Both the position numbers and the translations under genes were made by a program. The notes under the pieces are model-generated. The model saw only the letters and a list, made by a program, of their open reading frames with translations. It searched no databases and was not told where the DNA came from. Below, piece after piece: positions 1 through 64,000 of a stretch of DNA of 64,000 nucleotides. This DNA is from Minisyncoccota bacterium (GTDB lineage Bacteria > Patescibacteriota > Minisyncoccia > Minisyncoccales > JAGOPM01). Within the stretch, counting starts at the first letter, position 1; each line of letters starts with the position of its first letter. The stretch is taken from NCBI GenBank assembly GCA_041651395.1, contig JBAZJI010000001.1, positions 635,920 to 699,919 on the forward strand. Direction: 5' to 3'.

Positions 1-56
1 TCAAAGGCGGCGATTTTTGTTGTAGTTGACCCGGGATTAATTACCAAAATTCTCAT
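1..56 (-). CDS. buk: butyrate kinase, first 18 codons only (gene runs off the window start)
   Basis: Minus-strand ATG at 56-54 follows a GGAGG. It translates to MRILVINPGSTTTKIAAF, which matches the INPGSTSTK N-terminal motif of butyrate kinases. Confidence 0.45.
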   Translation of the reverse strand, partial: MRILVINPGSTTTKIAAF

Positions 57-270
57 AAAATAGACCTCCATTTCAAAGGATTTTTTAAGTTACTACCATC
101 TTATAACACAGAAAATGAAAAAAGCAACCATTGCTTAAAAGCCCGATTGCCAAGCAAAAAGACTCAGATAAACAGCAAAACCGCCCCGACCGGTAATCAC
201 AATCCATAAATCACCTTTTTTGATTGATATCTTAAATCTTTTCAAAAACTACAAATTAATTTAGAGAAAA

Positions 271-300
271 TAAAAAAGGGCTATGGTAAGACCATGGCCC
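271..300 (-). terminator. intrinsic terminator downstream of 323..1351
   Basis: Hairpin gggctatgg-taag-accatggccc (278-300) is followed on the minus strand by a T-run (271-277). Confidence 0.5.
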
Positions 301-322
301 TTATAGGACTTGTGCTTGCTTA

Positions 323-1351
323 TTATTGGATTGTGTAAGGGAAATAAGTAGCCCAATTTTTACCCGGGAATTGAATTGCTCCTGGGGATTGGGCAGCCCA
401 AGCAGTTTCGCCCGAACCGTAGATTGGGGTGCAATCCGCTTTCAAGGCAATGATGATGACTTGCGAGCCATCGACAGGAACCAAGACAACAACCGTGTAT
501 CCGCCACAAGGAGGAACATATCCTTCCCCATTCGCTCTGGCGGCAGCCACAATTTCATTCATTCTACATCGATCCCATGCTCCAACCGTGCCTAAATCTG
601 AATCCGGAACGACACTTTCTGTCAGCGTCCAAATTGCGGCCTGGATATCACCCGAGGTAAAAATTCCGCCGCAAGAAGACGTTTTCCCAATGTAGCTTTG
701 ATTAAGCAGCCAGTTGACCAAATCCAGGTTTTCCGGATAGGAAAGAATCCCGGTTGGCAGAATTTCGTAGGATGAATAAGGCGTAACCATGTACTGCGTG
801 CCAGGGCTAATGAAGTGATCGGTATCTATGCACCAGGCGCTAGTAGTGAACGTGGTGCCTAGCCATCCCGATAGCGTGGCATCAAAATAACAATTATTGC
901 CCGGATAAGAAACAGTCACATAAGCCTGATCAGGCAGCGAAGCTGCGAAATCGATAAGGCTAGGCGGCCCATAACCAACAATTTTTCTGGCAATAGCATG
1001 GATTGCGATGGCCAATTTTGTTCCCGGTGGCCAATTACTCAGAGGAACAACGACTCGATTCCCAGAATAGACAAATTGTCCCGGTATCGGATTACCGCTG
1101 TTTGTTTGCGGAATGTCTTTGGCATCAGGGGCGACAGCCACTCGCACTTCGAACAGATTGTATCCGTCGCCGATGCAGTCAATCGTGAGGTTCGTCGAAT
1201 CATTAGTGACCAGGGCTTTGCCGGCATAGTTAGTTCTTCCGGCATAAAATGGGTATTCCATGACTTGTGCCGCAACCGCAGGGGTTACAGCCGGAACAAC
1301 CGCACACAGCACCAACGAAATTGCTATCAACAAAACAGATAACTTCTTCAC
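323..1351 (-). CDS. secreted hypothetical protein
   Basis: 342-aa ORF with an N-terminal signal peptide (MKKLSVLLIAISLVLCAVVPAVTPAVAA). No recognisable family. Confidence 0.6.
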   Translation of the reverse strand: MKKLSVLLIAISLVLCAVVPAVTPAVAAQVMEYPFYAGRTNYAGKALVTNDSTNLTIDCIGDGYNLFEVRVAVAPDAKDIPQTNSGNPIPGQFVYSGNRVVVPLSNWPPGTKLAIAIHAIARKIVGYGPPSLIDFAASLPDQAYVTVSYPGNNCYFDATLSGWLGTTFTTSAWCIDTDHFISPGTQYMVTPYSSYEILPTGILSYPENLDLVNWLLNQSYIGKTSSCGGIFTSGDIQAAIWTLTESVVPDSDLGTVGAWDRCRMNEIVAAARANGEGYVPPCGGYTVVVLVPVDGSQVIIIALKADCTPIYGSGETAWAAQSPGAIQFPGKNWATYFPYTIQ

Positions 1352-1721
1352 AAATGCCTCCTTGTTTATTTGATTTCTGCTTTCTACAAAAACAAAATAA
1401 GCCTTATTTTATTAAATTACACCTCCTCTTATTTTTAATCTCCTAATCCCATATTACGATATCAAAGGGCAAGAATTAACAGAATTAATTCCCGGTGAAC
1501 TTTGCCACATAGGAGCAATTATGTCAATAGAGACACGCCTACCGCCAAATAGATATGGCAGAACATATACCCAGTATGCATTCTTGCATTTATGAGCGGA
1601 AAAAGAGTGTGCATAATTGTTTCTATTTGCCGATTTTGTTGCGTTATAATTAATATATAAAACTCCTAGCGAAAATTAATTGAGCAAAACTTAGTAAGTT
1701 AAGTCTAATTAAAATAATAGT

Positions 1722-3815
1722 ATGAATTTTTTTAATAAAATTAAACTTTGGGGTGTCCTAATCATTTTGGCCAGCGGATATAGCTCGACAATAAACGCAA
1801 AATCTTTAGTTCCCTGTTCTAATAGCCCACTCAATTCCATTTCTTTTATTAAGACTTACCACCTACTAGAAACAACCAATGCTTACGGTATTTACCAAAC
1901 AAACGACGGCGGATACCTTTTAACCGGAGATACGATTGCCGCCGGAGGCATGGCCGTGCCTCATGCTTTTTCTATCAAAACCGATGCATCCGGCAATGCC
2001 TTATGGACGCAACAAGTAAGCAGGCAAAGCGCGGCGCAAGGAACTGATGCAGATGCCAAGCGCCTAGCCATACAAACAACCGATGGCAACTTTGTTTTAG
2101 CTCACGACATTATTGATTTCGTAAATGATGACTATTATAACCGAAAGGAATTATGGGGAGATATTTTAGTTTCAAAAATTAACCCCAATGGAAAACCCAT
2201 CTGGTCTATTTTGCTTGGCGATTACAGTATGGAGCTTCCTCAAAAATTATGGCCAGCCGCAGATGGCGGCATTTTGCTTTTAACTAAATTCGCGGCCACG
2301 GGCTACGGAAAAGAAATCGCTGATATCCAAGCTATCCCCCATTACAGCGCTTTGATAAAAATTAATAAAAATGGGCAAGTGGCATGGTCAAAGAAATTTA
2401 ATTTGTCTCTCAAGGATATGCAATATCTGCCAGACGGCAGCTTTATTGCCTTGGCCGATATAACCATGACCCAGGCGCCCCAAGCTAAAAATATTCTCGG
2501 CCCGGAAATGTTCGCCGGCGTTTTGCCCACAATAATTAAATTAAACAGCAATCTCAATGTGGAATGGGCCAAAAGCCTGGAAATGATACCTTCCGAAATT
2601 AAAAGCATTACCAGTATTACGGAGAATAAATTCGCCACCGGCATTACCAAAATACGGATGGCGGCCGGAGATTTCAAATCTGTGCAATCAACACCCGATA
2701 ATGGCTTTTTAATTTTTGGCTTCGATAACTTTTTATCAACCATAGGGCTAAAGGGCACAACAAAGCAGATTACCCAATTTGACCCCCGCCCGATTGTGGC
2801 GGTTAAAATTGATGCACAAGGAAATTATAAATGGGCTAAAAAATTGACTCCGGGTTTTGCCCCGGGAATTTCGGCTACCGAATTAAAGGTAACTAAAACT
2901 TCCGATAATAATTTTACCATTATACAAGACGCAATACGCTCGAGCATTAACCTGCAGCAACCGATAAATGCCTCAAACTACGCCGCTATATCTGATGCTT
3001 GGGCAACTAACATCGGGATTATAAAGGTTGATCCGGATTTTAATCCGTACTGGGTAAAAAAAATTGATGTGGAAAGGCATATCGTCGGATATGATATTTT
3101 CCCAACTAAAGATAATGGCCTTGTTTTGGCCGCCAATATCGCCACCAATAAGCTCCACCAAACTTTAAGCGGCAAAGAGCCATATAATGAAGCGGTAATA
3201 GTAAAAATTGATGCCAATGGCCACGCAGGCGATTGCTCCCCTATCACCGATATTAAAAAAGTTTCAGTCCAAGACCAAAGCAATTATCTGGTAGTACAAA
3301 ATATGAAGGTCCAGACCAGCAATTTCAAACTCCCAATCAATAAATTTGTTAATCCGAAATTCTCCAAACTGACAAATATCACCCGCGGTATTTGTTCGCG
3401 CCAAAGTAAAAATATCCTTCTTGACTGTTCATACCTTACAACCAGCGGCACGCCCACTTCTTCGCCAGTAGCCTTAACGTGGGCACAGATAAATTTTGAT
3501 AATGCCAAAGAAGGAAAAATAGAAACAGAAAAAAGCCGCCAAATCCACCAAGAGCTTCTGCCGATTCTTAATTCGGTATTTGGCAACAAAGTAAAGATGA
3601 CCGACAATACAAGCGGATTATGGCTAACATACTTTTTCAATCGCGTAGTAACACGCTCCGATATAGAGGCAATTCAAAAAAAATATTTGGAGCTGGGTTA
3701 TAAAATTGACGAATCAAACGGCAGCCATTTGTATGTTTCAAAAATCGGTCGCTCTCTGCGCTTTAATTTTTCAATGGAAGGCTCCATGGAAGGAAAATTG
3801 GAATTAATGCTTTAA
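1722..3815 (+). CDS. secreted hypothetical protein (697 aa)
   Basis: Long ORF with an N-terminal signal-like hydrophobic segment. Recurrent G/W/D-rich beta-strand-like stretches; no family recognised. Confidence 0.6.
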   Translation: MNFFNKIKLWGVLIILASGYSSTINAKSLVPCSNSPLNSISFIKTYHLLETTNAYGIYQTNDGGYLLTGDTIAAGGMAVPHAFSIKTDASGNALWTQQVSRQSAAQGTDADAKRLAIQTTDGNFVLAHDIIDFVNDDYYNRKELWGDILVSKINPNGKPIWSILLGDYSMELPQKLWPAADGGILLLTKFAATGYGKEIADIQAIPHYSALIKINKNGQVAWSKKFNLSLKDMQYLPDGSFIALADITMTQAPQAKNILGPEMFAGVLPTIIKLNSNLNVEWAKSLEMIPSEIKSITSITENKFATGITKIRMAAGDFKSVQSTPDNGFLIFGFDNFLSTIGLKGTTKQITQFDPRPIVAVKIDAQGNYKWAKKLTPGFAPGISATELKVTKTSDNNFTIIQDAIRSSINLQQPINASNYAAISDAWATNIGIIKVDPDFNPYWVKKIDVERHIVGYDIFPTKDNGLVLAANIATNKLHQTLSGKEPYNEAVIVKIDANGHAGDCSPITDIKKVSVQDQSNYLVVQNMKVQTSNFKLPINKFVNPKFSKLTNITRGICSRQSKNILLDCSYLTTSGTPTSSPVALTWAQINFDNAKEGKIETEKSRQIHQELLPILNSVFGNKVKMTDNTSGLWLTYFFNRVVTRSDIEAIQKKYLELGYKIDESNGSHLYVSKIGRSLRFNFSMEGSMEGKLELML

Positions 3816-3850
3816 CCGGGTATAAAATCTTTTTCTAAGGCGTCAAAAAA

Positions 3851-3874
3851 GCCCTTAAGAAAAATCTTAAGGGC
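3851..3874. terminator. bidirectional intrinsic terminator between convergent genes
   Basis: Perfect hairpin gcccttaag-aaaaat-cttaagggc, flanked by an A-run upstream and a T-run downstream. Confidence 0.6.
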
Positions 3875-3885
3875 TTTTAATATTC

Positions 3886-4998
3886 TTAAAAATCCTTATG
3901 TCCGGAATCCTTCAAATTCTTCTTCACTCTCTGCAAAAATTTCCCGAATTGGTAATCTTTCTCCTTTTTTTCTAACTCGCTCATTTGGTAAAATTCGGCT
4001 TCCTTTTTGAGACTTATATAATTGGCATACTTTTTTTCATCAAGGCGACCCTCTTTTATAGCTTTAACAACTTGGCAGCCCGGCTCTTGTGTATGAGTGC
4101 AATCGGCATATTTGCATTGCTTGGCTAGGGCCGTTATTTCATCAAAAAAAGAGTCTATCCCTTGGCTAACATCAGCCATTCCCACTTCACGCATTCCCGG
4201 ATTATCAATTACAATTCCTCCACCCTCCATGCCCTCCGGCGAAACAGGTAAAAAATACATCTGCCTGGCTGTAGTGGTATGCTTACCCCTATCCGTAGTA
4301 AAACTAATCTCTCCTGTTTTAATAATATCTCCTCCCAGTAATTTATTAATCAAAGACGATTTCCCCACTCCCGACGACCCAAGGAAACAATAAGTTTTGC
4401 CCTTGGCTATATACTTTCTCAAATCATCAAGACCATTGTCACTGGAAACGCTAGTCAAAATTACATCAATCCCGGGAAATCTTTCTTTTATCTCTGATAA
4501 TCTCTCATCTAAATCTTTTGGGCTAATGAGATCGATTTTATTTAGGATAATCGCCGGCTCCACTCCGCCATCTTGAGCAAGGGCAAAATATCTTTCAAAA
4601 CGATTAAGATTGTAATCGCGATCTACTGATTCAACCACAAAGGCAACGTCGATATTGGCAGCAATAATCTGAACATCACTTTTTTCCCCTGCCTTATTTT
4701 TGTCACCATGTCTTCTTTTGATTAATGTCATTCTGGGTAATAAACCATTAATCACGGCCTGCTCCCCGCCCAAATCAGTAATCGCCACCCAATCGCCAAC
4801 GGCCGGATAGTCTTGGCGCGATTGCGCCTCAAACATCTGCTTGCCAGTTATTTTAGCCAGATATTCTCCTTTTTCATTTTTGACCTTATAAGCTCCTTTG
4901 AATTCTGCAACTACCCGCGCCACGGCAAAATCGCCAAACCCCATTTGGTTTTTATTTTTCTCAAAAAAATCGTTATAACCTAAATCGCTTATATTCAT
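3886..4998 (-). CDS. rsgA: ribosome small-subunit-dependent GTPase A (circularly permuted GTPase)
   Basis: G4 NKIDL precedes G1 GSSGVGKSSLINKL (permuted order). C-terminal zinc motif CKYADCTHTQEPGC. Confidence 0.9.
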   Translation of the reverse strand: MNISDLGYNDFFEKNKNQMGFGDFAVARVVAEFKGAYKVKNEKGEYLAKITGKQMFEAQSRQDYPAVGDWVAITDLGGEQAVINGLLPRMTLIKRRHGDKNKAGEKSDVQIIAANIDVAFVVESVDRDYNLNRFERYFALAQDGGVEPAIILNKIDLISPKDLDERLSEIKERFPGIDVILTSVSSDNGLDDLRKYIAKGKTYCFLGSSGVGKSSLINKLLGGDIIKTGEISFTTDRGKHTTTARQMYFLPVSPEGMEGGGIVIDNPGMREVGMADVSQGIDSFFDEITALAKQCKYADCTHTQEPGCQVVKAIKEGRLDEKKYANYISLKKEAEFYQMSELEKKEKDYQFGKFLQRVKKNLKDSGHKDF

Positions 4999-5089
4999 TA
5001 AATAATCTTAACAAAAAATTGCCGCTTAGGCGATTCGTTTGGCCCATTACCCGATTGGAATCAAAACAACCCGGTGCTATACTCTTTTT

Positions 5090-5449
5090 ATGAATATAAA
5101 TATTATATCCCTTGGCAAGATCAGTGTGGCCGAAGTGCGCGAGCCCAATATTATCCTAAAAACCGAACAAAACGCTCTCGATCTGATGGCTGAATGCCAG
5201 GCTAGCCACATCATCATCCAGGATTACAATATAGAAAAAAGTTTTTTTGATTTGAGCACCAAGCTAGCCGGAGCAATCCTGCAGAAATTTTCCAATTACC
5301 GCATTAAACTGGCCATTGTCGGCGATTTTTCAAAATACCCCAGCCAAACACTGAAAGATTTTATTTACGAATCCAATCGACTCAAAAATTATTTATTTGT
5401 CGCAACAACGCAAGAAGCTCTGGATATTTGGGCTAAACTTGATGGCTAA
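5090..5449 (+). CDS. DUF4180-like protein
   Basis: MNINIISLGK...DLMAEC...IIIQDYNIEKSFFDLSTKLAGAILQKFSNYRIKLAIVGDF resembles DUF4180. Start moved to the internal ATG at 5090, downstream of a tatact -10-like box. Confidence 0.6.
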   Translation: MNINIISLGKISVAEVREPNIILKTEQNALDLMAECQASHIIIQDYNIEKSFFDLSTKLAGAILQKFSNYRIKLAIVGDFSKYPSQTLKDFIYESNRLKNYLFVATTQEALDIWAKLDG

Positions 5450-5512
5450 CGTCTACTCGAGGATATAAAAAAATAAAAGGAATTAGCCTTTCTAATTCCT
5501 TTTTTATTACTT

Positions 5513-6136
5513 TTACACTACTACTTCCGATTGTGAAAGCCGATAAATCGACGACAAGTTCCAAACCATTAAAGCAATGTAGCCAATCAAAACTACTGCG
5601 ATTGCCACGTAAACGGTCAAAATAAGCCCGACAACCGACGCAACAATAGTCGCGGCTATCGTCGAAATCCATGGCAATGACAAGATGCCCAAGATTATAT
5701 ATGGGGTGGCAAGATCAGTTCGCCCGAACCTCTCCGCAACTCCATAAAAAGTTATCATTCCTATAATGCCAGCAATCCAGTTGCCCACGTATAGAATAAT
5801 TCTGTACGACTCGAACACTGTGGTCATTTGCGGCAAAGCTCCGCTCTTAGATGTCACCGCCAAAATAGCAATTATGGCAACAACCGCTTGGGCGACTGAG
5901 ACGAGAGGATAAATAATCTGCATATGCTTTTTTGTGGAAATTTTCCCTAATATCCACTGCCGGCCAATTGGGACAAAGGCCAGCCAAGCGAGATTTTTAC
6001 CTACCCCAACCTTCCTTGCCATGGTATAAAACCAAAATGATACTATTATATACAAGATAATGGCAATAATAGCGGCAATAATTATCAGCGGCAACCACGA
6101 CGTCAACGCATCCGAAATACTTTCCATTGTCATCAA
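5513..6136 (-). CDS. polytopic membrane protein, unknown function
   Basis: 207-aa ORF with several hydrophobic helices. Confidence 0.55.
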   Translation of the reverse strand: MMTMESISDALTSWLPLIIIAAIIAIILYIIVSFWFYTMARKVGVGKNLAWLAFVPIGRQWILGKISTKKHMQIIYPLVSVAQAVVAIIAILAVTSKSGALPQMTTVFESYRIILYVGNWIAGIIGMITFYGVAERFGRTDLATPYIILGILSLPWISTIAATIVASVVGLILTVYVAIAVVLIGYIALMVWNLSSIYRLSQSEVVV

Positions 6137-6301
6137 TCAGCCTCCTATTTGGGAATGAACTACTGTTGCTATATAACATATCTCCAAAATTAATCAAGCA
6201 AAAACAAATGTGCCAATAGCTAAAGTTCGCATAAAATGCCTCCGAGGGAGGCATTTTATTTTTAAGTTTATTGGCCCAAGATGTTGGAATTCCCTACTTC
6301 T

Positions 6302-7045
6302 TCAATCCAATTTTATCGCTTCGATCCCAATGCTTTCCAAGGCAATGCCCTGATATTGCTGCTTGCTGATTGCCATATTTTCAGAAAGAATATTAACCTT
6401 AAATCCCGCGTCTCTTATTTTTTGCAAATAATCCTCTTTCAAAAGTGCGCCCGCCACGCAACCGGACAATAAGTTCTTGTCATTTTTTTGCTCTTCCGTA
6501 AGCTCCCCTAATAAGACTATATCCGAAAGATAAATTTTGCCTCCCTTCTTCAAAACCCGATGCGCCTCCTTGAAAGATTGCGTTTTATCCGGAGTAAGAT
6601 TGATAACGCAGTTAGAAATAATAATATCTACGGAATTATCATTTAATGGAATGTTTTCTATTTCAGCTAAAATAAACTCAACACTATTTTTACCTAGTTT
6701 TTCGGCGTTTATTTTGGCCCTTTCGATCATTTCTGGAGTCATATCTAGCCCGATTACCTTGCCGGCCTTACCAACTTTCTCTGACGCTAAAAAGCAATCA
6801 AATCCCGCCCCGCAACCCAAATCCAAAACCGTATCCCCTTCTTTTATTCTACTCATAGCTACAGGATTGCCGCAGCCAAGACCTAAATTTGCACCCTCTC
6901 CCATTTTTATCTCTTCATCCGAATATCCAATCTCTTGGGCAATACTGTTGCTGCTTTTACAACTACAACCGCAGCCACAATTCTTCGTGGCCACTTCCTT
7001 ATATTTTTCTTTAACTATCTTTTTGATATCTTCTGATTTGTTCAT
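6302..7045 (-). CDS. arsM: arsenite methyltransferase-like SAM-dependent methyltransferase
   Basis: N-terminal Cys cluster CGCGCSC, SAM motif VLDLGCGAGFDCF, and downstream VDIIISNCVINL, as in the ArsM family. Confidence 0.7.
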   Translation of the reverse strand: MNKSEDIKKIVKEKYKEVATKNCGCGCSCKSSNSIAQEIGYSDEEIKMGEGANLGLGCGNPVAMSRIKEGDTVLDLGCGAGFDCFLASEKVGKAGKVIGLDMTPEMIERAKINAEKLGKNSVEFILAEIENIPLNDNSVDIIISNCVINLTPDKTQSFKEAHRVLKKGGKIYLSDIVLLGELTEEQKNDKNLLSGCVAGALLKEDYLQKIRDAGFKVNILSENMAISKQQYQGIALESIGIEAIKLD

Positions 7046-7117
7046 GCTATTTTAATAATAATTGTACCAATAAATAAATCTTTTAGCTCGCGTTAAATAT
7101 TCTATTCTGGCAGACGA

Positions 7118-8017
7118 TCACCTATCTTTCAGGTCTTTGACGCATCTATACCCCTGATATTTTGCTCCGACATCTTTTCTCCGTGCCCAAACACCGCCGT
7201 TATACGCCAAAAAATATGCAGTCTTTTCGCTAGCGAGTTCACTCGTCCAGTAATAAATTACTTGAGAGTTTGGGTTCCAAAGCGGAGTTTCTTTGTCGGG
7301 TGTTATTTTATACTGCGTTTTGCCCGAGTTATCCAAAATACCGCCCGCATTTAGATTTTTCTTGGTCATCGAACGGGCAAGTTCGTCCCTGGTTGGCAAT
7401 CGCCAGATATTAATAGATTGGCTTTCTAATCCGGTCCCCTCGCTGTTTAAGCGGGCACATACATCTTCCGCCTCGTCCCACGATCCACCGGTTAAAGGGA
7501 AGCCAATTCCCTGCGGAGCCCAAACCAATGTGACCCCATTGCCATTTACTGTCCTGGTACCAAAATCAAAATCGTTATAGCGGCTTTCTACCCGAAGATA
7601 TTGCGGAATGCCAAAAACAAGCGCAATCAAGATTGCGGTAAGTATTAGAATTAAAGCCAACCATTTTTTATATTGAAAATTGCCAAAATAATACCCCAAG
7701 GCGAATAAAAGAACCGGTAGGGCGATTAATACTCTTCCTGCATTGGTGCTAAAAAAGAAAAATGCAAATATTGCCGTTGCGATAAATAAAATCGAACCAA
7801 TCCTTTTATATCTCATCGCCAGCAAAAAAAGAATGATTAAAATACAGGGCACTGATAAATACTGTATGAAGGTCAGGCGCAAATTATTCCATAACGAAAT
7901 AAAATACCATCCTTCATGAAATGCTTCATTTATTCCCCAATACATCCAAAAACAAACTAGCGCCAAGCTGGTTATATACGTTATCCAGCCGATTATTTTT
8001 TGGGTTTTTTCTGACAT
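7118..8017 (-). CDS. membrane protein with C-terminal DUF1566 (Lcl C-terminal-like) domain
   Basis: About five N-terminal TM helices. The C-terminal part has WRLPTRDEL and YYWTSE motifs typical of DUF1566. Confidence 0.6.
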   Translation of the reverse strand: MSEKTQKIIGWITYITSLALVCFWMYWGINEAFHEGWYFISLWNNLRLTFIQYLSVPCILIILFLLAMRYKRIGSILFIATAIFAFFFFSTNAGRVLIALPVLLFALGYYFGNFQYKKWLALILILTAILIALVFGIPQYLRVESRYNDFDFGTRTVNGNGVTLVWAPQGIGFPLTGGSWDEAEDVCARLNSEGTGLESQSINIWRLPTRDELARSMTKKNLNAGGILDNSGKTQYKITPDKETPLWNPNSQVIYYWTSELASEKTAYFLAYNGGVWARRKDVGAKYQGYRCVKDLKDR

Positions 8018-8044
8018 TAAATTTATTTAGATAAAATTTTAATT

Positions 8045-8734
8045 CTATTCCGCTCCCGGGCAAACAACAACGCATTTCGTATCCAAACAAATCGATGTAT
8101 AGGGGCAATTACTTCTTATCAAATATTCAGATGGAGTTTCACAGTCTCCGTCCAATTTGCACGATTTTTCCGTAACTTTTTCTATGCTGTAATTATCTAA
8201 TGAATATCCTTTGGGCAAACTAAATGATGGCAAATTATTATATCTTGTGATTTCCTCAATTTTATCAATCTTATTATTCTTTATCTCTATCGTAAAAGCC
8301 GGCTGATATTCTGGCAGATTTATTTCATTTTTCAATTCTTCCAAAGATGCTATTCGGGTTTTACTGGTAGAAAGAAATATCTTTGCTTCACTTATCCCGA
8401 TTGAAAAAGCTGATTTAGGGTCGCTTGGCCTGATATAATATCCATATTTAAGAGTTGACACGCATTCCTCTATCTCTTTTTTATCGCATTTTGCTTCATG
8501 CTGGGCGGAGTTAAATGCAACTATGCCAGAAAAATAGGTAATATGATCAAAAACAGCTGATTTCTTGACCAAATCCATTTCTCGTATCTGGACATAATAA
8601 ACTCCATCAGCCATTGCCGGGACAAATTGGCTAGGAGAAGTCTTTATGCTGTTTGATGCCCTATACCCGGAATAAATGAACCCAATAACAAACAGCAGGA
8701 CGGTTCCAATAATTATATATGTTTTTTGGTTCAT
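8045..8734 (-). CDS. membrane-anchored hypothetical protein
   Basis: 229-aa ORF with an N-terminal TM anchor and a C-terminal Cys-rich tail (CKLDGDCETP..CPYTSICLDTKCVVVCP). Confidence 0.5.
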   Translation of the reverse strand: MNQKTYIIIGTVLLFVIGFIYSGYRASNSIKTSPSQFVPAMADGVYYVQIREMDLVKKSAVFDHITYFSGIVAFNSAQHEAKCDKKEIEECVSTLKYGYYIRPSDPKSAFSIGISEAKIFLSTSKTRIASLEELKNEINLPEYQPAFTIEIKNNKIDKIEEITRYNNLPSFSLPKGYSLDNYSIEKVTEKSCKLDGDCETPSEYLIRSNCPYTSICLDTKCVVVCPGAE

Positions 8735-8761
8735 GGTTTATTATACGACGCTAGTCTTGTT

Positions 8762-9208
8762 TTAGTATGTTTCTACTATTTTTCGTAATTTATCAATAAA
8801 GGCGCGCTCCCAATACCACATAGAAAACCACTTTATCAAAGGTGTTCCTATAACCCTTAATATCGGGCGATGAATTTTGATGTTATATGTGTAGTTAATT
8901 CTAGTAGCGCCCTCAACATCCTCCATTAAAAACTCCTCATGGCCAGAAGTGCCGAAGGTTGATTTATTGTCAGATTTGAAGCCAATATTAGGTAAAAGTT
9001 CTGTTTGCATTTCTACATCAAACACACTACCAAAAGATTTCAGCTTTGCGGCCATTTTTTGATGGTTTCCCTGCTTCTCGATTATGTGTATTGATCCTGC
9101 AACAGATGGGAAATATTTGGGCATATTTTCAAAATCAGAAACTATCTTATATATTTTTTCTCGGGGTGCCCTAATTACCCAAGAGCCCTTTAGACTGATC
9201 TGCTTCAT
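8762..9208 (-). CDS. SRPBCC (polyketide cyclase/dehydrase-like) family protein
   Basis: 148 aa. The N-terminal pattern SWVIRAPREKIYKIVSDFENMPKYFP is typical of the SRPBCC fold. Confidence 0.6.
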   Translation of the reverse strand: MKQISLKGSWVIRAPREKIYKIVSDFENMPKYFPSVAGSIHIIEKQGNHQKMAAKLKSFGSVFDVEMQTELLPNIGFKSDNKSTFGTSGHEEFLMEDVEGATRINYTYNIKIHRPILRVIGTPLIKWFSMWYWERAFIDKLRKIVETY

Positions 9209-9210
9209 AA

Positions 9211-9849
9211 CTAATTTTTTAATTTCAACTTAAAACTGTTGGCGATATCAGAAAAAGTTTTCTGATATTCGGTCCAAGTGCTTTGGAGAGTATTAAACGA
9301 GATTACCCAGACATCATTTCCCGAACCTTTAACCGCTACCATTAAAATTTTGAAATTTGCTCCTTTCTGATTAAAATCCGCCTCAAACGCCCTAGCTGGC
9401 TTTTCATTTATAGTTGTGTCGTGTTCTTGCGCGAAGATAACGCCGGGGATTGTTTGCTGTAATTGGGTTTTTATAGCTTGTATATATTCGCTTAAACTTT
9501 TCCCTTGTGTCGTATCATAGCTTACGGCAAAATAACTTCTAAAATTAATTTTCTTAGCCGCAGAGTCAGCAAGTTGTTCATCTGCCTTGACAACCATTAC
9601 GGAAGTTCCTATTGGAGGCGCAGTTTTCTGCCAACCCACAGGAAGATTAATTTCAAAATCATCAGTTATCAGTTTATTCTGGGATTGCTCGTTACTTATT
9701 GGATTGTTCACTTCAGTCTGGCTTGGTAGCGCGGTATTTTCAACAGGGCCAGCGGACTGTTTGTTTTGTTTGCTAAAATAAAAACCAATTATCGCCACCC
9801 CCGCGATAACTGCAACAATTAAAATAACAATTACAATTTTATTTTTCAT
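9211..9849 (-). CDS. membrane-anchored hypothetical protein
   Basis: 212-aa ORF with a single N-terminal TM helix. Only 2 nt from the downstream gene. Confidence 0.55.
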   Translation of the reverse strand: MKNKIVIVILIVAVIAGVAIIGFYFSKQNKQSAGPVENTALPSQTEVNNPISNEQSQNKLITDDFEINLPVGWQKTAPPIGTSVMVVKADEQLADSAAKKINFRSYFAVSYDTTQGKSLSEYIQAIKTQLQQTIPGVIFAQEHDTTINEKPARAFEADFNQKGANFKILMVAVKGSGNDVWVISFNTLQSTWTEYQKTFSDIANSFKLKLKN

Positions 9850-9970
9850 ACATTTATTAAGTTAAGAATACTGAGTTTTGTTAAAATACTCAACCTTATT
9901 TATTTTAACATATTTTTTGCCACAACTTAGGCCTAACTTGTTCATAGCGCCACCTTCACCAAATTGATCT

Positions 9971-10110
9971 GCTCCGCGAGTAAGCTACCCCGCCAATCAT
10001 TTACAGCTGAATTAAACTCCGCGAGTGTCCTCGAATGTGTTGCCCCTGCCTGCCGGTAGGCAGGCGAAGTCTCCGCCAGTTGGCGGATCGGCATGTTAGG
10101 TTCTCGCCAC
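9971..10110. repeat. tRNA-Asn-derived fragments (putative old attachment-site scars / decayed pseudo-tRNA)
   Basis: gctccgcgagta (9971-9982) is identical to 36950-36961 at the 3' end of tRNA-Asn. 10017-10046 (ctccgcgagtgtcctcgaatgtgttgcccc) is a degenerate copy of the tRNA 3' half. 10064-10108 resembles 37037-37082. Confidence 0.45.
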
Positions 10111-10125
10111 CACTCTCAGGCAATC

Positions 10126-10153
10126 AAAAATACCCCTGTTCAGGGGTATTTTT
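10126..10153. terminator. bidirectional intrinsic terminator downstream of the 1975-aa gene
   Basis: aaaaa-tacccct-gttc-aggggta-ttttt. Confidence 0.6.
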
Positions 10154-10271
10154 GACATTGACTCCGAGCTGTGAGAGAACTTAGAACTATCATTTTAAGT
10201 GGTTGGAAGTCCTATGAACTGGATGCGGCCGTGGATATGCTAGATGGCAAGATGCCGTTAGACTTTTAGCA

Positions 10272-13200
10272 TTAATCATTGACTACCGGTCTAGTAGGAG
10301 GTGGCAAAATAATACTACTCAAATTAATTAACTTACATTCCTCAAAATTTTTAACGTCGCTATATTTGTGCTCCTTATGCTTATAGGTAGTTTTCAAAAG
10401 ATAGCCCAATCTAAGCCCCTTAGAGTTTAAATATTGTTGCAATATATCTTTTTTAATCTCCAAAAATTGACCATGTGGTAGCGGTAAGTCATGATCATTT
10501 CGTTCTTTCAATCCCTCTAACCAATCGCTTATCGAGACAATGCCTTGATTATTCTTTTCGTAAATAATCTGATCCTCTTCTACCCTCAAAGATAAACCTT
10601 TTTGTAAATTAGGAGCCAAAAGAGAAAATGCGTGATAATCTCGGAAAAATTGCCAAAGAGATATTGTTAAATCTCTTACTCGAATAATTAGCGGATATAT
10701 CGTCAAATCGCCGATGATTCTTGGCTCCGTACGAATAGGGTAAAAATTTGGAAAATTGTCAATAAAATTAAAGGGGCGTTTCGCTTTTGAAGGAATTAAG
10801 ACGCCTGCGGAAGGAGCATCGATTAACTCTGCTGCAACATCTTCAGCTGTAGGGATATCGCAGCCAGAAACTTGATACGCAAAACCTATAAGAGAAAACG
10901 AATAAGCTGCATCATTACCATCCCAGCCACTACTTGGAGTGATAGCACCTTCGGCCAACAATAAACAAGAACTATTAAAGTGGTTTATCAAACTTTCAAT
11001 AGGGCTTTCCAAGCTAATTTGAGAAAGTACTGGATTATTATTTACTTTTAATTTAGGCCACCACCCTGGGGCTCTCCTTGGTTTAACTTTCCAAAGAGCT
11101 AGATCAATTGGTATAGTAGCGTAAGTATATTCTAGATAAAAATCTTCAGGAATAAGACCGGATTTAAAAAAGTATTGCAATACTCTAATGAATGCCGACC
11201 GATATGCTTCGCTTAATTTTGTAGACATACCAACAAGAGTTTCACCTCCGTCTCTCCCTTGAAAATATCCAAGATCAGCATTAAGTCCAATTTTATTCGC
11301 TGAGATTATTTCTTCAGAAGTAAAAGCCCATTGTCTAATAAAGTCTCTACCTCCGCGAGATTCAATTTCTTTAGCTCTATCGTGGTAGATGGGAGCTAAA
11401 AATCCCTTTATATGCTTTTGAAAAAAACTATTGATTTGATAAGCTTCCGGACAAGGATTTATATCCATGTGCCTAGGGAATTCAATATCTTTAATTTTAA
11501 TATTCATTTCCAGTGCTAATTCTTCAATAAGTTTATCTATTACAACAGAACCAATGGGTAGAGATTTGATAACTTCTTCAAAATTTATATATGACAAATC
11601 CGCTTTATTTTTTATCTGAATGGTCTTAAAAAATGGCAACATAGAAACCGCAACAACGCTTTCAAGTGACTGTTTTTTAATCCAATCCGTATATTTTTTA
11701 TATATCTCTTCTCGATGTTCTGATTGATAAAATAACCAAGCTAATGCGTTTGCTGCTTGTCCTCTGACTAAGGGACTTGGCCACAGCAACCTTTGTATTA
11801 ATAGATCAACTTCAGTGATATCTGAATGTTTATAGAAATCGGTTTCCCACACTGGCAAGGGTAATTTGATATCAGCCATTAATTGTTCCGAAAAATTTAT
11901 AGATGCTTCCGTGATAACTTCAGCGTTTTTTAAATCTTCAAATAAGAGAAAAAACTCCACTCCACGAGATAGGGGTATTGAGTGACCAATCTCATCTGAG
12001 CTTCGATTACCAAAAGCGATACTCTTTTTGAAAAATTCTAAATAACGATCAGGATATTTTTCTTTTAAAAATAACCATCTTTGTTGAGCCTTCTTTTTGT
12101 CAGTCCAATATCTAGACCATCCGTAGTCATTTGCCTGTGCTCGACATAAAAATTCGAATGCTTCTTCGTTGCTAAATTCATAGGCAAGGGGGTAAAGCAT
12201 ATCGAGTAATTCCCCAGAAATATCATGAATACCAATATTCGATACGATAGGAACCATTGCTCTAAAAACATTCTCTTTGTTATCTTGTTTTAACCAATAA
12301 GATAACCATCCTTGCAGATATTGATGTCGGCTCCATATATTTTCAAAAGAAAGTTCTTTTAATTTTGTTTCTAGTTGATCAGGTGCAACATCTGAAAAAT
12401 CGGCTTCTTTATATTTTTCGGTAAAGGATGAAGGCGTTTTAGGTTCTTCCGGATAATTAATATCGCCTAGATACTCTGTAATCATACGAAGTGATTGCTT
12501 GGCACCGTTATTCTCTTGAGCGATAATTTTTAGTTTCCCAAAATTTTCTTTATCAATAGCCGTTGCGCCCAAAGCAATCTCCTCTTTTTTGTCATAAGAC
12601 ATAGAACTAATTACTCTTTTAAACAAATCCTGAGCATGGAACAACTCCTCGTTGTTAGCAGAAGCATAATAATCTCTATATAGGGCCGGCCTATTATATT
12701 TTCCTAAAATCTCAGCCAGTTCTAACAGGAGATAATTGGTTTCATCTCCATCGGTGTAATCGGTAACACTTTCAATTATCGAACCTATTCTCTGAATCCA
12801 TGTATTAATTTTTTCTTTTGATGTTCCGAACGACCCACAGAAATCTATCGATTCAAGAACCTCAAACAGATAAACATCTTTGTGATAACCGTATCCGAGT
12901 AAATTATCTGAAGCACTTAATAAAAGCTCTTTTGCGATTTTATTATCATTTTGTAATCGCGCCAAGGAAGCCAGATCAGTATAAGCAACGGTTCTATCTG
13001 GAAAGTAGGTTACTAAATCTTTCGCCTTGCTTATCCGTTGACTAATAAAAAGTCTATATGCATCGTTCGACAAAATAGCTTTATCTTTGCTTATTAAAAA
13101 TTCTAGTAAGTCATTTTCTGAATAAAAAGGCGTACTACAAATAATTTTTAAGTTATCCGTATTTATATCTTCGACATTGTTAAGTACTCGTTTAATAACG

Positions 13201-16199
13201 AATATTATTTCAAGTGCTTGTGATAATGCTCTTGAAAGCCCTACTTGCAAGTCTAACTGATCACGGTCATCGGGCCATTGTAATTTTTCTAATTCTAAAA
13301 ATGGAGCAAACAAATCCTCATAGTTAACACGAGATTCTTTTTTAATACTATTCGAAATTCGCAGGGTTGCCTTAAAAATTGCCGACAAAGCTTTAGCGCA
13401 CCAAATATCTGGTCCGTTGTTATTCCAATCCTCAATATCTTTTTCATGTCCATTCAGGCCATATAATAAAACTGTAAAAAAACAATCGTAAAAAAAATCT
13501 GTCCATTTTTGTCTTTCACTAGAGCTAAACTCGGGAACTTTTGTTGGGAGAGAGTCATAGGACGGAAGTATGGGAAGACTTCCCTTAAAATTACCCCTAA
13601 ATGTCTGAAATACATAAACCGAAAGAGATGAATTTTGTTTATAAAATTCATCGAAATTATTAGCATCATGCTCTAAATCATAAATAATACATTGGTCAAG
13701 TACCGCTACTTTCTCTGCCGAAGTAAGTTCAAAGCTTAGCAGTTTTTTAGTTTTCTCAAGCTGATCAAGAACCAAAAGCTGCTTCGAATAAATACTAAAA
13801 AGATCGGGCGTCCAACCAAGATCATCAAATTGTTTTATATATTTATAAATTCTGTCTACCTCGTGTGTACGATCATATGGTATCGTCTTTAGTAGTGCGC
13901 GTGATACTGATGGCATACTGCTTCCATCGCCCTTTCGTCTGTATTCCTGCCCATGCTGGCGATCGACAAGCTCATCAATAATTTCTTCGATCATTGTGAA
14001 GTCCCCCCTATTATTAGCCAAAGATGCTAAGACTATAAGGTTTGGGGTTGATGTATAAATAATTTCTACATCATCTAACGCTTCTTTGTTCAATTGGATG
14101 GCTTCTGAAAATATTCTCTGGCATCCCTCTTCGACAAAATTAGCCGAATTGAGGTAATAGGTACGAAGATGTGAGAGTGAAAGAACTTTTGCAAAGTCAT
14201 CTTTCTCAAAAGCTGCTTGAGAGGCTAAAATTAATTGCGCATTAATCTGATAAGAATTTCTAGGATGAGAAATAGATTCAAGTAACCATTGCCGATCCAG
14301 CTCAAGAATGGGTTCTGAATCGCCTAGTTCATACTTGATTTTCCTTAATTCTGCCCATTTTAAGGTCTCGTGAGAACTAGTTTCTAACCATTTTTCAATG
14401 TTCTTTTTTAATGTAATTTTTTGCTCTTCAAATGTTGATTGACTTAAAAGAAAGACTTGGAAGCTATTGTGATATACTGTGAGACGATTTTTCCTATCCT
14501 CTCTGATTAAATGTTGAATGGATTGAAATGATTGAGAAATATCAACTGGGTGATTCTCGAAGGAAGATACACATTCTAATAATTGCGTTCTTTTAAAAAC
14601 AAAATTCACACTCGCGAGCGTAAAAAGAACCATCTTAGCTTTATCAGCCAATTGTTTCCACAAAGCATTGTAGTAATTAGAGATGTCTCCACCATAAGGC
14701 ACAATACTATCAATAGCATATTCCGTAACTAATCCAGCATTATGTTTTATTTTTAGTTCGCTTAATAAATAGCGAAGGTGAAGTTGGTTACCTTGAGTAA
14801 CTTTGAACGTTTTTTCTATAAACGCAGGCAATCCATTTTCATTGTCCGGCAAGTTAAGATTAATACAATTCTTGTTTATGATTTTCTTTACAGCATCGCG
14901 ATTAAATCCTAACATTTCTATCCACGTGTCCGATGGACATTTATCGAGAATGATTCCCGAAAGACAATCAGACACACCAGGCTGTGTTCCAAGTATTATC
15001 CATAATCCTGGCTGAGGGAAGCAAACATTTTGAAGAAACTTTTTCAGTTCTTCCTTATCAGCATTTCTTATTACGTGATCTAAGCCATCTATAATCAAAA
15101 CGAATGTCCGCTTTTTTGTTTTCATCCGGGAAGCAAGTGCATCAATATATTCTCTAGGAGAAATATTTTCGGAGTTTTTGTAAGCTAAATCTCCTAGCTC
15201 ATCTGGGTATTGTTTAAATTGTGCCTTTAGTGCCTCAATAACTCTCTCTGAATTTAATCGCTCTTGCGGATTACTATCCTCCGGAGACAAATGGTAATGA
15301 TGTTTTATCGTTATTATCTTTTGTTCAGACAGGACCTGATATAGCTTAGAAAGGTAAACACTTTTACCCGTACCTGGTTTACCGGTAATAATTTTTATTC
15401 CACCATTTGGATTATTAAGCTCTTTTATAATATTTTCGTGAACTTGTTCATCAAAAAATTGAAAATCTTCTGGGATAAAAAAATCTTCCTTAAGCGGTTG
15501 CGGATCATCAAACTCACACCACAATCTTAATTGCTCAAGAGATAAGGGTTGAGTTTGATTACTTCTACATTCTTTATGGATTTGCAGTAATAGATTGTTT
15601 ACTCCGCTTTCTGTAGCCCGTAGATTATTTAAAAAATAATTTTTTACCTGCTCTTCTAATTCCGAGAAATCGGGCTCTTTAAATTTAAAGTTGAATGAAG
15701 AAAAAAAATTTGAAATACGCTCGTCACTGCCTAGTTGATTTAGAATCTTTTGATATAAATCTGTATTTTGTTCCTTAAGTTTTGTAAAGTTGATTTTGCC
15801 ATTTTCTAAAAAATTAGCTACATCTTCTCCTGCTATCGCATTAGTAATTAAACATGCGCATTCAATTGCTTGGGGCTTAAGTTTATTTAATGACTGCTCC
15901 CATTTTTGAATCATTGAAGACCTATTACCAGTAGAGGAGAGAAAATCATCCCATGTCCAAGCGTTCTCTACTTTTTGTCTATGTTTAATTTGATAAAGAC
16001 GGTAAGATTTTTGTGCATTAGTAAGAATGATATCATCCAAATAAAAACGTTCAGCGCCAATCTCTTCTGGTGTCGTTTCAAATTGTAGTTGAGAATAAGA
16101 AGACGGACTGTTTAGCCAATCACCACAAAACTTAAGACCCCACCAGTCTTGGTAATCAAATCCTCCCCTGATTGAACTTGTTGGATTTATTTTTGACAT
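10272..16199 (-). CDS. giant STAND/NACHT-type NTPase with N-terminal Cap4-like (DUF4297-type) nuclease domain
   Basis: The N-terminus has GGFDYQ...LDDIIL...YQIKH (a DUF4297/Cap4-style PD-(D/E)xK variant). Walker A is ITGKPGTGKS (aa 271-280). The NACHT-like Walker B is FVLIIDGLDH. About 1600 aa of unassigned C-terminal sequence follow. Confidence 0.7.
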   Translation of the reverse strand: MSKINPTSSIRGGFDYQDWWGLKFCGDWLNSPSSYSQLQFETTPEEIGAERFYLDDIILTNAQKSYRLYQIKHRQKVENAWTWDDFLSSTGNRSSMIQKWEQSLNKLKPQAIECACLITNAIAGEDVANFLENGKINFTKLKEQNTDLYQKILNQLGSDERISNFFSSFNFKFKEPDFSELEEQVKNYFLNNLRATESGVNNLLLQIHKECRSNQTQPLSLEQLRLWCEFDDPQPLKEDFFIPEDFQFFDEQVHENIIKELNNPNGGIKIITGKPGTGKSVYLSKLYQVLSEQKIITIKHHYHLSPEDSNPQERLNSERVIEALKAQFKQYPDELGDLAYKNSENISPREYIDALASRMKTKKRTFVLIIDGLDHVIRNADKEELKKFLQNVCFPQPGLWIILGTQPGVSDCLSGIILDKCPSDTWIEMLGFNRDAVKKIINKNCINLNLPDNENGLPAFIEKTFKVTQGNQLHLRYLLSELKIKHNAGLVTEYAIDSIVPYGGDISNYYNALWKQLADKAKMVLFTLASVNFVFKRTQLLECVSSFENHPVDISQSFQSIQHLIREDRKNRLTVYHNSFQVFLLSQSTFEEQKITLKKNIEKWLETSSHETLKWAELRKIKYELGDSEPILELDRQWLLESISHPRNSYQINAQLILASQAAFEKDDFAKVLSLSHLRTYYLNSANFVEEGCQRIFSEAIQLNKEALDDVEIIYTSTPNLIVLASLANNRGDFTMIEEIIDELVDRQHGQEYRRKGDGSSMPSVSRALLKTIPYDRTHEVDRIYKYIKQFDDLGWTPDLFSIYSKQLLVLDQLEKTKKLLSFELTSAEKVAVLDQCIIYDLEHDANNFDEFYKQNSSLSVYVFQTFRGNFKGSLPILPSYDSLPTKVPEFSSSERQKWTDFFYDCFFTVLLYGLNGHEKDIEDWNNNGPDIWCAKALSAIFKATLRISNSIKKESRVNYEDLFAPFLELEKLQWPDDRDQLDLQVGLSRALSQALEIIFVIKRVLNNVEDINTDNLKIICSTPFYSENDLLEFLISKDKAILSNDAYRLFISQRISKAKDLVTYFPDRTVAYTDLASLARLQNDNKIAKELLLSASDNLLGYGYHKDVYLFEVLESIDFCGSFGTSKEKINTWIQRIGSIIESVTDYTDGDETNYLLLELAEILGKYNRPALYRDYYASANNEELFHAQDLFKRVISSMSYDKKEEIALGATAIDKENFGKLKIIAQENNGAKQSLRMITEYLGDINYPEEPKTPSSFTEKYKEADFSDVAPDQLETKLKELSFENIWSRHQYLQGWLSYWLKQDNKENVFRAMVPIVSNIGIHDISGELLDMLYPLAYEFSNEEAFEFLCRAQANDYGWSRYWTDKKKAQQRWLFLKEKYPDRYLEFFKKSIAFGNRSSDEIGHSIPLSRGVEFFLLFEDLKNAEVITEASINFSEQLMADIKLPLPVWETDFYKHSDITEVDLLIQRLLWPSPLVRGQAANALAWLFYQSEHREEIYKKYTDWIKKQSLESVVAVSMLPFFKTIQIKNKADLSYINFEEVIKSLPIGSVVIDKLIEELALEMNIKIKDIEFPRHMDINPCPEAYQINSFFQKHIKGFLAPIYHDRAKEIESRGGRDFIRQWAFTSEEIISANKIGLNADLGYFQGRDGGETLVGMSTKLSEAYRSAFIRVLQYFFKSGLIPEDFYLEYTYATIPIDLALWKVKPRRAPGWWPKLKVNNNPVLSQISLESPIESLINHFNSSCLLLAEGAITPSSGWDGNDAAYSFSLIGFAYQVSGCDIPTAEDVAAELIDAPSAGVLIPSKAKRPFNFIDNFPNFYPIRTEPRIIGDLTIYPLIIRVRDLTISLWQFFRDYHAFSLLAPNLQKGLSLRVEEDQIIYEKNNQGIVSISDWLEGLKERNDHDLPLPHGQFLEIKKDILQQYLNSKGLRLGYLLKTTYKHKEHKYSDVKNFEECKLINLSSIILPPPTRPVVND

Positions 16200-16291
16200 T
16201 AATTTTTCACTAAATTATCCACACTTCCATTTTCGTAAGATTTTCGGTATACTATAAATATATCACTTAGTTTTAAAAACATCAATCCATT

Positions 16292-17890
16292 ATGCCTATA
16301 CCAATTACAAAAAGACAAAAAGAAGTCCTAGACTTCATTAAGGGGTTCGTAAAAAAGAAGAAATACCCCCCAACCCTAGAGGAAATATGTAGTGGGCTCA
16401 AGCTTTCCGCTGTATCTACCGCTCATCAACACATTGAAGCTCTTGCTGAAAAAGGATACTTAAAAAAGTCTGGCAATAATGCCCGGTCAATTGACGTGAA
16501 CGAACCAGAAACAATGATTAAGATTCCTCTGCTCGGAACAATTGCGGCCGGAGAACCGATTGAAGCAATCCAGCAAAATGAATTTATTGCTGTGCCTAAA
16601 ACAAAATTACCGGCGCATGGTGAAGTTTATGCCCTTCGAGTAATCGGTAACAGTATGATTGACGAAAATATTAACGATGGAGACATTGTCCTGGTTAAAC
16701 ATCAGAGCACAGCCGAAAACGGCCAAAAAATTGTCGCGCTTATAAACAATCAAGAAACTACCTTAAAAAAATTCTATAAAGAAAATGGCCGCATACGTTT
16801 GCAACCGGCAAATAAAGCCATCGAACCTATTATTTTAGAAAGGGGGACTCCATTGGCTATCCAGGGAATAGTTTTGGATGTGATAGAAAGCCAACCGGGA
16901 ACAGAGGCTTCAAATAAACAAGAAATAAAAAAAGAAGCTGGACAACAACCTCTTTCACTATCACAAAAGAAAATCAAGATCGCTCACAAACCAACCACGG
17001 ATGCCGATGTGATACTTTTTCATGGCGATCGGCTTGATCTTATGAAGGGCTTACCTGATAAATCTGTAAAACTTGTCGTCACTTCACCGCCATACAACAT
17101 TGGCAAAGAATACGAAAAAAGAAAAGATTTAGATTTGTATCTGGCCGAACAAGAAGAAACTATAAAAGAAGCTATCCGTATTCTTACTGATGATGGCAGC
17201 ATTTGTTGGCAGGTTGGAAATCATATCGGCAAAGACGGTGAGGTCTTTCCGCTCGATGCGCTCATTTATGCTATAGGGAAAAAACTAGGTCTTAAATTAC
17301 GAAATAGAATTATTTGGCGATTTGGGCACGGCTTACATTGCACAAAAAGGTTTTCAGGACGACACGAAACAATAGTTTGGTTTACCAAGGGCGATAATTA
17401 TACTTTCAACCTTGATCCTGTCCGCGTGCCCCAAAAGTATCCAGGCAAAAAGAATTTTAAGAAAAATGAAAAGTATGGAACATTATCAGGCAATCCCCTA
17501 GGAAAGAACCCCGAAGATGTGTGGGATATACCAAACGTCAAAAATAATCATCCGGAGAAAACAAATCATCCATGCCAGTTTCCAATTGAGCTTATAGAGC
17601 GTTTGATTTTATCCATGACCAACCCGGGAGATGCTGTACTTGATCCGTATTTGGGCGTAGGGAGCGCAATTTGCGCCGCGGTGATTCATAACCGCAAAGG
17701 ATATGGATCGGACATTATGAAGGGATATTTGGATACTGCTGAAGAAAGAGTCAAAGCAGCTGCAAACGGCACATTAAATCGCCGGATGATGGGAACACCG
17801 GTTTATCAACCAACCAGCAATGTAAAGCTTGCTGAATTACCAGATGAGTTTAAGAAAGCTCGTGAGAGTCTATTTGGGCCCGGGCTTTGA
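16292..17890 (+). CDS. LexA-like self-cleaving repressor fused to a beta-class N4/N6 DNA methyltransferase
   Basis: aa 1-~197 is a full LexA architecture: wHTH (TKRQKEVLDFI...YPPTLEEI...HIEALAEKGYL), cleavage motif IAAGEP, GNSMID (Ser), TTLKKF (Lys). aa ~240-532 has motif IV TSPPYN before motif I DPYLGVGS. Confidence 0.85.
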   Translation: MPIPITKRQKEVLDFIKGFVKKKKYPPTLEEICSGLKLSAVSTAHQHIEALAEKGYLKKSGNNARSIDVNEPETMIKIPLLGTIAAGEPIEAIQQNEFIAVPKTKLPAHGEVYALRVIGNSMIDENINDGDIVLVKHQSTAENGQKIVALINNQETTLKKFYKENGRIRLQPANKAIEPIILERGTPLAIQGIVLDVIESQPGTEASNKQEIKKEAGQQPLSLSQKKIKIAHKPTTDADVILFHGDRLDLMKGLPDKSVKLVVTSPPYNIGKEYEKRKDLDLYLAEQEETIKEAIRILTDDGSICWQVGNHIGKDGEVFPLDALIYAIGKKLGLKLRNRIIWRFGHGLHCTKRFSGRHETIVWFTKGDNYTFNLDPVRVPQKYPGKKNFKKNEKYGTLSGNPLGKNPEDVWDIPNVKNNHPEKTNHPCQFPIELIERLILSMTNPGDAVLDPYLGVGSAICAAVIHNRKGYGSDIMKGYLDTAEERVKAAANGTLNRRMMGTPVYQPTSNVKLAELPDEFKKARESLFGPGL

Positions 17891-18544
17891 CCCGTTGTAT
17901 TTGCGAAGTTTTATTTTTGCTAGAGCCTCTGTTTTATTTGTTTTGAAAAGCTCTCTAAGAGTTTGGGATTTTGTTTTTTCTTCATCGGTCAAGCCGATAC
18001 TTAAAACGAATACCGGAATATCAATATTACTTTCTCCTCGATTCTCAAAATCAACAAGTAGCTGTTCAAATGAGGAAACGCCGGTAGACATCAATTTTAC
18101 TAGCTCACTACTAGGCACGATCTCTATTCCGCATTCGATATATTTGAGATTTTTGAAAATGATCATCTTAGAAAAAATGTCATAGCCCATAAAGGCGTAT
18201 TTGCCGAATTGAATTTCCAGCCCAACCTTATTTTTTATTCCATCCATTTCGCGGAATCTGCCTTTGCCAAAAGCATGGCGTGGTTCAACAAAATCTCGTT
18301 TCTTACCGTCTTTTGATTTCTCGGTCCAACCCTTTTTGTGAAGCTCGTGTTTTAAATAATCATTCATGTCCACCGGCGAGAAAAGAACCTGTCCTTTTTT
18401 AGTTTTTTCTTTGCTCTCCTTCGTTAAACAAATAGTGCTATCCAAGGATTTTATTGCATTAAAAACTTCCTGAAGTTCTTTCGGGTGTTTTTCCTTGAGA
18501 AATTTCTCTCCGCCCTTAAATGAATAAGTATTGATAATCTTCAT
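17870..18544 (-). CDS. type II restriction endonuclease, BglII/BamHI-fold-like
   Basis: EMDGIKNKVGLEIQFGKY parallels the BglII D-x9-E-x-Q catalytic segment. IECGIEIVPSS and DIPVFVLSIG parallel later BglII strands. Convergent with the MTase, with a 21-nt overlap. Confidence 0.55.
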   Translation of the reverse strand: MKIINTYSFKGGEKFLKEKHPKELQEVFNAIKSLDSTICLTKESKEKTKKGQVLFSPVDMNDYLKHELHKKGWTEKSKDGKKRDFVEPRHAFGKGRFREMDGIKNKVGLEIQFGKYAFMGYDIFSKMIIFKNLKYIECGIEIVPSSELVKLMSTGVSSFEQLLVDFENRGESNIDIPVFVLSIGLTDEEKTKSQTLRELFKTNKTEALAKIKLRKYNGSKPGPK

Positions 18545-18939
18545 AATTCTATCTAAATTAAAAATCCCTTATAACTACAGAATATCAGAGAAATAGAAAA
18601 AAATCTATAACTAAGTTTTTTGTCAGCTTTTGTCAGATTGATTTATCCACATAGGGCCCTATTGACGGCAGCCTTTATGGTCCGCTATTATGGACCTGTA
18701 AGATAGGAGTTTGCCTGACGGCGTTCCGATTTATCGGAACTAAGTGAGACGGGGCTACGACTTCTGTCATTAAGCACTACGTGTTTTTTGCTTGATGATT
18801 AGAAGTGGTAGCCCTTTTTTGTTTGTATAAATTAATTTAATACCCTTCTGAGGCAATCGCCTGGATAGGACATACATTTTGATAAGACGAGATTAGAGGC
18901 TAGCTCCCAGTTGGGGCCAGCCTTTTATGTTGCCCCAAG

Positions 18940-19389
18940 GTGACCCAGGAGAAAGCCAAGCTTCAGGAACTTTTAAATGACACTGACAATCGCGTAGACA
19001 GCTGGCTTGATGTTGCAAACCGGGTCATTAGATTCTCTGAAGACGCAAAAGAAGCATTCGAAAACAAAGGACTTCAGGCCAAAAAAATCATTCTGGCCGG
19101 CCTCGGTTCGAACCTCCTCTTAAAGGACAAAATACTTGAGATTGACGTACAAAATGCACTTCTGCCCATGCAACTCGTCTCTTCCGGGGCGAAAATAAAA
19201 ACAAACCGGTTAGAACCAGTCAAAGTGAGCCTAAATAAAGAGAAAAGCAGAGCTTTTGGCTCTGCTCATCCCATATGGCTCGCCCTACTCAACGATTTCC
19301 GAACTTTTGACTGGGCAAGCGAATACAAATATCCGACCGTAGTTTTAGACCAAATGAAAGAAATGCTGGCCAAGTACGAGAATGTATAA
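18940..19389 (+). pseudogene. C-terminal remnant of a large serine recombinase (N-terminal ~400 aa missing)
   Basis: LGSNLLLKDKILEIDVQNALLPM...LEPVKVSLNKEKSRAFGSAHPIWL aligns with the C-terminus of the intact recombinase (LFSNPIINGKKVEISYQKAFKMV...FEPPKEPVNKEKSRAFGSAHPIWL). No catalytic domain lies upstream. It only has a GTG start. Confidence 0.6.
19232..19281 (+). repeat. 50-bp direct repeat, left copy (attL of island B)
   Basis: taaataaagagaaaagcagagcttttggctctgctcatcccatatggctc is identical to 36903-36952. Confidence 0.9.
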
Positions 19390-19566
19390 CCCGTTCTTGC
19401 CCCGTGTTTGCCCGTGTGGCGAGCGGTTCGACCGGAGTAAGAGATTTGCACCAATCCAGAAACCCGAAACGATTATGAACGAGTTTTGAGACTTTAAAAC
19501 GATTTGCTTAACTTCGGAAAAGTTAAGCAAATATGACTCCGCTGGACTTGTTCCGAGGGCAAGCGT

Positions 19567-19887
19567 ATGTTCTTGCTTGCTATGGAGGACGATGACATTG
19601 AGGCGATCCTTCGGGACGCTAAAAACATAAGAATGCCACATCGACGCGGATCATTTAATCCGTTATCTTCACTTCCGGAACCAAAAGCCAAGATCAAACA
19701 AGCGATCAAGGAACGAATAAGACTCTTGGTCGGTGCTTATATCTCGCTGGCTGGGTTTGTGGACGATGACGATATCCGGTTTGCCGAGGATAATCCAAAG
19801 TCAAAGAAAACTCGAGCAATATATCTCAAAGTGCTCGAGGATATGGAAACAGCCCAAAAAGAAATGCGAGAGTTTAAGATTTTATAA
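19567..19887 (+). CDS. hypothetical protein
   Basis: 106-aa ORF at the left end of island B, acidic and Lys-rich. No family recognised. Confidence 0.35.
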   Translation: MFLLAMEDDDIEAILRDAKNIRMPHRRGSFNPLSSLPEPKAKIKQAIKERIRLLVGAYISLAGFVDDDDIRFAEDNPKSKKTRAIYLKVLEDMETAQKEMREFKIL

Positions 19888-19901
19888 GTCTTTTTCGCTT
19901 G

Positions 19902-20474
19902 TTAAGCTTCGTCAACGTATTTTGAAATAAATCTTTGTTTTGCAGATTCCCACATTTCATCAGTAGTTAAGATTTTTTCGTATTGATATATTCTTCCTCC
20001 AGCCCCAAAAGCTTTCAAAAACTGATTGAGATATATTCTTGGGTTTACCAGCAAAAACTCATCCTCAATTTTCCAACCTTCAGCCATATCAAAATCATAG
20101 CTAAAGCTGTGTCCGGCCACATTTATCCAACGATGAGCAATCACATTTCTCCACTCGTGAATTCTAGAGGCAACCGTTGAGAACTTTGTATCCGGTGTAT
20201 CACCATCAATAAAGTTTTCCAGAAAGAGTTTATAGCCATCCTCACCACCCTTGTTAAATAAACCGTGTGCAATTGTAAGAGCGATAGAATGAGTTCCTAA
20301 AAACATTAAAGTCGTCTGATAGTTTCCAGTATTATCAAAAACTGTTCGCAACTCATTAATAAAATAATTAGCCATTGAGTTTGTGATCGTCGCAACAACC
20401 TCATACGGTGGATTTTCTGTAAACCTTTTTAATCGTTTTCCCCTTGTCTCTCCTAAATGTGCATTGTTCTTCAT
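19902..20474 (-). CDS. small HEPN-like protein (Rx4H motif)
   Basis: 190 aa with EWRNVIAHRW (nt 20129-20161). Last gene of the tightly packed array. Confidence 0.5.
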   Translation of the reverse strand: MKNNAHLGETRGKRLKRFTENPPYEVVATITNSMANYFINELRTVFDNTGNYQTTLMFLGTHSIALTIAHGLFNKGGEDGYKLFLENFIDGDTPDTKFSTVASRIHEWRNVIAHRWINVAGHSFSYDFDMAEGWKIEDEFLLVNPRIYLNQFLKAFGAGGRIYQYEKILTTDEMWESAKQRFISKYVDEA

Positions 20475-20479
20475 AAAAG

Positions 20480-20992
20480 TTATTTTGATGTAATAAAAAC
20501 ACGTTTTCTCTTGAGTAATAAATAAACAATGCTCAATATCAAAGTTATGCCGACCGGTGGTATCGCATACAGCACGAGATTAGCGATATTGAATAAGATT
20601 GATATTCCGCCATTCAAAATATTAAACAACCACGGCACGAGATAAGAGTAGGAAATGTACATCAGAAATAGCCAGAGTACTGCCTTGATGAAATTATAAA
20701 GCTCCCACATGCCAAAAGCTTTGACCACAATGTCGTGCAGTACTTTGTAAAATTTAATCACGTATAGAAACAAGCCGATCGTACAAAAAGTAAAAGCACT
20801 ATAAAACACCCGGACAAAAATGCTTGGTGCAGACAATGGACTGATTGATTGCCATTGAAACTTAATTCCCAAAACAAAATGCCAGAGTAACAATACAAAA
20901 GCCAAAATCACGTAAGTTGTGGCCGAGCCCACTACCTCCTTAGCGTTTTTTAGCAGAACCTTTTTGTGCCAATTATTGCTTTGCGTTTTCAT
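20480..20992 (-). CDS. four-helix membrane protein
   Basis: 170 aa with about four hydrophobic helices. Its start overlaps the upstream stop by 4 nt. Confidence 0.55.
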   Translation of the reverse strand: MKTQSNNWHKKVLLKNAKEVVGSATTYVILAFVLLLWHFVLGIKFQWQSISPLSAPSIFVRVFYSAFTFCTIGLFLYVIKFYKVLHDIVVKAFGMWELYNFIKAVLWLFLMYISYSYLVPWLFNILNGGISILFNIANLVLYAIPPVGITLILSIVYLLLKRKRVFITSK

Positions 20993-22791
20993 TTTGGTTT
21001 TTCATTTTTCCTGACCAGCGAAAGGCAGATCAATACATGAATGAGACGATTAGCGACATCTTCACCCTCAAAAAGCTTCTTATTTATTCCGTGTGCGAAA
21101 TTGTTTCTGAGATTCCAGCCGACCCTCTCGGTGAGTAATACCCGGAGATAATACTCAACGTTTTCTCCCATAGTTTGAAAGATGCCTTTGATGAGGCCTC
21201 GGCTTAGTAATTTATCAAGGCTAAGAACATCGTAGCCTCCGTCATCGTTAGGCCGAATGTAGGTTTGATTGTTGATACGATATAAATTTCTGACAGCATC
21301 CTCGATGAGCGGGATGCTCAAGCAACATGCGGTGAGATAATCCTTATTCCAAAAAGATGTAAGCAATTTTGAAATGTAATCTTTATCTTCAGGTCTAAAA
21401 ACTGGAGATAAAAACAAAACTTCGGTAAATTGCTCTGGCGTGTATAGCTCGCGTACTTTCTGAAATGCGATTCTCAAAAATACAGCTTGGAAGTGTAGAT
21501 TACGAGAAAAGTTTTCCAAAAGGTGTTTATCGTAGTCATCACTAATTGAACCAAATTTGACGATCGGGTAGCCTTCCTCCGAAGCCATAACGTGACTAGC
21601 CAGATAAGTGATGGGGTGGTTTTTTGCTAAATCGTTTAACTGATCTTCTACTGACTTTTTACGCAAAATAAAATTGACAGCAAGCCTTGCCATCACCTTG
21701 TCCAACGGATCAGAATTGTCTGTGCCGAAAATTGAGGTGATGAATTTATTAATATCCTCGTTTTTGATTTTTACTTCAGTAGAGATTTCATGCATTGCGA
21801 ACTTGCCTCGTTCGCCAAGATTGCTCAATTCATTAACAATTCGTGCTCGTGCGTCTTTTGCGAATTGAAAAGATGCATACTCAAGATAAATATCAATGAG
21901 TTTCTCAAGATAATTACTGATAAGCATTCCATCCGAATTTGCGTACTTATTTTTTCGGTATGATGCCTCGAAATCATCGAGTACTCTTTTTAGGTTGGCT
22001 TCATCCTGATTTGCGGAATAGTAAGGTGCGAGCAGTCGGACTGCACATTCCACGCGCCATGGGTCTGGGTCTTCGGTTGTCATAAGCCGTTTCAGACGAT
22101 CTTCAAGGTCGGTGAGTAATTTCGTTTTATCCTCATCCGAAAGAGTAATCTTCCCAGTCTTATCCAAAACCAGCCACTTAAATGCGTGACCCCAGAGACC
22201 GGGCTTGTCGTCTTCGGCATATTTACCCTCGGTCGCTATGATGCTGTCCTTAAGTTTGTGAATTCGCACACTGTCGTTGATTTGAATAGCTAACCCCAAT
22301 GCACGCTCGAGCTTATCTTTGCAACCTAATCCATCATCAAGACTAGCGACACAAATTTCTATTGCAGAATCTATAACCTTTTGAGCGATTATGAAATCAA
22401 TACTTTTCTTCAAAACAACGGGTTCGAAATCAAATACTAGATCCGAATAACGGTAAGCTAAAATCGGATGCCTGCATTCACCGGCTCGTTTTCTCCAGTA
22501 ATTCAATGTTTCCTCGTCAACCTGTTTGATGCTTGGAAACTCTGTAAACTGACCCTGATCATTTTTCCAAACAATCATAGGCCCGTGGTAGGTTCCCCAA
22601 CCAGTATCTTTAGTCGGATAATGAGCCATAAACTGGAAAGCAATGTACTCGGCTAATTCCTCTTTATCTGTAAGTTTTTCCTGTTTTGCATTCAGAACCC
22701 GTCCAATCTTTTCACCCAACACAAATTCCTCGATCGGCTCGATCTTGTTTTCTAACTCAACAAAATAATCTTGTAACGCTTTTCTGATCAT
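20989..22791 (-). CDS. DUF4209-like protein with C-terminal HEPN-type Rx4H motif
   Basis: 600 aa. The C-terminal GWNLRNNFAHG (nt 21081-21122) is the motif I recall as the DUF4209 signature. Its start overlaps the upstream stop (ATGA). Confidence 0.55.
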   Translation of the reverse strand: MIRKALQDYFVELENKIEPIEEFVLGEKIGRVLNAKQEKLTDKEELAEYIAFQFMAHYPTKDTGWGTYHGPMIVWKNDQGQFTEFPSIKQVDEETLNYWRKRAGECRHPILAYRYSDLVFDFEPVVLKKSIDFIIAQKVIDSAIEICVASLDDGLGCKDKLERALGLAIQINDSVRIHKLKDSIIATEGKYAEDDKPGLWGHAFKWLVLDKTGKITLSDEDKTKLLTDLEDRLKRLMTTEDPDPWRVECAVRLLAPYYSANQDEANLKRVLDDFEASYRKNKYANSDGMLISNYLEKLIDIYLEYASFQFAKDARARIVNELSNLGERGKFAMHEISTEVKIKNEDINKFITSIFGTDNSDPLDKVMARLAVNFILRKKSVEDQLNDLAKNHPITYLASHVMASEEGYPIVKFGSISDDYDKHLLENFSRNLHFQAVFLRIAFQKVRELYTPEQFTEVLFLSPVFRPEDKDYISKLLTSFWNKDYLTACCLSIPLIEDAVRNLYRINNQTYIRPNDDGGYDVLSLDKLLSRGLIKGIFQTMGENVEYYLRVLLTERVGWNLRNNFAHGINKKLFEGEDVANRLIHVLICLSLVRKNEKPK

Positions 22792-23891
22792 AATCTTTTA
22801 TATAAACCAAAACCCGTTGCTAATCCTGACCCCCACTTGTTAGGATCTTGGGTCAATTGGTGAATCTTTTTATTGATAGGATCAAACAAGTGACCACATC
22901 CGAAATCATTTCTTTTGAACTCGTCAGGAATTAGTCCAAGCACAACTGTATAAATCCTTTTTCCAAGAAAACTAATCTTTGACACGAGATTACCATTCTC
23001 TTTGCTAAAAATAACGGTATGACCGATAAAACGCATGTTATCAATTTTTTCATCATAAATAATAGGCTCACTGCCAAGTTCAGCAATCACTTGTTTAACC
23101 GGCAAATCTGATTCTCCAATAATGTAGGATTTGATCACGGAGAAATTTGGATGGAACAAAATATCAGCTCTATTCTCTTGGATGGCACAATGAGAAAAAT
23201 AATTAAATGCGATTTTTGAAATTACTCTGCCAGCATCTGCCCCGACCGTACAATCCATTGAAACTTCAAATTGTTTTTTAGGTCCGTTTTTATCAATTGG
23301 GGCAAATTTTCTTTTACCTTCCTTATAATCAATTCCGAGTTTCTTCAAAATATCTATCGCTTCCTGAAGCGGTCCGTCATCGGTATCACTATTACCTCCG
23401 GTAAATATAGATACATCTTTACTCTGAACACCTGTAAGGAGTTTTTTAATCTCTAAAAATTTCTTTTTATTAAGTTTTTTTAACTCATCAACTAAAAGAA
23501 TTAGATAACCATTGTCACCATATCGTTTTATCTTAATCTGAGGCAAAAGAAAAATCCTCCAATTGTTGTCTTGGTGTTTTAAGAATGGGAACATTTCGTT
23601 AAAAAAGTCGTCTCCCAGTCCAGGGGAAAAAGTCGTTTTTACATTATTACCTCTAATTCTTATCTGGCAACTATTTTGAAAATTAAACATCTGGTAATAG
23701 ATACCTTCTTCGGTGTCTTCTTTAAATTTTGTTTCCAAGACATTAAAGATTTTTGAATTACAATTGTCACACACCCAACCTCTTAGAGTCGGATTATTTT
23801 CAAAAGTACCCATTAACTGCGGAATTACGTGTTCTCGGCCGTTAAAAGTTGCTTCATTTTCTTTTTTATCACAGTAAATGCATCTAGACAT
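22788..23891 (-). CDS. HNH-type nuclease-domain protein with unassigned ~300-aa C-terminal region
   Basis: N-terminal CIYC...EHVIPQLMG...CDNCN, the Cys4/His-Asn pattern of HNH endonucleases. Confidence 0.5.
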   Translation of the reverse strand: MSRCIYCDKKENEATFNGREHVIPQLMGTFENNPTLRGWVCDNCNSKIFNVLETKFKEDTEEGIYYQMFNFQNSCQIRIRGNNVKTTFSPGLGDDFFNEMFPFLKHQDNNWRIFLLPQIKIKRYGDNGYLILLVDELKKLNKKKFLEIKKLLTGVQSKDVSIFTGGNSDTDDGPLQEAIDILKKLGIDYKEGKRKFAPIDKNGPKKQFEVSMDCTVGADAGRVISKIAFNYFSHCAIQENRADILFHPNFSVIKSYIIGESDLPVKQVIAELGSEPIIYDEKIDNMRFIGHTVIFSKENGNLVSKISFLGKRIYTVVLGLIPDEFKRNDFGCGHLFDPINKKIHQLTQDPNKWGSGLATGFGLYKRL

Positions 23892-23898
23892 AAATTTA

Positions 23899-24645
23899 TT
23901 AATACTTCCACTCCTCGTACGACAAAATGAAGCTGTTCAGTTCTTCTTTTATGCCTTTCCACTTCGGGATGTATTTTGCCATTAGGGCGACAAATTTGTC
24001 GCTGTGTTTTTTCTCAATCAAATGTAAAAGCTCGTGGACTACGACATACTCCACGCAGGCAATCGGCTTTTTGGCCAGCTCTAAATTTATCAAGACTCGA
24101 GCTCGCTTGTGATTACAAGTACCCCAGCGAGTCTTCATCTGCTTGATACCCCAATACTTAACCTCTACACCCATTTTCTTTTGCCATTTGGTAATCAGAT
24201 CACCGACAATCACATGCAACTCTTTGCGATACCAGTCCATCATCACTTCTCGACGCTTGATCGCCGGACTCTTTGGTCGAACCTGTAAAATAATCTTGTT
24301 TTTGCCTTTCAAGGTAACAACAGGTGCCTCGTCTTTATAAACCACTTCAAGGCGGTAGCGTTTGCCAAAAAAGTAATGGCTTTCACCGGAGGAATAATCA
24401 CGCTTGGTCTGTCTTTCTTGACCGGTAAATTTGGCTTGCTGTTTCTTAATCCACGGCAGTCTCAAAGCCAAGAGCGTGCGAATAGCATCGTCTTTCATAT
24501 TTGCCGGTGCGGTTACGCGAACCCAACCGTTGGGAGGCAAAACCGAAAGGTGCAAGTTCTTGATCGGCTTGCGAACGACCAGAGCCTCAACACTGCCAAG
24601 TTGTAGATAAGAATTAGTACTCATTTTGATTCTTGATGATCTCAA
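23899..24645 (-). CDS. YgjP-like (DUF45 / M48-type) zinc metallopeptidase associated with type I R-M
   Basis: WGTCNHKRARVLINLELAK...YVVVHELLHLIEKKHSDKF (HExxH). An alternative start at 24624 is possible. Either start overlaps the end of hsdR. Confidence 0.75.
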   Translation of the reverse strand: MRSSRIKMSTNSYLQLGSVEALVVRKPIKNLHLSVLPPNGWVRVTAPANMKDDAIRTLLALRLPWIKKQQAKFTGQERQTKRDYSSGESHYFFGKRYRLEVVYKDEAPVVTLKGKNKIILQVRPKSPAIKRREVMMDWYRKELHVIVGDLITKWQKKMGVEVKYWGIKQMKTRWGTCNHKRARVLINLELAKKPIACVEYVVVHELLHLIEKKHSDKFVALMAKYIPKWKGIKEELNSFILSYEEWKY

Positions 24646-27637
24646 AGAGGTTTTTCAATTCCTCGTCCGTTATTTCAGGCAAAGCATTTTTGATTTCAAT
24701 CTTAATGGCTCGCTCTTTCAAACGATTACCACGCCAGTCGGCCTGTCGTGAAGCGATTACGGCTTCATGCACCGCCACGGATTTATTTACATCCTGACCG
24801 AGGTTGTCATAAATCGCTCGCTTGGCGGAAGTATTTATTTCTGCACCGACTGACTCGTCCATTGGATTTTTAACTTTCTTGGACAAAGCCACGATCTGCT
24901 TGAGATATTCTTTATACTCAACATCAGCCTGTTTACGTTTCTTGACCAGCTCGTCCAAGAGTTCCGACATCCGCAAATAATACTTCGGGTTAGTCGGCAT
25001 CTCATCAATGATCAGCTTGCGGACGTTGTTCTCAATCGTTTCAGCAACTGCTTCCTGACTTTGTTTAATTGCATCCGGTAAATCATTCAAAGCGTCTTCG
25101 CCTTTCTTCACGATCAAATCAACCAAAGTCATATCATCAAACGCTGACAACTTCTCGCTCTCGGTAGCCGAGATATAACGATCAATCAAAACTCGCATTG
25201 CCGGTTCGTATTTCTTGAGATCAATATAGTCACCACTGGCAAGTTTAACTTCCATTCGCACTTGTTCGTAATGTCTAACTTCGTGCTCAATTGCTTGCGA
25301 CTGATCTTTGGTATAACCGGCATTAGCCATATCGTTGGCCAAGTCCGCATAAGCTCGAAGCAAATGGCTGACAGATTTATAAAGCTTCACTCGCTTGATT
25401 TCGTTTTCTTTGAGAGAGTATGGATTTTCAACATCACCGCAGAAATAGCGGATATACATGGCTGAATCTTTTGGCGGAGACACTGGTTCGCAAAGTGCCT
25501 TCACGATTTCCATCGCCTCATCCAAATCCTTTTTGCCTTCGTCCATGCGATCCTTCAAAAGCCCCATCACATCTTCCTTATCAAAACCCTCAAGAGCACC
25601 GGCGGTATAATCACCGACGGCTTTCTCCAGCTTTTTGAATAGGTCCCGATAGTCCACAATGTAGCCGTACTCTTTATCCTCACCATCCAATCGGTTCACA
25701 CGGCAAATCGCTTGGAACAAGCCGTGATCCTGCATATTCTTATCAATGTAAAGATAAGTAGCTGGTGGTGCGTCAAAACCGGTCAAAAGTTTATCAACCA
25801 CAATCAGAAGTTGCATCTGACCCGGAGTCTCAATAAATTTCTTTTTGATTTCTTTCTCAAAATCTTCCGTGCTTTTACCATTAAGCATTTTTTGATAGAC
25901 CGCATACTCGCGAGTATCGGTAGATAATGCACCGGGTTCATACGAAGTTACCACGGCACACTTAGTAAAGCCCATCGTCTGGAAAATTTCATAATACTGA
26001 CACGCTTCGTAGATACTGCTGGCCACCAGCATGGCATTGCCACGACCACTGGCTAGACGATCCTTTTTGTAGAAGTCGTCAAGAATATCAAAAACCACCT
26101 TCTCCAATCGTGATCGAGATGAAAGCAAACTTTGCATCGTACCCCAGCGTCGCTTGAGTTCGGCTTTGGCGACATCGGTAAGTCCCTGGGTGCGTTCTTC
26201 AAACCATTCGTCAATCTTATCTTGGGAGCTGATAGTTTGATCAACTCGGCGAGCTTCATAACGCAAATCCAAAACCACCTTGTCGGCCACGGCTTCGTTG
26301 TATTTGTAAGTATGGATATACGGTCCGAAAGCCCCGATGCTGTTTGATTTATCAACCTTGAGAAGCGGTGTGCCGGTAAAGCCAAGAAATGTAGCCGTTG
26401 GCAAAAGTTCCTTCATAGCCTCGTGCAGTTTGCCGGTATGAGAGCGATGACATTCATCCACAAACACAAACAAATTGCCTTTGGCGGAAAAGTCCTTCGG
26501 TAAGTTTTTCTTTATCTCTGAAAGATAGTCATCAACATCAAGCTCGCCGGTCCCGTTTACTCGGCCAAATTTATGCACGAGCGAACAAAGTAACCATTTA
26601 TCTTTTTTATTTAATTCATCCAATAAGTCTCTGGCACTTGGTGCTCGATATATTTCCTCGTTAACGCCGTCAAAGACCTGTTTGATTTGCTGATCCAGTT
26701 CTGTGCGGTCAGTAAGCAAAAGCACCCGAGCATCGTTGATATTCTCGCGAATCCATTTAGCTAGCCAAACCATCGTCAAACTCTTACCACTGCCTTGGGT
26801 ATGCCAAACAATTCCACCCTCGTGACGATTGACATAATCCTGCGCCGCTTTAATGCCAAAATATTGATTGTGTCGGCAAGTCTTTTTTATACCGCTGTCA
26901 AAGACAATAAAGTCGTGGATGATTTCCAGCAGTCGCTTCTTATCACATATCTGCAAAATGGCTCGGTCCAATCTGGACTCACTGCCAAGCCCCATCTCTT
27001 TCCAAGACAGGTAATGCTGTTCGGGAGTTTCGGTTGTGCCATAACGCAAACCCTCGGTATCATTACCGGCCATTACCAACTGAATTGTGCCGAAAAATGT
27101 TTTGATAAATTCTTCTTTTTGATTGCCGATGTTTTGGCGAATACCTTCGGACACGGACACGATGCTTCGCTTGAGTTCAATCACGCCGACAGCGATGCCG
27201 TTCACATACAACACAATATCCGGTCGTTTGGTGCGGTTGCCTTTGATCGTCACTTCCTCGGCAATAGCAAAATGATTATTCTCCGGATGTTCCCAGTCAA
27301 TGAATTCAACATCCTGTTTATGCTCTCCCAGCTTCTCCCGTTCTTTGGCACTGTAGCGAAGCAAGCTATAAGTTTCTTTATTGAGATCATACAAGCTCAT
27401 CTGCGGACGATTGGTGCATTTCTTTAACTTCTCAATGGCTTTGCCGATCAGGGTTTCGCTATGACCGGATCGCAAAAGGAAAGAGCGTAAATAGACCTCT
27501 TCAACATTGTTATTTTCCTCGCGTTCTTCAAAGTTGCCGAGATAATCATAGCCGAGCCGATCACGAAACAAAGCCACAATACGATCTTGCGTTTTGCGTT
27601 CCAGCTGGCCGACTTTAGTTGTGTTTAGTGTGTCCAT
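24614..27637 (-). CDS. hsdR: type I restriction enzyme R subunit
   Basis: Helicase motif I TQGSGKSLT and motif II DECHRS. 1007 aa, immediately downstream of hsdS. Confidence 0.9.
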   Translation of the reverse strand: MDTLNTTKVGQLERKTQDRIVALFRDRLGYDYLGNFEEREENNNVEEVYLRSFLLRSGHSETLIGKAIEKLKKCTNRPQMSLYDLNKETYSLLRYSAKEREKLGEHKQDVEFIDWEHPENNHFAIAEEVTIKGNRTKRPDIVLYVNGIAVGVIELKRSIVSVSEGIRQNIGNQKEEFIKTFFGTIQLVMAGNDTEGLRYGTTETPEQHYLSWKEMGLGSESRLDRAILQICDKKRLLEIIHDFIVFDSGIKKTCRHNQYFGIKAAQDYVNRHEGGIVWHTQGSGKSLTMVWLAKWIRENINDARVLLLTDRTELDQQIKQVFDGVNEEIYRAPSARDLLDELNKKDKWLLCSLVHKFGRVNGTGELDVDDYLSEIKKNLPKDFSAKGNLFVFVDECHRSHTGKLHEAMKELLPTATFLGFTGTPLLKVDKSNSIGAFGPYIHTYKYNEAVADKVVLDLRYEARRVDQTISSQDKIDEWFEERTQGLTDVAKAELKRRWGTMQSLLSSRSRLEKVVFDILDDFYKKDRLASGRGNAMLVASSIYEACQYYEIFQTMGFTKCAVVTSYEPGALSTDTREYAVYQKMLNGKSTEDFEKEIKKKFIETPGQMQLLIVVDKLLTGFDAPPATYLYIDKNMQDHGLFQAICRVNRLDGEDKEYGYIVDYRDLFKKLEKAVGDYTAGALEGFDKEDVMGLLKDRMDEGKKDLDEAMEIVKALCEPVSPPKDSAMYIRYFCGDVENPYSLKENEIKRVKLYKSVSHLLRAYADLANDMANAGYTKDQSQAIEHEVRHYEQVRMEVKLASGDYIDLKKYEPAMRVLIDRYISATESEKLSAFDDMTLVDLIVKKGEDALNDLPDAIKQSQEAVAETIENNVRKLIIDEMPTNPKYYLRMSELLDELVKKRKQADVEYKEYLKQIVALSKKVKNPMDESVGAEINTSAKRAIYDNLGQDVNKSVAVHEAVIASRQADWRGNRLKERAIKIEIKNALPEITDEELKNLFEIIKNQNEY

Positions 27638-27641
27638 ATTG

Positions 27642-28877
27642 TTATTTTGTAAGTAATCTTATTTTGCCTGTTAAAAGTGTTTGCATCATTCCTTGTTTAA
27701 TATTTTGGTATTTGGTAAGTTGCGATTCTAGTTTTTCAATTTCGGTGTCCATGTCGGAGAGGACAGTGGCGATAGCGACTTGTTCTGGCTCTTCCGGCAT
27801 TACAATCTCCAAATCTAGTAAATCTTTCCCTTGCAAATGGTGAATTGTTATTCCTTTTGTTTTTTGAGCAATATCATTTTTATAGATATGTGTTAAGCAA
27901 TAAGCAAGAAAAATTGAATCGTACACATTTCGTAGTTTACGAATAATATTAATGTCGCCACCAAGTAAAATATTATCAGACAGCAACGCTGATGCTTTTG
28001 CTAAATCAATACCAGTTGTAGTAGTTGATCCCGGGATCAAAATATCACCCTTTTTTGAAAGAACACCTTCTTCAAAATCGGTCTTGCTGTAAACATCCTT
28101 TATTATTTCAAGATAAGTTGTGAATAATTCGCCATATAAAATACACGGATATTTTCCCGAGAAAGATAATTTTCCTTTTGATAATCCCTGTCCCTTAGTA
28201 GTCTGTGCAATTTCTCCTAATTTTTTTACTTCCCATTTACCGCTAGAACCGGCGAGGCGACGCTTGCCTGTAAGTAATTCCTGCATCGCACCCTGTTTGA
28301 TATTCTTTTTCTTTTGGATTAGTTTTTCGGTTTTTGTAATCAGTGCATCTGTATCGGATAGGATAGAGATAATAGCAGTTTGTTGAGGCTTGGTAGGACA
28401 AATAAATTTAGTACTCTTTAAAATACTATTGTACAACCGTTGAATTGTTCCACCTTCAGTATTGTATTTTACAATTTGAAAAACATAATACAGATAACCA
28501 TTGGAAATCAGTTCTTCGTTGTTATCAATCCAGACTATATTTGAATCCTGAAAATATGCCGGTATCCCATCATAAACTATCGTCCTACCTATCGTGCCAG
28601 CTGCAGAAATTAATACATCGCCTTTTTTGGGAAATGAAAACCTGTGTCGGTAGTTATCGTATAAATCCTGTGATATATAAGCATCAGCTTCTTTTCCAAA
28701 TGTTCCAATTTTATAAAATGGAATTATACCCACATCTTTAGTTTCGTGATTAAAAATTCGCCTACACATTTTTATTTCTCCAAGATCGCCTAGCTTTTTG
28801 ACATCCCAATCCGCCGGAATCATGCCGATCTCGGTTTGTTTGTATCCTGATGGAATTTTTTGCGTTGCGGTCGTCAT
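27642..28877 (-). CDS. hsdS: type I restriction-modification specificity subunit
   Basis: Two target-recognition halves, each ending in the conserved spacer (QQTAIISILSDTDALI...IKQGAMQELLTGK and EQVAIATVLSDMDTEI...IKQGMMQTLLTGK). Confidence 0.85.
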   Translation of the reverse strand: MTTATQKIPSGYKQTEIGMIPADWDVKKLGDLGEIKMCRRIFNHETKDVGIIPFYKIGTFGKEADAYISQDLYDNYRHRFSFPKKGDVLISAAGTIGRTIVYDGIPAYFQDSNIVWIDNNEELISNGYLYYVFQIVKYNTEGGTIQRLYNSILKSTKFICPTKPQQTAIISILSDTDALITKTEKLIQKKKNIKQGAMQELLTGKRRLAGSSGKWEVKKLGEIAQTTKGQGLSKGKLSFSGKYPCILYGELFTTYLEIIKDVYSKTDFEEGVLSKKGDILIPGSTTTTGIDLAKASALLSDNILLGGDINIIRKLRNVYDSIFLAYCLTHIYKNDIAQKTKGITIHHLQGKDLLDLEIVMPEEPEQVAIATVLSDMDTEIEKLESQLTKYQNIKQGMMQTLLTGKIRLLTK

Positions 28878-28879
28878 AA

Positions 28880-31309
28880 TTATTTCAATTTAAATCCCAT
28901 CTTAGCGAGATGACCCTCAACCTTTTTGGTAAGCGTTTCCACTTCGCTGGTAACCTCGGCCATTGGCTCGGCATAACGCTCGGCGAGTTCTTTAACCCTG
29001 CCGGTGAGGGTCTGGGAGAGACGGTCTATTTCGCCCAAAACTCGAGCAGACAATTCCTCCATCCATTTATTCTCAACAACCAAGGTTTTGATTTCTACTT
29101 CAGTAAGAGTCGGATATTTAACCAGCACTTTTTTCTCCAAGTCTTTCTCAGCGTCTTTGATCGCTTTCTTGGTGTCGGCTTCTTTTTCAAACAAAGCCGA
29201 ATACTTTTCAAGCACGGCAAGCTCGTCGGCATCGTCTGCACTGTTTTTGACTTCTTTGATGCGTTTAAGCACGCTGACCTTGCTGATTTTGTCGTTATCA
29301 ATCACTTCTTCAAGCAAACCCTCCTCACCACCGTGTTCGTCTTTGAGCGAATCCATATCAACGCCGACCTGTTCAAGGATAGCGTTTAAGTCCTCAAGAG
29401 CTTTCTGTTCTTTGGCAAAATAAGTTTTGATAGCCAAAGAGATCGGGATAAGACGACCTTCAAGACCAACAAGCCCATCGATGTCTTTTTTCTTGCCTTT
29501 GTTTTCTTTCTGTAAGCGAATAATTTCCTTGCCAGCTTTCCAACCGTCAATGGTAATAATATGCGTGTCGTCCTGCATCACTTCTTCCCAGTAGGCCATT
29601 AGGTGCTGATAGATATCATACTTATCAACCAGTTTGAGATTGGCACAAGCCAAAAGCAGATCGCTGGCAATTTTTTGAATGACAGCCTTGGGATGATTAG
29701 TGGTATCAATAGTCTTGAGAAAATCAGTTGACGCTTTTTGCCATTTTGCAAAAGTGTTCAAGGTTTGTTTTCTGAAAGTTTCAAACTCCGGATGAGTTAG
29801 GATTGTCTTTTTTATTTCGTCCGAGGCGATAAGCAACTCGCTGTAACCTTTTCGGCCGTTGGCTTTGAAAAGAGATTTTTCAAGCGTTGGACAAATATCC
29901 CAGTAAGCGGACAAAGCAGAAATGTCAGCGTCAGGGATACCGCCCTTGAGATGAGCTTCAATGTCTTGGATATCTTCCAGCTCTTGCGTATCGATATAAC
30001 GTGGGAGATTGAGGTTATATTCGTTTTTCTTTATTTCATCATTGGCAACGAAACGAGAAAACTTGGCGGTTTCAAGTTTGCCATTCCAAGTGTCCACAAT
30101 TTTGCGGATATCCTGCTCACGCAAACGATTCTTATTGCCGTCTTTCACAAAACCTTTGGAGGCATCGATCATAAAGATGCCTTTGCGATCACTAGCTCCA
30201 GCTTTATCTAAAACGATAATACACGCCGGAATGCCCGTGCCATAGAAAAGGTTAGCTGGTAAGCCGATGATACCTTTGATATATCCTCGCTCAATAATAT
30301 TTTTGCGGATTTCCGCTTCAGCATTGCCACGGAACAAGACACCGTGAGGCAAAATGACCGCACCGGTCCCAGTGCTCTTGAGCGACTTTAAAATATGCAA
30401 AAGAAAAGCAAAGTCGCCATTTTTCTTGGGAGGAATACCGAAGCCATCAAAACGACCGTATTGGTCGTGATCCGGATCAAAGCCATTACGCCAAGACTTA
30501 TAAGAAAAAGGCGGATTGGCGACAACATAGTCAAAAGTTTTGAGAGCACTGTGTTCGGTGAAAAGTGGAGTAGAAAGCGTGCTCTGGCCTTTTTTAATTT
30601 CCGCCTCGGGCTTGCCATGAAGCCACATGTTAAGAGTTGCCAGTCCAGCGGTGGCGTTATCAAGCTCTTGTCCGTATATAGTAATCTTTTGAGCTTCCTC
30701 GGCGACTTTCAAAAGAAGCGAACCGGAACCGCAAGTCGGATCGTAGACCGTGTGCATACCGGTATCGGCTTTGTTGGCTTCAATTACTTTGGCCATAATG
30801 CGAGAAACTTCGGCCGGAGTATAAAATTGACCTTTGCTTTTTCCTGACTCAACGGCAAAGTGCTTCATCAAGTATTCGTATGCATCGCCCAAGAGATCAT
30901 CGCCCTCGGCACGATTCTTGCTAAAGTCTAAATCTGGATTTTCAAAGATAGCGATAAGATTGGAAAGACGGTCCTGCATATCTTTGCCTTTACCGAGCTT
31001 GTCCTCGTCGTTAAAATCAACAGCATCAATGACACCTTGCAAACCGTTGGCTTCGGCAAGTTTATTCAAAACTTTATTGATACCATCACCGATATCTGGT
31101 TTGCCTTTGAGCTTTATCAAATCAGAAAAACTGCCACCAGTCGGAATGTCCACGAGTTGATTGGCCTTGCCTGCATATTTATCCGAGACATAGCGGACGA
31201 ACAAAAGCACGAGGACATAATCCTTGTACTGGGAGGCGTCCATACCGCCACGGAGTTCGTCGCATCCTTGCCAGATAGAGCTATAGAGTTGAGATTTTTT
31301 GATTGCCAT
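28880..31309 (-). CDS. hsdM: type I R-M N6-adenine DNA methyltransferase subunit with ~300-aa C-terminal extension
   Basis: Motif I DPTCGSGSLLL and motif IV VVANPPFS. At 809 aa it is much longer than the ~500 aa I recall for typical HsdM. Confidence 0.9.
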   Translation of the reverse strand: MAIKKSQLYSSIWQGCDELRGGMDASQYKDYVLVLLFVRYVSDKYAGKANQLVDIPTGGSFSDLIKLKGKPDIGDGINKVLNKLAEANGLQGVIDAVDFNDEDKLGKGKDMQDRLSNLIAIFENPDLDFSKNRAEGDDLLGDAYEYLMKHFAVESGKSKGQFYTPAEVSRIMAKVIEANKADTGMHTVYDPTCGSGSLLLKVAEEAQKITIYGQELDNATAGLATLNMWLHGKPEAEIKKGQSTLSTPLFTEHSALKTFDYVVANPPFSYKSWRNGFDPDHDQYGRFDGFGIPPKKNGDFAFLLHILKSLKSTGTGAVILPHGVLFRGNAEAEIRKNIIERGYIKGIIGLPANLFYGTGIPACIIVLDKAGASDRKGIFMIDASKGFVKDGNKNRLREQDIRKIVDTWNGKLETAKFSRFVANDEIKKNEYNLNLPRYIDTQELEDIQDIEAHLKGGIPDADISALSAYWDICPTLEKSLFKANGRKGYSELLIASDEIKKTILTHPEFETFRKQTLNTFAKWQKASTDFLKTIDTTNHPKAVIQKIASDLLLACANLKLVDKYDIYQHLMAYWEEVMQDDTHIITIDGWKAGKEIIRLQKENKGKKKDIDGLVGLEGRLIPISLAIKTYFAKEQKALEDLNAILEQVGVDMDSLKDEHGGEEGLLEEVIDNDKISKVSVLKRIKEVKNSADDADELAVLEKYSALFEKEADTKKAIKDAEKDLEKKVLVKYPTLTEVEIKTLVVENKWMEELSARVLGEIDRLSQTLTGRVKELAERYAEPMAEVTSEVETLTKKVEGHLAKMGFKLK

Positions 31310-31314
31310 ATATT

Positions 31315-32217
31315 TTATTTTTCATTGCGAGAGTTATAAATAAAATCCTCGCCGATTTTCCAAACACCTTTCTCTCGGAAAGCCGAAATGTTTTGACGAC
31401 GAGCGGCGTTGATCATGCCCGGGGCAGATAGTTTGTTTATTTTCGTATACTCAGACAAAGTGATAACCTTTTGACCTTTAAGGTATGTGATTCTCTTGCT
31501 CAATGATTCCATCAAAGCCAGAGCGATAACTTTTTCCATGTTTTTGGCATTTTTTTCATCACGATATTCAGCAAATGACTTGTAGTATTCTTTCTTTTCG
31601 CGATCACGGATAATAATTATCGGAAAACCAAGACGCTGAAGCTGGAAACAAATAAGCACGCGACCAATACGGCCGTTGCCGTCATTGAACGGATGGACGG
31701 TTTCAAAATCCAAATGGAATTTAGCGATCTTATCCAAAAAGTAATTTGAGAGGTCGCCGGTGTATTCTGTGATTATCGCCTCAATCATTTTCTCAACATG
31801 TTCCGGTGCTGGGGCGACATGGGTCCCGACACGGACATACTCGCCAAGCTTTCTAAAACGACCGGCAATTTTGTCATCGATGCCACCGATAAGCATTTGA
31901 TGTAAAAGCAGGATCGTCTCTTTGTTGGTTTCCGTTTCTTTGCTCTTGTTGCGAATGTAGCCGATGACTCGAGCCAAATTTTTGGCCTCATAGACCTCAC
32001 GCAAGGAAACATCTCGGGAGACCTCCATATCCAAAAGGATCTTCTCAGTTTCTTTGAGAGTTAGGGTGGAGTTTTCGATAGCGTTGGAGTTGTAGACGCT
32101 TTCTGGCACTTCGGCCTCGTCAATCATCACCAAAAGGGACTCCTTGCCTTTGCGGAGGGTGTCATATTCGCTTTTTAGAGCTGTAAGCCTGTCTTTTATA
32201 GGTTTTGTTATAGCCAT
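31315..32217 (-). CDS. Fic/DOC family protein
   Basis: Canonical Fic motif HPFNDGNGRIGR. Lies 5 nt upstream of hsdM. Confidence 0.85.
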   Translation of the reverse strand: MAITKPIKDRLTALKSEYDTLRKGKESLLVMIDEAEVPESVYNSNAIENSTLTLKETEKILLDMEVSRDVSLREVYEAKNLARVIGYIRNKSKETETNKETILLLHQMLIGGIDDKIAGRFRKLGEYVRVGTHVAPAPEHVEKMIEAIITEYTGDLSNYFLDKIAKFHLDFETVHPFNDGNGRIGRVLICFQLQRLGFPIIIIRDREKKEYYKSFAEYRDEKNAKNMEKVIALALMESLSKRITYLKGQKVITLSEYTKINKLSAPGMINAARRQNISAFREKGVWKIGEDFIYNSRNEK

Positions 32218-32375
32218 ATGTTTTGTTAAAATTATAAGGTTAGTATAAGCGATTTCAACTTAAAAGTCAATATTTAGTGAATGGAGACCATATATTGCTT
32301 CCTATTCACTAGATTATATGCTACAATATCCCTAAAGGCAAGTATAATGAGTTTTGAGCGCTACCAGCTCATAAG

Positions 32376-33074
32376 ATGAAAATGACTATGAAAATGAAAA
32401 AGGTCACTTTGACCACCAAACATAAATTCAATATCAAGCAGTCTGTGGGAGTAAACACTGCCTATCATTTCTCGCTGGGTGTAGTTAAAAATATTGTTGT
32501 AATTGCTTTAAAAAACAATGGCGTTCAGAATCCGGACGAGATCGTAAATAAACATGATACTGAATTTGCCGAATTAAAAGATAGATTAAATAAAACCGAA
32601 GCCTCGTTTGATAATTACAAAAAAGAAACCGATAAAACCATCGCCGATTTAAAAAGCGAATTGAAAGAATTGACCAAGCAAAGTCTTATTCAAATCGGCC
32701 GAGAAATAGCCGAAGGTTTCTACGATCAGAGCCAAAAGATACGGTCCAAACAGAAAGAAAATAAAATCAGAGAAACCTTACTCTGCCTCTCCACGGACGG
32801 CGACTTATATTTGGCATCCAATAAACAAAAATGTTATCCGATGAGTAAAGAGAAAATGCGTGAGAAACTTATAAAAGTTTTATGCTCGGCCAAGGGTTAT
32901 ATCAAGACGGCAGAACTGGCCGAAATGGTCGGCACTACGAATCAGGCGATCCGGAATTCTAAACTGGAAATAAATAATAAATCTAAAAATCGGATCGGCA
33001 TTGATGAATTGATTATCGGTCGTGACGGCAACGGTTACAGACTAAATCCGAAATACAAAATCAAAATATTATAG
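32376..33074 (+). CDS. hypothetical protein with coiled coil and C-terminal HTH-like segment
   Basis: 232 aa. The central region is K/E-rich with heptad character. The C-terminal IKTAELAEMVGTTNQAIRNSK is HTH-like. Confidence 0.45.
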   Translation: MKMTMKMKKVTLTTKHKFNIKQSVGVNTAYHFSLGVVKNIVVIALKNNGVQNPDEIVNKHDTEFAELKDRLNKTEASFDNYKKETDKTIADLKSELKELTKQSLIQIGREIAEGFYDQSQKIRSKQKENKIRETLLCLSTDGDLYLASNKQKCYPMSKEKMREKLIKVLCSAKGYIKTAELAEMVGTTNQAIRNSKLEINNKSKNRIGIDELIIGRDGNGYRLNPKYKIKIL

Positions 33075-33108
33075 CGTAATAGTCGGTGTAGTTAATAACT
33101 TTAACAAG

Positions 33109-33134
33109 AGAGCCTGAAATAGGGCTCTTTTTTG
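33109..33134 (+). terminator. intrinsic terminator after 32376..33074
   Basis: Hairpin agagcc-tgaaatag-ggctct followed by tttttt. Confidence 0.5.
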
Positions 33135-33220
33135 TTAGCGAACTACACCCGAACATTATTCCAAGAGATAGGTGCTGATTGGCAAAATGTAAATGTGTGA
33201 GAGTAAAAAAATGAAATGAT

Positions 33221-33472
33221 ATGCCAATCAAACAAAGTGAAAGTTTCAAGACCGCCGATCTGGCATTGATCGCGGTGCTTTTATTATTAATGCCCGAATC
33301 TCTTGAGGTCGTGGATCGGACAAATCCACATAAGGTCCTCTTTGGATTTAAAACTGACCGCAAGCTCGAAAAGCTTATGGACAGTTTTTGGAAACGAGAG
33401 CTTGTGGTCGAACCTCAAGCGTTCTTTAACCAAATCAAAATCGCCAAAGCCAGGATCTATGTCCACGAATAA
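33221..33472 (+). CDS. DUF5659-like small protein
   Basis: FKTADLALIAVLLLL.PESLEVVDRTNPHKVLFGF resembles the DUF5659 pattern I recall from mobile-element small proteins. Confidence 0.4.
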   Translation: MPIKQSESFKTADLALIAVLLLLMPESLEVVDRTNPHKVLFGFKTDRKLEKLMDSFWKRELVVEPQAFFNQIKIAKARIYVHE

Positions 33473-33474
33473 AT

Positions 33475-33684
33475 ATGAAGTTAAAACCAGAAACGCTGGA
33501 AAAACTCCGAGCGATTCTCAAAAAAGACTTTGGCCAAGAAGTGAATGATCAAGACCTTCACGATATCGCATTCAACCTCGTGAATTATTACGACGCTTTG
33601 TCGCGATTTTACTGGGAGGATATCACAAGCGGTCGAAAGCTTATAGAACCATATGACACAGTACCCGAGCGACAAACCACATAA
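33475..33684 (+). CDS. hypothetical small protein
   Basis: 69-aa ORF starting 2 nt after the previous stop. Confidence 0.4.
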   Translation: MKLKPETLEKLRAILKKDFGQEVNDQDLHDIAFNLVNYYDALSRFYWEDITSGRKLIEPYDTVPERQTT

Positions 33685-34228
33685 GATCAGAGATTATCGC
33701 GAATTGCCGTTTGCTTATCAAGATAAGCCGGCTTTGCGGTACATGCGACAACAATGGCTCGATAAGCACATTAGCATTGATGCCTACCGGAATCTCCGGA
33801 ATATGTATCTGGCTTTGACTGAGATTGCCTCCAACAAAGCCAGTCAAACCATAGAGGCATCAAATAAAACGCTCTTGATTTACTCAGGCCTCAAAGACTG
33901 GCGAACGATTAAGAATTGTTTGTCCAAGCTTGAGGAGTGGGCTTTTATCGCAATCACGAAAACTCGGGGCGAGGATGCCAAGTTCAAGCCCCGAGGTATC
34001 ACTTTGCTTTCCGTCCTACATCTGACGCAGAGTGGAAACCAATCAGCATCAAAAGCCGGACGGCATAGCACGCAGACTGCCTCCGATGCAGAAGATATAG
34101 AAGGTAAGGGATTAAAAGAAATTAAAGAAAATAATAAAGAAATTAACGGCCGGTCCAAGAATTTAAAACTCTTGGCGGAGGCCAGAGCCAAACTTGTAGC
34201 CAAAATGTCGATTCCAACTAACAAATAA
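33653..34228 (+). CDS. hypothetical protein (possible wHTH / replication-type)
   Basis: 191-aa ORF that overlaps the upstream ORF by 32 nt. No motif recognised with confidence. Confidence 0.4.
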   Translation: MTQYPSDKPHKIRDYRELPFAYQDKPALRYMRQQWLDKHISIDAYRNLRNMYLALTEIASNKASQTIEASNKTLLIYSGLKDWRTIKNCLSKLEEWAFIAITKTRGEDAKFKPRGITLLSVLHLTQSGNQSASKAGRHSTQTASDAEDIEGKGLKEIKENNKEINGRSKNLKLLAEARAKLVAKMSIPTNK

Positions 34229-34252
34229 AATTATTAATCATTAATCAAACTT

Positions 34253-34459
34253 ATGAGCAAAATGAAATCACAAACACCAAGGGAAAAAGCGGATAAATTA
34301 TTCAAGAAAAATCTCACCAAAGCGGCCAAAACTTTAATCTCTCTTTTGGACAGCAAGGACGAGACAATAAGATTGTCGGCCACCAATTACATTATCAAGA
34401 GAGTAACCGAACAGCCGACTATTATCGTGATTGATAAGAGCGAAAAAAATTCTACTTAA
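34253..34459 (+). CDS. hypothetical small protein
   Basis: 68-aa ORF in the co-directional module. Confidence 0.35.
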   Translation: MSKMKSQTPREKADKLFKKNLTKAAKTLISLLDSKDETIRLSATNYIIKRVTEQPTIIVIDKSEKNST

Positions 34460-34471
34460 CTCTACTTTTTT

Positions 34472-35044
34472 ATGCCAAAAATTAAACATCTATCCGAATA
34501 CCATAAAGTAGCATTTGAGCTTAAATATAAAGGCCTTTCTTATCAAAACATTGCTGAGATTTTGAATAAGAGAGGGCCAAAAAGTAGAAAAGCCAAGTTT
34601 ACTGTTCAAAGCGTAAAAGATTGGTTTAAAGAATCCGGAACACTGGCGAGTGATTATGAGCACTACGCCAACGAAATGGACGACATTCATGCCGAGACTA
34701 TGGAGATTGTTCGTCGAGCCGGTGCGAGAGTCAGGGAGGAAAATTTTCGTCTAGCTAATGAAATGCTTGTGGCTCTTATGGGGAGTTCCAATGATGCCGT
34801 TAAATTAGCTGCAATCAAAGAGATACTGGATCGAGTCGAAGGCAAGCCGAAAGAAAACATCATGCTTAATAATCAAGATATCTACGAATTACCGCCTCAA
34901 GAACGCTGGAAACTTATCCCTTATGAAATCAAGCTCCGCCTATCGAGAGATCAATATTCCAAGGAAACATCCGATGCAATATTTAATTGGGCGGAAACCG
35001 GAAAAACTAAACCAGCCAAACCAAGGCCGGATAACCTAAATTAA
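34472..35044 (+). CDS. HTH-containing hypothetical protein
   Basis: The N-terminal YKGLSYQNIAEILNKRG is HTH-like. 190 aa. Confidence 0.45.
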   Translation: MPKIKHLSEYHKVAFELKYKGLSYQNIAEILNKRGPKSRKAKFTVQSVKDWFKESGTLASDYEHYANEMDDIHAETMEIVRRAGARVREENFRLANEMLVALMGSSNDAVKLAAIKEILDRVEGKPKENIMLNNQDIYELPPQERWKLIPYEIKLRLSRDQYSKETSDAIFNWAETGKTKPAKPRPDNLN

Positions 35045-35344
35045 CGGCCATAACGGCAACAATCCGCAACAAACGGCAACATTTTGACCAAAAATCACTT
35101 ACACCAACTCACACTAACTAACACCAAAAAAGAGAAAGTCTAAAACCTACAATGACCAGAATAACCAGCAAACTAGCGGATAATTACAGTTATTTACAGT
35201 TGGTTGCTGTAAAACTGGTGAAAGTGTCCGATTTACAATGTTTAGAGCTGTGGGCAACTGACGCTTAGCTTGTTCCCAAAATTAGTATAGGGTGTGTCGT
35301 GGTACGAAAAGTCGAATTCGAACCTTAGTAAAATTAACAAAATT

Positions 35345-36961
35345 ATGACTATGACAATGCAAAACGAAAATGAATCAATGCGAGCCGTAGGATATGCCCG
35401 TGTCTCCTCCAAGGATCAGGAGGACACCGGCTATTCACTACCGGCTCAAGAAAAACTTTTACACGATTATGCCGATAGAAACGGTTTTGATCTGGTAAAA
35501 GTTTTTGCCATTCAAGAATCAGCGGCCGGAAAAATCCAACGAAAGATATTTCACGAAATGTTGGACTATGTGACCAAAGCCAAAATAAATACGGTCTTTG
35601 TGGAAACCACTGACCGCTTAACCCGTAACTTCGCCGATGTGCCGGTAATTGACGAATGGATACTGGCGGATGAAAGACACACCATTCATCTGGTAAAAGA
35701 AGGCTGTACCCTGCATAAAGATTCCAAGTCGCACGAATGGTTTATGTGGCGAGTTAAAGTGGCCACGGCCGAATATTATATCCGTCTGCTTTCCGAAAAT
35801 GTGAAAAAGGGACAAAAAGAAAAGCTGGCTCAAGGTTGGCTACCAAGCAAACCACCACTGGGATACCAAACTACTGGCGAGAAAGGACATAAAATTCACA
35901 TCATTGATCCGGAAAAATCTCCGCTGGTCAAAAAGATGTTTGACCTTTACGCCTCCAACCGCTATTCAACCAAAAAGCTGGCCGATGAAATGCACAAACT
36001 TGGTATGCGGTCTCGGGGAGGTAATAAAGTTAGTCACTCACGAGTCCATCAACTTCTGGGTGATCCATTTTATTACGGAATGAATCGCTGGAACGGAAAA
36101 GTCGCTCAAGGCGGACACGAACCGCTTATAACCAAAGAATTATTCATGCGGTGCCAAGACATAATGCATAGCAACGGCACGCCGAAGTACAACAAGCACA
36201 ATCCATTATTTAAAAATGTCTTCCACTGCGAGGAATGCAAAGGCCGGATAACTTGGGAGATACAAAAAGGCCACTGGTATGGCCACTGCAATCATTATAA
36301 AAACTGCCAGCAGAAAGAATGGGTCAAACAAGAGAACATTGACCAGCAGGTAATGGAAAACATCGAGCAGTTAAGCTCAAAACACAACGAGGCCATAGAG
36401 AATATGCTGACTTGGGTCCAAGAGGCACTCAAGGAAAGCCATGGCGAGGAGATAGAATTCAGACAAAAAGCTACCGGTGAGCTTGAGCGACGCTACCAAG
36501 TAGCCACACAAAGACTGGACAAGATATACGATGACAAGATAGACGGCAAGATTAGCGAGGACTTCTACCAGAAAAAGTACCAGCAATACAAGATTGAACA
36601 AGAGGAAGTGCTGGACGGACTGAACAAGCACAAAAATGCCAACCTCAAGTATTACGATATGGGGTCAACCTTTTTACAAATGGCTAAAGAGGCAAGGAGA
36701 ATTTATTTGAACCGAAGCACGATCGAAATGGTCGACGACAAGAAACAACTTTTGTCCCTTTTATTTTCGAACCCCATAATAAATGGCAAAAAAGTTGAGA
36801 TTTCATACCAGAAAGCCTTTAAAATGGTATTTGAACGAGTATCACAGATGTTGGGAGAAAAGTTAGACGAAAATACAACATTCGAACCGCCAAAAGAGCC
36901 CGTAAATAAAGAGAAAAGCAGAGCTTTTGGCTCTGCTCATCCCATATGGCTCCGCGAGTAG
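35345..36961 (+). CDS. large serine recombinase (integrase)
   Basis: Catalytic VGYARVSSKDQ, a recombinase domain (GWLPSKPPLGYQ), and a zinc ribbon (CEECKGRITW...HCNHYKNC). The stop codon TAG (36959-36961) lies inside tRNA-Asn on the other strand. The ATG at 35345 is preferred over the GTG at 35294. Confidence 0.9.
   Translation: MTMTMQNENESMRAVGYARVSSKDQEDTGYSLPAQEKLLHDYADRNGFDLVKVFAIQESAAGKIQRKIFHEMLDYVTKAKINTVFVETTDRLTRNFADVPVIDEWILADERHTIHLVKEGCTLHKDSKSHEWFMWRVKVATAEYYIRLLSENVKKGQKEKLAQGWLPSKPPLGYQTTGEKGHKIHIIDPEKSPLVKKMFDLYASNRYSTKKLADEMHKLGMRSRGGNKVSHSRVHQLLGDPFYYGMNRWNGKVAQGGHEPLITKELFMRCQDIMHSNGTPKYNKHNPLFKNVFHCEECKGRITWEIQKGHWYGHCNHYKNCQQKEWVKQENIDQQVMENIEQLSSKHNEAIENMLTWVQEALKESHGEEIEFRQKATGELERRYQVATQRLDKIYDDKIDGKISEDFYQKKYQQYKIEQEEVLDGLNKHKNANLKYYDMGSTFLQMAKEARRIYLNRSTIEMVDDKKQLLSLLFSNPIINGKKVEISYQKAFKMVFERVSQMLGEKLDENTTFEPPKEPVNKEKSRAFGSAHPIWLRE
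36903..36952 (+). repeat. 50-bp direct repeat, right copy (attR of island B)
   Basis: Identical to 19232-19281. The last 6 nt overlap the 3' end of tRNA-Asn (CCA, discriminator, and 2 nt of acceptor). Confidence 0.9.
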
Positions 36962-37021
36962 GACTCGAACCTACAACCCTCTCGTTAACAGCGAGACGCT
37001 CTACCATTGAGCTATCGCGGA
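36947..37021 (-). tRNA. tRNA-Asn (anticodon GTT), CCA encoded
   Basis: Hand-folded cloverleaf: acceptor tccgcga/tcgcgga, D arm gctc-aatggta-gagc, anticodon arm tctcg-ctGTTaa-cgaga, T arm gtagg-ttcgagt-cctac, discriminator G, CCA. Confidence 0.9.
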
Positions 37022-37246
37022 ATATATTTTACTCATGCGAGACTCCGCCGTTTGGCGGATATCGCGGAATATTTACCTCGCCTAGATAGGCGGGGAAAAG
37101 AAAAGAACTCGTCGCTAAAAGCAACAGTAATAATATAGCATATCTGCCAATCCATTCAAGCCCTTGCCCTACTCTCGCTTAAAAGAGTTGCTAGTTTTAC
37201 CTGCAAATCCAATGACAAAATCCGATAATCGCTGATTCGCTTTATA

Positions 37247-37275
37247 TTGACTAATGCTAATAAATAGTTTATAAT
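37247..37275 (+). promoter_or_regulatory. sigma70-type promoter for 37311..38135
   Basis: TTGACT, 17 nt, TATAAT. RBS AAGGAGG lies 6 nt before the ATG. Confidence 0.55.
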
Positions 37276-37310
37276 ATATTTATTAACAATATAATACAAG
37301 GAGGAAAGTG

Positions 37311-38135
37311 ATGAAGAAAATATTTGTTGTCGTGATAGCATTTTTGGTAGTTTGTGGGCTTGGTGCATTTCCTGCTCCAAGGGTTGGTGCAGAAATAAAT
37401 AAGGCAAACATCAAATTCGACAAGGCAAGCTACAACCCGTCCGCATGGGATACGCAGGCCGAATGGTGGGCGCAGATTGCTGATACTTGGGCTTCTATTC
37501 CCTACCGCCTCACCGTTACTGTGCCGGGCGCCGAAGAATTTGTTTGTGGTGTCGCCTGTTATCACACCAAAACCAAGGTCATATCCTACAAACTTTGCCA
37601 GCCGCAAAAATACAGTTACCAAGGCAGAATCCTGTTAACCGGCCTTTGCCATAATAGCGAATATATCGGCTGGCTATTCAAATTCAAAAAAGGCGAAGAA
37701 AAATTGTATCTACCCCCGACCTTGCCAAAAAGCGACACCTTCAAGTTCAAAACCAAATTACCCAAAATCGTAGTTTTCGGCGAAAAGGTAAATTTCCTGA
37801 ATGGCGGAAAGGACAAAGATCACTACACTATCCAAGCATATTGCGCTTCTTTCCTGGAAAGGAAATGCTATGTAGAAATTTTCATCTACACCATGTGTGA
37901 CAATCTTCAAAGTGTCGGTCCAGCGGAAACCGGAATAAAATACTGGATTAAACAAGACAAAGAAGATGCACTCTACGGTCCCGGCCCAAAAGAAGAAGTA
38001 AAATACTTCACGGTCAATGAACCAGACAGGCAATACAAACATTACTACCGCTATATGTTTACTTGGCGGGAAGCAGGCCGATGGGTAGAGCAAAAAACTG
38101 AATGGAAAACATTTGATATCCCTCCAAAATCTTAA
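37311..38135 (+). CDS. secreted hypothetical protein
   Basis: Signal peptide MKKIFVVVIAFLVVCGLGAFPA. 274 aa, with a terminator hairpin at 38154-38183. Confidence 0.6.
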   Translation: MKKIFVVVIAFLVVCGLGAFPAPRVGAEINKANIKFDKASYNPSAWDTQAEWWAQIADTWASIPYRLTVTVPGAEEFVCGVACYHTKTKVISYKLCQPQKYSYQGRILLTGLCHNSEYIGWLFKFKKGEEKLYLPPTLPKSDTFKFKTKLPKIVVFGEKVNFLNGGKDKDHYTIQAYCASFLERKCYVEIFIYTMCDNLQSVGPAETGIKYWIKQDKEDALYGPGPKEEVKYFTVNEPDRQYKHYYRYMFTWREAGRWVEQKTEWKTFDIPPKS

Positions 38136-38212
38136 CCTCCAAATAACAAACAAAGGCGCCCTCTCGGGTGCCTATTTTTTTTGTTTTGAGCCGGTGATAT
38201 AATAGCGGCATT

Positions 38213-38491
38213 ATGTCCATATTCGAAATTGCCATGCTAGTTTGTTTTGGCTTGTCTTGGCCATTTGCCATAGTTCGCTCCTACAAAGCAAAAACCTCAA
38301 AGGGCAAAACGCCGCTGTTTACTATTTTACTGGCCATTGGTTATGTTTTTGGGATAATAAACAAAATACTTTTTAGTCGCGATATTGTTATATTTTTTTA
38401 TTGCCTCAATTTGCTAATGGTCTTAATTGAACTTGGCCTTTATTTTCGAAATTTAAGATTTGATAAAGCAATAGAAAAAGCTGTTGCTTGA
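38213..38491 (+). CDS. small 3-TM membrane protein, PQ-loop / LAB_N-like (MtN3-like clan)
   Basis: 92 aa with three helices. SYKAKTSKGKTPLF and the C-terminal LYFRNL resemble lipid-A-disaccharide-synthase N-terminal-domain/PQ-loop patterns. Confidence 0.45.
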   Translation: MSIFEIAMLVCFGLSWPFAIVRSYKAKTSKGKTPLFTILLAIGYVFGIINKILFSRDIVIFFYCLNLLMVLIELGLYFRNLRFDKAIEKAVA

Positions 38492-38545
38492 GTTAATATT
38501 AAAAAATCCGCCGGTAATAATGGCGGATTTTTTAATTACACGATA

Positions 38546-39985
38546 TCAACGCTGGACAAAAAATAGATTTAATATCGAAGCCGCAAGAGAGGCCGGGCTC
38601 AAAAAAGTAGTAGGGCTTGGCAGTGGGTTTCCCGGTAAAGGCGCCTCCATCATCGAAGGCTGCATGGGTTGTGGCTCCATTGGCGTCATAGGCGGCTGCC
38701 CGCCGGGCATTGGCTGCCCTGGAGGGGGCATTTGGCCTGGCATTTGCCCATCCGCAGGAGGTGCAAAATTACAATTTTCACCTTGGCAAGGCATGGGGCT
38801 TTGTGGCGGCATCTGACCAGTTGGGGGTTGCATCTGTCCGGGAATTTGTTGGTTATAAGATCCCGGTGGCATAACGGACGGTTGGAAATTCTTACACTCC
38901 TCGCCGTGCGTTGCGCAATATGCTTGGCAAGCTTCGGGGCCTTGGCACCCGCCCGGGCCACTAAATTGCGAGCCGTCGCCCATGGGATTAATTGAGCCTC
39001 CTTGGTCTTGATTTGGGGGCATGAATTGCTGACAATTTTGCGGATTATTTTGGCAATAAGTTTTACATTCCTCTTCGCTCTTGCATCCGCCCGGGCCCCC
39101 TTGGCCAAATCCTCCTTGGCGCATCATCTCTGCATCCTTCTCGCTCATAAATCCGGCAGCCACAAAAAATTTAATGCACTCTTCCTTATGGTCTTCCTGC
39201 GAACAATAAGCATCGCATTCCTCCTTACCCTTGCATGGCGGTGGCTTTGCACCCTTCTCCAAAGCTTGGAGCATCTTCTGCGCACCGGCTTTTTCTTCTT
39301 CACTCATAAACCCGGCCTCCAAGGCAAAATTCATGCACTCCTTCATATTTTCGGAATTGTTACAATACGCATCACAAGCCTCTTTACCTTTGCAGGGCAA
39401 AGGCTTTACTCCCCGCTTAATGGCCGCCAACATTTTGCGCGCGTCCTCAAGCTCTTTACCCTGCAAAAATCCCGACTCCATGCCAAAAGTAATACATTCC
39501 TCCATATGCTCTCCGCTTTCACAATAAGCGTCACAAGATTTTTTGTTCCCGCAAGCCGGAGGCTTAATGCCCCGCTTAATGGCCGCTTGCACTTTTTTAG
39601 CCTCAGCCAATTCCTCTCCAGACATAAACCCGGCCTTTTCGGCAAAGTTTATACATTCGTCCATATGTTCCATATCATTGCAATAATCCTCACAAGCATC
39701 TTTGCTCTTGCACCCTCCGGGGCCTTGGCCTTCGGCGGCTAAAAATTTTTCTGCTTTTTTTACTTCCTCCTCCGACATCAAATTTTTCTTTTTGGCAAAA
39801 TCCAAACAGGCTTGGCTGTTCTCGGGCTTATCACAATATTGCCGGCAAGCAATTTGGTTTTGGCAACCGCCCAACTCAGCAACCGGATACGAAACATCAG
39901 CTATTTCCTGCGCCCAAACACTGCTGGTAAAAAATGCCATCAAGAAACAAAATGCAAGACCAAAGACAAAATATTTATATTCCAT
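38546..39985 (-). CDS. secreted Cys-rich tandem-repeat protein with P/Q/G/M-rich C-terminal tail
   Basis: Signal peptide, then 5-7 copies of a ~52-aa unit: C-x5-C-x3-C-x8-C ... GFMS.EE ... A.K.L.A...G.KPP. Confidence 0.7.
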   Translation of the reverse strand: MEYKYFVFGLAFCFLMAFFTSSVWAQEIADVSYPVAELGGCQNQIACRQYCDKPENSQACLDFAKKKNLMSEEEVKKAEKFLAAEGQGPGGCKSKDACEDYCNDMEHMDECINFAEKAGFMSGEELAEAKKVQAAIKRGIKPPACGNKKSCDAYCESGEHMEECITFGMESGFLQGKELEDARKMLAAIKRGVKPLPCKGKEACDAYCNNSENMKECMNFALEAGFMSEEEKAGAQKMLQALEKGAKPPPCKGKEECDAYCSQEDHKEECIKFFVAAGFMSEKDAEMMRQGGFGQGGPGGCKSEEECKTYCQNNPQNCQQFMPPNQDQGGSINPMGDGSQFSGPGGCQGPEACQAYCATHGEECKNFQPSVMPPGSYNQQIPGQMQPPTGQMPPQSPMPCQGENCNFAPPADGQMPGQMPPPGQPMPGGQPPMTPMEPQPMQPSMMEAPLPGNPLPSPTTFLSPASLAASILNLFFVQR

Positions 39986-39989
39986 ATTA

Positions 39990-40379
39990 TTAAAATGGAT
40001 TAACTTTTATTCCCTTAATAGGATTAATCTTATCAACCGGATTAATATCAGGCTTATTTTGCAGTGGTTGCTGCTCTTGGACCGAGGGCATGACACTGGT
40101 GGGCGTAGCGGATGCACTAGTAGGGGCCGCCTCACTGGCTTTAGGTGTTTCGCCCGTTGAGCTGGCAATTTCTGACGGCTTATTTTCCAAGGTCGCAGCG
40201 GGCTTGCCAGTATTACTTAAATAAAAATAATACCCCAACAAAAAAACAAAAAGCAAGATAGCGATAATTATTAAAATTATCTTCTTCTTGCCCGGTTCTA
40301 TATTTTGATTGGCCATAATTTGTAATTTAGCTTGATTAATTATACCAAAGCCTAAACTATGCAACAAATAAAATTGCAC
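39990..40379 (-). CDS. membrane-anchored hypothetical protein
   Basis: One TM helix (IILIIIAILLFVFLLGYYFYL). The start is more likely the internal MANQNIE. Confidence 0.45.
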   Translation of the reverse strand: MQFYLLHSLGFGIINQAKLQIMANQNIEPGKKKIILIIIAILLFVFLLGYYFYLSNTGKPAATLENKPSEIASSTGETPKASEAAPTSASATPTSVMPSVQEQQPLQNKPDINPVDKINPIKGIKVNPF

Positions 40380-40393
40380 CCATGGGCTTAAAT

Positions 40394-40422
40394 AAAAAAC
40401 CCCTGCAAAAGCAGGGGTTTTT
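40394..40422 (-). terminator. intrinsic terminator downstream of rpoD
   Basis: aacccctgc-aaaa-gcaggggtt, followed by a T-run on the minus strand. Confidence 0.6.
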
Positions 40423-40425
40423 AGA

Positions 40426-41670
40426 TCAATAATAATCTTTTAACTTTTCCAGAGCTCCCAATTTGCGCATTTTTTCCAAAGCCTTGGCTTGAATTTGGCG
40501 GATACGCTCACGAGTAACCTTAAATTCCTCGCCTACCTCCTCGAGGGTATGGGGCACTCCGTCTTCTAAACCAAAACGCATGGATAAAATTTTTCTTTCG
40601 CGGGGCGTCAGGTAAACGGCAATCTTGTCGAGGCGCTCCTTGAGGATAGACCGGGCAGCCTCTGTGGAGGGGCTCGGCGTTGTATCATCTTTAACGAATT
40701 CAGCCAAAATGCTATCTTCCTCGCCTTCCCCTACCGGTGTTTCCAAAGATACGGTCTTCTGAGAAATCTGCATCAAATGATGAATCTTTTCCGGTTCCAA
40801 ACCCATTTCCGCAGCAATTTCCTCAGGTAAAGGTTCGCGGCCAAGATCCTTCATCAACCAACGTTTAGTTTTATTATACTTGGTAATAAGCTCAATCATG
40901 TGCACTGGAATGCGAATGGTGCGCCCCTCATCAGCCAAAGAACGGGTAATAGCTTGGCGAATCCACCAAGTGGCATAAGTTGAAAACTTAAACCCTTTGC
41001 GCCAATCAAATTTTTCCACGGCGCGAATGAGCCCTAAGTTACCCTCTTGGATTAAATCCAACAGAGTTAAATTCGGAGAACGATCAATATATTTTTTGGC
41101 AATAGAAACCACCAAGCGCAAGTTTGCTTGGATGAGTTTTTTCTTGGCTTCCAAATCGCCTTTTTCTATCCTTTGCGCTAATTGCCTTTCCTGCTCGGCG
41201 GTCGGAGGTGGAATTTTTCCAATCTCTTTAAGATACATTTCTACCGAATCTATCGGGGCGTCCCAAATATTAATTGAAAGCTTACGGCCGGCAGTTTTTG
41301 GAGTAGCCGGCAAACCAATCTCTAAAAATTCTTGGCGCTCCTTTACTTCAATACCCTTGGCCTTGAGCTCATCATAAAGTTGGTCGAGGCGCTCAATATG
41401 GGATTCAAAATGCGGAAAAGCCGCCATGATTTCATTAAAAGTTACAAAGCCGCGCTCCCGGCCCTTTTTGATAACATATTCTACTTTCTCAATCGGGAAA
41501 GCAACTTCGACTGGAACGATTTCTTTTTTCTTTCTCTTCCCCACCTTGGCCTTCTTGCGAGAAACTTTTGCCCCTTTTGGGTGCTTAACTTTTTTGACCA
41601 ATTTCTTCTTGGCCGGCTTGGCCTTTTTAGTCGGCTTTTTTTTGGCTGCTTTCTTTGCCTTTTTTGCCAT
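40426..41670 (-). CDS. rpoD: RNA polymerase sigma-70 factor with Lys-rich N-terminal extension
   Basis: Region 2 [12 protein letters not shown], region 4.2 [24 protein letters not shown]. The first ~50 aa are [21 protein letters not shown]-type. Confidence 0.9.
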
Positions 41671-41671
41671 A

Positions 41672-43453
41672 TTATATTAATTTGGTGAGTTTTTCGCTAA
41701 GCGCCTGAAATTCATTACAAAGATTAGCTGTAGTAGACGCATCCTTACAAATCTCCGCATTTTTTATCCTGAGCTGTAAATCCTGCATTTGCTGACGAAT
41801 ATTCATAACCCGATATTCTTTCAAGCTTACATTAAGCTCCTGCTCCGGGTCGATCTTTTCCCCCATTGCCTCTTCAATTTCCCTCTGAAAAACCAGATCC
41901 TTCAAAAATTGCATGAAATTCGCATCGGGGATTTTTTCCACTGAAAAATCCGCCTGACTGCGGTATGAGGCCAAGATCTCGCGATATTTTTCAGAGAACA
42001 TTGGCACATCCTCATCATACACCTTATTCTTAAAATCGTCCCGGTGCAAAAGTATGGATACTATCCTTTCTTCTAACATATCTTTGCGGGTCTTGGCAAC
42101 TACTTTGCTTAGCTGCGGCGCTTTGGCCACGACTGGGACAGCTGGCGCATATTGCTCTTTTTCTTCCTTAAGCTGGGCCATTTGCTCCAAAAGAGTGCTT
42201 TCTTTTACTGAAAGCTTGGCGGACAGCTGCTGCACCCAATAATCCTTCTCAATTTTATTAGCGAGCCGCTTAATGACTGGCAAAATCATCTCGGCCGCAT
42301 TTTTTTTGCCCTCGATATTGGAAATGTCATAACGCGAAAATGCCACTTCGCAATAAAAATCCATTATGGATTTGCGTTTGGAGGCGATCTCCTTCCACTT
42401 CTCAGGATTTTCCTTAACCACATCGGCCGGATCTTTGTCACCGGCAGGCATAGTCAATGTATAAACATTAAAACCAAAGGCCAAGGCCATTTTTATCCCC
42501 CTATCCATGGCCGTATTGCCGCCCAAATCCATATCAAAGGCGAGAATAATACTCTTAGTTATCTTTTTCAAATATTCCAAATGCCGCTGCGTCAAAGCCG
42601 TGCCCGAGCTCGCCACAACATTGGCCACGCCAGCCTGGTGGGACATTATTGTATCCATTTGCCCCTCCACTACAATACAGGCATCATCCCTCATAATGTT
42701 TATTTTGGCTCTCTGGATTCCATAAAGCGCCGTGGATTTATCATAAATAAGAGTATTGGGCGTATTCATGTATTTAGCCATACCCTTCTCCTCCTGCTCT
42801 TTGGATAAAACCCGCCCAGTAAAACCAATGACCCGCGAAGAATAATCAAAAATCGGAAACATAATGCGCAAACGGAAGCGATCATAAAACTCCCCGCTCG
42901 GTTTGCGGATAATGAGTCCTGTCTGTTCGATTTCACTTTTGGAAAAACCATACTTGATTAAAAAATCGCCAAGCGCAGACCAAGTATCGGGCGCAAAACC
43001 AATGCGCCACTCTTTTATGGTTTCCGCCTTCATGGCGCGAGACATTAAATAATCAAGGGCCCGCTTGCCTTGCGCTGACTGGGTTTGCTTTTCAAAAAAC
43101 TTGCAGGCCAATTCACAAATTTCAAATTGCCTGTCTTTGAGACTCTTATTCTTTTTAGCCTCGGGATTTTCTTGCAATTCTATACCCGCGCGCTTTGCCA
43201 AAATTCTCAGAGCCTCCACGAAATCGATATTCTCAATAGCCTGCACAAAGGTAAACATATCGCCGCCCTGTCCGGAAGAAAAATCATGCCAGATTTGTTT
43301 GGCCGGAGAAACAAAAAATGACGGGTTTTTCTCCGTATGGAAAGGAGAAACCGCCCGGTAATTGATGCCGACTTTTTGCAGCTTGATATAACTGCCGATT
43401 ACCTCGACAATATCGAGCTTCCTTTTTATTTCTTCAACAACAGAATCGACCAT
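41672..43453 (-). CDS. dnaG: DNA primase
   Basis: [13 protein letters not shown] zinc-ribbon-region homolog, TOPRIM VVEGQMD and [10 protein letters not shown]. Lies 1 nt upstream of rpoD (macromolecular-synthesis operon order). Confidence 0.9.
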
Positions 43454-43541
43454 AATTTTCTGGCCTTGTCTTAAACATCATAAACTAAAAATAATGGGGG
43501 CGCAAATTGCCAAAATAATATATTTATGTCTAAATTAAACT

Positions 43542-44039
43542 ATGAAAATCGCCATCATTTCTGATACGCACGACAATCTGCCTAATCTCCAAAAGACACT
43601 CAAGTTTTGCCAAAAGGAAGACATTACGCAAATTATCCATTGCGGAGACGTTTGCTCCCGCGATACCCTGGCGGAATTTTCTGCCGACTGGATAGAAAAG
43701 CTCTATCTCTCTTTTGGCAATGCTGATTTTACAAAGGATCTGGAATTTGGCGCAGCTGTAACCAAAAAGATTGCGATATTTGATTCTATCGGGAAAGCAC
43801 AAGTCGGTGGGCTTGATTTGGCCTTTTGCCACTTTCCGGAAATTGCCGCCAGTCTTGCCTCGCAGGATAAATATGATTTTGTCTTTCATGGCCACACGCA
43901 CAAACCGTGGCTGGAACAGGTTGGAAAAAGCATTCTCGCCTGCCCGGGCAATGTAGCCAATTTATACTTTGCTCCAAGTTTTGCCATTCTTGATACTAAA
44001 ACCAAAAAATTAGAACTGAAACTGCTTAATAAAATCTAA
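43542..44039 (+). CDS. YfcE/MJ0936-type metallophosphoesterase
   Basis: MKIAIISDTHDN, HCGDV, and FHGHTHKP motifs. Confidence 0.8.
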   Translation: MKIAIISDTHDNLPNLQKTLKFCQKEDITQIIHCGDVCSRDTLAEFSADWIEKLYLSFGNADFTKDLEFGAAVTKKIAIFDSIGKAQVGGLDLAFCHFPEIAASLASQDKYDFVFHGHTHKPWLEQVGKSILACPGNVANLYFAPSFAILDTKTKKLELKLLNKI

Positions 44040-44048
44040 AAGCAGGCT

Positions 44049-44594
44049 TTAGCCTGCTTTTTTCTTGGAAGTAATATTTATCAGCCTGTTAGGAATAAAA
44101 TATTCTCGGCCATCAAGGCCATCAACAATTGTTCGCCGCAAGGTAATATCCTTAACCGTGCCCTCAACGGCCTCAATCTTCACTGTGTCGCCTAAACGGA
44201 TTTGATCGTCAAGCAAAATAAAAAATCCCGAGATAAAATCCTGCACGAACTCCTTGGCAGCCATAGAAAAAGCCAAGCTCAAAACCCCGGCCGTGGCAAT
44301 GATAGGAGTGGTATTAACTCCGAATTCCGGCAAAATAATAATCAAAGCAATTACTCTGGCAATAGCCCGAGTAGCCCCAGAAAACGATTTAACAAAAGTC
44401 TCCACTCTCTGCTTCTCGGCCACCCGATACACATGGCTTTTGGATCCTCGCGCCAAAACCCTGATTAACCAATACGCAACGATTTCCAGTAAAAGAAAAA
44501 CTAGGATTATTTTAATCGCCTTTAAGGCCGGTTCACTGAATTGGCCCAAGAGACTAAAGGCAAAATTTTCGATTGCAGCTGTAAAATATTGCAT
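44049..44594 (-). CDS. short MscS-family mechanosensitive channel-like protein
   Basis: GDTVKIEAVEGTVKDITLRRTIV..DGREYFIPN is the MscS beta-domain signature. The protein ends soon afterwards and lacks the usual C-terminal domain. Confidence 0.6.
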   Translation of the reverse strand: MQYFTAAIENFAFSLLGQFSEPALKAIKIILVFLLLEIVAYWLIRVLARGSKSHVYRVAEKQRVETFVKSFSGATRAIARVIALIIILPEFGVNTTPIIATAGVLSLAFSMAAKEFVQDFISGFFILLDDQIRLGDTVKIEAVEGTVKDITLRRTIVDGLDGREYFIPNRLINITSKKKAG

Positions 44595-44599
44595 AATGT

Positions 44600-44971
44600 T
44601 TAATTTTGCCAGAGTCCATGCAAATTACAATATGCCCTGGCCTTGCCTGTGCCATTTGGGCAGCAGCAGAACTGTGCTTCGGGTTTTTCGCCCGGCTGCA
44701 AGAATTTCCGACAGCCGCAATCCAGGCATTCAATCCATTCGATAAAATGCGCCTCTTCCATAGGGTGAGCGATGCTCCCGACTTTTACTTTTATCCTCTC
44801 CTGGGACTTTTCGGAAACCGGAACGTGTTTTTCTTGAGCCCCGTCACTGGTATTAGCTTTTTGCAAATGCATTTCCTGACCGCAACAGACCAAGGTGCCG
44901 GCGCCAGTATGCAAAACTTCCACGATATTGCCGCAAATGGCGCATTTATAAATTTGTTTTAATTCGGTCAT
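44600..44971 (-). CDS. dfx: desulfoferrodoxin (2Fe superoxide reductase)
   Basis: N-terminal YKCAICGNIVEVLH...LVCCGQEM, EKHVPV, HPMEEAHFIEWI, and YCNLHGLW closely parallel Desulfovibrio Dfx. Confidence 0.85.
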   Translation of the reverse strand: MTELKQIYKCAICGNIVEVLHTGAGTLVCCGQEMHLQKANTSDGAQEKHVPVSEKSQERIKVKVGSIAHPMEEAHFIEWIECLDCGCRKFLQPGEKPEAQFCCCPNGTGKARAYCNLHGLWQN

Positions 44972-44977
44972 ATAATA

Positions 44978-45550
44978 TTAATAATTTTCTGACTGTATTT
45001 GGAAGAAGGCCTGCGGATGTTTGCATGATGGGCACTCCTGGGGAGCTTCTGGCCCAAAGTGGATATACCCGCATTCGCGACAAATCCAAAATACGCCATT
45101 AGGCTTTTTGAAGATTGAATTATTATTTAAGTTTTCCAATAATTTCTTATAGCGCTGCTCATGATGCTCTTCAGCCTTGGCAATCGCGCGCATGGTGTCG
45201 GCGATTTTAGAATAGCCCTCCTTATCAGCCACTTCGGCGAAAGAAGGATACATGGAGGAATATTCATGATTTTCTCCGGCAATAGCAGCCGCTAAATTTT
45301 CTTTGGTTGTCTGATATACGGTTGGTATTCCGGCATCAATGGCGATATCATTGCCATCCTCTTTTAACTCCTGGATAAATTCAAAAAGGGTTTTGGCGTG
45401 CCTTTTTTCTTGATCGGCAGTTTCTAAAAATATCGCGCTTATCTGCTCATAACCTTCTTTTTGTGCCACTCTAGCATAAAAAGTATAGCGGTTACGCGCC
45501 TGGCTCTCACCCACAAAAGCTTTGGCTAAATTTTTGAGTGTTTCTTTCAT
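44978..45550 (-). CDS. rbr: rubrerythrin
   Basis: Ferritin-like diiron domain (E..E..H pairs) plus a C-terminal rubredoxin CRECGY...CPSCKHP. Confidence 0.9.
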   Translation of the reverse strand: MKETLKNLAKAFVGESQARNRYTFYARVAQKEGYEQISAIFLETADQEKRHAKTLFEFIQELKEDGNDIAIDAGIPTVYQTTKENLAAAIAGENHEYSSMYPSFAEVADKEGYSKIADTMRAIAKAEEHHEQRYKKLLENLNNNSIFKKPNGVFWICRECGYIHFGPEAPQECPSCKHPQAFFQIQSENY

Positions 45551-45630
45551 ATTTTATTTTTGTTTATTTAGAGAGTAAAGCCGTCCCGCGTAAGCGGGGC
45601 GGCAAAACCTTAAATTTCCAATTACTTTTT

Positions 45631-46245
45631 CTAAGTGCCAAGGAACTTCTTATAAACCAAGTAAGCTACACCAGATAAAATCAAAATCACAACCACAATC
45701 CCTAAAATAATAAAACCGGTAAAATCTTGTTTTTTAGGTGTAGCCGTCGAGGTCGCGGGTGAAGGCTTGCAATCAACGCTACAATTTTCAATCGTTTCCC
45801 CGCTTTCGCATTCGTTGTTCCCGCAAAAGGCCGTCGGTTTTTCTTTTTTAGTGAAAGAAAAATTATTTTCCGTAAATTCCAGAGGTTCGCCGTTTTTATC
45901 CATAACCTCCACCATTGGCGTCTCTTGGCTGCTCACCACACACAAAGTGCAATCCGCCGCATAAGAAGTAGCACACTTCTCTCCGCTGCCCGGCTTGGAA
46001 ATATAGCCCTTCAAAGTGCAATAATTAAATTTCTGCCCGCATTTACCGGTAAAAAATGCCCAATCGTCGCAAGAAGTTTTATCGGGGAAAACACAATACG
46101 CGCTTTGGCCCACATCATTATCTTTTATCACATAATCATAGCCCATTTGCTCGCAATATTTTGCAGCCGGGTTAAAAGCGGCCTGCGCCCAAGGCGCTAA
46201 AAATATGGCGGAAATTATCGCTAATAATAAATATATCTTTTTCAT
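45631..46245 (-). CDS. DUF333-domain protein with C-terminal membrane anchor
   Basis: NPAAKYCEQMGYDY...AYCVFPD..SCDDWAFFTGKCG is the DUF333 pattern. Signal peptide plus a C-terminal TM helix. Confidence 0.6.
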   Translation of the reverse strand: MKKIYLLLAIISAIFLAPWAQAAFNPAAKYCEQMGYDYVIKDNDVGQSAYCVFPDKTSCDDWAFFTGKCGQKFNYCTLKGYISKPGSGEKCATSYAADCTLCVVSSQETPMVEVMDKNGEPLEFTENNFSFTKKEKPTAFCGNNECESGETIENCSVDCKPSPATSTATPKKQDFTGFIILGIVVVILILSGVAYLVYKKFLGT

Positions 46246-46254
46246 GCGTTTTTC

Positions 46255-48918
46255 TTATTTGGATTGGGGAACAATTACTTGTTGCACGAAATACGCCCCT
46301 TCGGAAAATATTCCGCAAGAGCCATATCCAATCTTAAAATATCCGCCAGCGCCTGGCCTTGGCCAATTCACGCCCCAGCTGTTCCTGACAATCCAAGCCT
46401 GCTCTTTGTCATCATAGCCCACAACCACAATCGAGTGATTGGTAGACCGACCAACCTTTGAACAAGCTACAACTGGTTTAGAATAATCAACCTTCACCCA
46501 TTCACCATCAACTTTTCCTCCAGCAAAATAAGAAGTAATTAATGGGCCCTTTTCGGTTAAAGCTCTCTTGATGGCGTCGGTATTGCCCGGCTCAATAAAG
46601 CCATAGTCGCTAATTCGCCACTGGCGAGAAGAAGCATCGACGCATTTATTGCAAGTTGGCTCGGGGCTTCCAGTGCGCCAATTCGTTGAATTATACGGGA
46701 AACACTGCTCATCAACCACACCACTCTTAAAGGCTTCCAAAGCGCCACCATCGGGGCCGCCATCTTTGCAGGATCCCTGCCCAGAACAAGAAATAATATC
46801 TTGCTCGCTCAAATTGATATCTAGATTGGCCATCTTTTCATCAATGTTGTATTTGGCTTCAATGGCCGCAGCCCCGGAAAAAGCCCAACATCCGCCACAA
46901 ATTCCTTGATTTTTTACTCCAGTCAACCAATTTTGTTTTTTATAATTCCGCCAATCAAAGGAAGCAACTAAACCATTATCCTGTATGGGCGCCTCTTCAA
47001 CCCCGTTAGTGCAATCCAAGGAGCAATCTTCAATGTCTTTGTAGCAGCGGCCATTGGTTTTACCTGGCATATTTTTATTGACTGCATCTGCGCATAGTTT
47101 CAAATCGTATCCTTGATATTGATAAGTTACGCTGCATTTGCCAGTCGCCTTTGTGCAAACATAAAACTTTTCGCCGCTAAAATTAGCCGGTGGTTTTTCT
47201 CCGACGATTTTACAATTCTTAGTGCATTCTGCTTTCTCCTCGTAGCACCAGCCATTTGTGCGCTTACCATACTTACCTAAAATATACGACTTGCAAACTG
47301 CCGGAGAGATTTGCGCTTGGTTTGTCTGGTAGCATTGCCCGGTATCATTCATGCAGAAAAAATATCTCACTCCTGACATTTTAGCGCAGGCTTCATTGCA
47401 GGCTTTTCTTTGATTTGCATCCGAAGCGTAACAGCGGCGATTCTTATCATTAGGGAAAGCCACTTTCAAAACATTGTTGCAATCGGTTAAGCTAGGCTTT
47501 TCGGTTGCAATACAAGTTGCCTTATCCTTTGGACAGAAATAATACGTGTAATACATCCTTCCGCCATTGCCACTGCTGCTAGGCTGCGAAGGCGCACTAG
47601 TTCCGCCAGACCGACAATTTTCATTACAGGCTCCCCGCTCTTCTTTATAATAACATCTCTTATTGGTGCCTTCACCGTATTTATCACGTAAGGCCTTATT
47701 ACAGGCTTCTTTAGACTGGTATTCACTGGCCGTTTCTGAGCATTCCGGACCATCTTTGCAGTAAACGTAAGTTTTAGCTTCTAGCTGCCGGCAACGGGCA
47801 TTACAAGTCGAAACATCACCAGTTTCATAACATACTTTAGAAGTGCCGCTGCCAAATTTCGTTTTCAAAAATTCATTGCAGGCAACCTGATCGGTATAAG
47901 CGTCTTTAGTCAGCACGCAATCTTCAAAATCCCTGTCGCAATAATTAAAAACCCTTTTGCTCTGATTCTTGCAAACAGAATCGCAAAGAGTCTGTTCGCT
48001 GGCCTTGTAGCAGAACTTATTTGTGCTATTACCAAAAATCCTCCTCAAGGCCGCATGACATTCATAAATATCGGAACCGCTGTAAACCGAGGCGGCAACC
48101 GGGCTGCAGGTTCCCAGATCAACCGGACAATAGAAAAATCCACCGACAGAATTACCGCTGGGGCCGGCGCCCGTGCGCACTAATACAAAATCGCCGTTTT
48201 GCCTCTCTCCATTAAACTCGCCCATCAAACGGATAAAATAATCATGATTCGGCTGCAAGCCGGTAATTGTTTCCACTGGCACCCAACCGCTACCTGTTTT
48301 TTGTTTCTTGCCACCGGGAGCCTGCTGATAATTAACCATATCCATTTCCCAAATCTCAAACCAATAAGTGGCGGTTTGGCCGCTCTTCAGGCCCTCCAGA
48401 CGCCCGCGCATATAAACAGTTGTCCCTTCAATTCTTTCCGGCGTCCAGGTAAAAGGATAAAAAGTGGTGCGAATATCAGCATCACTAGTGGCCGGAGAAG
48501 TATGGAAACAAACTTTATCCCCCAAAGGAACATTATAAGCACCCTGGGCCGAGTAATACATCTGAGCACAATAATCAAAATCGGGATTTAAGGGCGAAGC
48601 AAATTGGCTAAACCTAATCGGCGCATTCAAATTAACCGGCGGGTCAGTATTGACGCTGCGATAATCGAGCTGCCCTTGGTTATTGGCAGAAACCTTGAAG
48701 TAGACCGAAACAGAACTGTATTGGCCTAAGTCAACAAGGTTGCCATTCAAATATACACTATAAGGGGTTACGCTGCCGTAGGGCGGCGAGTCATTAAGCA
48801 GAGAAAAATTACCGGCCTTGGCTCTGGGCAAATCCTGCCAACCAAAATAAAAGTATGCCCCCAAGGATACAAAACAGATCAATGTAAACAGCAAAAATCG
48901 CCTAAAATTTTGCGTCAT
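46255..48918 (-). CDS. papain-family (C1) cysteine peptidase with N-terminal anchor and six 6-Cys repeats
   Basis: The C-terminal catalytic domain has NQGICGGCWAFS (Cys), NHSIVVVGYD (His), and RNSWG. The middle holds six ~58-aa repeats (Y/F)xC-x5-6-C-x12-14-C-x14-15-C-x7-9-C-x3-C. Confidence 0.8.
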   Translation of the reverse strand: MTQNFRRFLLFTLICFVSLGAYFYFGWQDLPRAKAGNFSLLNDSPPYGSVTPYSVYLNGNLVDLGQYSSVSVYFKVSANNQGQLDYRSVNTDPPVNLNAPIRFSQFASPLNPDFDYCAQMYYSAQGAYNVPLGDKVCFHTSPATSDADIRTTFYPFTWTPERIEGTTVYMRGRLEGLKSGQTATYWFEIWEMDMVNYQQAPGGKKQKTGSGWVPVETITGLQPNHDYFIRLMGEFNGERQNGDFVLVRTGAGPSGNSVGGFFYCPVDLGTCSPVAASVYSGSDIYECHAALRRIFGNSTNKFCYKASEQTLCDSVCKNQSKRVFNYCDRDFEDCVLTKDAYTDQVACNEFLKTKFGSGTSKVCYETGDVSTCNARCRQLEAKTYVYCKDGPECSETASEYQSKEACNKALRDKYGEGTNKRCYYKEERGACNENCRSGGTSAPSQPSSSGNGGRMYYTYYFCPKDKATCIATEKPSLTDCNNVLKVAFPNDKNRRCYASDANQRKACNEACAKMSGVRYFFCMNDTGQCYQTNQAQISPAVCKSYILGKYGKRTNGWCYEEKAECTKNCKIVGEKPPANFSGEKFYVCTKATGKCSVTYQYQGYDLKLCADAVNKNMPGKTNGRCYKDIEDCSLDCTNGVEEAPIQDNGLVASFDWRNYKKQNWLTGVKNQGICGGCWAFSGAAAIEAKYNIDEKMANLDINLSEQDIISCSGQGSCKDGGPDGGALEAFKSGVVDEQCFPYNSTNWRTGSPEPTCNKCVDASSRQWRISDYGFIEPGNTDAIKRALTEKGPLITSYFAGGKVDGEWVKVDYSKPVVACSKVGRSTNHSIVVVGYDDKEQAWIVRNSWGVNWPRPGAGGYFKIGYGSCGIFSEGAYFVQQVIVPQSK

Positions 48919-49004
48919 ATAAACAATATGCGTTTAATGAATTATACCAAACGCAATACGCGCACGAAAGTGTGGAAAACTAAAGTTATGAACAGGTGTA
49001 AAAA

Positions 49005-50189
49005 TTAAGCGTTTTCTTTTTGCGGATTGCTTCCTAAAAAGAAAAATAAAACCAAAGCTAAAGCAGCGAAGGCCGAACCAAAATAAAATGGTGCCTGATG
49101 GGAAACTCTATCCCACAAAAACCCCGCCACTACCGAGGAAAGCAACACGCCCAAACCAATTACGAGCTGATAAATTCCAAAAGCGGTGGCAATATTTTCC
49201 TTGGGAACTAATTTCGCAATATAAGCCTTCCCGACCCCGTCACTAAAAGAAAAATATAACCCGTAAGCGGCGGCCATTAGCCACACCATGCTGCCATTTA
49301 GAGCTTGGCCAAAAGCAAAATAAACCGTGGCGAAAATGGCAAGACCGAAAAGCAGAGCATTTTTCTCCCCGACTTTATCTGAAATTATACCCGCGTAAGT
49401 GGCAGTGGAAGCAAAAATAAAATTCAATAAAACATAAGCCCAAACAGTCGCGCTTACCGATAATCCCAAATCTTGGGCGCGCAAAATCAGAAAAGCATCT
49501 GAGCTATTCCCGAGGGCAAAAATCGCACTGATGAAAATAAATACTTTGAAATTCCGCGGCATTGCCCGCCAGTCAAATCGGAATTTTTTAACCGCGACAG
49601 TATCGGTCTTAGGCTTTTCTTTAACCAAAGCGGCCAAAATAAGCACACCTACTACCGAGGGTATACCGGCAAACAAAAAAACTTTATTGAAATTGTTTCC
49701 AAAAAATCCCAAAGCGTAAATAGCCAAAATAGGCCCGATAACCGCCCCCATAGTATCCATAGCCCGATGCAAGCCGAAAGCCTTGCCCTCAATGCCTTTT
49801 ATCTTATCGTCAGCAATCAAGGCATCCCGAGGGGTAGTGCGCACGCCCTTGCCGGTCCTGTCCAAAAACCTCGCAAAAAGGACAAAGGGCCAGGAATTTG
49901 CCCAACTCAATAAAAACTTTGATATGGCCGAAAGAGAATAACCGGCCACCACTAAAGATTTGCGCTTTTGGAATTTATCAGAAAAATATCCAGAAAAAAC
50001 TTTTAAGATACTTGCTGTAGCTTCCGCAACGCCCTCGATTAAGCCAACGACTGCCGCCGGTGCGCCCAAAACCGATTTCAAAAAAATCGGCACTATCGGG
50101 TAAATCATTTCCGAGGAAAGGTCGTTAAAAAAACTGACCAACCCTAAAACAATAATGTTTTTAGGAACACTTGGTTTATTTTCTTGCAT
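49005..50189 (-). CDS. MFS transporter
   Basis: About 12 TM helices, with the RFLDRTGKGVRTTPRDAL loop motif typical of MFS. Confidence 0.8.
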   Translation of the reverse strand: MQENKPSVPKNIIVLGLVSFFNDLSSEMIYPIVPIFLKSVLGAPAAVVGLIEGVAEATASILKVFSGYFSDKFQKRKSLVVAGYSLSAISKFLLSWANSWPFVLFARFLDRTGKGVRTTPRDALIADDKIKGIEGKAFGLHRAMDTMGAVIGPILAIYALGFFGNNFNKVFLFAGIPSVVGVLILAALVKEKPKTDTVAVKKFRFDWRAMPRNFKVFIFISAIFALGNSSDAFLILRAQDLGLSVSATVWAYVLLNFIFASTATYAGIISDKVGEKNALLFGLAIFATVYFAFGQALNGSMVWLMAAAYGLYFSFSDGVGKAYIAKLVPKENIATAFGIYQLVIGLGVLLSSVVAGFLWDRVSHQAPFYFGSAFAALALVLFFFLGSNPQKENA

Positions 50190-50193
50190 ATTA

Positions 50194-51414
50194 TTAAAAG
50201 CTGATTATTTCCTCAAAAACCCTAATGGCGAATTGGTCGGTCATGCCGGAGATAAAGTCGATAATAGAGCGCAAATACTGGCTCTCATTTTCTAACTTAT
50301 ATAAAACTTTATTTTGATATTTTCGCTCGGCGCTATAAGCAAGGGCATTGGAATATTTTTCCAACCAACCGTAAAAAATCGGGGCAATGGTCGGATATTT
50401 GAATTGGTCATCGCGGACAAAACGCATCGTATCCTTGCCTTCATAATATTCTTTAAGAAATTTATAAATCGTCCTGATGACCAGCTCGGCGTATTCGTGA
50501 TAATTATTGAGCCTTTCATGCAGATAAATATTTTCGTAATTGAAGGCAACAATATCGCGAAGCATTTGGAATTTTTGGGCCGAAAAGCAAATGCCTTTTT
50601 GGGGACTACTCTCTTCGCAAAGGTCTTTGATGAGCTGATGCATAATAATAGTATTGTTCACATCGGCTAAATCGGCATTTATTATCCGACGCAACCCATC
50701 AAGCTGGGTATCACTTAAAATCCCCAAGGTCAGTGCGTCCTCAATATCCCGCCCCAGATAAGCAACTTTATCAGCAATTTTAACCACGCAAGCCTCCCAA
50801 GAATACGGCCGATACTCATTGGGCCGGTTTATGCTCTCCAGAGCCACGGCCTCCTCGCGCGGGATAAGACCGTTTTCATTGACCTCCCCGCAATGGCTGA
50901 TAATTCCGTCGCGCACCGCATAGGTTAAATTCAAATTCCTCTCATGCCCAGTCGAATCGGGTAAAGTTTCAATATTATCGACAAAATGCAAACTATTTTT
51001 TTCATGCCACATGGCCTGTTTGAGCTCGGTAGCGGCAATATCGCTTAAAGTCTGCTCCCCGCGATGGCCAAAAGGCGCATGTCCAAGATCGTGGCCCAAG
51101 GCAATAGCTGAGGCCAGTTCAGTATCGAGCCCTAATTGCTTAGCAATGGAATAGCTCACGCTATTAACATGATTAACATGTTCCATACGCGTGCAAATAT
51201 GATCGTTGCGTGTGGCAAAAAAGACTTGAGTTTTGTGCTTGAGCCGGCGAAAGGCATTGCAGTGCAGGATCCTATTACCGTCAATTTCAAATTCACTTCG
51301 GTATTCGCCCCGGCGCCCCGAACCGTTGCTGCGCTGGATATATTGTTCCCATTTTGGATTGTTTTCCTTGGCGGCCACCTCTTTGAAAATTTGCATGATT
51401 ATGGTGTTGTTCAT
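50194..51414 (-). CDS. dGTPase-like HD-domain triphosphohydrolase
   Basis: RLKHKTQV, TRMEHVNHV, and GHDLGHAPFGH motifs of the Dgt family. Confidence 0.8.
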   Translation of the reverse strand: MNNTIIMQIFKEVAAKENNPKWEQYIQRSNGSGRRGEYRSEFEIDGNRILHCNAFRRLKHKTQVFFATRNDHICTRMEHVNHVNSVSYSIAKQLGLDTELASAIALGHDLGHAPFGHRGEQTLSDIAATELKQAMWHEKNSLHFVDNIETLPDSTGHERNLNLTYAVRDGIISHCGEVNENGLIPREEAVALESINRPNEYRPYSWEACVVKIADKVAYLGRDIEDALTLGILSDTQLDGLRRIINADLADVNNTIIMHQLIKDLCEESSPQKGICFSAQKFQMLRDIVAFNYENIYLHERLNNYHEYAELVIRTIYKFLKEYYEGKDTMRFVRDDQFKYPTIAPIFYGWLEKYSNALAYSAERKYQNKVLYKLENESQYLRSIIDFISGMTDQFAIRVFEEIISF

Positions 51415-51475
51415 AAATCATAGCATAAAAAGCGTCTTGCAATCTACCGGGGTATTCATGCTATAATGCGCTGCC

Positions 51476-52306
51476 ATGAAAAAACAGACTAAAAACTTGA
51501 TATTAGCCGCCGGCCTCATTTTAGCCGCCTTTTTCATTTGGGGCCTAATCGAGCCCTTCATGCTCGATATAAAAGTTTTAACCGTAAAAGATTCGCAAAT
51601 CCCCACCTCCTTTGACGGCAAAAAAATACTTTTTGTCACCGATGTGCACTGTGGAGCCTTCTTCCCCATTAACCGCACCAAGCAATTCATCAATTCCCTT
51701 AATGCCCTCAAGCCCGACCTTGTTTTGATGGGTGGAGATTATATTCAATGGAATGACACAAAGATCGATGAATGCATCAAGGCTTTTGCCGGGTTAAAAG
51801 CGCCTTTAGGCGTAATTGGCGTATTGGGCAACCATGATATGCGCGTGGATAAATTCAAAGGCGTTGCCATGGAAAAAATGCTGGAAGGAGCCGGTATTAC
51901 TATCCTCAACGATCAGCTAAAAAAGGTGGTTAATAATAATGAAAGTATCACGGTGGCAGGCGTAGATTATTTTTCTACCGCGGCCCAATGGAAAAAAATC
52001 CAAGCCAAGCTCGATGACAAATCTTTCAATATATTACTGGCCCATGACCCGGATTTTGTCTTGGAGGCCAAACCTAAAAATATTTCTTTGTCTTTAGCAG
52101 GCCATACGCATGGCGGCCAAGTGACTTTTTTCGGCCTATTTGCCCCACTGACCCATAGTAAATTTGGTCAAGATAATTTTACCGGAGTGAAGGTATTCGA
52201 TAAAAAACCATTTGTTATATCCAATGGTGTAGGAACAACTTTTTTACCCATTCGTTTTTTTGCTCGGCCAGATATCTATATTATCAATCTTCAAAAGGCG
52301 CCCTAA
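51476..52306 (+). CDS. membrane-anchored metallophosphoesterase (YaeI-like)
   Basis: VTDVHCG, GGDY, GNHD, and GHTHGGQ motifs. N-terminal TM helix. Confidence 0.8.
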   Translation: MKKQTKNLILAAGLILAAFFIWGLIEPFMLDIKVLTVKDSQIPTSFDGKKILFVTDVHCGAFFPINRTKQFINSLNALKPDLVLMGGDYIQWNDTKIDECIKAFAGLKAPLGVIGVLGNHDMRVDKFKGVAMEKMLEGAGITILNDQLKKVVNNNESITVAGVDYFSTAAQWKKIQAKLDDKSFNILLAHDPDFVLEAKPKNISLSLAGHTHGGQVTFFGLFAPLTHSKFGQDNFTGVKVFDKKPFVISNGVGTTFLPIRFFARPDIYIINLQKAP

Positions 52307-52322
52307 AGGCGCTTTTTTCTTA

Positions 52323-52350
52323 TTGACAAATATCTATACTATGGTAAAAT
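52323..52350 (+). promoter_or_regulatory. sigma70-type promoter (extended -10) for 52392..52910
   Basis: TTGACA, 16 nt ending in TGg, then TAAAAT. Confidence 0.45.
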
Positions 52351-52391
52351 AACAATATTGGAATTTAACATCAGCATATAAGGAGGTATGC

Positions 52392-52910
52392 ATGCCGAAA
52401 GCAACGTTGAAAGAATCAAGAGACTGGAGGGATATCCTGAATTTAATTTTCCACACAAAAAGAGTATCATCCGGGACAAGATTTAATGCGCTTGAAGTCT
52501 GCCAACAAACGATGCATTTGTTCCAAAGCTACATCGGGCTAGACCCTTTCCGTTTCAGAACTGTTGAGGCTATTTTGCCCAAAGATCGTTGGGCAAAAAA
52601 TTATCTTGAAGATTTTGTTAAAGCCCGCAACAATCCCAACAACAAAGAAGTTTGCTCTCACCTGCTCTTTGTTAGGGTTGTTACAGCGGCCGAAAGTTAC
52701 GATGGCGCTGACAATTCCTGCCCGGCCTGCCGCCAAGCTCTCGACCTGCTATGCGAGCTCTATCATAGCATTAAGCATCACAACCGCAGCGAAGAAAGGC
52801 AAGCCATGTCGGAAATCAAAAGAATTTGCCCAGAGGCTGAGCGCCACGGCAACACCGACACTATCACTGCCATTTTGAAAAATGCCATTAATACCGATTT
52901 CAAAGAGTAA
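52392..52910 (+). CDS. hypothetical protein
   Basis: 172-aa ORF with RBS AAGGAGG before the ATG and a terminator hairpin at 52927-52947. Confidence 0.5.
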   Translation: MPKATLKESRDWRDILNLIFHTKRVSSGTRFNALEVCQQTMHLFQSYIGLDPFRFRTVEAILPKDRWAKNYLEDFVKARNNPNNKEVCSHLLFVRVVTAAESYDGADNSCPACRQALDLLCELYHSIKHHNRSEERQAMSEIKRICPEAERHGNTDTITAILKNAINTDFKE

Positions 52911-52951
52911 ACAGCCTCCAAAAAAAATCCCCTGCCTCGCAGGGGATCTTA

Positions 52952-53500
52952 TTATTTAATAGAGTAAATATAAAGTTTCTTCTGGGGACTGCTCTCCAAT
53001 TCTATTACCTTATCATATTTCCATGAAGAAAATTGAAATCCGTAACTTGCCACTAAAGCGCCTTTTTTCATCTCTTGCTTAAACTTTGGCTCCAATGCAT
53101 CCACCACATCTTGCCAAAGGTAGCAATAAACTATATCAGCATTTTTTATATCAGCATCAAACATATTGCCAAAAATAATTTTAGCCTTGCTCCCGCTTAA
53201 AAATCCGCGGAAGTTTGCCAAAAAATATGGCCAATAGCCCAACTCATAACCCGTGGCCCGGGCTTGGTATTTTTTTTCGCAAGCAAAAAGAAATCTCCCG
53301 TCGCCACAACCCAAATCAAAAACCTCACCCCCTTTTTTAAGCGGCAGCTTCTCGATTATCTCCTTAATGGTTTTGGCCGGCGTAGAAACAAAAGGCACGC
53401 GTACAAAAATTTTATCATAGAGTATGACTGCCATTATCAAAAACCAAATGATAACGGCAAAAACGATAACAGAATAGATGATTAAAATAATATCCAACAT
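52952..53500 (-). CDS. membrane-anchored class I SAM-dependent methyltransferase
   Basis: N-terminal TM helix and SAM motif VFDLGCGDGRF. Confidence 0.7.
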   Translation of the reverse strand: MLDIILIIYSVIVFAVIIWFLIMAVILYDKIFVRVPFVSTPAKTIKEIIEKLPLKKGGEVFDLGCGDGRFLFACEKKYQARATGYELGYWPYFLANFRGFLSGSKAKIIFGNMFDADIKNADIVYCYLWQDVVDALEPKFKQEMKKGALVASYGFQFSSWKYDKVIELESSPQKKLYIYSIK

Positions 53501-53530
53501 AATAATTGATTTTAGCTAATCTGGCGGATA

Positions 53531-53559
53531 AAAAAAGCCCTGCCGCTCTCACGGCAGGG
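53531..53559 (-). terminator. intrinsic terminator downstream of the RRM gene
   Basis: ccctgccg-ctctca-cggcaggg, followed by a T-run on the minus strand. Confidence 0.6.
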
Positions 53560-53571
53560 ATTAAGGCAAAC

Positions 53572-53850
53572 TTACTGACCCGTTTTAGCCGGATCCCTTG
53601 GGACCATGGGCCGGGCCTCACTTACAAAAATCTGGCGCCCGTCAAAATCCTTTTCATTAAACATTGAAATGGCGTTTTGTGCTCCAGCATCATCAGCCAT
53701 CTCCACAAAGCCAAAGCCCTTGGAACGGCCCGTAAACTTATCTTTGATTATCTGGACAGCTGCCACTTCCCCGGCCTGCCCGAAATGCGCTTTCATCGCA
53801 TCCTCAGTGGCTTTGTATGGAAGATTGCCAACGTATAGTTTCTTATTCAT
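53572..53850 (-). CDS. RRM-type RNA-binding protein
   Basis: RNP2 KLYVGNL and RNP1 KGFGFVEM. Confidence 0.85.
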   Translation of the reverse strand: MNKKLYVGNLPYKATEDAMKAHFGQAGEVAAVQIIKDKFTGRSKGFGFVEMADDAGAQNAISMFNEKDFDGRQIFVSEARPMVPRDPAKTGQ

Positions 53851-54022
53851 TGCTAATGCAAAAATTATTAAGACCTTTTTGCTTTCTTGCCCTCTTTGAG
53901 CCTTAAGGCTTTTATCGGCACAAACGCTTCAAAAAAGCTGCTTCATTATACAGCGTGAAAGATTAGGCGGTCAAAATATTTTTCCACCGGAAGTCCCAAA
54001 TTCCCAAGACTGGCAAGGGTAT

Positions 54023-54050
54023 TTGACAATTATATTGTATATGCTATAAT
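54023..54050 (+). promoter_or_regulatory. consensus sigma70 promoter for 54096..54377
   Basis: TTGACA, 16 nt, TATAAT. Confidence 0.55.
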
Positions 54051-54095
54051 TAGGTAGTCACTTAAAACCATCATATTTTTACTGGAGGAAACTAC

Positions 54096-54377
54096 ATGGC
54101 AGAGACAAATAACCAAGTGAGCGAGCAAGATCGCCACAACCAAGAGCGCGGAATCTTGCGCGGCCACGACATCAGCAATGTTGTTGAGAACTTGGAAAAT
54201 GGGAAATCTAACCATGAATGCCAACATTTTTTCGAGATTGCATTTTGGGATACCCAACGTTTTGGGGAACGACAAGCAAAAATCAAAGTGCTCAAAGGGG
54301 AATTTACCCAAATGTATTCCCTGCTGCGCTGCAAACACTGCGGAAGGGAAAAAATATTTTTGTATGTCATGAAATAG
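54096..54377 (+). CDS. hypothetical small protein (possible CxxH...CxxC metal site)
   Basis: 93-aa ORF with RBS GGAGGA 7 nt before the ATG, downstream of a consensus promoter. Contains HECQH and CKHC. Confidence 0.5.
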   Translation: MAETNNQVSEQDRHNQERGILRGHDISNVVENLENGKSNHECQHFFEIAFWDTQRFGERQAKIKVLKGEFTQMYSLLRCKHCGREKIFLYVMK

Positions 54378-54583
54378 CAAACCTCTTGGCCCCGCTTTAT
54401 CATGCTGCCTAAGTCAATCCTCCGGCAGCCCGCCATAAAAAACGCTGCGATTTTGTCGATCGGTTCTGGTTGAACTAAATAGCGAAAGGCGTAAAGCGTT
54501 GCCCACGTAAAGCCTGCTGGATCCGGATAGAACCTCCTTTCTACCGGGTCTGGCAGGCATATTAAAACAAAAGGTTGTCATTA

Positions 54584-54612
54584 TTGACAGCCTTCTATTT
54601 TTATATTATAAT
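54584..54612 (+). promoter_or_regulatory. consensus sigma70 promoter for 54642..55007
   Basis: TTGACA, 17 nt, TATAAT. Confidence 0.55.
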
Positions 54613-54641
54613 AATACCAGATTGTTAAAAAGGAGGTTTAC

Positions 54642-55007
54642 GTGGCGAAAAAAGACACTGACGAATTTGAAACTAAAATCCTATTACCCGATAAAAATAA
54701 TCGGCGCGAGAGGATGCTTGCCATGGTAAAGCGCGCCCAACCACCCCTCTCTCCAGAGGCTCTAAGGGTCGCCAAAAATTTGGCCAAAAATTTTGATTGT
54801 TTGGAAAATCCCCAAAAATTCAACGAACAGTTGCCAAAATCTTTACAAGAATTACATTTTGAAAAATGTAACCCCTACCTCAAAATAAAAATCGGTAGAG
54901 AGATCCATCGCATCGCTTCATTTGTTTTTACTATGCCCGATGAATACGCTTGTGTAATGGAGAGCATCAAAAACACCATCTTAATAATGTCTATCCCTAA
55001 CGAATAG
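54642..55007 (+). CDS. hypothetical protein
   Basis: 121-aa ORF with a GTG start after AAAGGAGG. Terminator hairpin at 55008-55032. Confidence 0.5.
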   Translation: MAKKDTDEFETKILLPDKNNRRERMLAMVKRAQPPLSPEALRVAKNLAKNFDCLENPQKFNEQLPKSLQELHFEKCNPYLKIKIGREIHRIASFVFTMPDEYACVMESIKNTILIMSIPNE

Positions 55008-55046
55008 TCCGCAGATATGCGGCTCTTTTTTTATCAAAAATGCAAT

Positions 55047-55075
55047 TTGACGCGGCCAAATGGCAATGCTACAAA
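55047..55075 (+). promoter_or_regulatory. sigma70-type promoter (extended -10) for 55110..55457
   Basis: TTGACG, 17 nt ending in TGc, then TACAAA. Confidence 0.45.
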
Positions 55076-55109
55076 GAAAACAGAACCCTAAAAAGAAAGG
55101 AGGTGGCAA

Positions 55110-55457
55110 ATGCCCCTGATAATCGAGGATTCTACGAAGATTATCGAAAAGCTAAATCGTATCGACAGGCTAATGCCCGGCTTAAACCAAATTTTTTATA
55201 AAATGGTCTACAGGCTGGCTGATCGCCTGCCCTTCATACTGACGCCGGCCAAGTTCGTAAAGTTTTACAACGAAACCGTTCAAGGTATGAACTTAGGCAA
55301 TCAAGGCCACTATCCTTCCGACACTCTCGCCCTACTCCAAGGAATGCTACCGCAACTCGCTAAAGCCGTCTTTGATGACGAATTTTATGAAGCGGTTGTA
55401 AACATACGCGCCCAACAAAACCAACAATTTATGCCCGACCGATTTGCCAAAAAATAA
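55110..55457 (+). CDS. hypothetical protein
   Basis: 115-aa ORF with RBS AAAGGAGG. Followed by a bidirectional hairpin at 55457-55474. Confidence 0.5.
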   Translation: MPLIIEDSTKIIEKLNRIDRLMPGLNQIFYKMVYRLADRLPFILTPAKFVKFYNETVQGMNLGNQGHYPSDTLALLQGMLPQLAKAVFDDEFYEAVVNIRAQQNQQFMPDRFAKK

Positions 55458-55475
55458 TCCGCCTGCGCGGATTTT

Positions 55476-55955
55476 TCATTTGAGTAATTTTTCGGCCCAA
55501 GCAATAGCCTTAGCTAAACAATTTTCTTCAGTGTTAAAAAGCGGATCAATGAAATCAATTTCGGAAACAACTTTGGCCCCTTTCAAATTATTTCTAAGAT
55601 TTTCAAAAGCTTTGCCCAAAGCTCCGCCGTGGCAAACAAAAATCGCCACATTCTTTTGCGCAAAATCATTAGCACAGACAAAACTATAAAGTGCCGGAGA
55701 GCAGTTAGATGCCCAAATCGGCGAGCCCAAAACAACAAAATCATAATCGGCCAATTTCTTCTCTATAGACAAAAGCTCAGGTTTTTCATTCATAACCGCT
55801 TGCTTGCCCCGCCAAAACATTTTAAGCAAACCCTTCCCCCCATCATCATGTTTGGGCTTAATTTCCGCCAAATCTGCCGCTAAAGTTTTAGCCACAGCCT
55901 CGGCAATAAATTTTGTATTACCGGTCAAAGAATAGTAAACAACTAAAGTTTTCAT
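55476..55955 (-). CDS. flavodoxin
   Basis: MKTLVVYYSLTGNTKFIAEAVA is the FMN-binding N-terminus. Confidence 0.8.
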   Translation of the reverse strand: MKTLVVYYSLTGNTKFIAEAVAKTLAADLAEIKPKHDDGGKGLLKMFWRGKQAVMNEKPELLSIEKKLADYDFVVLGSPIWASNCSPALYSFVCANDFAQKNVAIFVCHGGALGKAFENLRNNLKGAKVVSEIDFIDPLFNTEENCLAKAIAWAEKLLK

Positions 55956-55960
55956 ATCAG

Positions 55961-56998
55961 TTATTTATTTTCCTCTGGCGTGCTTGTGGCCTGCGATTGT
56001 TGTGAAGCAATCATCTTGCTCGCAATCTCTTGCGGGCGAAAGCCGTGCACCGCCCCAAAAATGGAATACCATGGGCGGTTTTCATCGATAGTGATAATAT
56101 TATCCTCACCCGCCCCGATATAATATTCGCTTTTTATTTTACCCTCAAAAATCCAAAACCAAACAAAAGGTTCCTTAACCTTAATCCGGTAAGCCGCCTC
56201 GCTTTTATTGATAACCAAGTCTATCCCCAATAGTTCCGTGTCGCTATTTTTGGTGACAAAATCCTTTACTTGGGCATATATCTCATTGGGCTGTATTTTT
56301 ACCAAATGATTACCTTGCGCGTTACTTAGCTCCAAAAAGCCATTATTATTGGTCAGATTTTCTCGAACATCCACCTCGCCCTTAACCCCCTCGATATCGA
56401 ATTTCAAAACCCCGCCCTTGTAATTGGGATAAATAAAAAAATTATACATCGCGCTCTTTAGATAGGAATTGGAAATCGTGGCAATGCCCACAAATGTGCC
56501 ATGCTCGGCTTTTAGTTTTTCCGTAATATTGCTCCAATCGATAACTTGGTCGTTGTTAATTATCAGCCGGCCGTTGATAAAATCAAAGTCTGCCAACTTT
56601 ACCAGAGAAACATCGATAAGCGGTTTTTCCGGCTTATTAGGTAAATAAGTTTGCGTTTCTCCGGCGATAAGATCCATATAAAAAACAAGCTTCTCCCCCT
56701 CGATACCAACATTAGCAATAACATTGGTGCTGCGGGAAAAATCCTTGGCAAAAATGTCACCCGGCCGGATAAAATAACTATTAACTTTTTTTTCTAGTTC
56801 CGGGGATAAAATTTTATGTACCCTGATAAAGGGTTTATCTAAAACATCACTCTCACTAAAAATCACTCCTTCATTTGAAGCAATGGAAGATGTGGGCATG
56901 GCCATACTGCTAGTAATAAAATTACTGCCTGTTTGCGCCAAAGCCAAAGACGGAATAATTGCCGATAAGGCTAAAAGTAATCTTACCCTCTTTCCCAT
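55961..56998 (-). CDS. secreted hypothetical protein
   Basis: Signal peptide MGKRVRLLLALSAIIPSLALA. Start set at 56998 because the paralogous fragment at 58801-58965 conserves this Met but not the upstream one. Confidence 0.55.
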   Translation of the reverse strand: MGKRVRLLLALSAIIPSLALAQTGSNFITSSMAMPTSSIASNEGVIFSESDVLDKPFIRVHKILSPELEKKVNSYFIRPGDIFAKDFSRSTNVIANVGIEGEKLVFYMDLIAGETQTYLPNKPEKPLIDVSLVKLADFDFINGRLIINNDQVIDWSNITEKLKAEHGTFVGIATISNSYLKSAMYNFFIYPNYKGGVLKFDIEGVKGEVDVRENLTNNNGFLELSNAQGNHLVKIQPNEIYAQVKDFVTKNSDTELLGIDLVINKSEAAYRIKVKEPFVWFWIFEGKIKSEYYIGAGEDNIITIDENRPWYSIFGAVHGFRPQEIASKMIASQQSQATSTPEENK

Positions 56999-57250
56999 AA
57001 CAATAATTTTAGCACTACGGCGCCAAATTGCCATAATGCTAGCTCGGCCAGTATAAACTTCGAGTCCATTTTACCTAGTCCGCCAAAGGAAATCCGCACC
57101 AGATGTGCGGATTTCCTTTGGAGTGGTATTTTTTGAAAAAAGCTAGAATATTTTTGACGAAAATCCTGAAAATTTATTTGGACTCAGCTGGGCAGAGTAT
57201 TTTTCTGGAGAGATGGTTTTACTTTTCCATCCGTACAAAAACTTATTGCC

Positions 57251-57640
57251 TCAATTCTTGTTACCGCAATTCAAGCAAAATCCTCTATGCACACAAATAG
57301 TCCCGCCGCATTTTTTACATGTCCACTTCTCTTCCTCTTTTTTCAGGAATACTTTGATTCCATTGTTTTTTATAAACTCTAAATTATCAATCATACTCAT
57401 ACCGTATTTTGTTTTGTATCTTTTGTTTAGATATTTCAATCTTTTACAGGGATATTTTTCACACTTGCCCGAACAAAACCGCCGTTTATTTTTCTTTAAG
57501 ATGTCGCAATTTTTGATTACGCATTTTTGGCAAGCCCCTATTGCTTCGTCTCCGCAACCCAAACAGCGATTCTTTTCCCGCAAATATGCCATACATAAGG
57601 CACAATTCATCCCGCAAGGAGCAATTAAATTTGATTTCAT
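57251..57640 (-). CDS. DUF3795-like Cys-rich protein
   Basis: CGMNCALCMAY...CLGC...CQKCVIKNC is the pattern of DUF3795. Confidence 0.65.
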   Translation of the reverse strand: MKSNLIAPCGMNCALCMAYLREKNRCLGCGDEAIGACQKCVIKNCDILKKNKRRFCSGKCEKYPCKRLKYLNKRYKTKYGMSMIDNLEFIKNNGIKVFLKKEEEKWTCKKCGGTICVHRGFCLNCGNKN

Positions 57641-57641
57641 A

Positions 57642-58349
57642 TTATTTGGCCATAGCGTTAAATTTTAATTCTTTGGGCATCTTTTCAATTGCATAACGCA
57701 GAGCCGTACGAGGCATTTTGTCTTTGTTTTTTATCACATAATCAAACACTTCTTTTTGATGGACCTGGCTAGCAGCTTTCAGCATCCAACCGTAGCCTTT
57801 TTGCACCAGATCGTCATTATCTAAAAGCAAAGTATCCGCAATTTCAAAAATATCTTTCAAAAACTTTCCATGTTTCGCTGGAATAATCAACGTTACAGCT
57901 GAGGCTCGCTTCATCCAACGATTGTCCGACTTGGCCCACTTTTTCAAATTTCCCAAATATTTCTGGTTCATTTCTATAAATGAGCCGATGGTATGATTGC
58001 ATAATGTGTCGCAGGATGCCCAATTAGAAACATAATCACTCACCCATTTTTCCAAAACACCAAAATCCGCCGGCTCGAATTGCTTACGAATAAGATAAGA
58101 AAAATGGCAGGCAATAAATGATTCTTCCATATAGCCCGACTGCCATAGCTCCTCGCACAAGGCAAAAACTTGCTTTTTGTTCATCGCCAAAACTTCTTTG
58201 TCAAAACTTTTGGCAATTTTGGTAACCAGGGCGGTTTTGACTCCATGGATTTTGACTTTTTCCTTGAAAAAATTCTGCCCTGTGGCGCAGGTATGCGGAT
58301 CACTTTGCCGCTTCAGTGCCGAACGGATTTTAGCAGTAGATACATTCAT
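57642..58349 (-). CDS. DNA alkylation repair protein (AlkD-like HEAT-repeat family)
   Basis: 235 aa, all-helical. The motifs NFFKEKVKIHGVKTALVTKIAK and NRWMKRASAVTL fit the family I recall. Confidence 0.65.
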   Translation of the reverse strand: MNVSTAKIRSALKRQSDPHTCATGQNFFKEKVKIHGVKTALVTKIAKSFDKEVLAMNKKQVFALCEELWQSGYMEESFIACHFSYLIRKQFEPADFGVLEKWVSDYVSNWASCDTLCNHTIGSFIEMNQKYLGNLKKWAKSDNRWMKRASAVTLIIPAKHGKFLKDIFEIADTLLLDNDDLVQKGYGWMLKAASQVHQKEVFDYVIKNKDKMPRTALRYAIEKMPKELKFNAMAK

Positions 58350-58519
58350 CTTTTCAATTTATTATACTGACCTTTGGTGATAAAAATCCGTCGGTGATTA
58401 TGACTAGCTAATTCCTGCTCCAGCTCATATCTTGAGCCGTAATTCCAACCAATGACTTTTTTCTTCTTGATATCAACGTCAATATAGAATCTGGTATCCG
58501 AATTTATTTTCTTTGTCAT
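58346..58519 (-). CDS. 57-aa hypothetical ORF translationally coupled to the AlkD-like gene
   Basis: Hand translation gives MTKKINSDTRFYIDVDIKKKKVIGWNYGSRYELEQELASHNHRRIFITKGQYNKLKR. Its TGA overlaps the downstream ATG (ATGA). It is below the ORF-track length cutoff. Confidence 0.35.
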   Translation of the reverse strand: MTKKINSDTRFYIDVDIKKKKVIGWNYGSRYELEQELASHNHRRIFITKGQYNKLKR

Positions 58520-58537
58520 AAATATATCGTAATTTAA

Positions 58538-58798
58538 TTATTTATCTTTCCAATTCCACCATTTTAATTTTTCCGGTTTTCGACCGCCTTCGGCAAAATA
58601 AATCGCTTCTCGAAAAACATACAATAGGCATTTGTCTTGCACTGTTCCGACATATTTATTACTAAGCTCATAAAGATTATCTGCATCCCTTCCTTTCAAG
58701 TCGGCAACAGAATGAATACCGATATTTTGCAGATCTTTAGCAATACTCTTGCCCACCCCGGGGATGATTTGAAGATTATTAGAATTAATGTCTTTCAT
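58538..58798 (-). CDS. helix-hairpin-helix small protein (Cdd1/pathogenicity-locus-like)
   Basis: IPGVGKSIAKDLQNIGIHSVADLKGRD is an HhH motif. Confidence 0.55.
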   Translation of the reverse strand: MKDINSNNLQIIPGVGKSIAKDLQNIGIHSVADLKGRDADNLYELSNKYVGTVQDKCLLYVFREAIYFAEGGRKPEKLKWWNWKDK

Positions 58799-58800
58799 AA

Positions 58801-58965
58801 ATTTGAAGCAATGGAAGATGTGGGCACAACCAAGTTATCAGCGATAAAATCCGTTGTCGTCTGCGCCAAAAGAAAAAACTGGCAAACTGCCAAGAATAAT
58901 AAAAAAAATGAAATCCTCTTCCCCATAATAATTTTAGCATTACCGCGCCAAATTGTCACAATAAG
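58801..58965 (-). pseudogene. 5' fragment (promoter-proximal region plus ~42 codons) of a paralog of 55961..56998
   Basis: A 26-nt exact match (58801-58826 = 56873-56898) and a ~45-nt near-identical block (58922-58965 vs 56994-57038). Encodes MGKRISFFLLFLAVCQFFLLAQ...PTSSIASN, then stops. Confidence 0.6.
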
Positions 58966-58998
58966 CAAAACCCGGACTTTTGTCCGGGATATTCCTGC

Positions 58999-59823
58999 CT
59001 ACTTTTCTTTTTTCTCCAGTATCAGCTTCAAATGAGTATTGTCTTTCAGCTCAATGCCGAAGTCCGCTTTCACCTGTTGCTTGACGAATGGGAGTATGTA
59101 GTGTTCATGATAGGAAATTTCGTAGTTGTCGGGCAAGGAAGAGAGTAATTTTTCGCGGGAAAGCGGCAAATAGTTCTCTTTGACTTCCCTGGGCCAATTA
59201 TCCGTATAACGGTATTTGAGCAAATAGTGCACCAAAGTTTTATTGCTTTCAATGGTGCCATACTCTGACTGGAACTCATAGAGACGCTTGTCCGCCTTGC
59301 GTAAAACCTTGGCAACGTCATTGATATCTGATGGCCTGTCGATTGCATTGCTGGGTATCATATCCCTTATCACAATGTAATCCCAAGTCCCACCAAAAAC
59401 TATTTGCCAAAACTTTTCTATCTCTTCGGCCGTCCCATAAGAGTATACTTCGTGAATAATCGAAGAGAGTAACAAAACACATTTTTGGCCAGCCGTTTTG
59501 TGCTTGGCCAGCGCGGCGCTAATTTCCCTCCAATCATACTCAAACGATACTCCAGGATTGTTTTTTTTGGCCAGCTCAACCATTTCTCGAGAGATGTCGT
59601 AGCCGTAAAAAAACCATTCGGGAAAAATCATCCGTAAAAAATGGATAAGTTGGCCATCAGCACAACCATAATCCACGATCACGCTTGCTCCATTGATCTT
59701 GTCCGCAAAATATATCTTGTCCAGCAAGCTCTGCCTCATTGCGAGATTATACTTGGTGATGTTTGGTATTTCTCCTAAACCTTTACTAAGGACAGATACT
59801 GCCCCTGATCCGTTCACTGACAC
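58999..59823 (-). CDS. class I SAM-dependent methyltransferase
   Basis: SAM motif VIVDYGCADGQLI. 274 aa. Confidence 0.65.
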   Translation of the reverse strand: MSVNGSGAVSVLSKGLGEIPNITKYNLAMRQSLLDKIYFADKINGASVIVDYGCADGQLIHFLRMIFPEWFFYGYDISREMVELAKKNNPGVSFEYDWREISAALAKHKTAGQKCVLLLSSIIHEVYSYGTAEEIEKFWQIVFGGTWDYIVIRDMIPSNAIDRPSDINDVAKVLRKADKRLYEFQSEYGTIESNKTLVHYLLKYRYTDNWPREVKENYLPLSREKLLSSLPDNYEISYHEHYILPFVKQQVKADFGIELKDNTHLKLILEKKEK

Positions 59824-59937
59824 TTTATACCTCCTTATTGGTTGTAAATTTATATGCCAGAAATGCTTTCCGGCTTTGTTATATTATATAATAAATCTTT
59901 ATTATTGTCAATATAGAACTTCTTAGGTCTCTATTTA

Positions 59938-59965
59938 TTGACTTTTCAAAAAGTTATGTTATCAT
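59938..59965 (+). promoter_or_regulatory. sigma70-type promoter (extended -10) for 59995..60288
   Basis: TTGACT, 16 nt ending in TGt, then TATCAT. This makes the ORF-track TTG start at 59938 implausible. Confidence 0.45.
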
Positions 59966-59994
59966 TAAATATTGCCCTATTAAAAAGGAGGCTT

Positions 59995-60288
59995 ATGGGA
60001 TTTTACGTCAACCCGAGCAAAGAAGCGAAAGAATCGTTTCTCGAAAGAGAAGGAAAAGAATTTCAAGTGGTTCCGAATTGGAACGATGTGCCCAAAGGAT
60101 CAATGATTGTCATTTTGGTAGACAATGGCCCGTTCACTGCCGCTGGAATCGCCTTCAACGAGAGAGAACTGAAGGACTTCACTGACCCTGGAGATCGGCG
60201 AAAGAAGAGGTACTTTATAGTTCCCGTTGCCAAACTCCTAGATGTAAGTGGCGATGATTTCAAAAATTATCTTTCGAAACTAAAATAA
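59995..60288 (+). CDS. hypothetical protein
   Basis: ATG at 59995 follows AAAGGAGG. 97 aa, with a terminator hairpin at 60288-60304. Confidence 0.5.
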   Translation: MGFYVNPSKEAKESFLEREGKEFQVVPNWNDVPKGSMIVILVDNGPFTAAGIAFNERELKDFTDPGDRRKKRYFIVPVAKLLDVSGDDFKNYLSKLK

Positions 60289-60424
60289 ACGCCTGAGGCG
60301 TTTTTTCTTTTATTCGTTGCCTTTTTCGTTAATTATGCTATTATCTAAAAGTATTGGCGGGGCCCCGCTTCACTAAGGCGATAGCGGTGGGCGGTCGAGC
60401 TTCAATAAAAAATTAGTATTATTT

Positions 60425-60509
60425 GGAGGGGTCGCATAGTGGCCGAGTGCGCGCGCTTGGAAAGCGCGTATACCGCAAGGTATCGAGGGTTCAAATCCCT
60501 CCCCCTCCG
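60425..60509 (+). tRNA. tRNA-Ser (anticodon GGA), long variable arm, no encoded CCA
   Basis: Hand-folded: acceptor ggagggg/cccctcc, anticodon arm cgcgc-ttGGAaa-gcgcg, variable arm tataccgcaaggtatc, T arm gaggg-ttcaaat-ccctc. Followed by a terminator hairpin at 60518-60545. Confidence 0.9.
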
Positions 60510-60714
60510 CAAAGCAAAGAAGCATCCTGAAAGGGTGCTTTTTTGCTTTATTACATGGAGGAGATGGGATGAGAATCCCGATAGGTCGGGAGGACTGGGC
60601 CTTGAAACAAAACCAGCAGACTCTGGCTGAAAGGCGAACTCCTCCCCACACCTATGACTCGAAGGCGAATCCTTATATTAGACAAAACACTAATTTTATT
60701 GTATACTTAATTAT

Positions 60715-61989
60715 ATGAACCAGAACGAACAAACTGACAACCACGGATTTTCTAATCTCGGAATCTCACCGTATATACTGCAAATCCTAAGCCAGCTCAA
60801 TTACACTACCCCTACCCCCATCCAAAAACAGGCCATACCTATTGCTTTGGAGGGAAAAGATTTAGTCGGCATCGCCCAAACAGGAACCGGAAAAACCCTG
60901 GCCTTTGGCATACCCTTAATCCAACGGCTAATGCAGAATAAAGGCGTCGGCTTGATTGTCTTGCCTACCAGAGAGCTTGCCCTGCAAGTGGAAGAGTCTC
61001 TAAAAAGAATAACTGACAAGCAAAATTTGCGTTTGGCAGTTTTAATTGGTGGCGTTTCGATGCGCCCGCAAATCAATGCCTTGAACCGCAACCCACATAT
61101 AATCATCGCAACTCCCGGAAGATTAAACGACCATTTACAGCAAGGCACGGCCCGCATGAAAAATGTTAAAATCGTCATCTTGGATGAGGCGGATAGGATG
61201 CTTGATATGGGGTTTGCTCCGCAGATAAAAATGATATTCCAGTATGTACCTAAAGAAAGGCAAACCATGCTTTTTTCAGCTACTCTTGCCCCAGAAATCA
61301 TGAAAATGGCCAACGGCCTTCTTAAGCTCCCAATCCGCGTTGAAGTGGCGCCGGCCGGAACAGTGGCAGATTTTTTAACCCAAGAAATATTTATTGTCAA
61401 AAAGGAAGAAAAGCTGCGTGTCACGGAAAAAATCTTAGAGCAATATAAAGGCCCTACTTTGATTTTTACAAGGACAAAATTCGGCGCGAAAAAACTCACT
61501 CGGGCAATAAGGATGATGGGCCATAGCGCCGCGGAAATACACTCTAACCGCTCGCTTTCCCAGCGCAAAGAAGCCTTGGAAGGATTTAAGGCTGGCAGGC
61601 ATCGTATTTTAATTGCCACTGATATTGCCTCCCGCGGCATTGATGTTACCGGTATTGAACTGGTCTTAAACTTCGATTTGCCCAGCAACTCCGAAGACTA
61701 TGTGCACCGCATCGGTAGAACGGCCAGAGCCGGAGTAGATGGCCATGCCATTTCCTTAGTCGGCCCGGAGCAAAGGCAGGATCTGCGCGCCATCGAAAGG
61801 CTAATCAGAAAACCTCTGCCGATTTCTCCCACCCCGCAGCTTGCACCCTTAAAGCCAATAACTCCCGTTCAGCCACCTACCCCACCACAGGTAAAACAAC
61901 CATTTCACCACAGGCCGAATAACTTCAGCCGGAGGCATAATTCTTTTAATCGCAGACAAAAACCCAGACAGAATAACTTTCCGGCTTGA
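60715..61989 (+). CDS. DEAD-box ATP-dependent RNA helicase
   Basis: Q motif/GISPY, AQTGTGKT, PTRELA, DEAD (LDEADRM), SAT, and HRIGRTARAG motifs. Basic C-terminal tail. Confidence 0.9.
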   Translation: MNQNEQTDNHGFSNLGISPYILQILSQLNYTTPTPIQKQAIPIALEGKDLVGIAQTGTGKTLAFGIPLIQRLMQNKGVGLIVLPTRELALQVEESLKRITDKQNLRLAVLIGGVSMRPQINALNRNPHIIIATPGRLNDHLQQGTARMKNVKIVILDEADRMLDMGFAPQIKMIFQYVPKERQTMLFSATLAPEIMKMANGLLKLPIRVEVAPAGTVADFLTQEIFIVKKEEKLRVTEKILEQYKGPTLIFTRTKFGAKKLTRAIRMMGHSAAEIHSNRSLSQRKEALEGFKAGRHRILIATDIASRGIDVTGIELVLNFDLPSNSEDYVHRIGRTARAGVDGHAISLVGPEQRQDLRAIERLIRKPLPISPTPQLAPLKPITPVQPPTPPQVKQPFHHRPNNFSRRHNSFNRRQKPRQNNFPA

Positions 61990-62041
61990 CAAGCTAGCGC
62001 GGCTGCGCGATAAAAGACAGATCTTTCATAAGGAGGATAAT

Positions 62042-62260
62042 TTGAAAATGCATAATTTTTGGCGATCAATACTTGATGGTCTTGCCTCAATCGGTGAGGA
62101 TTTTGCCCTAATATTTAGTTTTGGCGCAAGCCGAGAGGTCCCTCACAGCTACCGGGAAATTTTAATGAAAACCGACAGCCAAGCCATACGCGAAGATTGG
62201 GAAAAAATTGGCGACGCCTTTAGGACGGCAATCGCAAACCAAAAAACAAAAAGCGGATAA
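62042..62260 (+). CDS. hypothetical small protein
   Basis: 72-aa ORF after AAGGAGG, starting at TTG 62042 or ATG 62048. The stop lies in the loop of a terminator hairpin (62248-62275). Confidence 0.45.
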   Translation: MKMHNFWRSILDGLASIGEDFALIFSFGASREVPHSYREILMKTDSQAIREDWEKIGDAFRTAIANQKTKSG

Positions 62261-62345
62261 ACAATCCGCTTTTTTACATTTTTTAGTTCAAATAACTAAA
62301 AGGTACAAAATTAAAACTTAGGGCTTGATTGGTTCTTGAGCTTAG

Positions 62346-64000
62346 TTATTTGGATTTCCCATATGGTATCTCTATCGTAAAGGTACTGCCTAAGCCTTGC
62401 CCACGCGACTCACCCATAATCTTTCCCTTATGCATCTCGATAAATTTTTTGGCAATATAAAGGCCAATGCCCGAGCCTTTAGTCTGCGACTTGGGGCCAG
62501 ATTCTCCTCGAGTAAATTTTTCAAATATATTGAGCACCTCTTCATGGGTCATGCCCTCCCCTGTATCGGCCACAGTTATTACCTGTTTATTGGCTCGCTT
62601 TTCAAGCTTAGCTATTACACTGCCCTTGTTCGTATATTTCACCGCGTTATCTAAAATATTAAAAATCACCTGCTCAAGCTTTAACCTATCAGCCATAATC
62701 GGCGGCAGCGGCTCGCTGGGTTTCTCAAAAACCAATTCCAACCCCTTTTCCTTGGCGCGTTGCTCTAATTGCCCCACAATTTCCCCAATCATTTTAGCCA
62801 AGTCCAACTCTTCGAGCTTCATCTCCATAGTCCCGCTTTCCACGCGCGTTACATCCAAAAGCTCATTAGTAAACTCAATCAGATTTTCATTGGAATCCTG
62901 CACGATGCGCAAAGGCCGTTGCATTTGTTCTGGCACTGCCCCTCCTTCGCCAGAAATCACCGAAGCGATATAACTTTTAATTACAGTTAGAGGCGTACGC
63001 AAATGATACGAGGCTAAAGCCACAAAATCGCTCTTTTCTTGGTCAATTTTTTTTAATTGCTCATTAGTAGCGCGCAATTCCTTAGTGCGTAGCCTTACCT
63101 GCTCTTCCAATTTTTTAGCCGCCACTTGAGCCATGGAATAATTGCGCGCATTCTCAAAAGCCACGGCCGCATGCAGAGAAAGATCGCGCAGAGTTTCAAC
63201 ATCCTGTTCGGAAAAATGCGCCCCGGAAATCTTATCCCCCAAAACCAAAAGCCCCGTGAGGCGATCTTCCATATACATAGGCACTATCAAGCTCACGCCG
63301 ATTTTTTCTAACAATATTTTGGCTCCGATAATCTTTTCCTGCTCGCTTGGGCTGTAACGCAAGGCGTTGGCCAACATCGAAAACTCCTCGCGGGAAAAAG
63401 GCAATAAAGTCTTTTTAGCATAGGAGATGATAAAATCACTTTTTACCACTGCCCCAATTTTGGGATAATCGAAGCCCCGAGCCGAAACAACCTCAAAATT
63501 ACTCCCGTTGACCAAAACCAAGGAGGCTTTTTCCAACTTCATGGTTTCCATAATTGTATCCATGAAAAGCTCGGAGAGCTTAGCTAAATCCAAAACCTTG
63601 GAAAGCTTGGAAGCCAAATCAGAAAACACCTTTTGATATTCGTAAATAGTGTAATAAAAAAACTTAGAAGCTAAATATTCATAAAAAGCAAATGTGGCCG
63701 GATAAGCCATAATGCCCACTACCATAATAATGGGCCAAACAAATTGTAGGGGCACAATATTACCCGCCAGACCGTTAGCGCCATAAAGAATAAAGGCACT
63801 GGCCACAACTGTAATAATGGAGGCTAAATAAATCAACCCGCGCCCGACAATAAAGCGGATGTCCAAAAACCTATACTTAGTAATCGAGTAAGCAAAAATC
63901 GCCGGGTAGATAAAAACTACCCAAATTCCAATTGGCGGAATATCGATATGATACCAAAGAGGAAATATGGTCAATCCGCCCAAAAAACAAACAAGCGCCG
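62346..64000 (-). CDS. membrane sensor histidine kinase (GAF-like + HisKA + HATPase_c), 5' end probably beyond the window
   Basis: H-box SYHLRTPLT, N box ILDNAVKYT, and G boxes DTGEGM / GSGIGLYI. The reading frame stays open to position 64000, and the listed start is only a TTG. Confidence 0.85.
   Translation of the reverse strand, partial: ALVCFLGGLTIFPLWYHIDIPPIGIWVVFIYPAIFAYSITKYRFLDIRFIVGRGLIYLASIITVVASAFILYGANGLAGNIVPLQFVWPIIMVVGIMAYPATFAFYEYLASKFFYYTIYEYQKVFSDLASKLSKVLDLAKLSELFMDTIMETMKLEKASLVLVNGSNFEVVSARGFDYPKIGAVVKSDFIISYAKKTLLPFSREEFSMLANALRYSPSEQEKIIGAKILLEKIGVSLIVPMYMEDRLTGLLVLGDKISGAHFSEQDVETLRDLSLHAAVAFENARNYSMAQVAAKKLEEQVRLRTKELRATNEQLKKIDQEKSDFVALASYHLRTPLTVIKSYIASVISGEGGAVPEQMQRPLRIVQDSNENLIEFTNELLDVTRVESGTMEMKLEELDLAKMIGEIVGQLEQRAKEKGLELVFEKPSEPLPPIMADRLKLEQVIFNILDNAVKYTNKGSVIAKLEKRANKQVITVADTGEGMTHEEVLNIFEKFTRGESGPKSQTKGSGIGLYIAKKFIEMHKGKIMGESRGQGLGSTFTIEIPYGKSK

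Follow-up and report, generated by a model that had tools for sequence, protein, structure and literature searches.

A LexA–methyltransferase fusion in Patescibacteria restriction-modification modules that probably ties DNA methylation to the cell's damage alarm

In the window considered here (the whole 64-kb stretch of DNA that was analysed), a Type II restriction-modification (R-M) pair includes a DNA methyltransferase (M) that is fused in frame to a complete LexA repressor, and methylation is probably wired in this way to the cell's DNA-damage alarm. The fusion gene (16292..17890, + strand) encodes 532 aa, unlike free-standing LexA of ~200 aa, and comprises a LexA half (winged helix-turn-helix, wHTH, plus S24 domain), a linker, and a beta-class SPPY methyltransferase. 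Facing it in convergent orientation is the gene for a BstYI-like Type II restriction endonuclease (R; 17870..18544, − strand, 224 aa), and the 3′ ends of the two genes overlap by 21 nt (17870..17890), which leaves no space for a terminator between them; both open reading frames and their overlap are exactly those given in an earlier sequence-only reading of this DNA. We consider it moderately probable that the LexA part autorepresses M and that damage-triggered autocleavage raises methyltransferase output, thereby shifting the R-M system toward modification.

The LexA half is complete by profile and by alignment. Its N-terminal wHTH DNA-binding domain (aa 4-65; 16301..16486, +; Pfam PF01726, 5.6e-17), which contains the recognition helix S-T-A-H-Q-H-I (aa 42-48) whose classes were compared across homologues, is followed by an S24 autopeptidase/dimerisation domain (aa 79-194; 16526..16873, +; PF00717, 2.1e-28). 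The latter bears the predicted autocleavage site Ala86-Gly87 (LLGTIAA/GEP; 16547..16552, +) as well as the codons for Ser121 (16652-16654, +) and Lys159 (16766-16768, +). The N-terminal 200 aa score 181.5 bits against TIGR00498 (the NCBIfam LexA equivalog), above its cut-off of 110.95, and a pairwise alignment with E. coli LexA (34% identity, E 9e-33) places A86-G87, S121, and K159 on A84-G85, S119, and K156. Pfam, TIGR00498, and this alignment thus agree on the hallmarks named in the sequence-only reading (wHTH, Ala-Gly, Ser121, Lys159), with the dyad and the cleavage site in register with those of E. coli LexA. Because these residues align in this way and A86, G87, S121, and K159 are invariant in 88/88 fused homologues, whose LexA halves are ~66% identical on average, we naturally infer that autocleavage has been retained. 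The predicted cut at A86/G87 would part the DNA-binding domain (aa 1-86) from an S24-plus-methyltransferase fragment, in line with the earlier suggestion that cleavage separates the DNA-binding part from the methyltransferase.

The same architecture was found in at least 88 clusters of full-length homologues (523-559 aa, 70-100% identity) derived from NCBI, JGI, ENA, and Logan assemblies, essentially all of them from Patescibacteria (Candidate Phyla Radiation, CPR), and 14 further loci for which DNA was available hold the same fused gene. This recurrence establishes a genuine fusion and rules out an assembly, frameshift, or annotation artefact merging two separate genes. To that reading we attach next to no probability: apart from separate genes in a handful of close relatives (in locus L007, a lexA-like gene and then M), no support for it was found, whereas the uninterrupted open reading frame recurs in 88 independent clusters and 14 other loci. 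No description of a LexA-methyltransferase, of Peptidase_S24 with N6_N4_Mtase, of LexA with DpnI, or of LexA with Patescibacteria was found in this connection in the literature searched, which agrees with the sequence-only reading, whose author knew of no methyltransferase carrying an S24 LexA module.

Between the two halves lies a low-complexity linker of about 25 aa (aa 201-224; 16892..16963, +), which is predicted to be disordered (AF2 pLDDT <50 for residues 201-224) and is compatible, in the model, with independent function of the folded modules on either side. The first in-frame Met after the linker region is M251, and the methyltransferase starts of unfused relatives fall inside the linker stretch or just past it. 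Since no in-frame Met precedes M251, the methyltransferase is predicted to be producible solely as a fusion. The N6_N4_Mtase catalytic domain (aa 259-485; 17066..17746, +) matches Pfam PF01555 over its full length (1-221/221, 6e-52), and the SPPY motif IV (aa 265-268; 17084-17095, +) stands N-terminal to the DPYLGVGS motif I (aa 451-458; 17642-17665, +), the order that defines the beta class and bears out the earlier assignment. SPPY, which is kept in 87/88 fused homologues, is typical of N4-cytosine enzymes, and its presence in place of DPPY tentatively points to N4-cytosine rather than N6-adenine methylation. The PDB relatives of this half are M.RsrI, CcrM, M.MboIIA, and M.PvuII. Because an intact R, 67-91% identical, adjoins every fused M, the fusion must, on this comparative evidence, be an active methyltransferase.

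The partner had been read as BglII-like. The family assignment holds (Endonuc-BglII, PF09195, 1.5e-18), but the nearest PDB match is BstYI (1sdo, E 9e-32) rather than BglII (4.6e-5), and the catalytic segment, previously given as D-x9-E-x-Q, is in fact D101-x8-E110-x-Q112, assigned by motif and aligned with BstYI. A convergent R adjoins M in all fused loci (a contig end truncates R in three), and overlapping tail-to-tail 3′ ends are found in all CPR relatives, fused or unfused. The methyltransferase and endonuclease motifs are thus both intact in a Type II pair whose adjacency is kept throughout the fused and unfused relatives. By analogy with BstYI, the module is probably a BstYI-type system with the target RGATCY. 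This site is not depleted over the window as a whole (21 observed vs 27 expected), despite its absence from the 22.4 kb that hold the module (0 observed vs 10-12 expected); the site count proposed earlier gave no window-wide avoidance. The module lies within a defence island, beside a Cap4-nuclease/NACHT STAND protein and a Type I R-M system.

Upstream of the fusion, the -35/-10 spacer of the M promoter is filled by a tandem direct repeat, TTTCGTAAGA-TTTTCGGT (16231..16248, +), of the form TTTCG-N6-TTTCG with an 11-bp period, which is homologous across lexA loci. The candidate -10 hexamer TATACT (16248..16253, +) was read from the sequence, and TATAAT or TATACT occupies the equivalent place in the other loci; a consensus promoter scan did not pick up this candidate because the -35 is weak. 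Every fused gene has such a tandem repeat at its -10, and free CPR lexA genes carry one at the homologous position. Although the comparison covers few clades that are phylogenetically non-independent, the repeat sequence co-varies with the recognition-helix residue lying between two His: HQH and HEH helices mostly go with TTTCGG (the exception being the HEH locus L009, with TTTAGGT), HFH with TTTCTAT, and HKH with TTTCGCT, and HHH and HYH helices pair with an inverted TCGAAA on the downstream side of the -10. Free-standing CPR lexA genes show the same promoter layout and the same helix/repeat pairing. LexA of Patescibacteria is reported to recognise a direct-repeat motif (PMC7739468). The repeat is probably a LexA box, since it co-varies with the recognition helix and also occurs at free-standing CPR lexA genes, and the fusion, by this comparison, retains the native promoter of lexA. 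With that promoter kept and a direct-repeat box over its -35/-10 spacer, the LexA part most likely autorepresses M. The only exact match to the box within the window is the one at 16231..16248, and these 64 kb yielded neither further genes with a box nor a recA or a second lexA.

Direct control of R by LexA is not supported: when each locus was searched throughout with its own 18-mer, allowing up to 3 mismatches, the M promoter was the sole match, and the box was absent from the surroundings of R in every case. In the window, neither a recognisable R promoter nor a LexA box for R was found, and a 1-mismatch match inside the R coding region (18479-18494) was rejected as a box, such matches being no more frequent than chance predicts (7 observed vs 10.6 expected). 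A homologue of the controller (C) protein, an HTH open reading frame, and a C-box were likewise not found in 18545-18939. The unfused CPR sister systems present another arrangement, with a C gene in 7/8 informative loci (L007, L008, L010, L011, L088, L090, and L092) and C-boxes upstream of both C/R and M. In the fused loci the lexA promoter stands in place of the M C-box, and 6/10 have no HTH gene upstream of R, so most fused systems appear to have lost the C-protein. A strict replacement of C by LexA is weakened by the remaining 4/10, which keep an HTH gene at this place, a canonical C in two (L002, L082) and another XRE-type gene in two (L006, L009).

Free lexA genes that are 85-91% identical to the fused domains have dpnI or another methyltransferase gene immediately downstream, and the independent associations of LexA with restriction comprise lexA-dpnI operons, a lexA-methyltransferase operon, and, in L007, a LexA-like gene that lies divergently just 5′ of the unfused M. 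Because these close free lexA genes head such operons, CPR LexA appears to have been linked to restriction genes repeatedly. The LexA domains of fused and free proteins are intermingled in the tree, and similarity is discordant between the LexA and methyltransferase halves (r = 0.39), with an identity of 66% for LexA and 86% for the methyltransferase; together, these two observations suggest repeated exchange with resident lexA genes. The idea that fused and free lexA genes occupy one common place in the chromosome was rejected, given that tblastx homology covers lexA and ~130 nt of promoter only.

In the mechanism that we favour, the methyltransferase gene has come to follow a complete CPR lexA in frame, with lexA's own promoter retained in front. 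The fusion would dimerise through its S24 domain and bind, through its wHTH, the tandem-repeat box over the -35/-10 spacer, repressing its own synthesis and holding the methyltransferase at a set level, a task that would otherwise fall to the C-box before M in the unfused sisters and to the N-terminal HTH in SsoII-type methyltransferases. Upon the appearance of breaks or single-stranded DNA, which may arise when under-methylated sites are self-restricted, during repair synthesis, or under phage attack, RecA filaments would stimulate autocleavage at Ala86-Gly87, so that the DNA-binding domain would be released, the M promoter would open, and more methyltransferase would be made. Stronger transcription of M should also interfere with that of R, because the genes converge, their 3′ ends overlap, and no terminator lies between them; this effect on R is deduced purely from gene geometry. 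The net outcome would be a damage-triggered shift to modification, the equivalent of restriction alleviation for a Type II system and at the level of transcription, and nearer to that than to suicide. In a newly entered, naive cell, where no repressor is present, M would fire first and R would be held back, giving the establishment delay otherwise provided by a C-protein; we propose that C is dispensable in most fused systems because repressor-free entry supplies this delay. Against the model, the methyltransferase would still be attached to the S24 domain after cleavage. The fragments of E. coli LexA are degraded by ClpXP and Lon, and degradation of the cleaved fragment could, by analogy, lower rather than raise methyltransferase activity. 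A host LexA, where there is one, would occupy this box as well, and the fused domain may then be redundant for regulation.

The possibility of fragment loss leads to the addiction or suicide switch that the sequence-only reading had also entertained. In a suicide or abortive-infection scheme, autocleavage would expose degrons, the S24-methyltransferase fragment would be degraded or inactivated, methylation would lapse, and the stable endonuclease would cut the chromosome and kill the damaged or infected cell. The lack of an internal start, which puts the cleavable module on all of the cell's methyltransferase, is in keeping with such an outcome, as are the defence-island setting with its Cap4-nuclease/NACHT STAND protein and Type I R-M system, the fact that both E. 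coli LexA fragments are protease substrates, and the resemblance of the post-cleavage C-terminus ...TIAA to an ssrA-type tag. Cleavage would, however, also free the M promoter of its repressor and is predicted to give a burst of full-length, active fusion, hence more methyltransferase and a protective shift; moreover, host death at each SOS episode would be costly for organisms with tiny genomes, and a methyltransferase half that is the most conserved part, behind a disordered linker, suggests a function independent of the state of LexA. We regard a suicide switch as distinctly improbable.

Two further explanations were weighed. The site 3′ of lexA may simply be a favoured landing or expression platform for restriction cargo in CPR genomes, with the fusion arising by stop-codon loss and being neutral or of the addiction type; the LexA part would then be an ordinary SOS repressor, and the methyltransferase would gain SOS induction and protection against loss, with no special R:M logic. 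Such hitch-hiking would account for the close free lexA genes followed by dpnI or a methyltransferase gene, for the interleaved tree and the discordant halves, and for a promoter and box identical in kind at free lexA. It is unlikely nonetheless, because fused and free flanks share nothing beyond lexA and the ~130-nt promoter, with no single conserved lexA site, because at least 88 diverged clusters have kept the two parts fused, and not as an operon, with the linker position conserved, and because C-protein loss accompanies fusion. Alternatively, the S24 domain could serve as a dimerisation and DNA-binding scaffold that stays uncleaved in vivo, reducing the protein to a plain HTH-methyltransferase autoregulator without damage sensing; autorepression alone would suffice for the operator and the loss of the M C-box, and beta-class methyltransferases, to judge in part from the PDB relatives, often act as dimers. 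We hold a pure scaffold to be very improbable, since Ala-Gly, Ser, and Lys are invariant in all 88 homologues although the LexA halves are only ~66% identical, and the LexA half scores above the LexA equivalog cut-off.

Compared with known systems, the protein resembles free CPR LexA (TIGR00498) in its wHTH and S24 domains, its Ala-Gly site and Ser/Lys dyad, its 60-70% identity, and its own-gene promoter layout with the direct-repeat box, but it bears a 330-aa C-terminal DNA methyltransferase and sits in an R-M cassette inside a defence island. The module shares with the BstYI/BglII/BamHI group a BstYI-homologous R with D...E-x-Q and a beta-class SPPY methyltransferase, and its unfused CPR sisters are equipped, as C-controlled R-M systems typically are, with a C-protein and C-boxes; the system in the window has neither C gene nor C-box, and the lexA promoter together with the lexA coding sequence has taken the place of its M promoter. 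SsoII-type autoregulators are simple HTH extensions on C5-cytosine methyltransferases and are not known to receive a signal input. The fusion likewise has an N-terminal DNA-binding domain on a methyltransferase and a candidate operator in its own promoter, but here a full two-domain LexA, apparently a self-cleaving damage sensor, is carried by an amino-methyltransferase, and the fusion is best seen as an analogue of the SsoII-type HTH-methyltransferases, not a member. Autoregulation through an N-terminal HTH whose operator overlaps the enzyme's own promoter has been described for the SsoII, Ecl18kI, EcoRII, and MspI type (PMC3874152). In-frame fusion of an R-M enzyme to a transcriptional regulator is also known from CR.NsoJS138I and its relatives, recurrent natural C-protein::endonuclease fusions that sometimes contain a ~25-aa linker (PMC3850674); in that case a non-cleavable C-protein is joined to the endonuclease, whereas LexA is joined here to the methyltransferase.

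In the restriction alleviation of Type I systems, ClpXP degrades HsdR after DNA damage (PMC4231737, PMC11109961), and the mechanism proposed here would similarly tilt the balance away from restriction after damage or upon the appearance of unmodified host sites, averting autoimmunity; in the Type I case a host protease degrades the restriction subunit, whereas here the action would be transcriptional and would follow from autoproteolysis of a repressor within the methyltransferase. CapH/CapP, CapW/BrxR, and CapK/CapS are immune-adjacent repressors inactivated upon DNA damage or by single-stranded DNA, in CapH/CapP through proteolytic cleavage of the repressor, but they are separate regulator genes of unrelated families, none being LexA and none being fused to the enzyme it controls. 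LexA is mentioned neither in the CapK/CapS paper nor in a 2025 review of R-M systems.

More broadly, and only tentatively, we suggest that restriction systems of CPR bacteria have repeatedly taken up LexA as an integral sensor of damage (in the BstYI-type methyltransferase fusion, lexA-dpnI, and lexA-methyltransferase) and that, in the fusion, RecA-stimulated self-cleavage is a proteolytic switch that resets the balance of methylation and restriction, replacing the C-protein timer. If true, restriction alleviation would here take a Type II, SOS-coupled form, and the enzyme would be the first methyltransferase gated by its own autoproteolysis. Expression of Type II R-M genes has documented controls in C-proteins, HTH-methyltransferases, promoter methylation, and antisense RNA, none of which senses the state of the chromosome, and how autoimmunity is avoided after damage or repair is understood for Type I systems alone, through restriction alleviation, and not for Type II; a methyltransferase fused to a cleavable LexA would link DNA breaks directly to the level of Type II modification. 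The repeated linkage of lexA with restriction suggests that the management of defence genes may be much of LexA's job in tiny genomes, and the covariation of HQH, HFH, HKH, and HHH helices with their operators offers a natural specificity series for LexA-DNA recognition.

A further element of the M promoter region is a DnaA-box-like 9-mer, TGTGGATAA (16215..16223, − strand; TTATCCACA on the + strand), located just 5′ of the promoter. With two copies in 64 kb (at 16215 and 18643), it was rejected as a general promoter element. Across 958 kb of loci, 16/30 copies fall in the 170 nt that precede the start of a lexA gene, fused or free, a zone that makes up 0.37% of the sequence. It shows no covariation with the LexA helix and is unlikely to be part of the LexA operator, because its sequence stays fixed across loci whose repeats and helix differ and because its orientation flips. 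Rfam (E up to 1) and ARAGORN gave no matches over 15.5-20 kb. The second TTATCCACA copy (18643-18651) lies upstream of R together with a direct repeat, TTTTGTCAG-C-TTTTGTCAG, in an element spanning 18618..18651, which may belong to a promoter-like site at 18662-18691 (+) rather than to R.

The fused methyltransferase gene M (window 16292..17890, + strand) encodes a 532-aa protein in which Pfam recognizes LexA_DNA_bind (aa 4-65), Peptidase_S24 (79-194) and N6_N4_Mtase (259-485). Its first 200 residues score 181.5 bits against the NCBIfam LexA equivalog model (cut-off 110.95) and are 34% identical to E. coli LexA in an alignment that places A86-G87, S121 and K159 on A84-G85, S119 and K156; the Ala-Gly cleavage site and Ser/Lys dyad proposed in the sequence-only reading therefore occupy the equivalent E. 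coli positions. The beta-class assignment made there also holds, as SPPY (motif IV) precedes DPYLGVGS (motif I). The AlphaFold model, computed with 35 homologues as input, contains three folded modules and disordered residues 201-224. From the S24 domain to the conserved methyltransferase core, the reading frame contains no Met codon, so that the methyltransferase can be produced solely as a fusion. The endonuclease gene R (17870..18544, - strand; 224 aa; Pfam Endonuc-BglII) converges on M with a 21-nt overlap of the 3′ ends, and both ORF positions and this overlap match those first read by eye exactly. R is much nearer to BstYI (E 9e-32) than to BglII (E 4.6e-5), and its catalytic spacing is D101-x8-E110-x-Q112 rather than D-x9-E.

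A database search retrieved 88 full-length clusters with the same three Pfam domains (523-559 aa, 70-100% identity), which rules out an assembly or frameshift artefact. The few named clusters belong to Parcubacteria, Uhrbacteria and 'Patescibacteria group', and the database names of the protein range over 'BstYI methyltransferase', 'adenine-specific DNA-methyltransferase', 'LexA repressor' and 'hypothetical protein'. Of the genomes that each represent one species, eight carry the fused gene; they are labelled Saccharibacteria, Paceibacterota, Nomurabacteria, Patescibacteria, Elusimicrobiota (one MAG) and, in one case, unclassified 'bacterium'; metagenomes supplied seven further loci. In every fused locus, M and a BstYI-like R (67-91% identical; truncated by the contig end in three) are arranged tail-to-tail and overlap at their 3′ ends, an association that requires the fusion protein to work as a methyltransferase. 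M homologues of other phyla (~55-65% identical) lack the LexA part and mostly have R on the same strand, downstream of them. All 88 fused proteins have A86, G87, S121 and K159, and 87 retain SPPY, while mean identity is 66% for the LexA halves versus 86% for the methyltransferase halves. That the faster-evolving half has strictly kept its cleavage residues speaks for autocleavage being in use.

Every fused gene has upstream of it a tandem direct repeat of 11-bp period. The repeat occupies the -35/-10 spacer, except in one class, where it closely follows the -10 element and is inverted. In the window, this candidate LexA box is TTTCGTAAGA-TTTTCGGT (16231-16248, +), abutting TATACT, and is the only exact TTTCG-N6-TTTCG in the 64 kb. 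Both repeat copies change in step between loci, and their sequence tracks the residue between the two His of the recognition helix S-T-x-H-X-H: TTTCGG is paired with HQH and HEH (the HEH locus L009, with TTTAGGT, excepted), TTTCTAT with HFH, TTTCGCT with HKH, and TCGAAA-N5-TCGAAA with HHH or HYH. Free-standing LexA proteins of the Candidate Phyla Radiation (CPR) (203-216 aa, 60-70% identical to the fused domain) have the same promoter layout and helix/repeat pairing, with HQH in L162 and L165-L167, HFH in L163 and L164, and HHH in L161. Since this pairing is common to fused and free lexA, and a direct-repeat motif recognized by Patescibacteria LexA is reported in the literature (PMC7739468), in agreement with the tandem repeat found here, we take the repeat to be, probably, the CPR LexA box. 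The fusion may thus be regarded as lexA joined, together with its autoregulated promoter, to M. When each fused locus was searched with its own box, matches were confined to the M promoter and none lay near R.

Two further elements accompany these promoters. A conserved (A)AGTCAA element lies 8-25 nt before the lexA start in the window (~16270-16285, a weak match) and in L001, L003, L006, L009, L081, L082, L084, L087 and L163-L167; in several loci it is an inverted copy of the -35/first-repeat sequence (e.g., TTGACTTTCGA...TCGAAAGTCAA in L082), and it could act as a second operator covering the ribosome-binding region. In addition, nearly all CPR lexA genes, whether fused or free, have a perfect DnaA-box consensus (TTATCCACA/TGTGGATAA) 40-150 nt ahead of the start codon, including those of L004-L006, L009, L083-L086 and L161-L167. 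Its only two copies in the window are at 16215-16223 and 18643-18651, and across 958 kb, 16 of 30 copies fall within 0.37% of the sequence. The element occurs in either orientation and shows no covariation with the LexA helix; it may be a site through which DnaA, or some other invariant factor, acts on lexA promoters.

CPR relatives with an unfused M (methyltransferase part 76-89% identical) have, immediately 5′ of R, a gene for a textbook controller (C) protein of the XRE type (68-72 aa). Paired C-boxes (...GCTAACTATAGTATGTAG...GTATACTATAGTTAGC...) precede the C gene and a further half-site lies just before M, so C is predicted to control both arms. In fused genes, the C-box before M is absent and a different promoter takes its place. 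Where the flank was long enough, 7/8 unfused but 2/10 fused loci had a canonical C gene; two others of the ten carry an unrelated XRE gene at the C position, and six, the window included, carry none. The fusion thus accompanies C loss, but not strictly. The unrelated gene (L006:6247-6465, - strand, and the same position in L009) encodes a 72-73-aa HTH_3 (XRE) protein, ends 3-4 nt before R and may be an alternative controller. L007:3953-6451 is a hybrid, in which 41 nt separate an unfused M from the end of a divergent LexA-like gene (209 aa, PF01726 and PF00717, 30% identical, possible Cys-Gly site), and canonical C is retained upstream of R; in L092, another LexA-like match (26%) lies upstream of M on the opposite strand. 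Upstream of R in the C-less fused loci L004 (~6290-6480) and L083 (~4790-5000), tRNA-like sequence was noted by eye, which suggests insertion of these cassettes beside tRNA loci. A large ORF in L087, tentatively read from its sequence as a conjugative coupling ATPase, stops 37 nt short of R.

Linkage to restriction genes extends to the closest free relatives of the fused LexA domain. In five loci (L162:3001-4412, L163:3001-4414, L164:3001-4426, L165:1463-2892 and L166:742-2171), a lexA gene whose 211-214-aa product shares 63-66% identity with the fused domain is followed after 0-20 nt by a DpnI-family methyl-dependent endonuclease gene (256-261 aa) and then by conserved small ORFs in varied genomic contexts, an apparent lexA-dpnI operon. 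L167:1916-3483 pairs a free lexA, whose 216-aa product shares 87% identity with a fused LexA domain, with a different, unfused N6_N4-type methyltransferase gene that begins 39 nt further on and is truncated by the contig end. In a neighbour-joining tree, fused LexA domains are interspersed with free ones (fused P0043, for example, is 91% identical to dpnI-linked P0198), and similarities of the fusion's two halves are poorly correlated (r = 0.39). Homology between free and fused loci ends ~130 nt upstream of lexA and at the lexA 3′ end. The arrangement looks like a portable 'promoter-lexA-restriction cargo' cassette whose LexA part has been repeatedly exchanged.

We propose that S24-mediated dimers of the fusion repress the promoter from which it is expressed and so keep the methyltransferase at a set level. 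Upon DNA breakage, RecA filaments would stimulate cleavage at A86-G87, the DNA-binding domain would depart, and the opened promoter would permit more methyltransferase synthesis; R would be damped simultaneously, because M transcripts meet it head-on with no terminator in between. Such a circuit would shield the chromosome whenever sites without methylation appear or the endonuclease starts to cleave self-DNA, and on entry into a naive cell M would be expressed first, making a C-protein timer dispensable. The same logic underlies Type I restriction alleviation, there achieved by ClpXP proteolysis of HsdR (PMC4231737, PMC11109961). The damage-sensing controller of the sequence-only reading thus remains plausible and has gained a candidate operator; direct control of R is unsupported, as no LexA box lies near it. 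Alternatively, the cleaved S24-methyltransferase fragment could be degraded, leading to lethal restriction, but the suicide switch envisaged earlier is unsupported; or LexA could serve merely as an expression platform. Confidence is high in the architecture of the fusion and in its predicted autoregulation, and moderate in the proposed protective direction of the switch.

The individual parts are all of known kinds. A 2013 review of R-M regulation lists C-proteins, N-terminal-HTH methyltransferases, promoter methylation and antisense RNA (PMC3874152), C-protein::endonuclease fusions are already characterized (PMC3850674), and CapH/CapP, CapW/BrxR and CapK/CapS are damage-responsive regulators of defence operons encoded as separate genes. 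Neither a LexA-methyltransferase fusion nor lexA-restriction operons are mentioned in that review, a 2025 R-M review, the C-protein fusion and damage-regulator papers or the results of targeted searches. What appears new is the combination, a predicted self-cleaving damage sensor within the modification enzyme of a Type II system.

The module sits in a defence island. Directly upstream, a 1975-aa ORF (10272-16199, -) combines an N-terminal Cap4-type dsDNA nuclease with a NACHT/STAND P-loop ATPase, followed by ~1500 aa without a Pfam match, and is a candidate Avs-like antiviral STAND protein. On the other side, a run at 20989-31309 (-) encodes a DUF4209 protein (600 aa), an HNH_5 nuclease (367 aa), a YgjP-like metallopeptidase (248 aa) and a complete Type I R-M system (hsdR, 1007 aa; hsdS, 411 aa; hsdM, 809 aa). 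The suggested count of RGATCY sites revealed no depletion over the whole window (21 observed versus 27 expected), but positions 1-22438, module included, contain none against 10-12 expected, despite 55 GATC sites; 0/300 third-order Markov simulations reached zero there, and the remaining 41.6 kb hold all 21, roughly as expected. This local restriction-site avoidance across the module and its neighbours fits BstYI-type specificity and a horizontally moving segment.

Two features lie around the 5′ end of R. A terminator-like hairpin with a T-run within its coding region (18469-18494, +) overlaps a LexA-box-like sequence, TTTCGGGTGTTTTTCC, with one mismatch; if functional, it would let M transcripts run antisense through nearly all of R before stopping, and chance occurrence is equally possible. 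At 18662-18691 (+), a promoter-like TTGACG-18-TATTAT precedes a 138-nt highly folded stretch (-56.3 kcal/mol, z = -7.8 versus shuffles) ending in a long GC hairpin and a T-run. The whole feature (18662-18832) has no Rfam, tRNA or tmRNA match and may be a small RNA divergent from R that shares the TTATCCACA element.

Follow-up and report, generated by a model that had tools for sequence, protein, structure and literature searches.

To our knowledge, an integrase C-terminus that depends on integration was previously known for tyrosine integrases only, for example in phage Mx8, whose target is also a tRNA gene. SSV1-type archaeal integrases likewise have attP inside the integrase gene, and integration of SSV-type elements splits this tyrosine integrase gene into two separated parts. 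In canonical large serine integrases, attP is intergenic and the sequence of the enzyme is constant across integration states. In Mx8 (and Mx9) attP lies inside the integrase coding sequence, and integration provides a new 3' end and thus a different C-terminus (PMC6070905), a change reported to alter integrase activity and specificity in Mx8 (PMC6070905, citing Tojo 1996 and Magrini 1999). In mycobacteriophages BPs and Brujita, attP is inside a coding region and the integration state sets the C-terminus of a regulator (PMC4557955). Targets in tRNA genes are rare for large serine integrases (14/297, 'not reported previously'; PMC7192596).

The window analysed here (64,000 nucleotides) comes from a Paceibacterota (Patescibacteria) genome and contains, at 19282-36952, an integrative defence island of 17.7 kb, located at the 3' end of a tRNA-Asn gene. 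As in Mx8 IntP/IntX, the crossover is predicted inside the ORF of the integrase, here named RecB, yielding a new C-terminus. However, Mx8 Int belongs to the tyrosine recombinases, uses arm-type sites and has an excisionase, while RecB belongs to the large serine recombinases and its half-sites are short; only about 35 codons would be exchanged, and the codons preceding the crossover double as tRNA end and terminator. Since RecB has serine recombinase domains, it is Mx8-like in gene logic rather than a member of the Mx8 family. The SSV-type split integrase, cited for comparison in the first-pass annotation, is more distant than Mx8 IntP/IntX; unlike in SSV1-type enzymes, the catalytic and DNA-binding body of RecB remains intact and the tail alone is exchanged. 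RecB shares the Resolvase, Recombinase and zinc-ribbon/coiled-coil architecture with the A118/LI, Bxb1, phiC31 and SPbeta integrases, and its short site, GGAY inner motif and outer motif shifted by 5 bp are those of canonical large serine integrases (PMC3783163), but its own sequence changes with integration. The dependence of a protein's C-terminus on integration state resembles the integration-dependent immunity of BPs/Brujita, where the remodelled gene is the repressor, the enzyme is a tyrosine integrase and the tail is a degradation tag; in the RecB island the recombinase itself is remodelled, and no such tag is evident in its tail (...AKYENV). Finally, insertion at a tRNA 3' end with restoration of the gene, a tRNA-proximal integrase and tandem accretion at one tRNA are shared with Islander/TIGER islands. 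The latter employ tyrosine integrases and a long tRNA fragment as identity block, whereas in the RecB island only (G)CTC/TGGCTC is common to the target, and the element supplies G-CCA and the terminator. We assign a probability of about 0.8 to the reading that combines this island anatomy, a crossover within the recombinase gene and a history of stacked sites.

Anatomy of the island

The features of the locus, in window coordinates, are:

18940-19281, plus strand: relic of an older, different large serine recombinase ('RecA-type'), C-terminal ~115 codons (BLASTP); its last 50 nt are the left cassette copy
19232-19281, plus strand: left cassette copy, the P arm of the relic, exactly identical to 36903-36952
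19280-19281, no strand assigned: putative crossover dinucleotide TC at the left junction; GA on the other strand, tRNA positions 71-72
19282-19389, plus strand: P' half-site, then the 35-codon tail segment and stop (P' matrix, homologous tails, pN/pS)
19567-19887, plus strand: conserved 106-aa ORF, left-end backbone module; no Pfam match, homologous to the ORF after the tail in loci L067/L069 (73% nt identity)
19902-32217, minus strand: anti-phage defence cargo (Pfam, PADLOC), comprising the next five entries and two ORFs without matches
20989-22791, minus strand: PDC-S39/DUF4209 (Pfam, PADLOC)
22788-23891, minus strand: HNH protein (Pfam, PADLOC)
23899-24645, minus strand: YgjP peptidase (Pfam, PADLOC)
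24614-31309, minus strand: type I restriction-modification (R-M) HsdR/S/M (Pfam, PADLOC)
31315-32217, minus strand: Fic/PDC-S04 (Pfam, PADLOC)
32376-35044, plus strand: right-hand backbone module, small genes upstream of the recombinase (Pfam; 77-81% nt identity in L010, L067 and L068)
35345-36961, plus strand: RecB, intact large serine recombinase, 538 aa as called (Pfam, AlphaFold2); ORF open from 35294
36903-36952, plus strand: right cassette copy, RecB's own P arm; on the minus strand, tRNA G71-A72-G73-CCA and terminator hairpin
36947-37021, minus strand: target tRNA-Asn(GTT), whose T-arm and acceptor 3' strand form the B' half-site (ARAGORN, Rfam, B' consensus from 36 distinct tRNA arms)

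The 50-bp direct repeat that the first-pass annotation had placed at the bounds of a 17.7-kb element is exact (19232-19281 = 36903-36952), extends to neither side and adjoins tRNA-Asn; an exact repeat of this length cannot be a chance event in 64 kb. A weaker match (72 nt, 88%) extends further leftwards. The tRNA-Asn gene occupies 36947-37021 on the minus strand, and therefore the right repeat copy covers the last 6 nt of the tRNA, the overlap being GAGCCA, as previously noted. The tRNA is intact (Rfam, 73.8 bits), with positions 71-76 derived from the cassette, so the locus shows the insertion at a tRNA 3' end with regeneration of the gene that is typical of genomic islands. The repeat is not a displaced tRNA fragment: tRNA bases account for 6/50, and the other 44 are recombinase codons and terminator.

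The 17.7-kb island is mobilised by RecB. In public data the gene starts at 35345, and the exact protein (P0121) is found on a 957,374-bp contig. The N-terminal resolvase domain (PF00239, E = 4.6e-22) and the Recombinase domain (PF07508, E = 1.1e-18) precede a zinc ribbon into which a coiled coil is inserted, as indicated by Pfam, conserved cysteines and the structural model: the Zn_ribbon_recom match is weak (E = 0.0055, below cutoff), but Cys295, Cys298, Cys315 and Cys321 are conserved in an alignment of 52 sequences, in which the R-V-S-S catalytic motif is near-invariant, and the AlphaFold2 model (mean pLDDT 78.9) has long helices at 329-455. The ORF at 35294-36961 ends ...NKEKSRAFGSAHPIWL-RE-stop, in keeping with the earlier reading of PIWL-RE-stop for the integrated form; its two final codons and the stop codon are read from the antisense strand of the tRNA gene, and the cassette-encoded residues are predicted to be disordered (AlphaFold2).

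The cargo is dominated by anti-phage systems, namely type I R-M, PDC-S39 and PDC-S04/SoFic (PADLOC), as in defence islands. Sibling elements carry Qat, Dcm/Vsr/MORC-like and other R-M genes. The right-hand backbone module encodes products of 232 aa, 83 aa (DUF5659), 69 aa, 191 aa, 68 aa and a 190-aa HTH/sigma70_r4-like protein.

The attachment cassette and the crossover

Read on the tRNA strand, the cassette is predicted to comprise the tRNA G-CCA end and an intrinsic terminator, a feature absent from the first-pass annotation. The hairpin at 36938-36916 on the minus strand has a 9-bp stem and a U-tract (terminator-like site and predicted fold), and in relatives it is maintained via fully compensatory changes. 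The terminators of native tRNA-Asn genes in related genomes are unrelated to that of the cassette, and empty tRNA-Asn sites in these genomes have only (G)CTC in common with it. The same cassette occurs in 65 metagenome loci, where it is joined exactly after ...TGGCTC to varied flanks, either antisense tRNA 3' ends (36 different ones, mostly Asn and some Gln) or tails (12 different ones). The cassette is identical even on recombinases with only 31% identity, which counts against the reading proposed here. The flanks diverge directly after ...TGGCTC in 68 junctions. Everything after ...PIWL is thus exchanged in family junctions, which agrees with the earlier placement of the attachment site inside the 3' end of the recombinase gene.

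The crossover most likely lies within TGGCTC, constrained to (G)CTC. The dinucleotide TC is favoured by motif symmetry and by the +1 base, which is discordant between one element's two junctions in the window, L069 and L010. The GGAY motif is at position 11 in left arms and at position 9 in right arms; therefore, the dyad would lie between -2 and -1. Right arms of both types have GGA at 9-11, while GAAC is found at 15-18 in the 36 tRNA arms versus 20-23 in the 12 tail arms. In large serine recombinases the outer (ZD, zinc-ribbon-domain) motif of attB is 5 bp nearer the centre than that of attP (PMC3783163), and the 5-bp shift between tRNA and tail arms matches such attB and attP half-sites. 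The distal motif of the left arm fits neither the P-type nor the B-type spacing cleanly. The P' half-site (about 19282-19306, ...GATTTCCGAAC...) is the only hit of the P' matrix across the window, with a score of 29; the runner-up scores 12.9.

These data suggest that the free element carries its recombination site within recB, with the P arm formed by the last ~16 codons before ...PIWL and the P' arm by the first ~8 codons of the 35-codon tail. Upon integration the P arm would be linked to the B' arm within the tRNA gene (T-arm/acceptor); RecB would be left with the RE-stop end and its tail stranded at the opposite end of the element, at a distance of 17.7 kb, and on the tRNA strand the P arm would supply the terminal G-CCA and a replacement intrinsic terminator. 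Excision would rebuild RecB and its tail, fused in frame. Because the crossover would be inside recB, integration and excision would each alter the last ~35 aa of the enzyme. The RecB-specific circle junction would read ...AAAGAGCCCGTAAATAAAG...CATATGGCTC followed directly by GCCCTACTCAACG. The circular junction sought on the suggestion of the first-pass annotation was not found among public metagenome loci, and no post-excision or empty-site variant of this locus was observed. The only candidate circle, L067, is collinear with the predicted junction, yet it is a tandem array; terminal overlaps sought in L142 and L143 were absent.

The exchanged tail

Past the left repeat copy the reading frame continues, as reported earlier, into ALLNDFRTFDWASEYKYPTVVLDQMKEMLAKYENV-stop at 19282-19389; the tail is 35 aa long (36 codons including the stop) rather than the 36 aa first given. 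Its assignment as a recombinase C-terminus is corroborated by homologous x4-DFRTxxW... tails that end full-length family members. Comparison of C-termini across homologues, advised in the first-pass annotation, revealed both forms among the best 120 full-length homologues: ~36 (~30%) have P'-type tails, and ~71 have an antisense-tRNA end or a stop within three codons. The cluster of at least 90% identity that contains RecB has at least eight different C-termini. In the sibling element L010, the recombinase is 98% identical to RecB and located at tRNA-Asn, and the same tail type is present at the far end, 12.4 kb away, beside a different relic sharing only TGGCTC; this comparison indicates that the tail belongs to the element.

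Four tail copies were found (window, L054, L010 and L002), each of 35 codons and stop-free. Their synonymous divergence is ~0.7, their differences by codon position are 42/20/73, and pN/pS is 0.26 in frame as compared with 0.64-2.0 in four of the five other frames; in the fifth, an antisense frame with common third codon positions, the value is 0.31, but this frame is interrupted by a stop. This pattern indicates that the 35-codon tail is under purifying selection, and therefore the long form is probably of importance to the free element. All four tailB-type copies adjoin dead recombinase relics, so selection would act in another state, the fused free form.

The chances are slightly below even that the tail swap is a neutral by-product, with the P' site merely located in a coding region, any C-terminus working equally well, and directionality set by a separate factor or uncontrolled. 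The tRNA-derived ends of integrated enzymes are indeed arbitrary, from 2 to ~45 aa, family tails range from ~10 to 51 aa with very different sequences, and upstream enzymes in arrays bear the tail of their neighbour. Conservation within the tail is strongest at D-x-F-R-T, residues that fall on the P' DNA motif TTCMGAAC, so the 'DFRT' protein motif, not remarked on before, is at the same time the predicted P' DNA-binding site, and in the AlphaFold2 model the tail helices (pLDDT 71-81) are separated from the RecB body by a disordered, low-confidence linker of ~18 residues. Neutrality does not readily account for codons 10-35, which lie outside the ~25-bp half-site and yet show the low pN/pS, fixed length and freedom from stops described above, nor for the W...PE...Q..LL helix pattern, which recurs in relatives only 46-50% identical. 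The confinement of tailB copies to dead relics, pointing to selection on the fused form, likewise argues against it.

By analogy with phage Mx8, the tail swap could have a regulatory role of the IntP/IntX kind, although this proposal is tentative. It is also conceivable, if doubtful, that the exchange acts as a self-encoded state sensor, the long free form, with its ~35-aa helical tail, being tuned for integration and the tail-less integrated form differing in activity or directionality. What Mx8 achieves by 'reversible covalent modification of its own gene' would then have a parallel among serine recombinases, and the exchange might stand in for a separate directionality factor; no such factor was identified in the analysis. 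The arbitrary integrated ends, the neighbours' tails in arrays and the variable tail lengths count against a strict regulatory role.

The relic recombinase and stacked elements

Comparison largely upheld the first-pass annotation as to site anatomy and extended it to the whole family; the annotation missed, however, that the site is apparently a tandem array. Rather than lying in nondescript flanking sequence, the left repeat copy ends the ~115-aa relic of a second serine recombinase. The relic is 35% identical to RecB residues 435-553 (BLASTP) and 74-79% identical to the full-length recombinase of L034/L015, located at tRNA-Asn; its N-terminal part was absent from all upstream frames. Likewise, the repeat is neither a target duplication nor an attL/attR pair but appears to be the P-arm cassette of two stacked elements, and therefore the left junction would be P(relic)-P', attP-like rather than a canonical attL. 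The island would have entered a junction left by an earlier related element, not a virgin site, which would explain why the 50-bp repeat flanks it and why its tail is fused to a dead fragment.

Stacked arrays are common and relics frequent in this recombinase family. Arrays were found in L023, L024/L033 and L069/L070, the last with two cassettes 19,091 bp apart and a full upstream recombinase. They imply that P-B' junctions are used as targets. Entry into a P-B' junction amounts to a non-canonical, attP x attR-like recombination, which textbook serine integrases do not perform (PMC3783163), whereas the RecB family builds arrays via such junctions.

Homologous recombination across the 50-bp identity could also have made this copy. 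Its origin by such recombination or by gene conversion between identical recombinase ends, instead of a serine-recombinase crossover at the right edge of the repeat, with the repeat reflecting gene homology, is unlikely. It would accommodate the position of the left copy within a homologous relic, a crossover anywhere in the 50 identical bases and the non-canonical nature of attP x attR-type events; however, identity of 50/50 in the repeat that falls to ~64% over the next 22 nt and to ~30% at the protein level beyond is not ordinary gene homology, one right-edge breakpoint serves all 68 junctions, and the 6 nt shared by the relic beside the L010 tail are too short for homologous recombination. 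That the island is an immobile fossil, with the tail ORF and repeat as functionless remnants, is very unlikely in spite of the missing circle and empty-site variant, the decay of the older neighbouring element and the frequent relics, as RecB is full length, the tail ORF is intact and apparently under purifying selection, no second site in the window matches P' strongly, and the presence of recombinases at least 90% identical at many different tRNA-Asn genes with different cargo implies recent mobility.

For elements that enter at the junctions of their predecessors, each integration possibly leaves a better landing site, composed of a recombinase arm and a tRNA arm, than the virgin tRNA gene, which would account for the stacking of elements in arrays as well as for the way tails and cassettes are shuffled among lineages.

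The recombinase gene, its repeat and the tRNA-Asn end

The island (19282-36952) carries one intact large serine recombinase, RecB, and the features on which its boundaries depend are the following.

18940-19389: open reading frame holding the left repeat copy; it corresponds to the last ~115 residues of another serine recombinase (the relic)
19232-19281 and 36903-36952: left and right copies of the 50-bp repeat (the cassette)
19282-19389: 35-codon segment that follows the left copy (the tail)
35294-36961: RecB open reading frame, encoding a large serine recombinase (Resolvase and Recombinase domains, weak zinc ribbon)
36947-37021, minus strand: tRNA-Asn(GTT), last six bases inside the right repeat copy

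The first-pass annotation had proposed that the repeat is perfect, that its right copy overlaps the tRNA end and that the integrated enzyme ends in RE-stop, and all of this was borne out: the two copies match exactly and can be extended by 0 bases on either side, with a weaker match (72 nt at 88%) continuing leftward, the tRNA shares its last six bases, and the RecB C-terminus is ...NKEKSRAFGSAHPIWL-RE-stop. A 36-aa tail had been read in frame from the left copy; its frame and its stop stand, while its length is 35 aa. In public gene calls RecB starts at 35345 and is 538 aa long, and the exact protein (P0121) has been recorded in a metagenome-assembled genome of Candidatus Paceibacterota, on a contig of 957,374 bp.

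On the tRNA strand the cassette reads GAGCCA-UAUGGGAUG-AGCAGAGCC-AAAA-GCUCUGCU-UUUCUCUUUAUUU, comprising tRNA bases G71-A72-G73-CCA, a 9-bp hairpin and a U-tract, and the hairpin is a terminator-like site both by simple scan and by folding. Close relatives of RecB retain this hairpin despite wholly different stems.

Hairpin stems and encoded peptides in RecB and two relatives (identity to RecB; stem; peptide)
RecB: 100%; AGCAGAGCC / GCUCUGCU; SRAFGSA
P0002: 88%; AACAUCAGC / GCUGGUGUU; TPAFADV
P0011: 76%; AACGGACGC / CGUCCGUU; NGRFASV

As judged from these sequences, the conserved feature of the cassette is the hairpin structure and not the peptide. The AlphaFold2 model of RecB plus tail (mean pLDDT 78.9), read as secondary structure and confidence, agrees with this, the cassette-encoded residues 518-535 being predicted as disordered; the tail is predicted as three helices (pLDDT 71-81). 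The 44 repeat bases outside the tRNA might have been the host tRNA's own terminator; this possibility is ruled out, since the cassette is invariant beside 36 different tRNA bodies and the unoccupied native tRNA-Asn genes of related genomes are followed by unrelated terminators, with only (G)CTC in common with the cassette. On integration the whole length of the island would come to separate the tRNA from its native terminator, a putative replacement being supplied by the element. One 50-nt stretch would play three roles, as recombinase codons, as a recombinase binding arm, and as tRNA 3' end with terminator.

The probable crossover point and its half-sites

Scanning of JGI metagenome contigs with the final 24 nt of the repeat yielded 65 loci, in all of which the right-hand sequence switches exactly past ...CATATGGCTC. 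The right flanks are either antisense tRNA 3' ends (36 distinct, mostly tRNA-Asn and a few tRNA-Gln) or open tails (12 distinct); because the cassette remains constant while the tRNA bodies vary, it travels with the element.

Both junctions are visible in three elements (those of the window, L069 and L010), and in each the +1 base is unlike between the junctions, which rules out a crossover dinucleotide spanning the breakpoint (-1/+1) and places the exchanged dinucleotide to its left. In six different left arms the inner GGAY lies at a distance of 11 bases from the breakpoint, versus 9 bases in right arms, so that the dyad falls between the last two shared bases, TC. We infer that TC, which is G71-A72 on the tRNA strand, is the crossover dinucleotide.

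The consensus of the tRNA arms is N8-GGAtTCGAACC and that of the tail arms is N7-TGGAc-N4-TtaGAAC; GGA occupies 9-11 in both, whereas GAAC spans 15-18 in the former and 20-23 in the latter. A structural rule for serine integrases places the zinc-ribbon-domain (ZD) motif 5 bp further out in attP than in attB (PMC3783163), and the matching 5-bp shift of GAAC identifies the tRNA T-arm as the B' half-site. The first eight tail codons would be the P' half-site, and GAY-NNN-TTC-MGA-ACN encodes the conserved tail peptide D-x-F-R-T. The outer motifs of the left arm match neither P-type nor B-type spacing cleanly. This structural interpretation of the RecB site is considered probable, at about 0.8.

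No additional att sites and no left end of an older element were found in the window. Elsewhere, the 24-25 nt GGCTCTGCTCATCCCATATGGCTC is present in L012 (4249-4272), L025 (4244-4267), L043 and L046, with no recombinase homology to the left and no tRNA or tail to the right; such copies are candidate orphan half-sites or extreme relics.

Exchange of recombinase tails

Comparison of C-termini among the 120 best homologues (identity 46-96%; every named one from Patescibacteria) revealed both short stops and long tails, as the two-state reading of the first-pass annotation anticipated.

C-terminus classes among the 120 best homologues
Read-through into antisense tRNA (...DSNxxP signature of the T-loop): ~44
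Stop at most 3 codons past the crossover: ~27
P'-type tail: ~36

Many of the P'-type tails recognisably resemble that of the window, e.g. AWRDDFRTFDWVNAIPCPEESIAQIRQLL and ACWDRFRTFDWEKCYDIAELLLREAKNL. Within the cluster at least 90% identical to RecB, the endings are RE, RG, RGLDSNQRPSD, DGWDSNPRP..., GVWDTIG..., PHWQAFMSLKW..., AIQSDFANCDW... and RMLVDVRTCI. On these alignments the tail swap is real and family-wide.

The recombinase of L010, also at tRNA-Asn, is 98% identical to RecB, and the backbone of this locus matches window 19276-19532, 33179-34151 and 35248-37029. Its tail, ALLNQFRTFDWADEYKYPTVVLSQMNQLLAECREG, is located 12.4 kb away, joined to the remnant of a recombinase of a third lineage, which has only TGGCTC in common with the cassette. 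Tails of the window type are also found in L054 and L002, giving four copies of exactly 35 codons each. Over codons 10-35, beyond the ~25-bp half-site, these copies have pS 0.70, pN 0.18, pN/pS 0.26, 0 stops and 42/20/73 differences at codon positions 1/2/3. In four of the five other frames pN/pS is 0.64-2.0; the fifth, an antisense frame with third codon positions in common, gives 0.31 but contains a stop. Since the tail is joined to a dead fragment in all four loci, protein-level selection acts in another state, the obvious one being the free form, in which the tail is fused to the recombinase.

Serine integrases are valued for genome engineering, and the direction of their reaction is set by protein-DNA geometry and a separate factor. 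If the reaction edits the C-terminus of the enzyme itself, integration state would be coupled to enzyme form in a new way. A regulatory function of the swap is plausible, though less likely than not, the main rival being that it is a tolerated by-product of the position of the P' site. In phage Mx8, attP lies inside int, and integration creates a new int 3' end, the altered protein having changed activity (PMC6070905). RecB resembles this system in gene logic, with the crossover inside the integrase reading frame, and differs from it in that Mx8 Int is a tyrosine recombinase whereas RecB is a serine recombinase. A full-text literature search found no serine integrase described with a crossover inside its own reading frame. 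A survey of 2168 genomes described the use of tRNA genes by serine integrases as previously unreported and found it rare (14/297; PMC7192596). The present family is a large one of tRNA-targeting serine integrases, a class for which such targets had been regarded as exceptional (PMC7192596), and its attB (tRNA T-arm) and P' motifs are defined here. The combination of a serine-integrase island, Mx8-like self-remodelling, a P arm doubling as tRNA 3' end and terminator, and array-building appears to be new.

Stacked elements, cargo and flanking sequences

The relic is 35% identical to RecB residues 435-553, reaching 100% only across the last 16 residues, and no coding sequence for the remainder of the enzyme was found upstream of 18940. 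A full-length relative (74-79% identical to the relic, 31% to RecB) is located at tRNA-Asn in L034 and L015 and ends in nearly the same 50 nt as the cassette, so what borders the island on the left is the remnant of an earlier element of this kind. Recombinases only 31% identical overall therefore share a near-identical ~50-nt cassette (L034 4063-4122, L015 and the window copies), which would imply cassette exchange or gene conversion between recombinase lineages. The relic has the following left neighbours.

10272-16199, minus strand: 1975-aa protein with N-terminal Cap4-type nuclease and NACHT/STAND NTPase, no PADLOC match
16292-17890, plus strand: 532-aa fusion of LexA DNA-binding domain, S24 peptidase and N6/N4 DNA methyltransferase
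17870-18544, minus strand: BglII-like restriction endonuclease, convergent with the fusion gene

The first is probably a defence gene left from an older island, and the other two may form a restriction-modification system under SOS-style control. To the right of the tRNA (39134-39712), a 159-nt unit occurs in four tandem copies (63-73% identical) within overlapping reading frames.

Junctions of a recombinase with a P'-type tail lie within chromosomes; downstream of each follows a second element, whose own recombinase forms its end at tRNA-Asn. Such arrays are found in L023, L024/L033 and L069/L070, the last with cassettes 19,091 bp apart and an intact upstream recombinase; the window, L010, L054 and L055 have the same layout with a decayed upstream enzyme. 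These layouts indicate that newcomers insert where a resident element has left a junction, or beside it, and upon stacking the resident enzyme would gain the tail of the newcomer. Such entry is not the canonical attP x attB reaction. The enzymes may be permissive, a junction of recombinase arm and tRNA arm may be the preferred target, or homologous recombination may contribute where cassettes are identical; L010, where only 6 nt are common, favours site-specific exchange.

Excision of the island would be expected to produce a circle in which RecB-specific ...GAACCGCCAAAAGAGCCCGTAAATAAAGAG...CATATGGCTC is joined to GCCCTACTCAACGATTTCCG, leaving a chromosomal site in which relic-specific ...GAACCAGTCAAAGTGAGCCTAAATAAAGAG...CATATGGCTC is joined to CGCGAGTAGGACTCGAACC. 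The circular junction predicted in the first-pass annotation was not recovered: no verified free circle was found among L067, L142, L143 and IMG/VR. The contig L067 (from P0130) is collinear with a circle (window 33247-36957, then 19197-19868), yet it is a tandem array, the remainder of the contig, retrieved through its HsdR protein, reading rec1, element 2, rec2, tRNA-Asn. The long-tail contigs L142 and L143 have neither terminal overlap nor tRNA, and IMG/VR gave only matches at most 42% identical. These relatives (contigs L080-L138) are very often at the extreme contig end, which fits prophage predictions that end at the recombinase-target junction. As to the empty site, exact look-up of the host flank protein (37308-38135) gave no match for this locus, and empty tRNA-Asn sites were found only in other species. 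L071 was rejected as a virgin attL because it holds the element of L069 with a left boundary 322 nt inside it, indicating rearrangement. This 19-kb element is 99.97% identical to that of L069 and resides in another genome, where its P' site, tail and spacer (the initial 322 nt) are replaced by unrelated DNA (L071 reverse complement, 2187-2509 versus L069), a loss that would immobilise it.

The cargo of the island comprises a type I restriction-modification system, PDC-S39/DUF4209, an HNH protein, a YgjP peptidase and a Fic/PDC-S04 protein, and no phage structural genes were found in it; we class the element as an integrative defence island. In sibling elements the cargo includes other restriction systems, a Qat system, or Dcm/Vsr/MORC-like genes. 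Through these elements, defence systems become stacked at tRNA-Asn in Patescibacteria, whose genomes are tiny.

In many of the target tRNA-Asn genes, including that of L016 (8562-8954), the sequence is interrupted within the anticodon loop (...GGTTA|CAC...), and ARAGORN does not detect these genes; right flanks with a broken tRNA-Asn are found in L028, L029, L030, L035, L058, L063 and L065. The break matches the group I introns reported at position 35/36 of Patescibacteria tRNA-Asn (PMC13011429), and Rfam identifies Intron_gpI in L016. GC-rich inserts of ~120-340 nt lie in otherwise AT-rich DNA and separate the cassette, or a partial tRNA 3' end, from the feature that follows in L001 (12780-12960) and, right of the cassette, in L002, L026, L042 and L047; they match no Rfam family and may be a small mobile or structured element. 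A tRNA-Arg(TCT) gene (L024 300-373, L033 2865-2938, L053 9745-9818) is located 0.2-1 kb inside the left end of elements downstream of a recombinase-tail junction.
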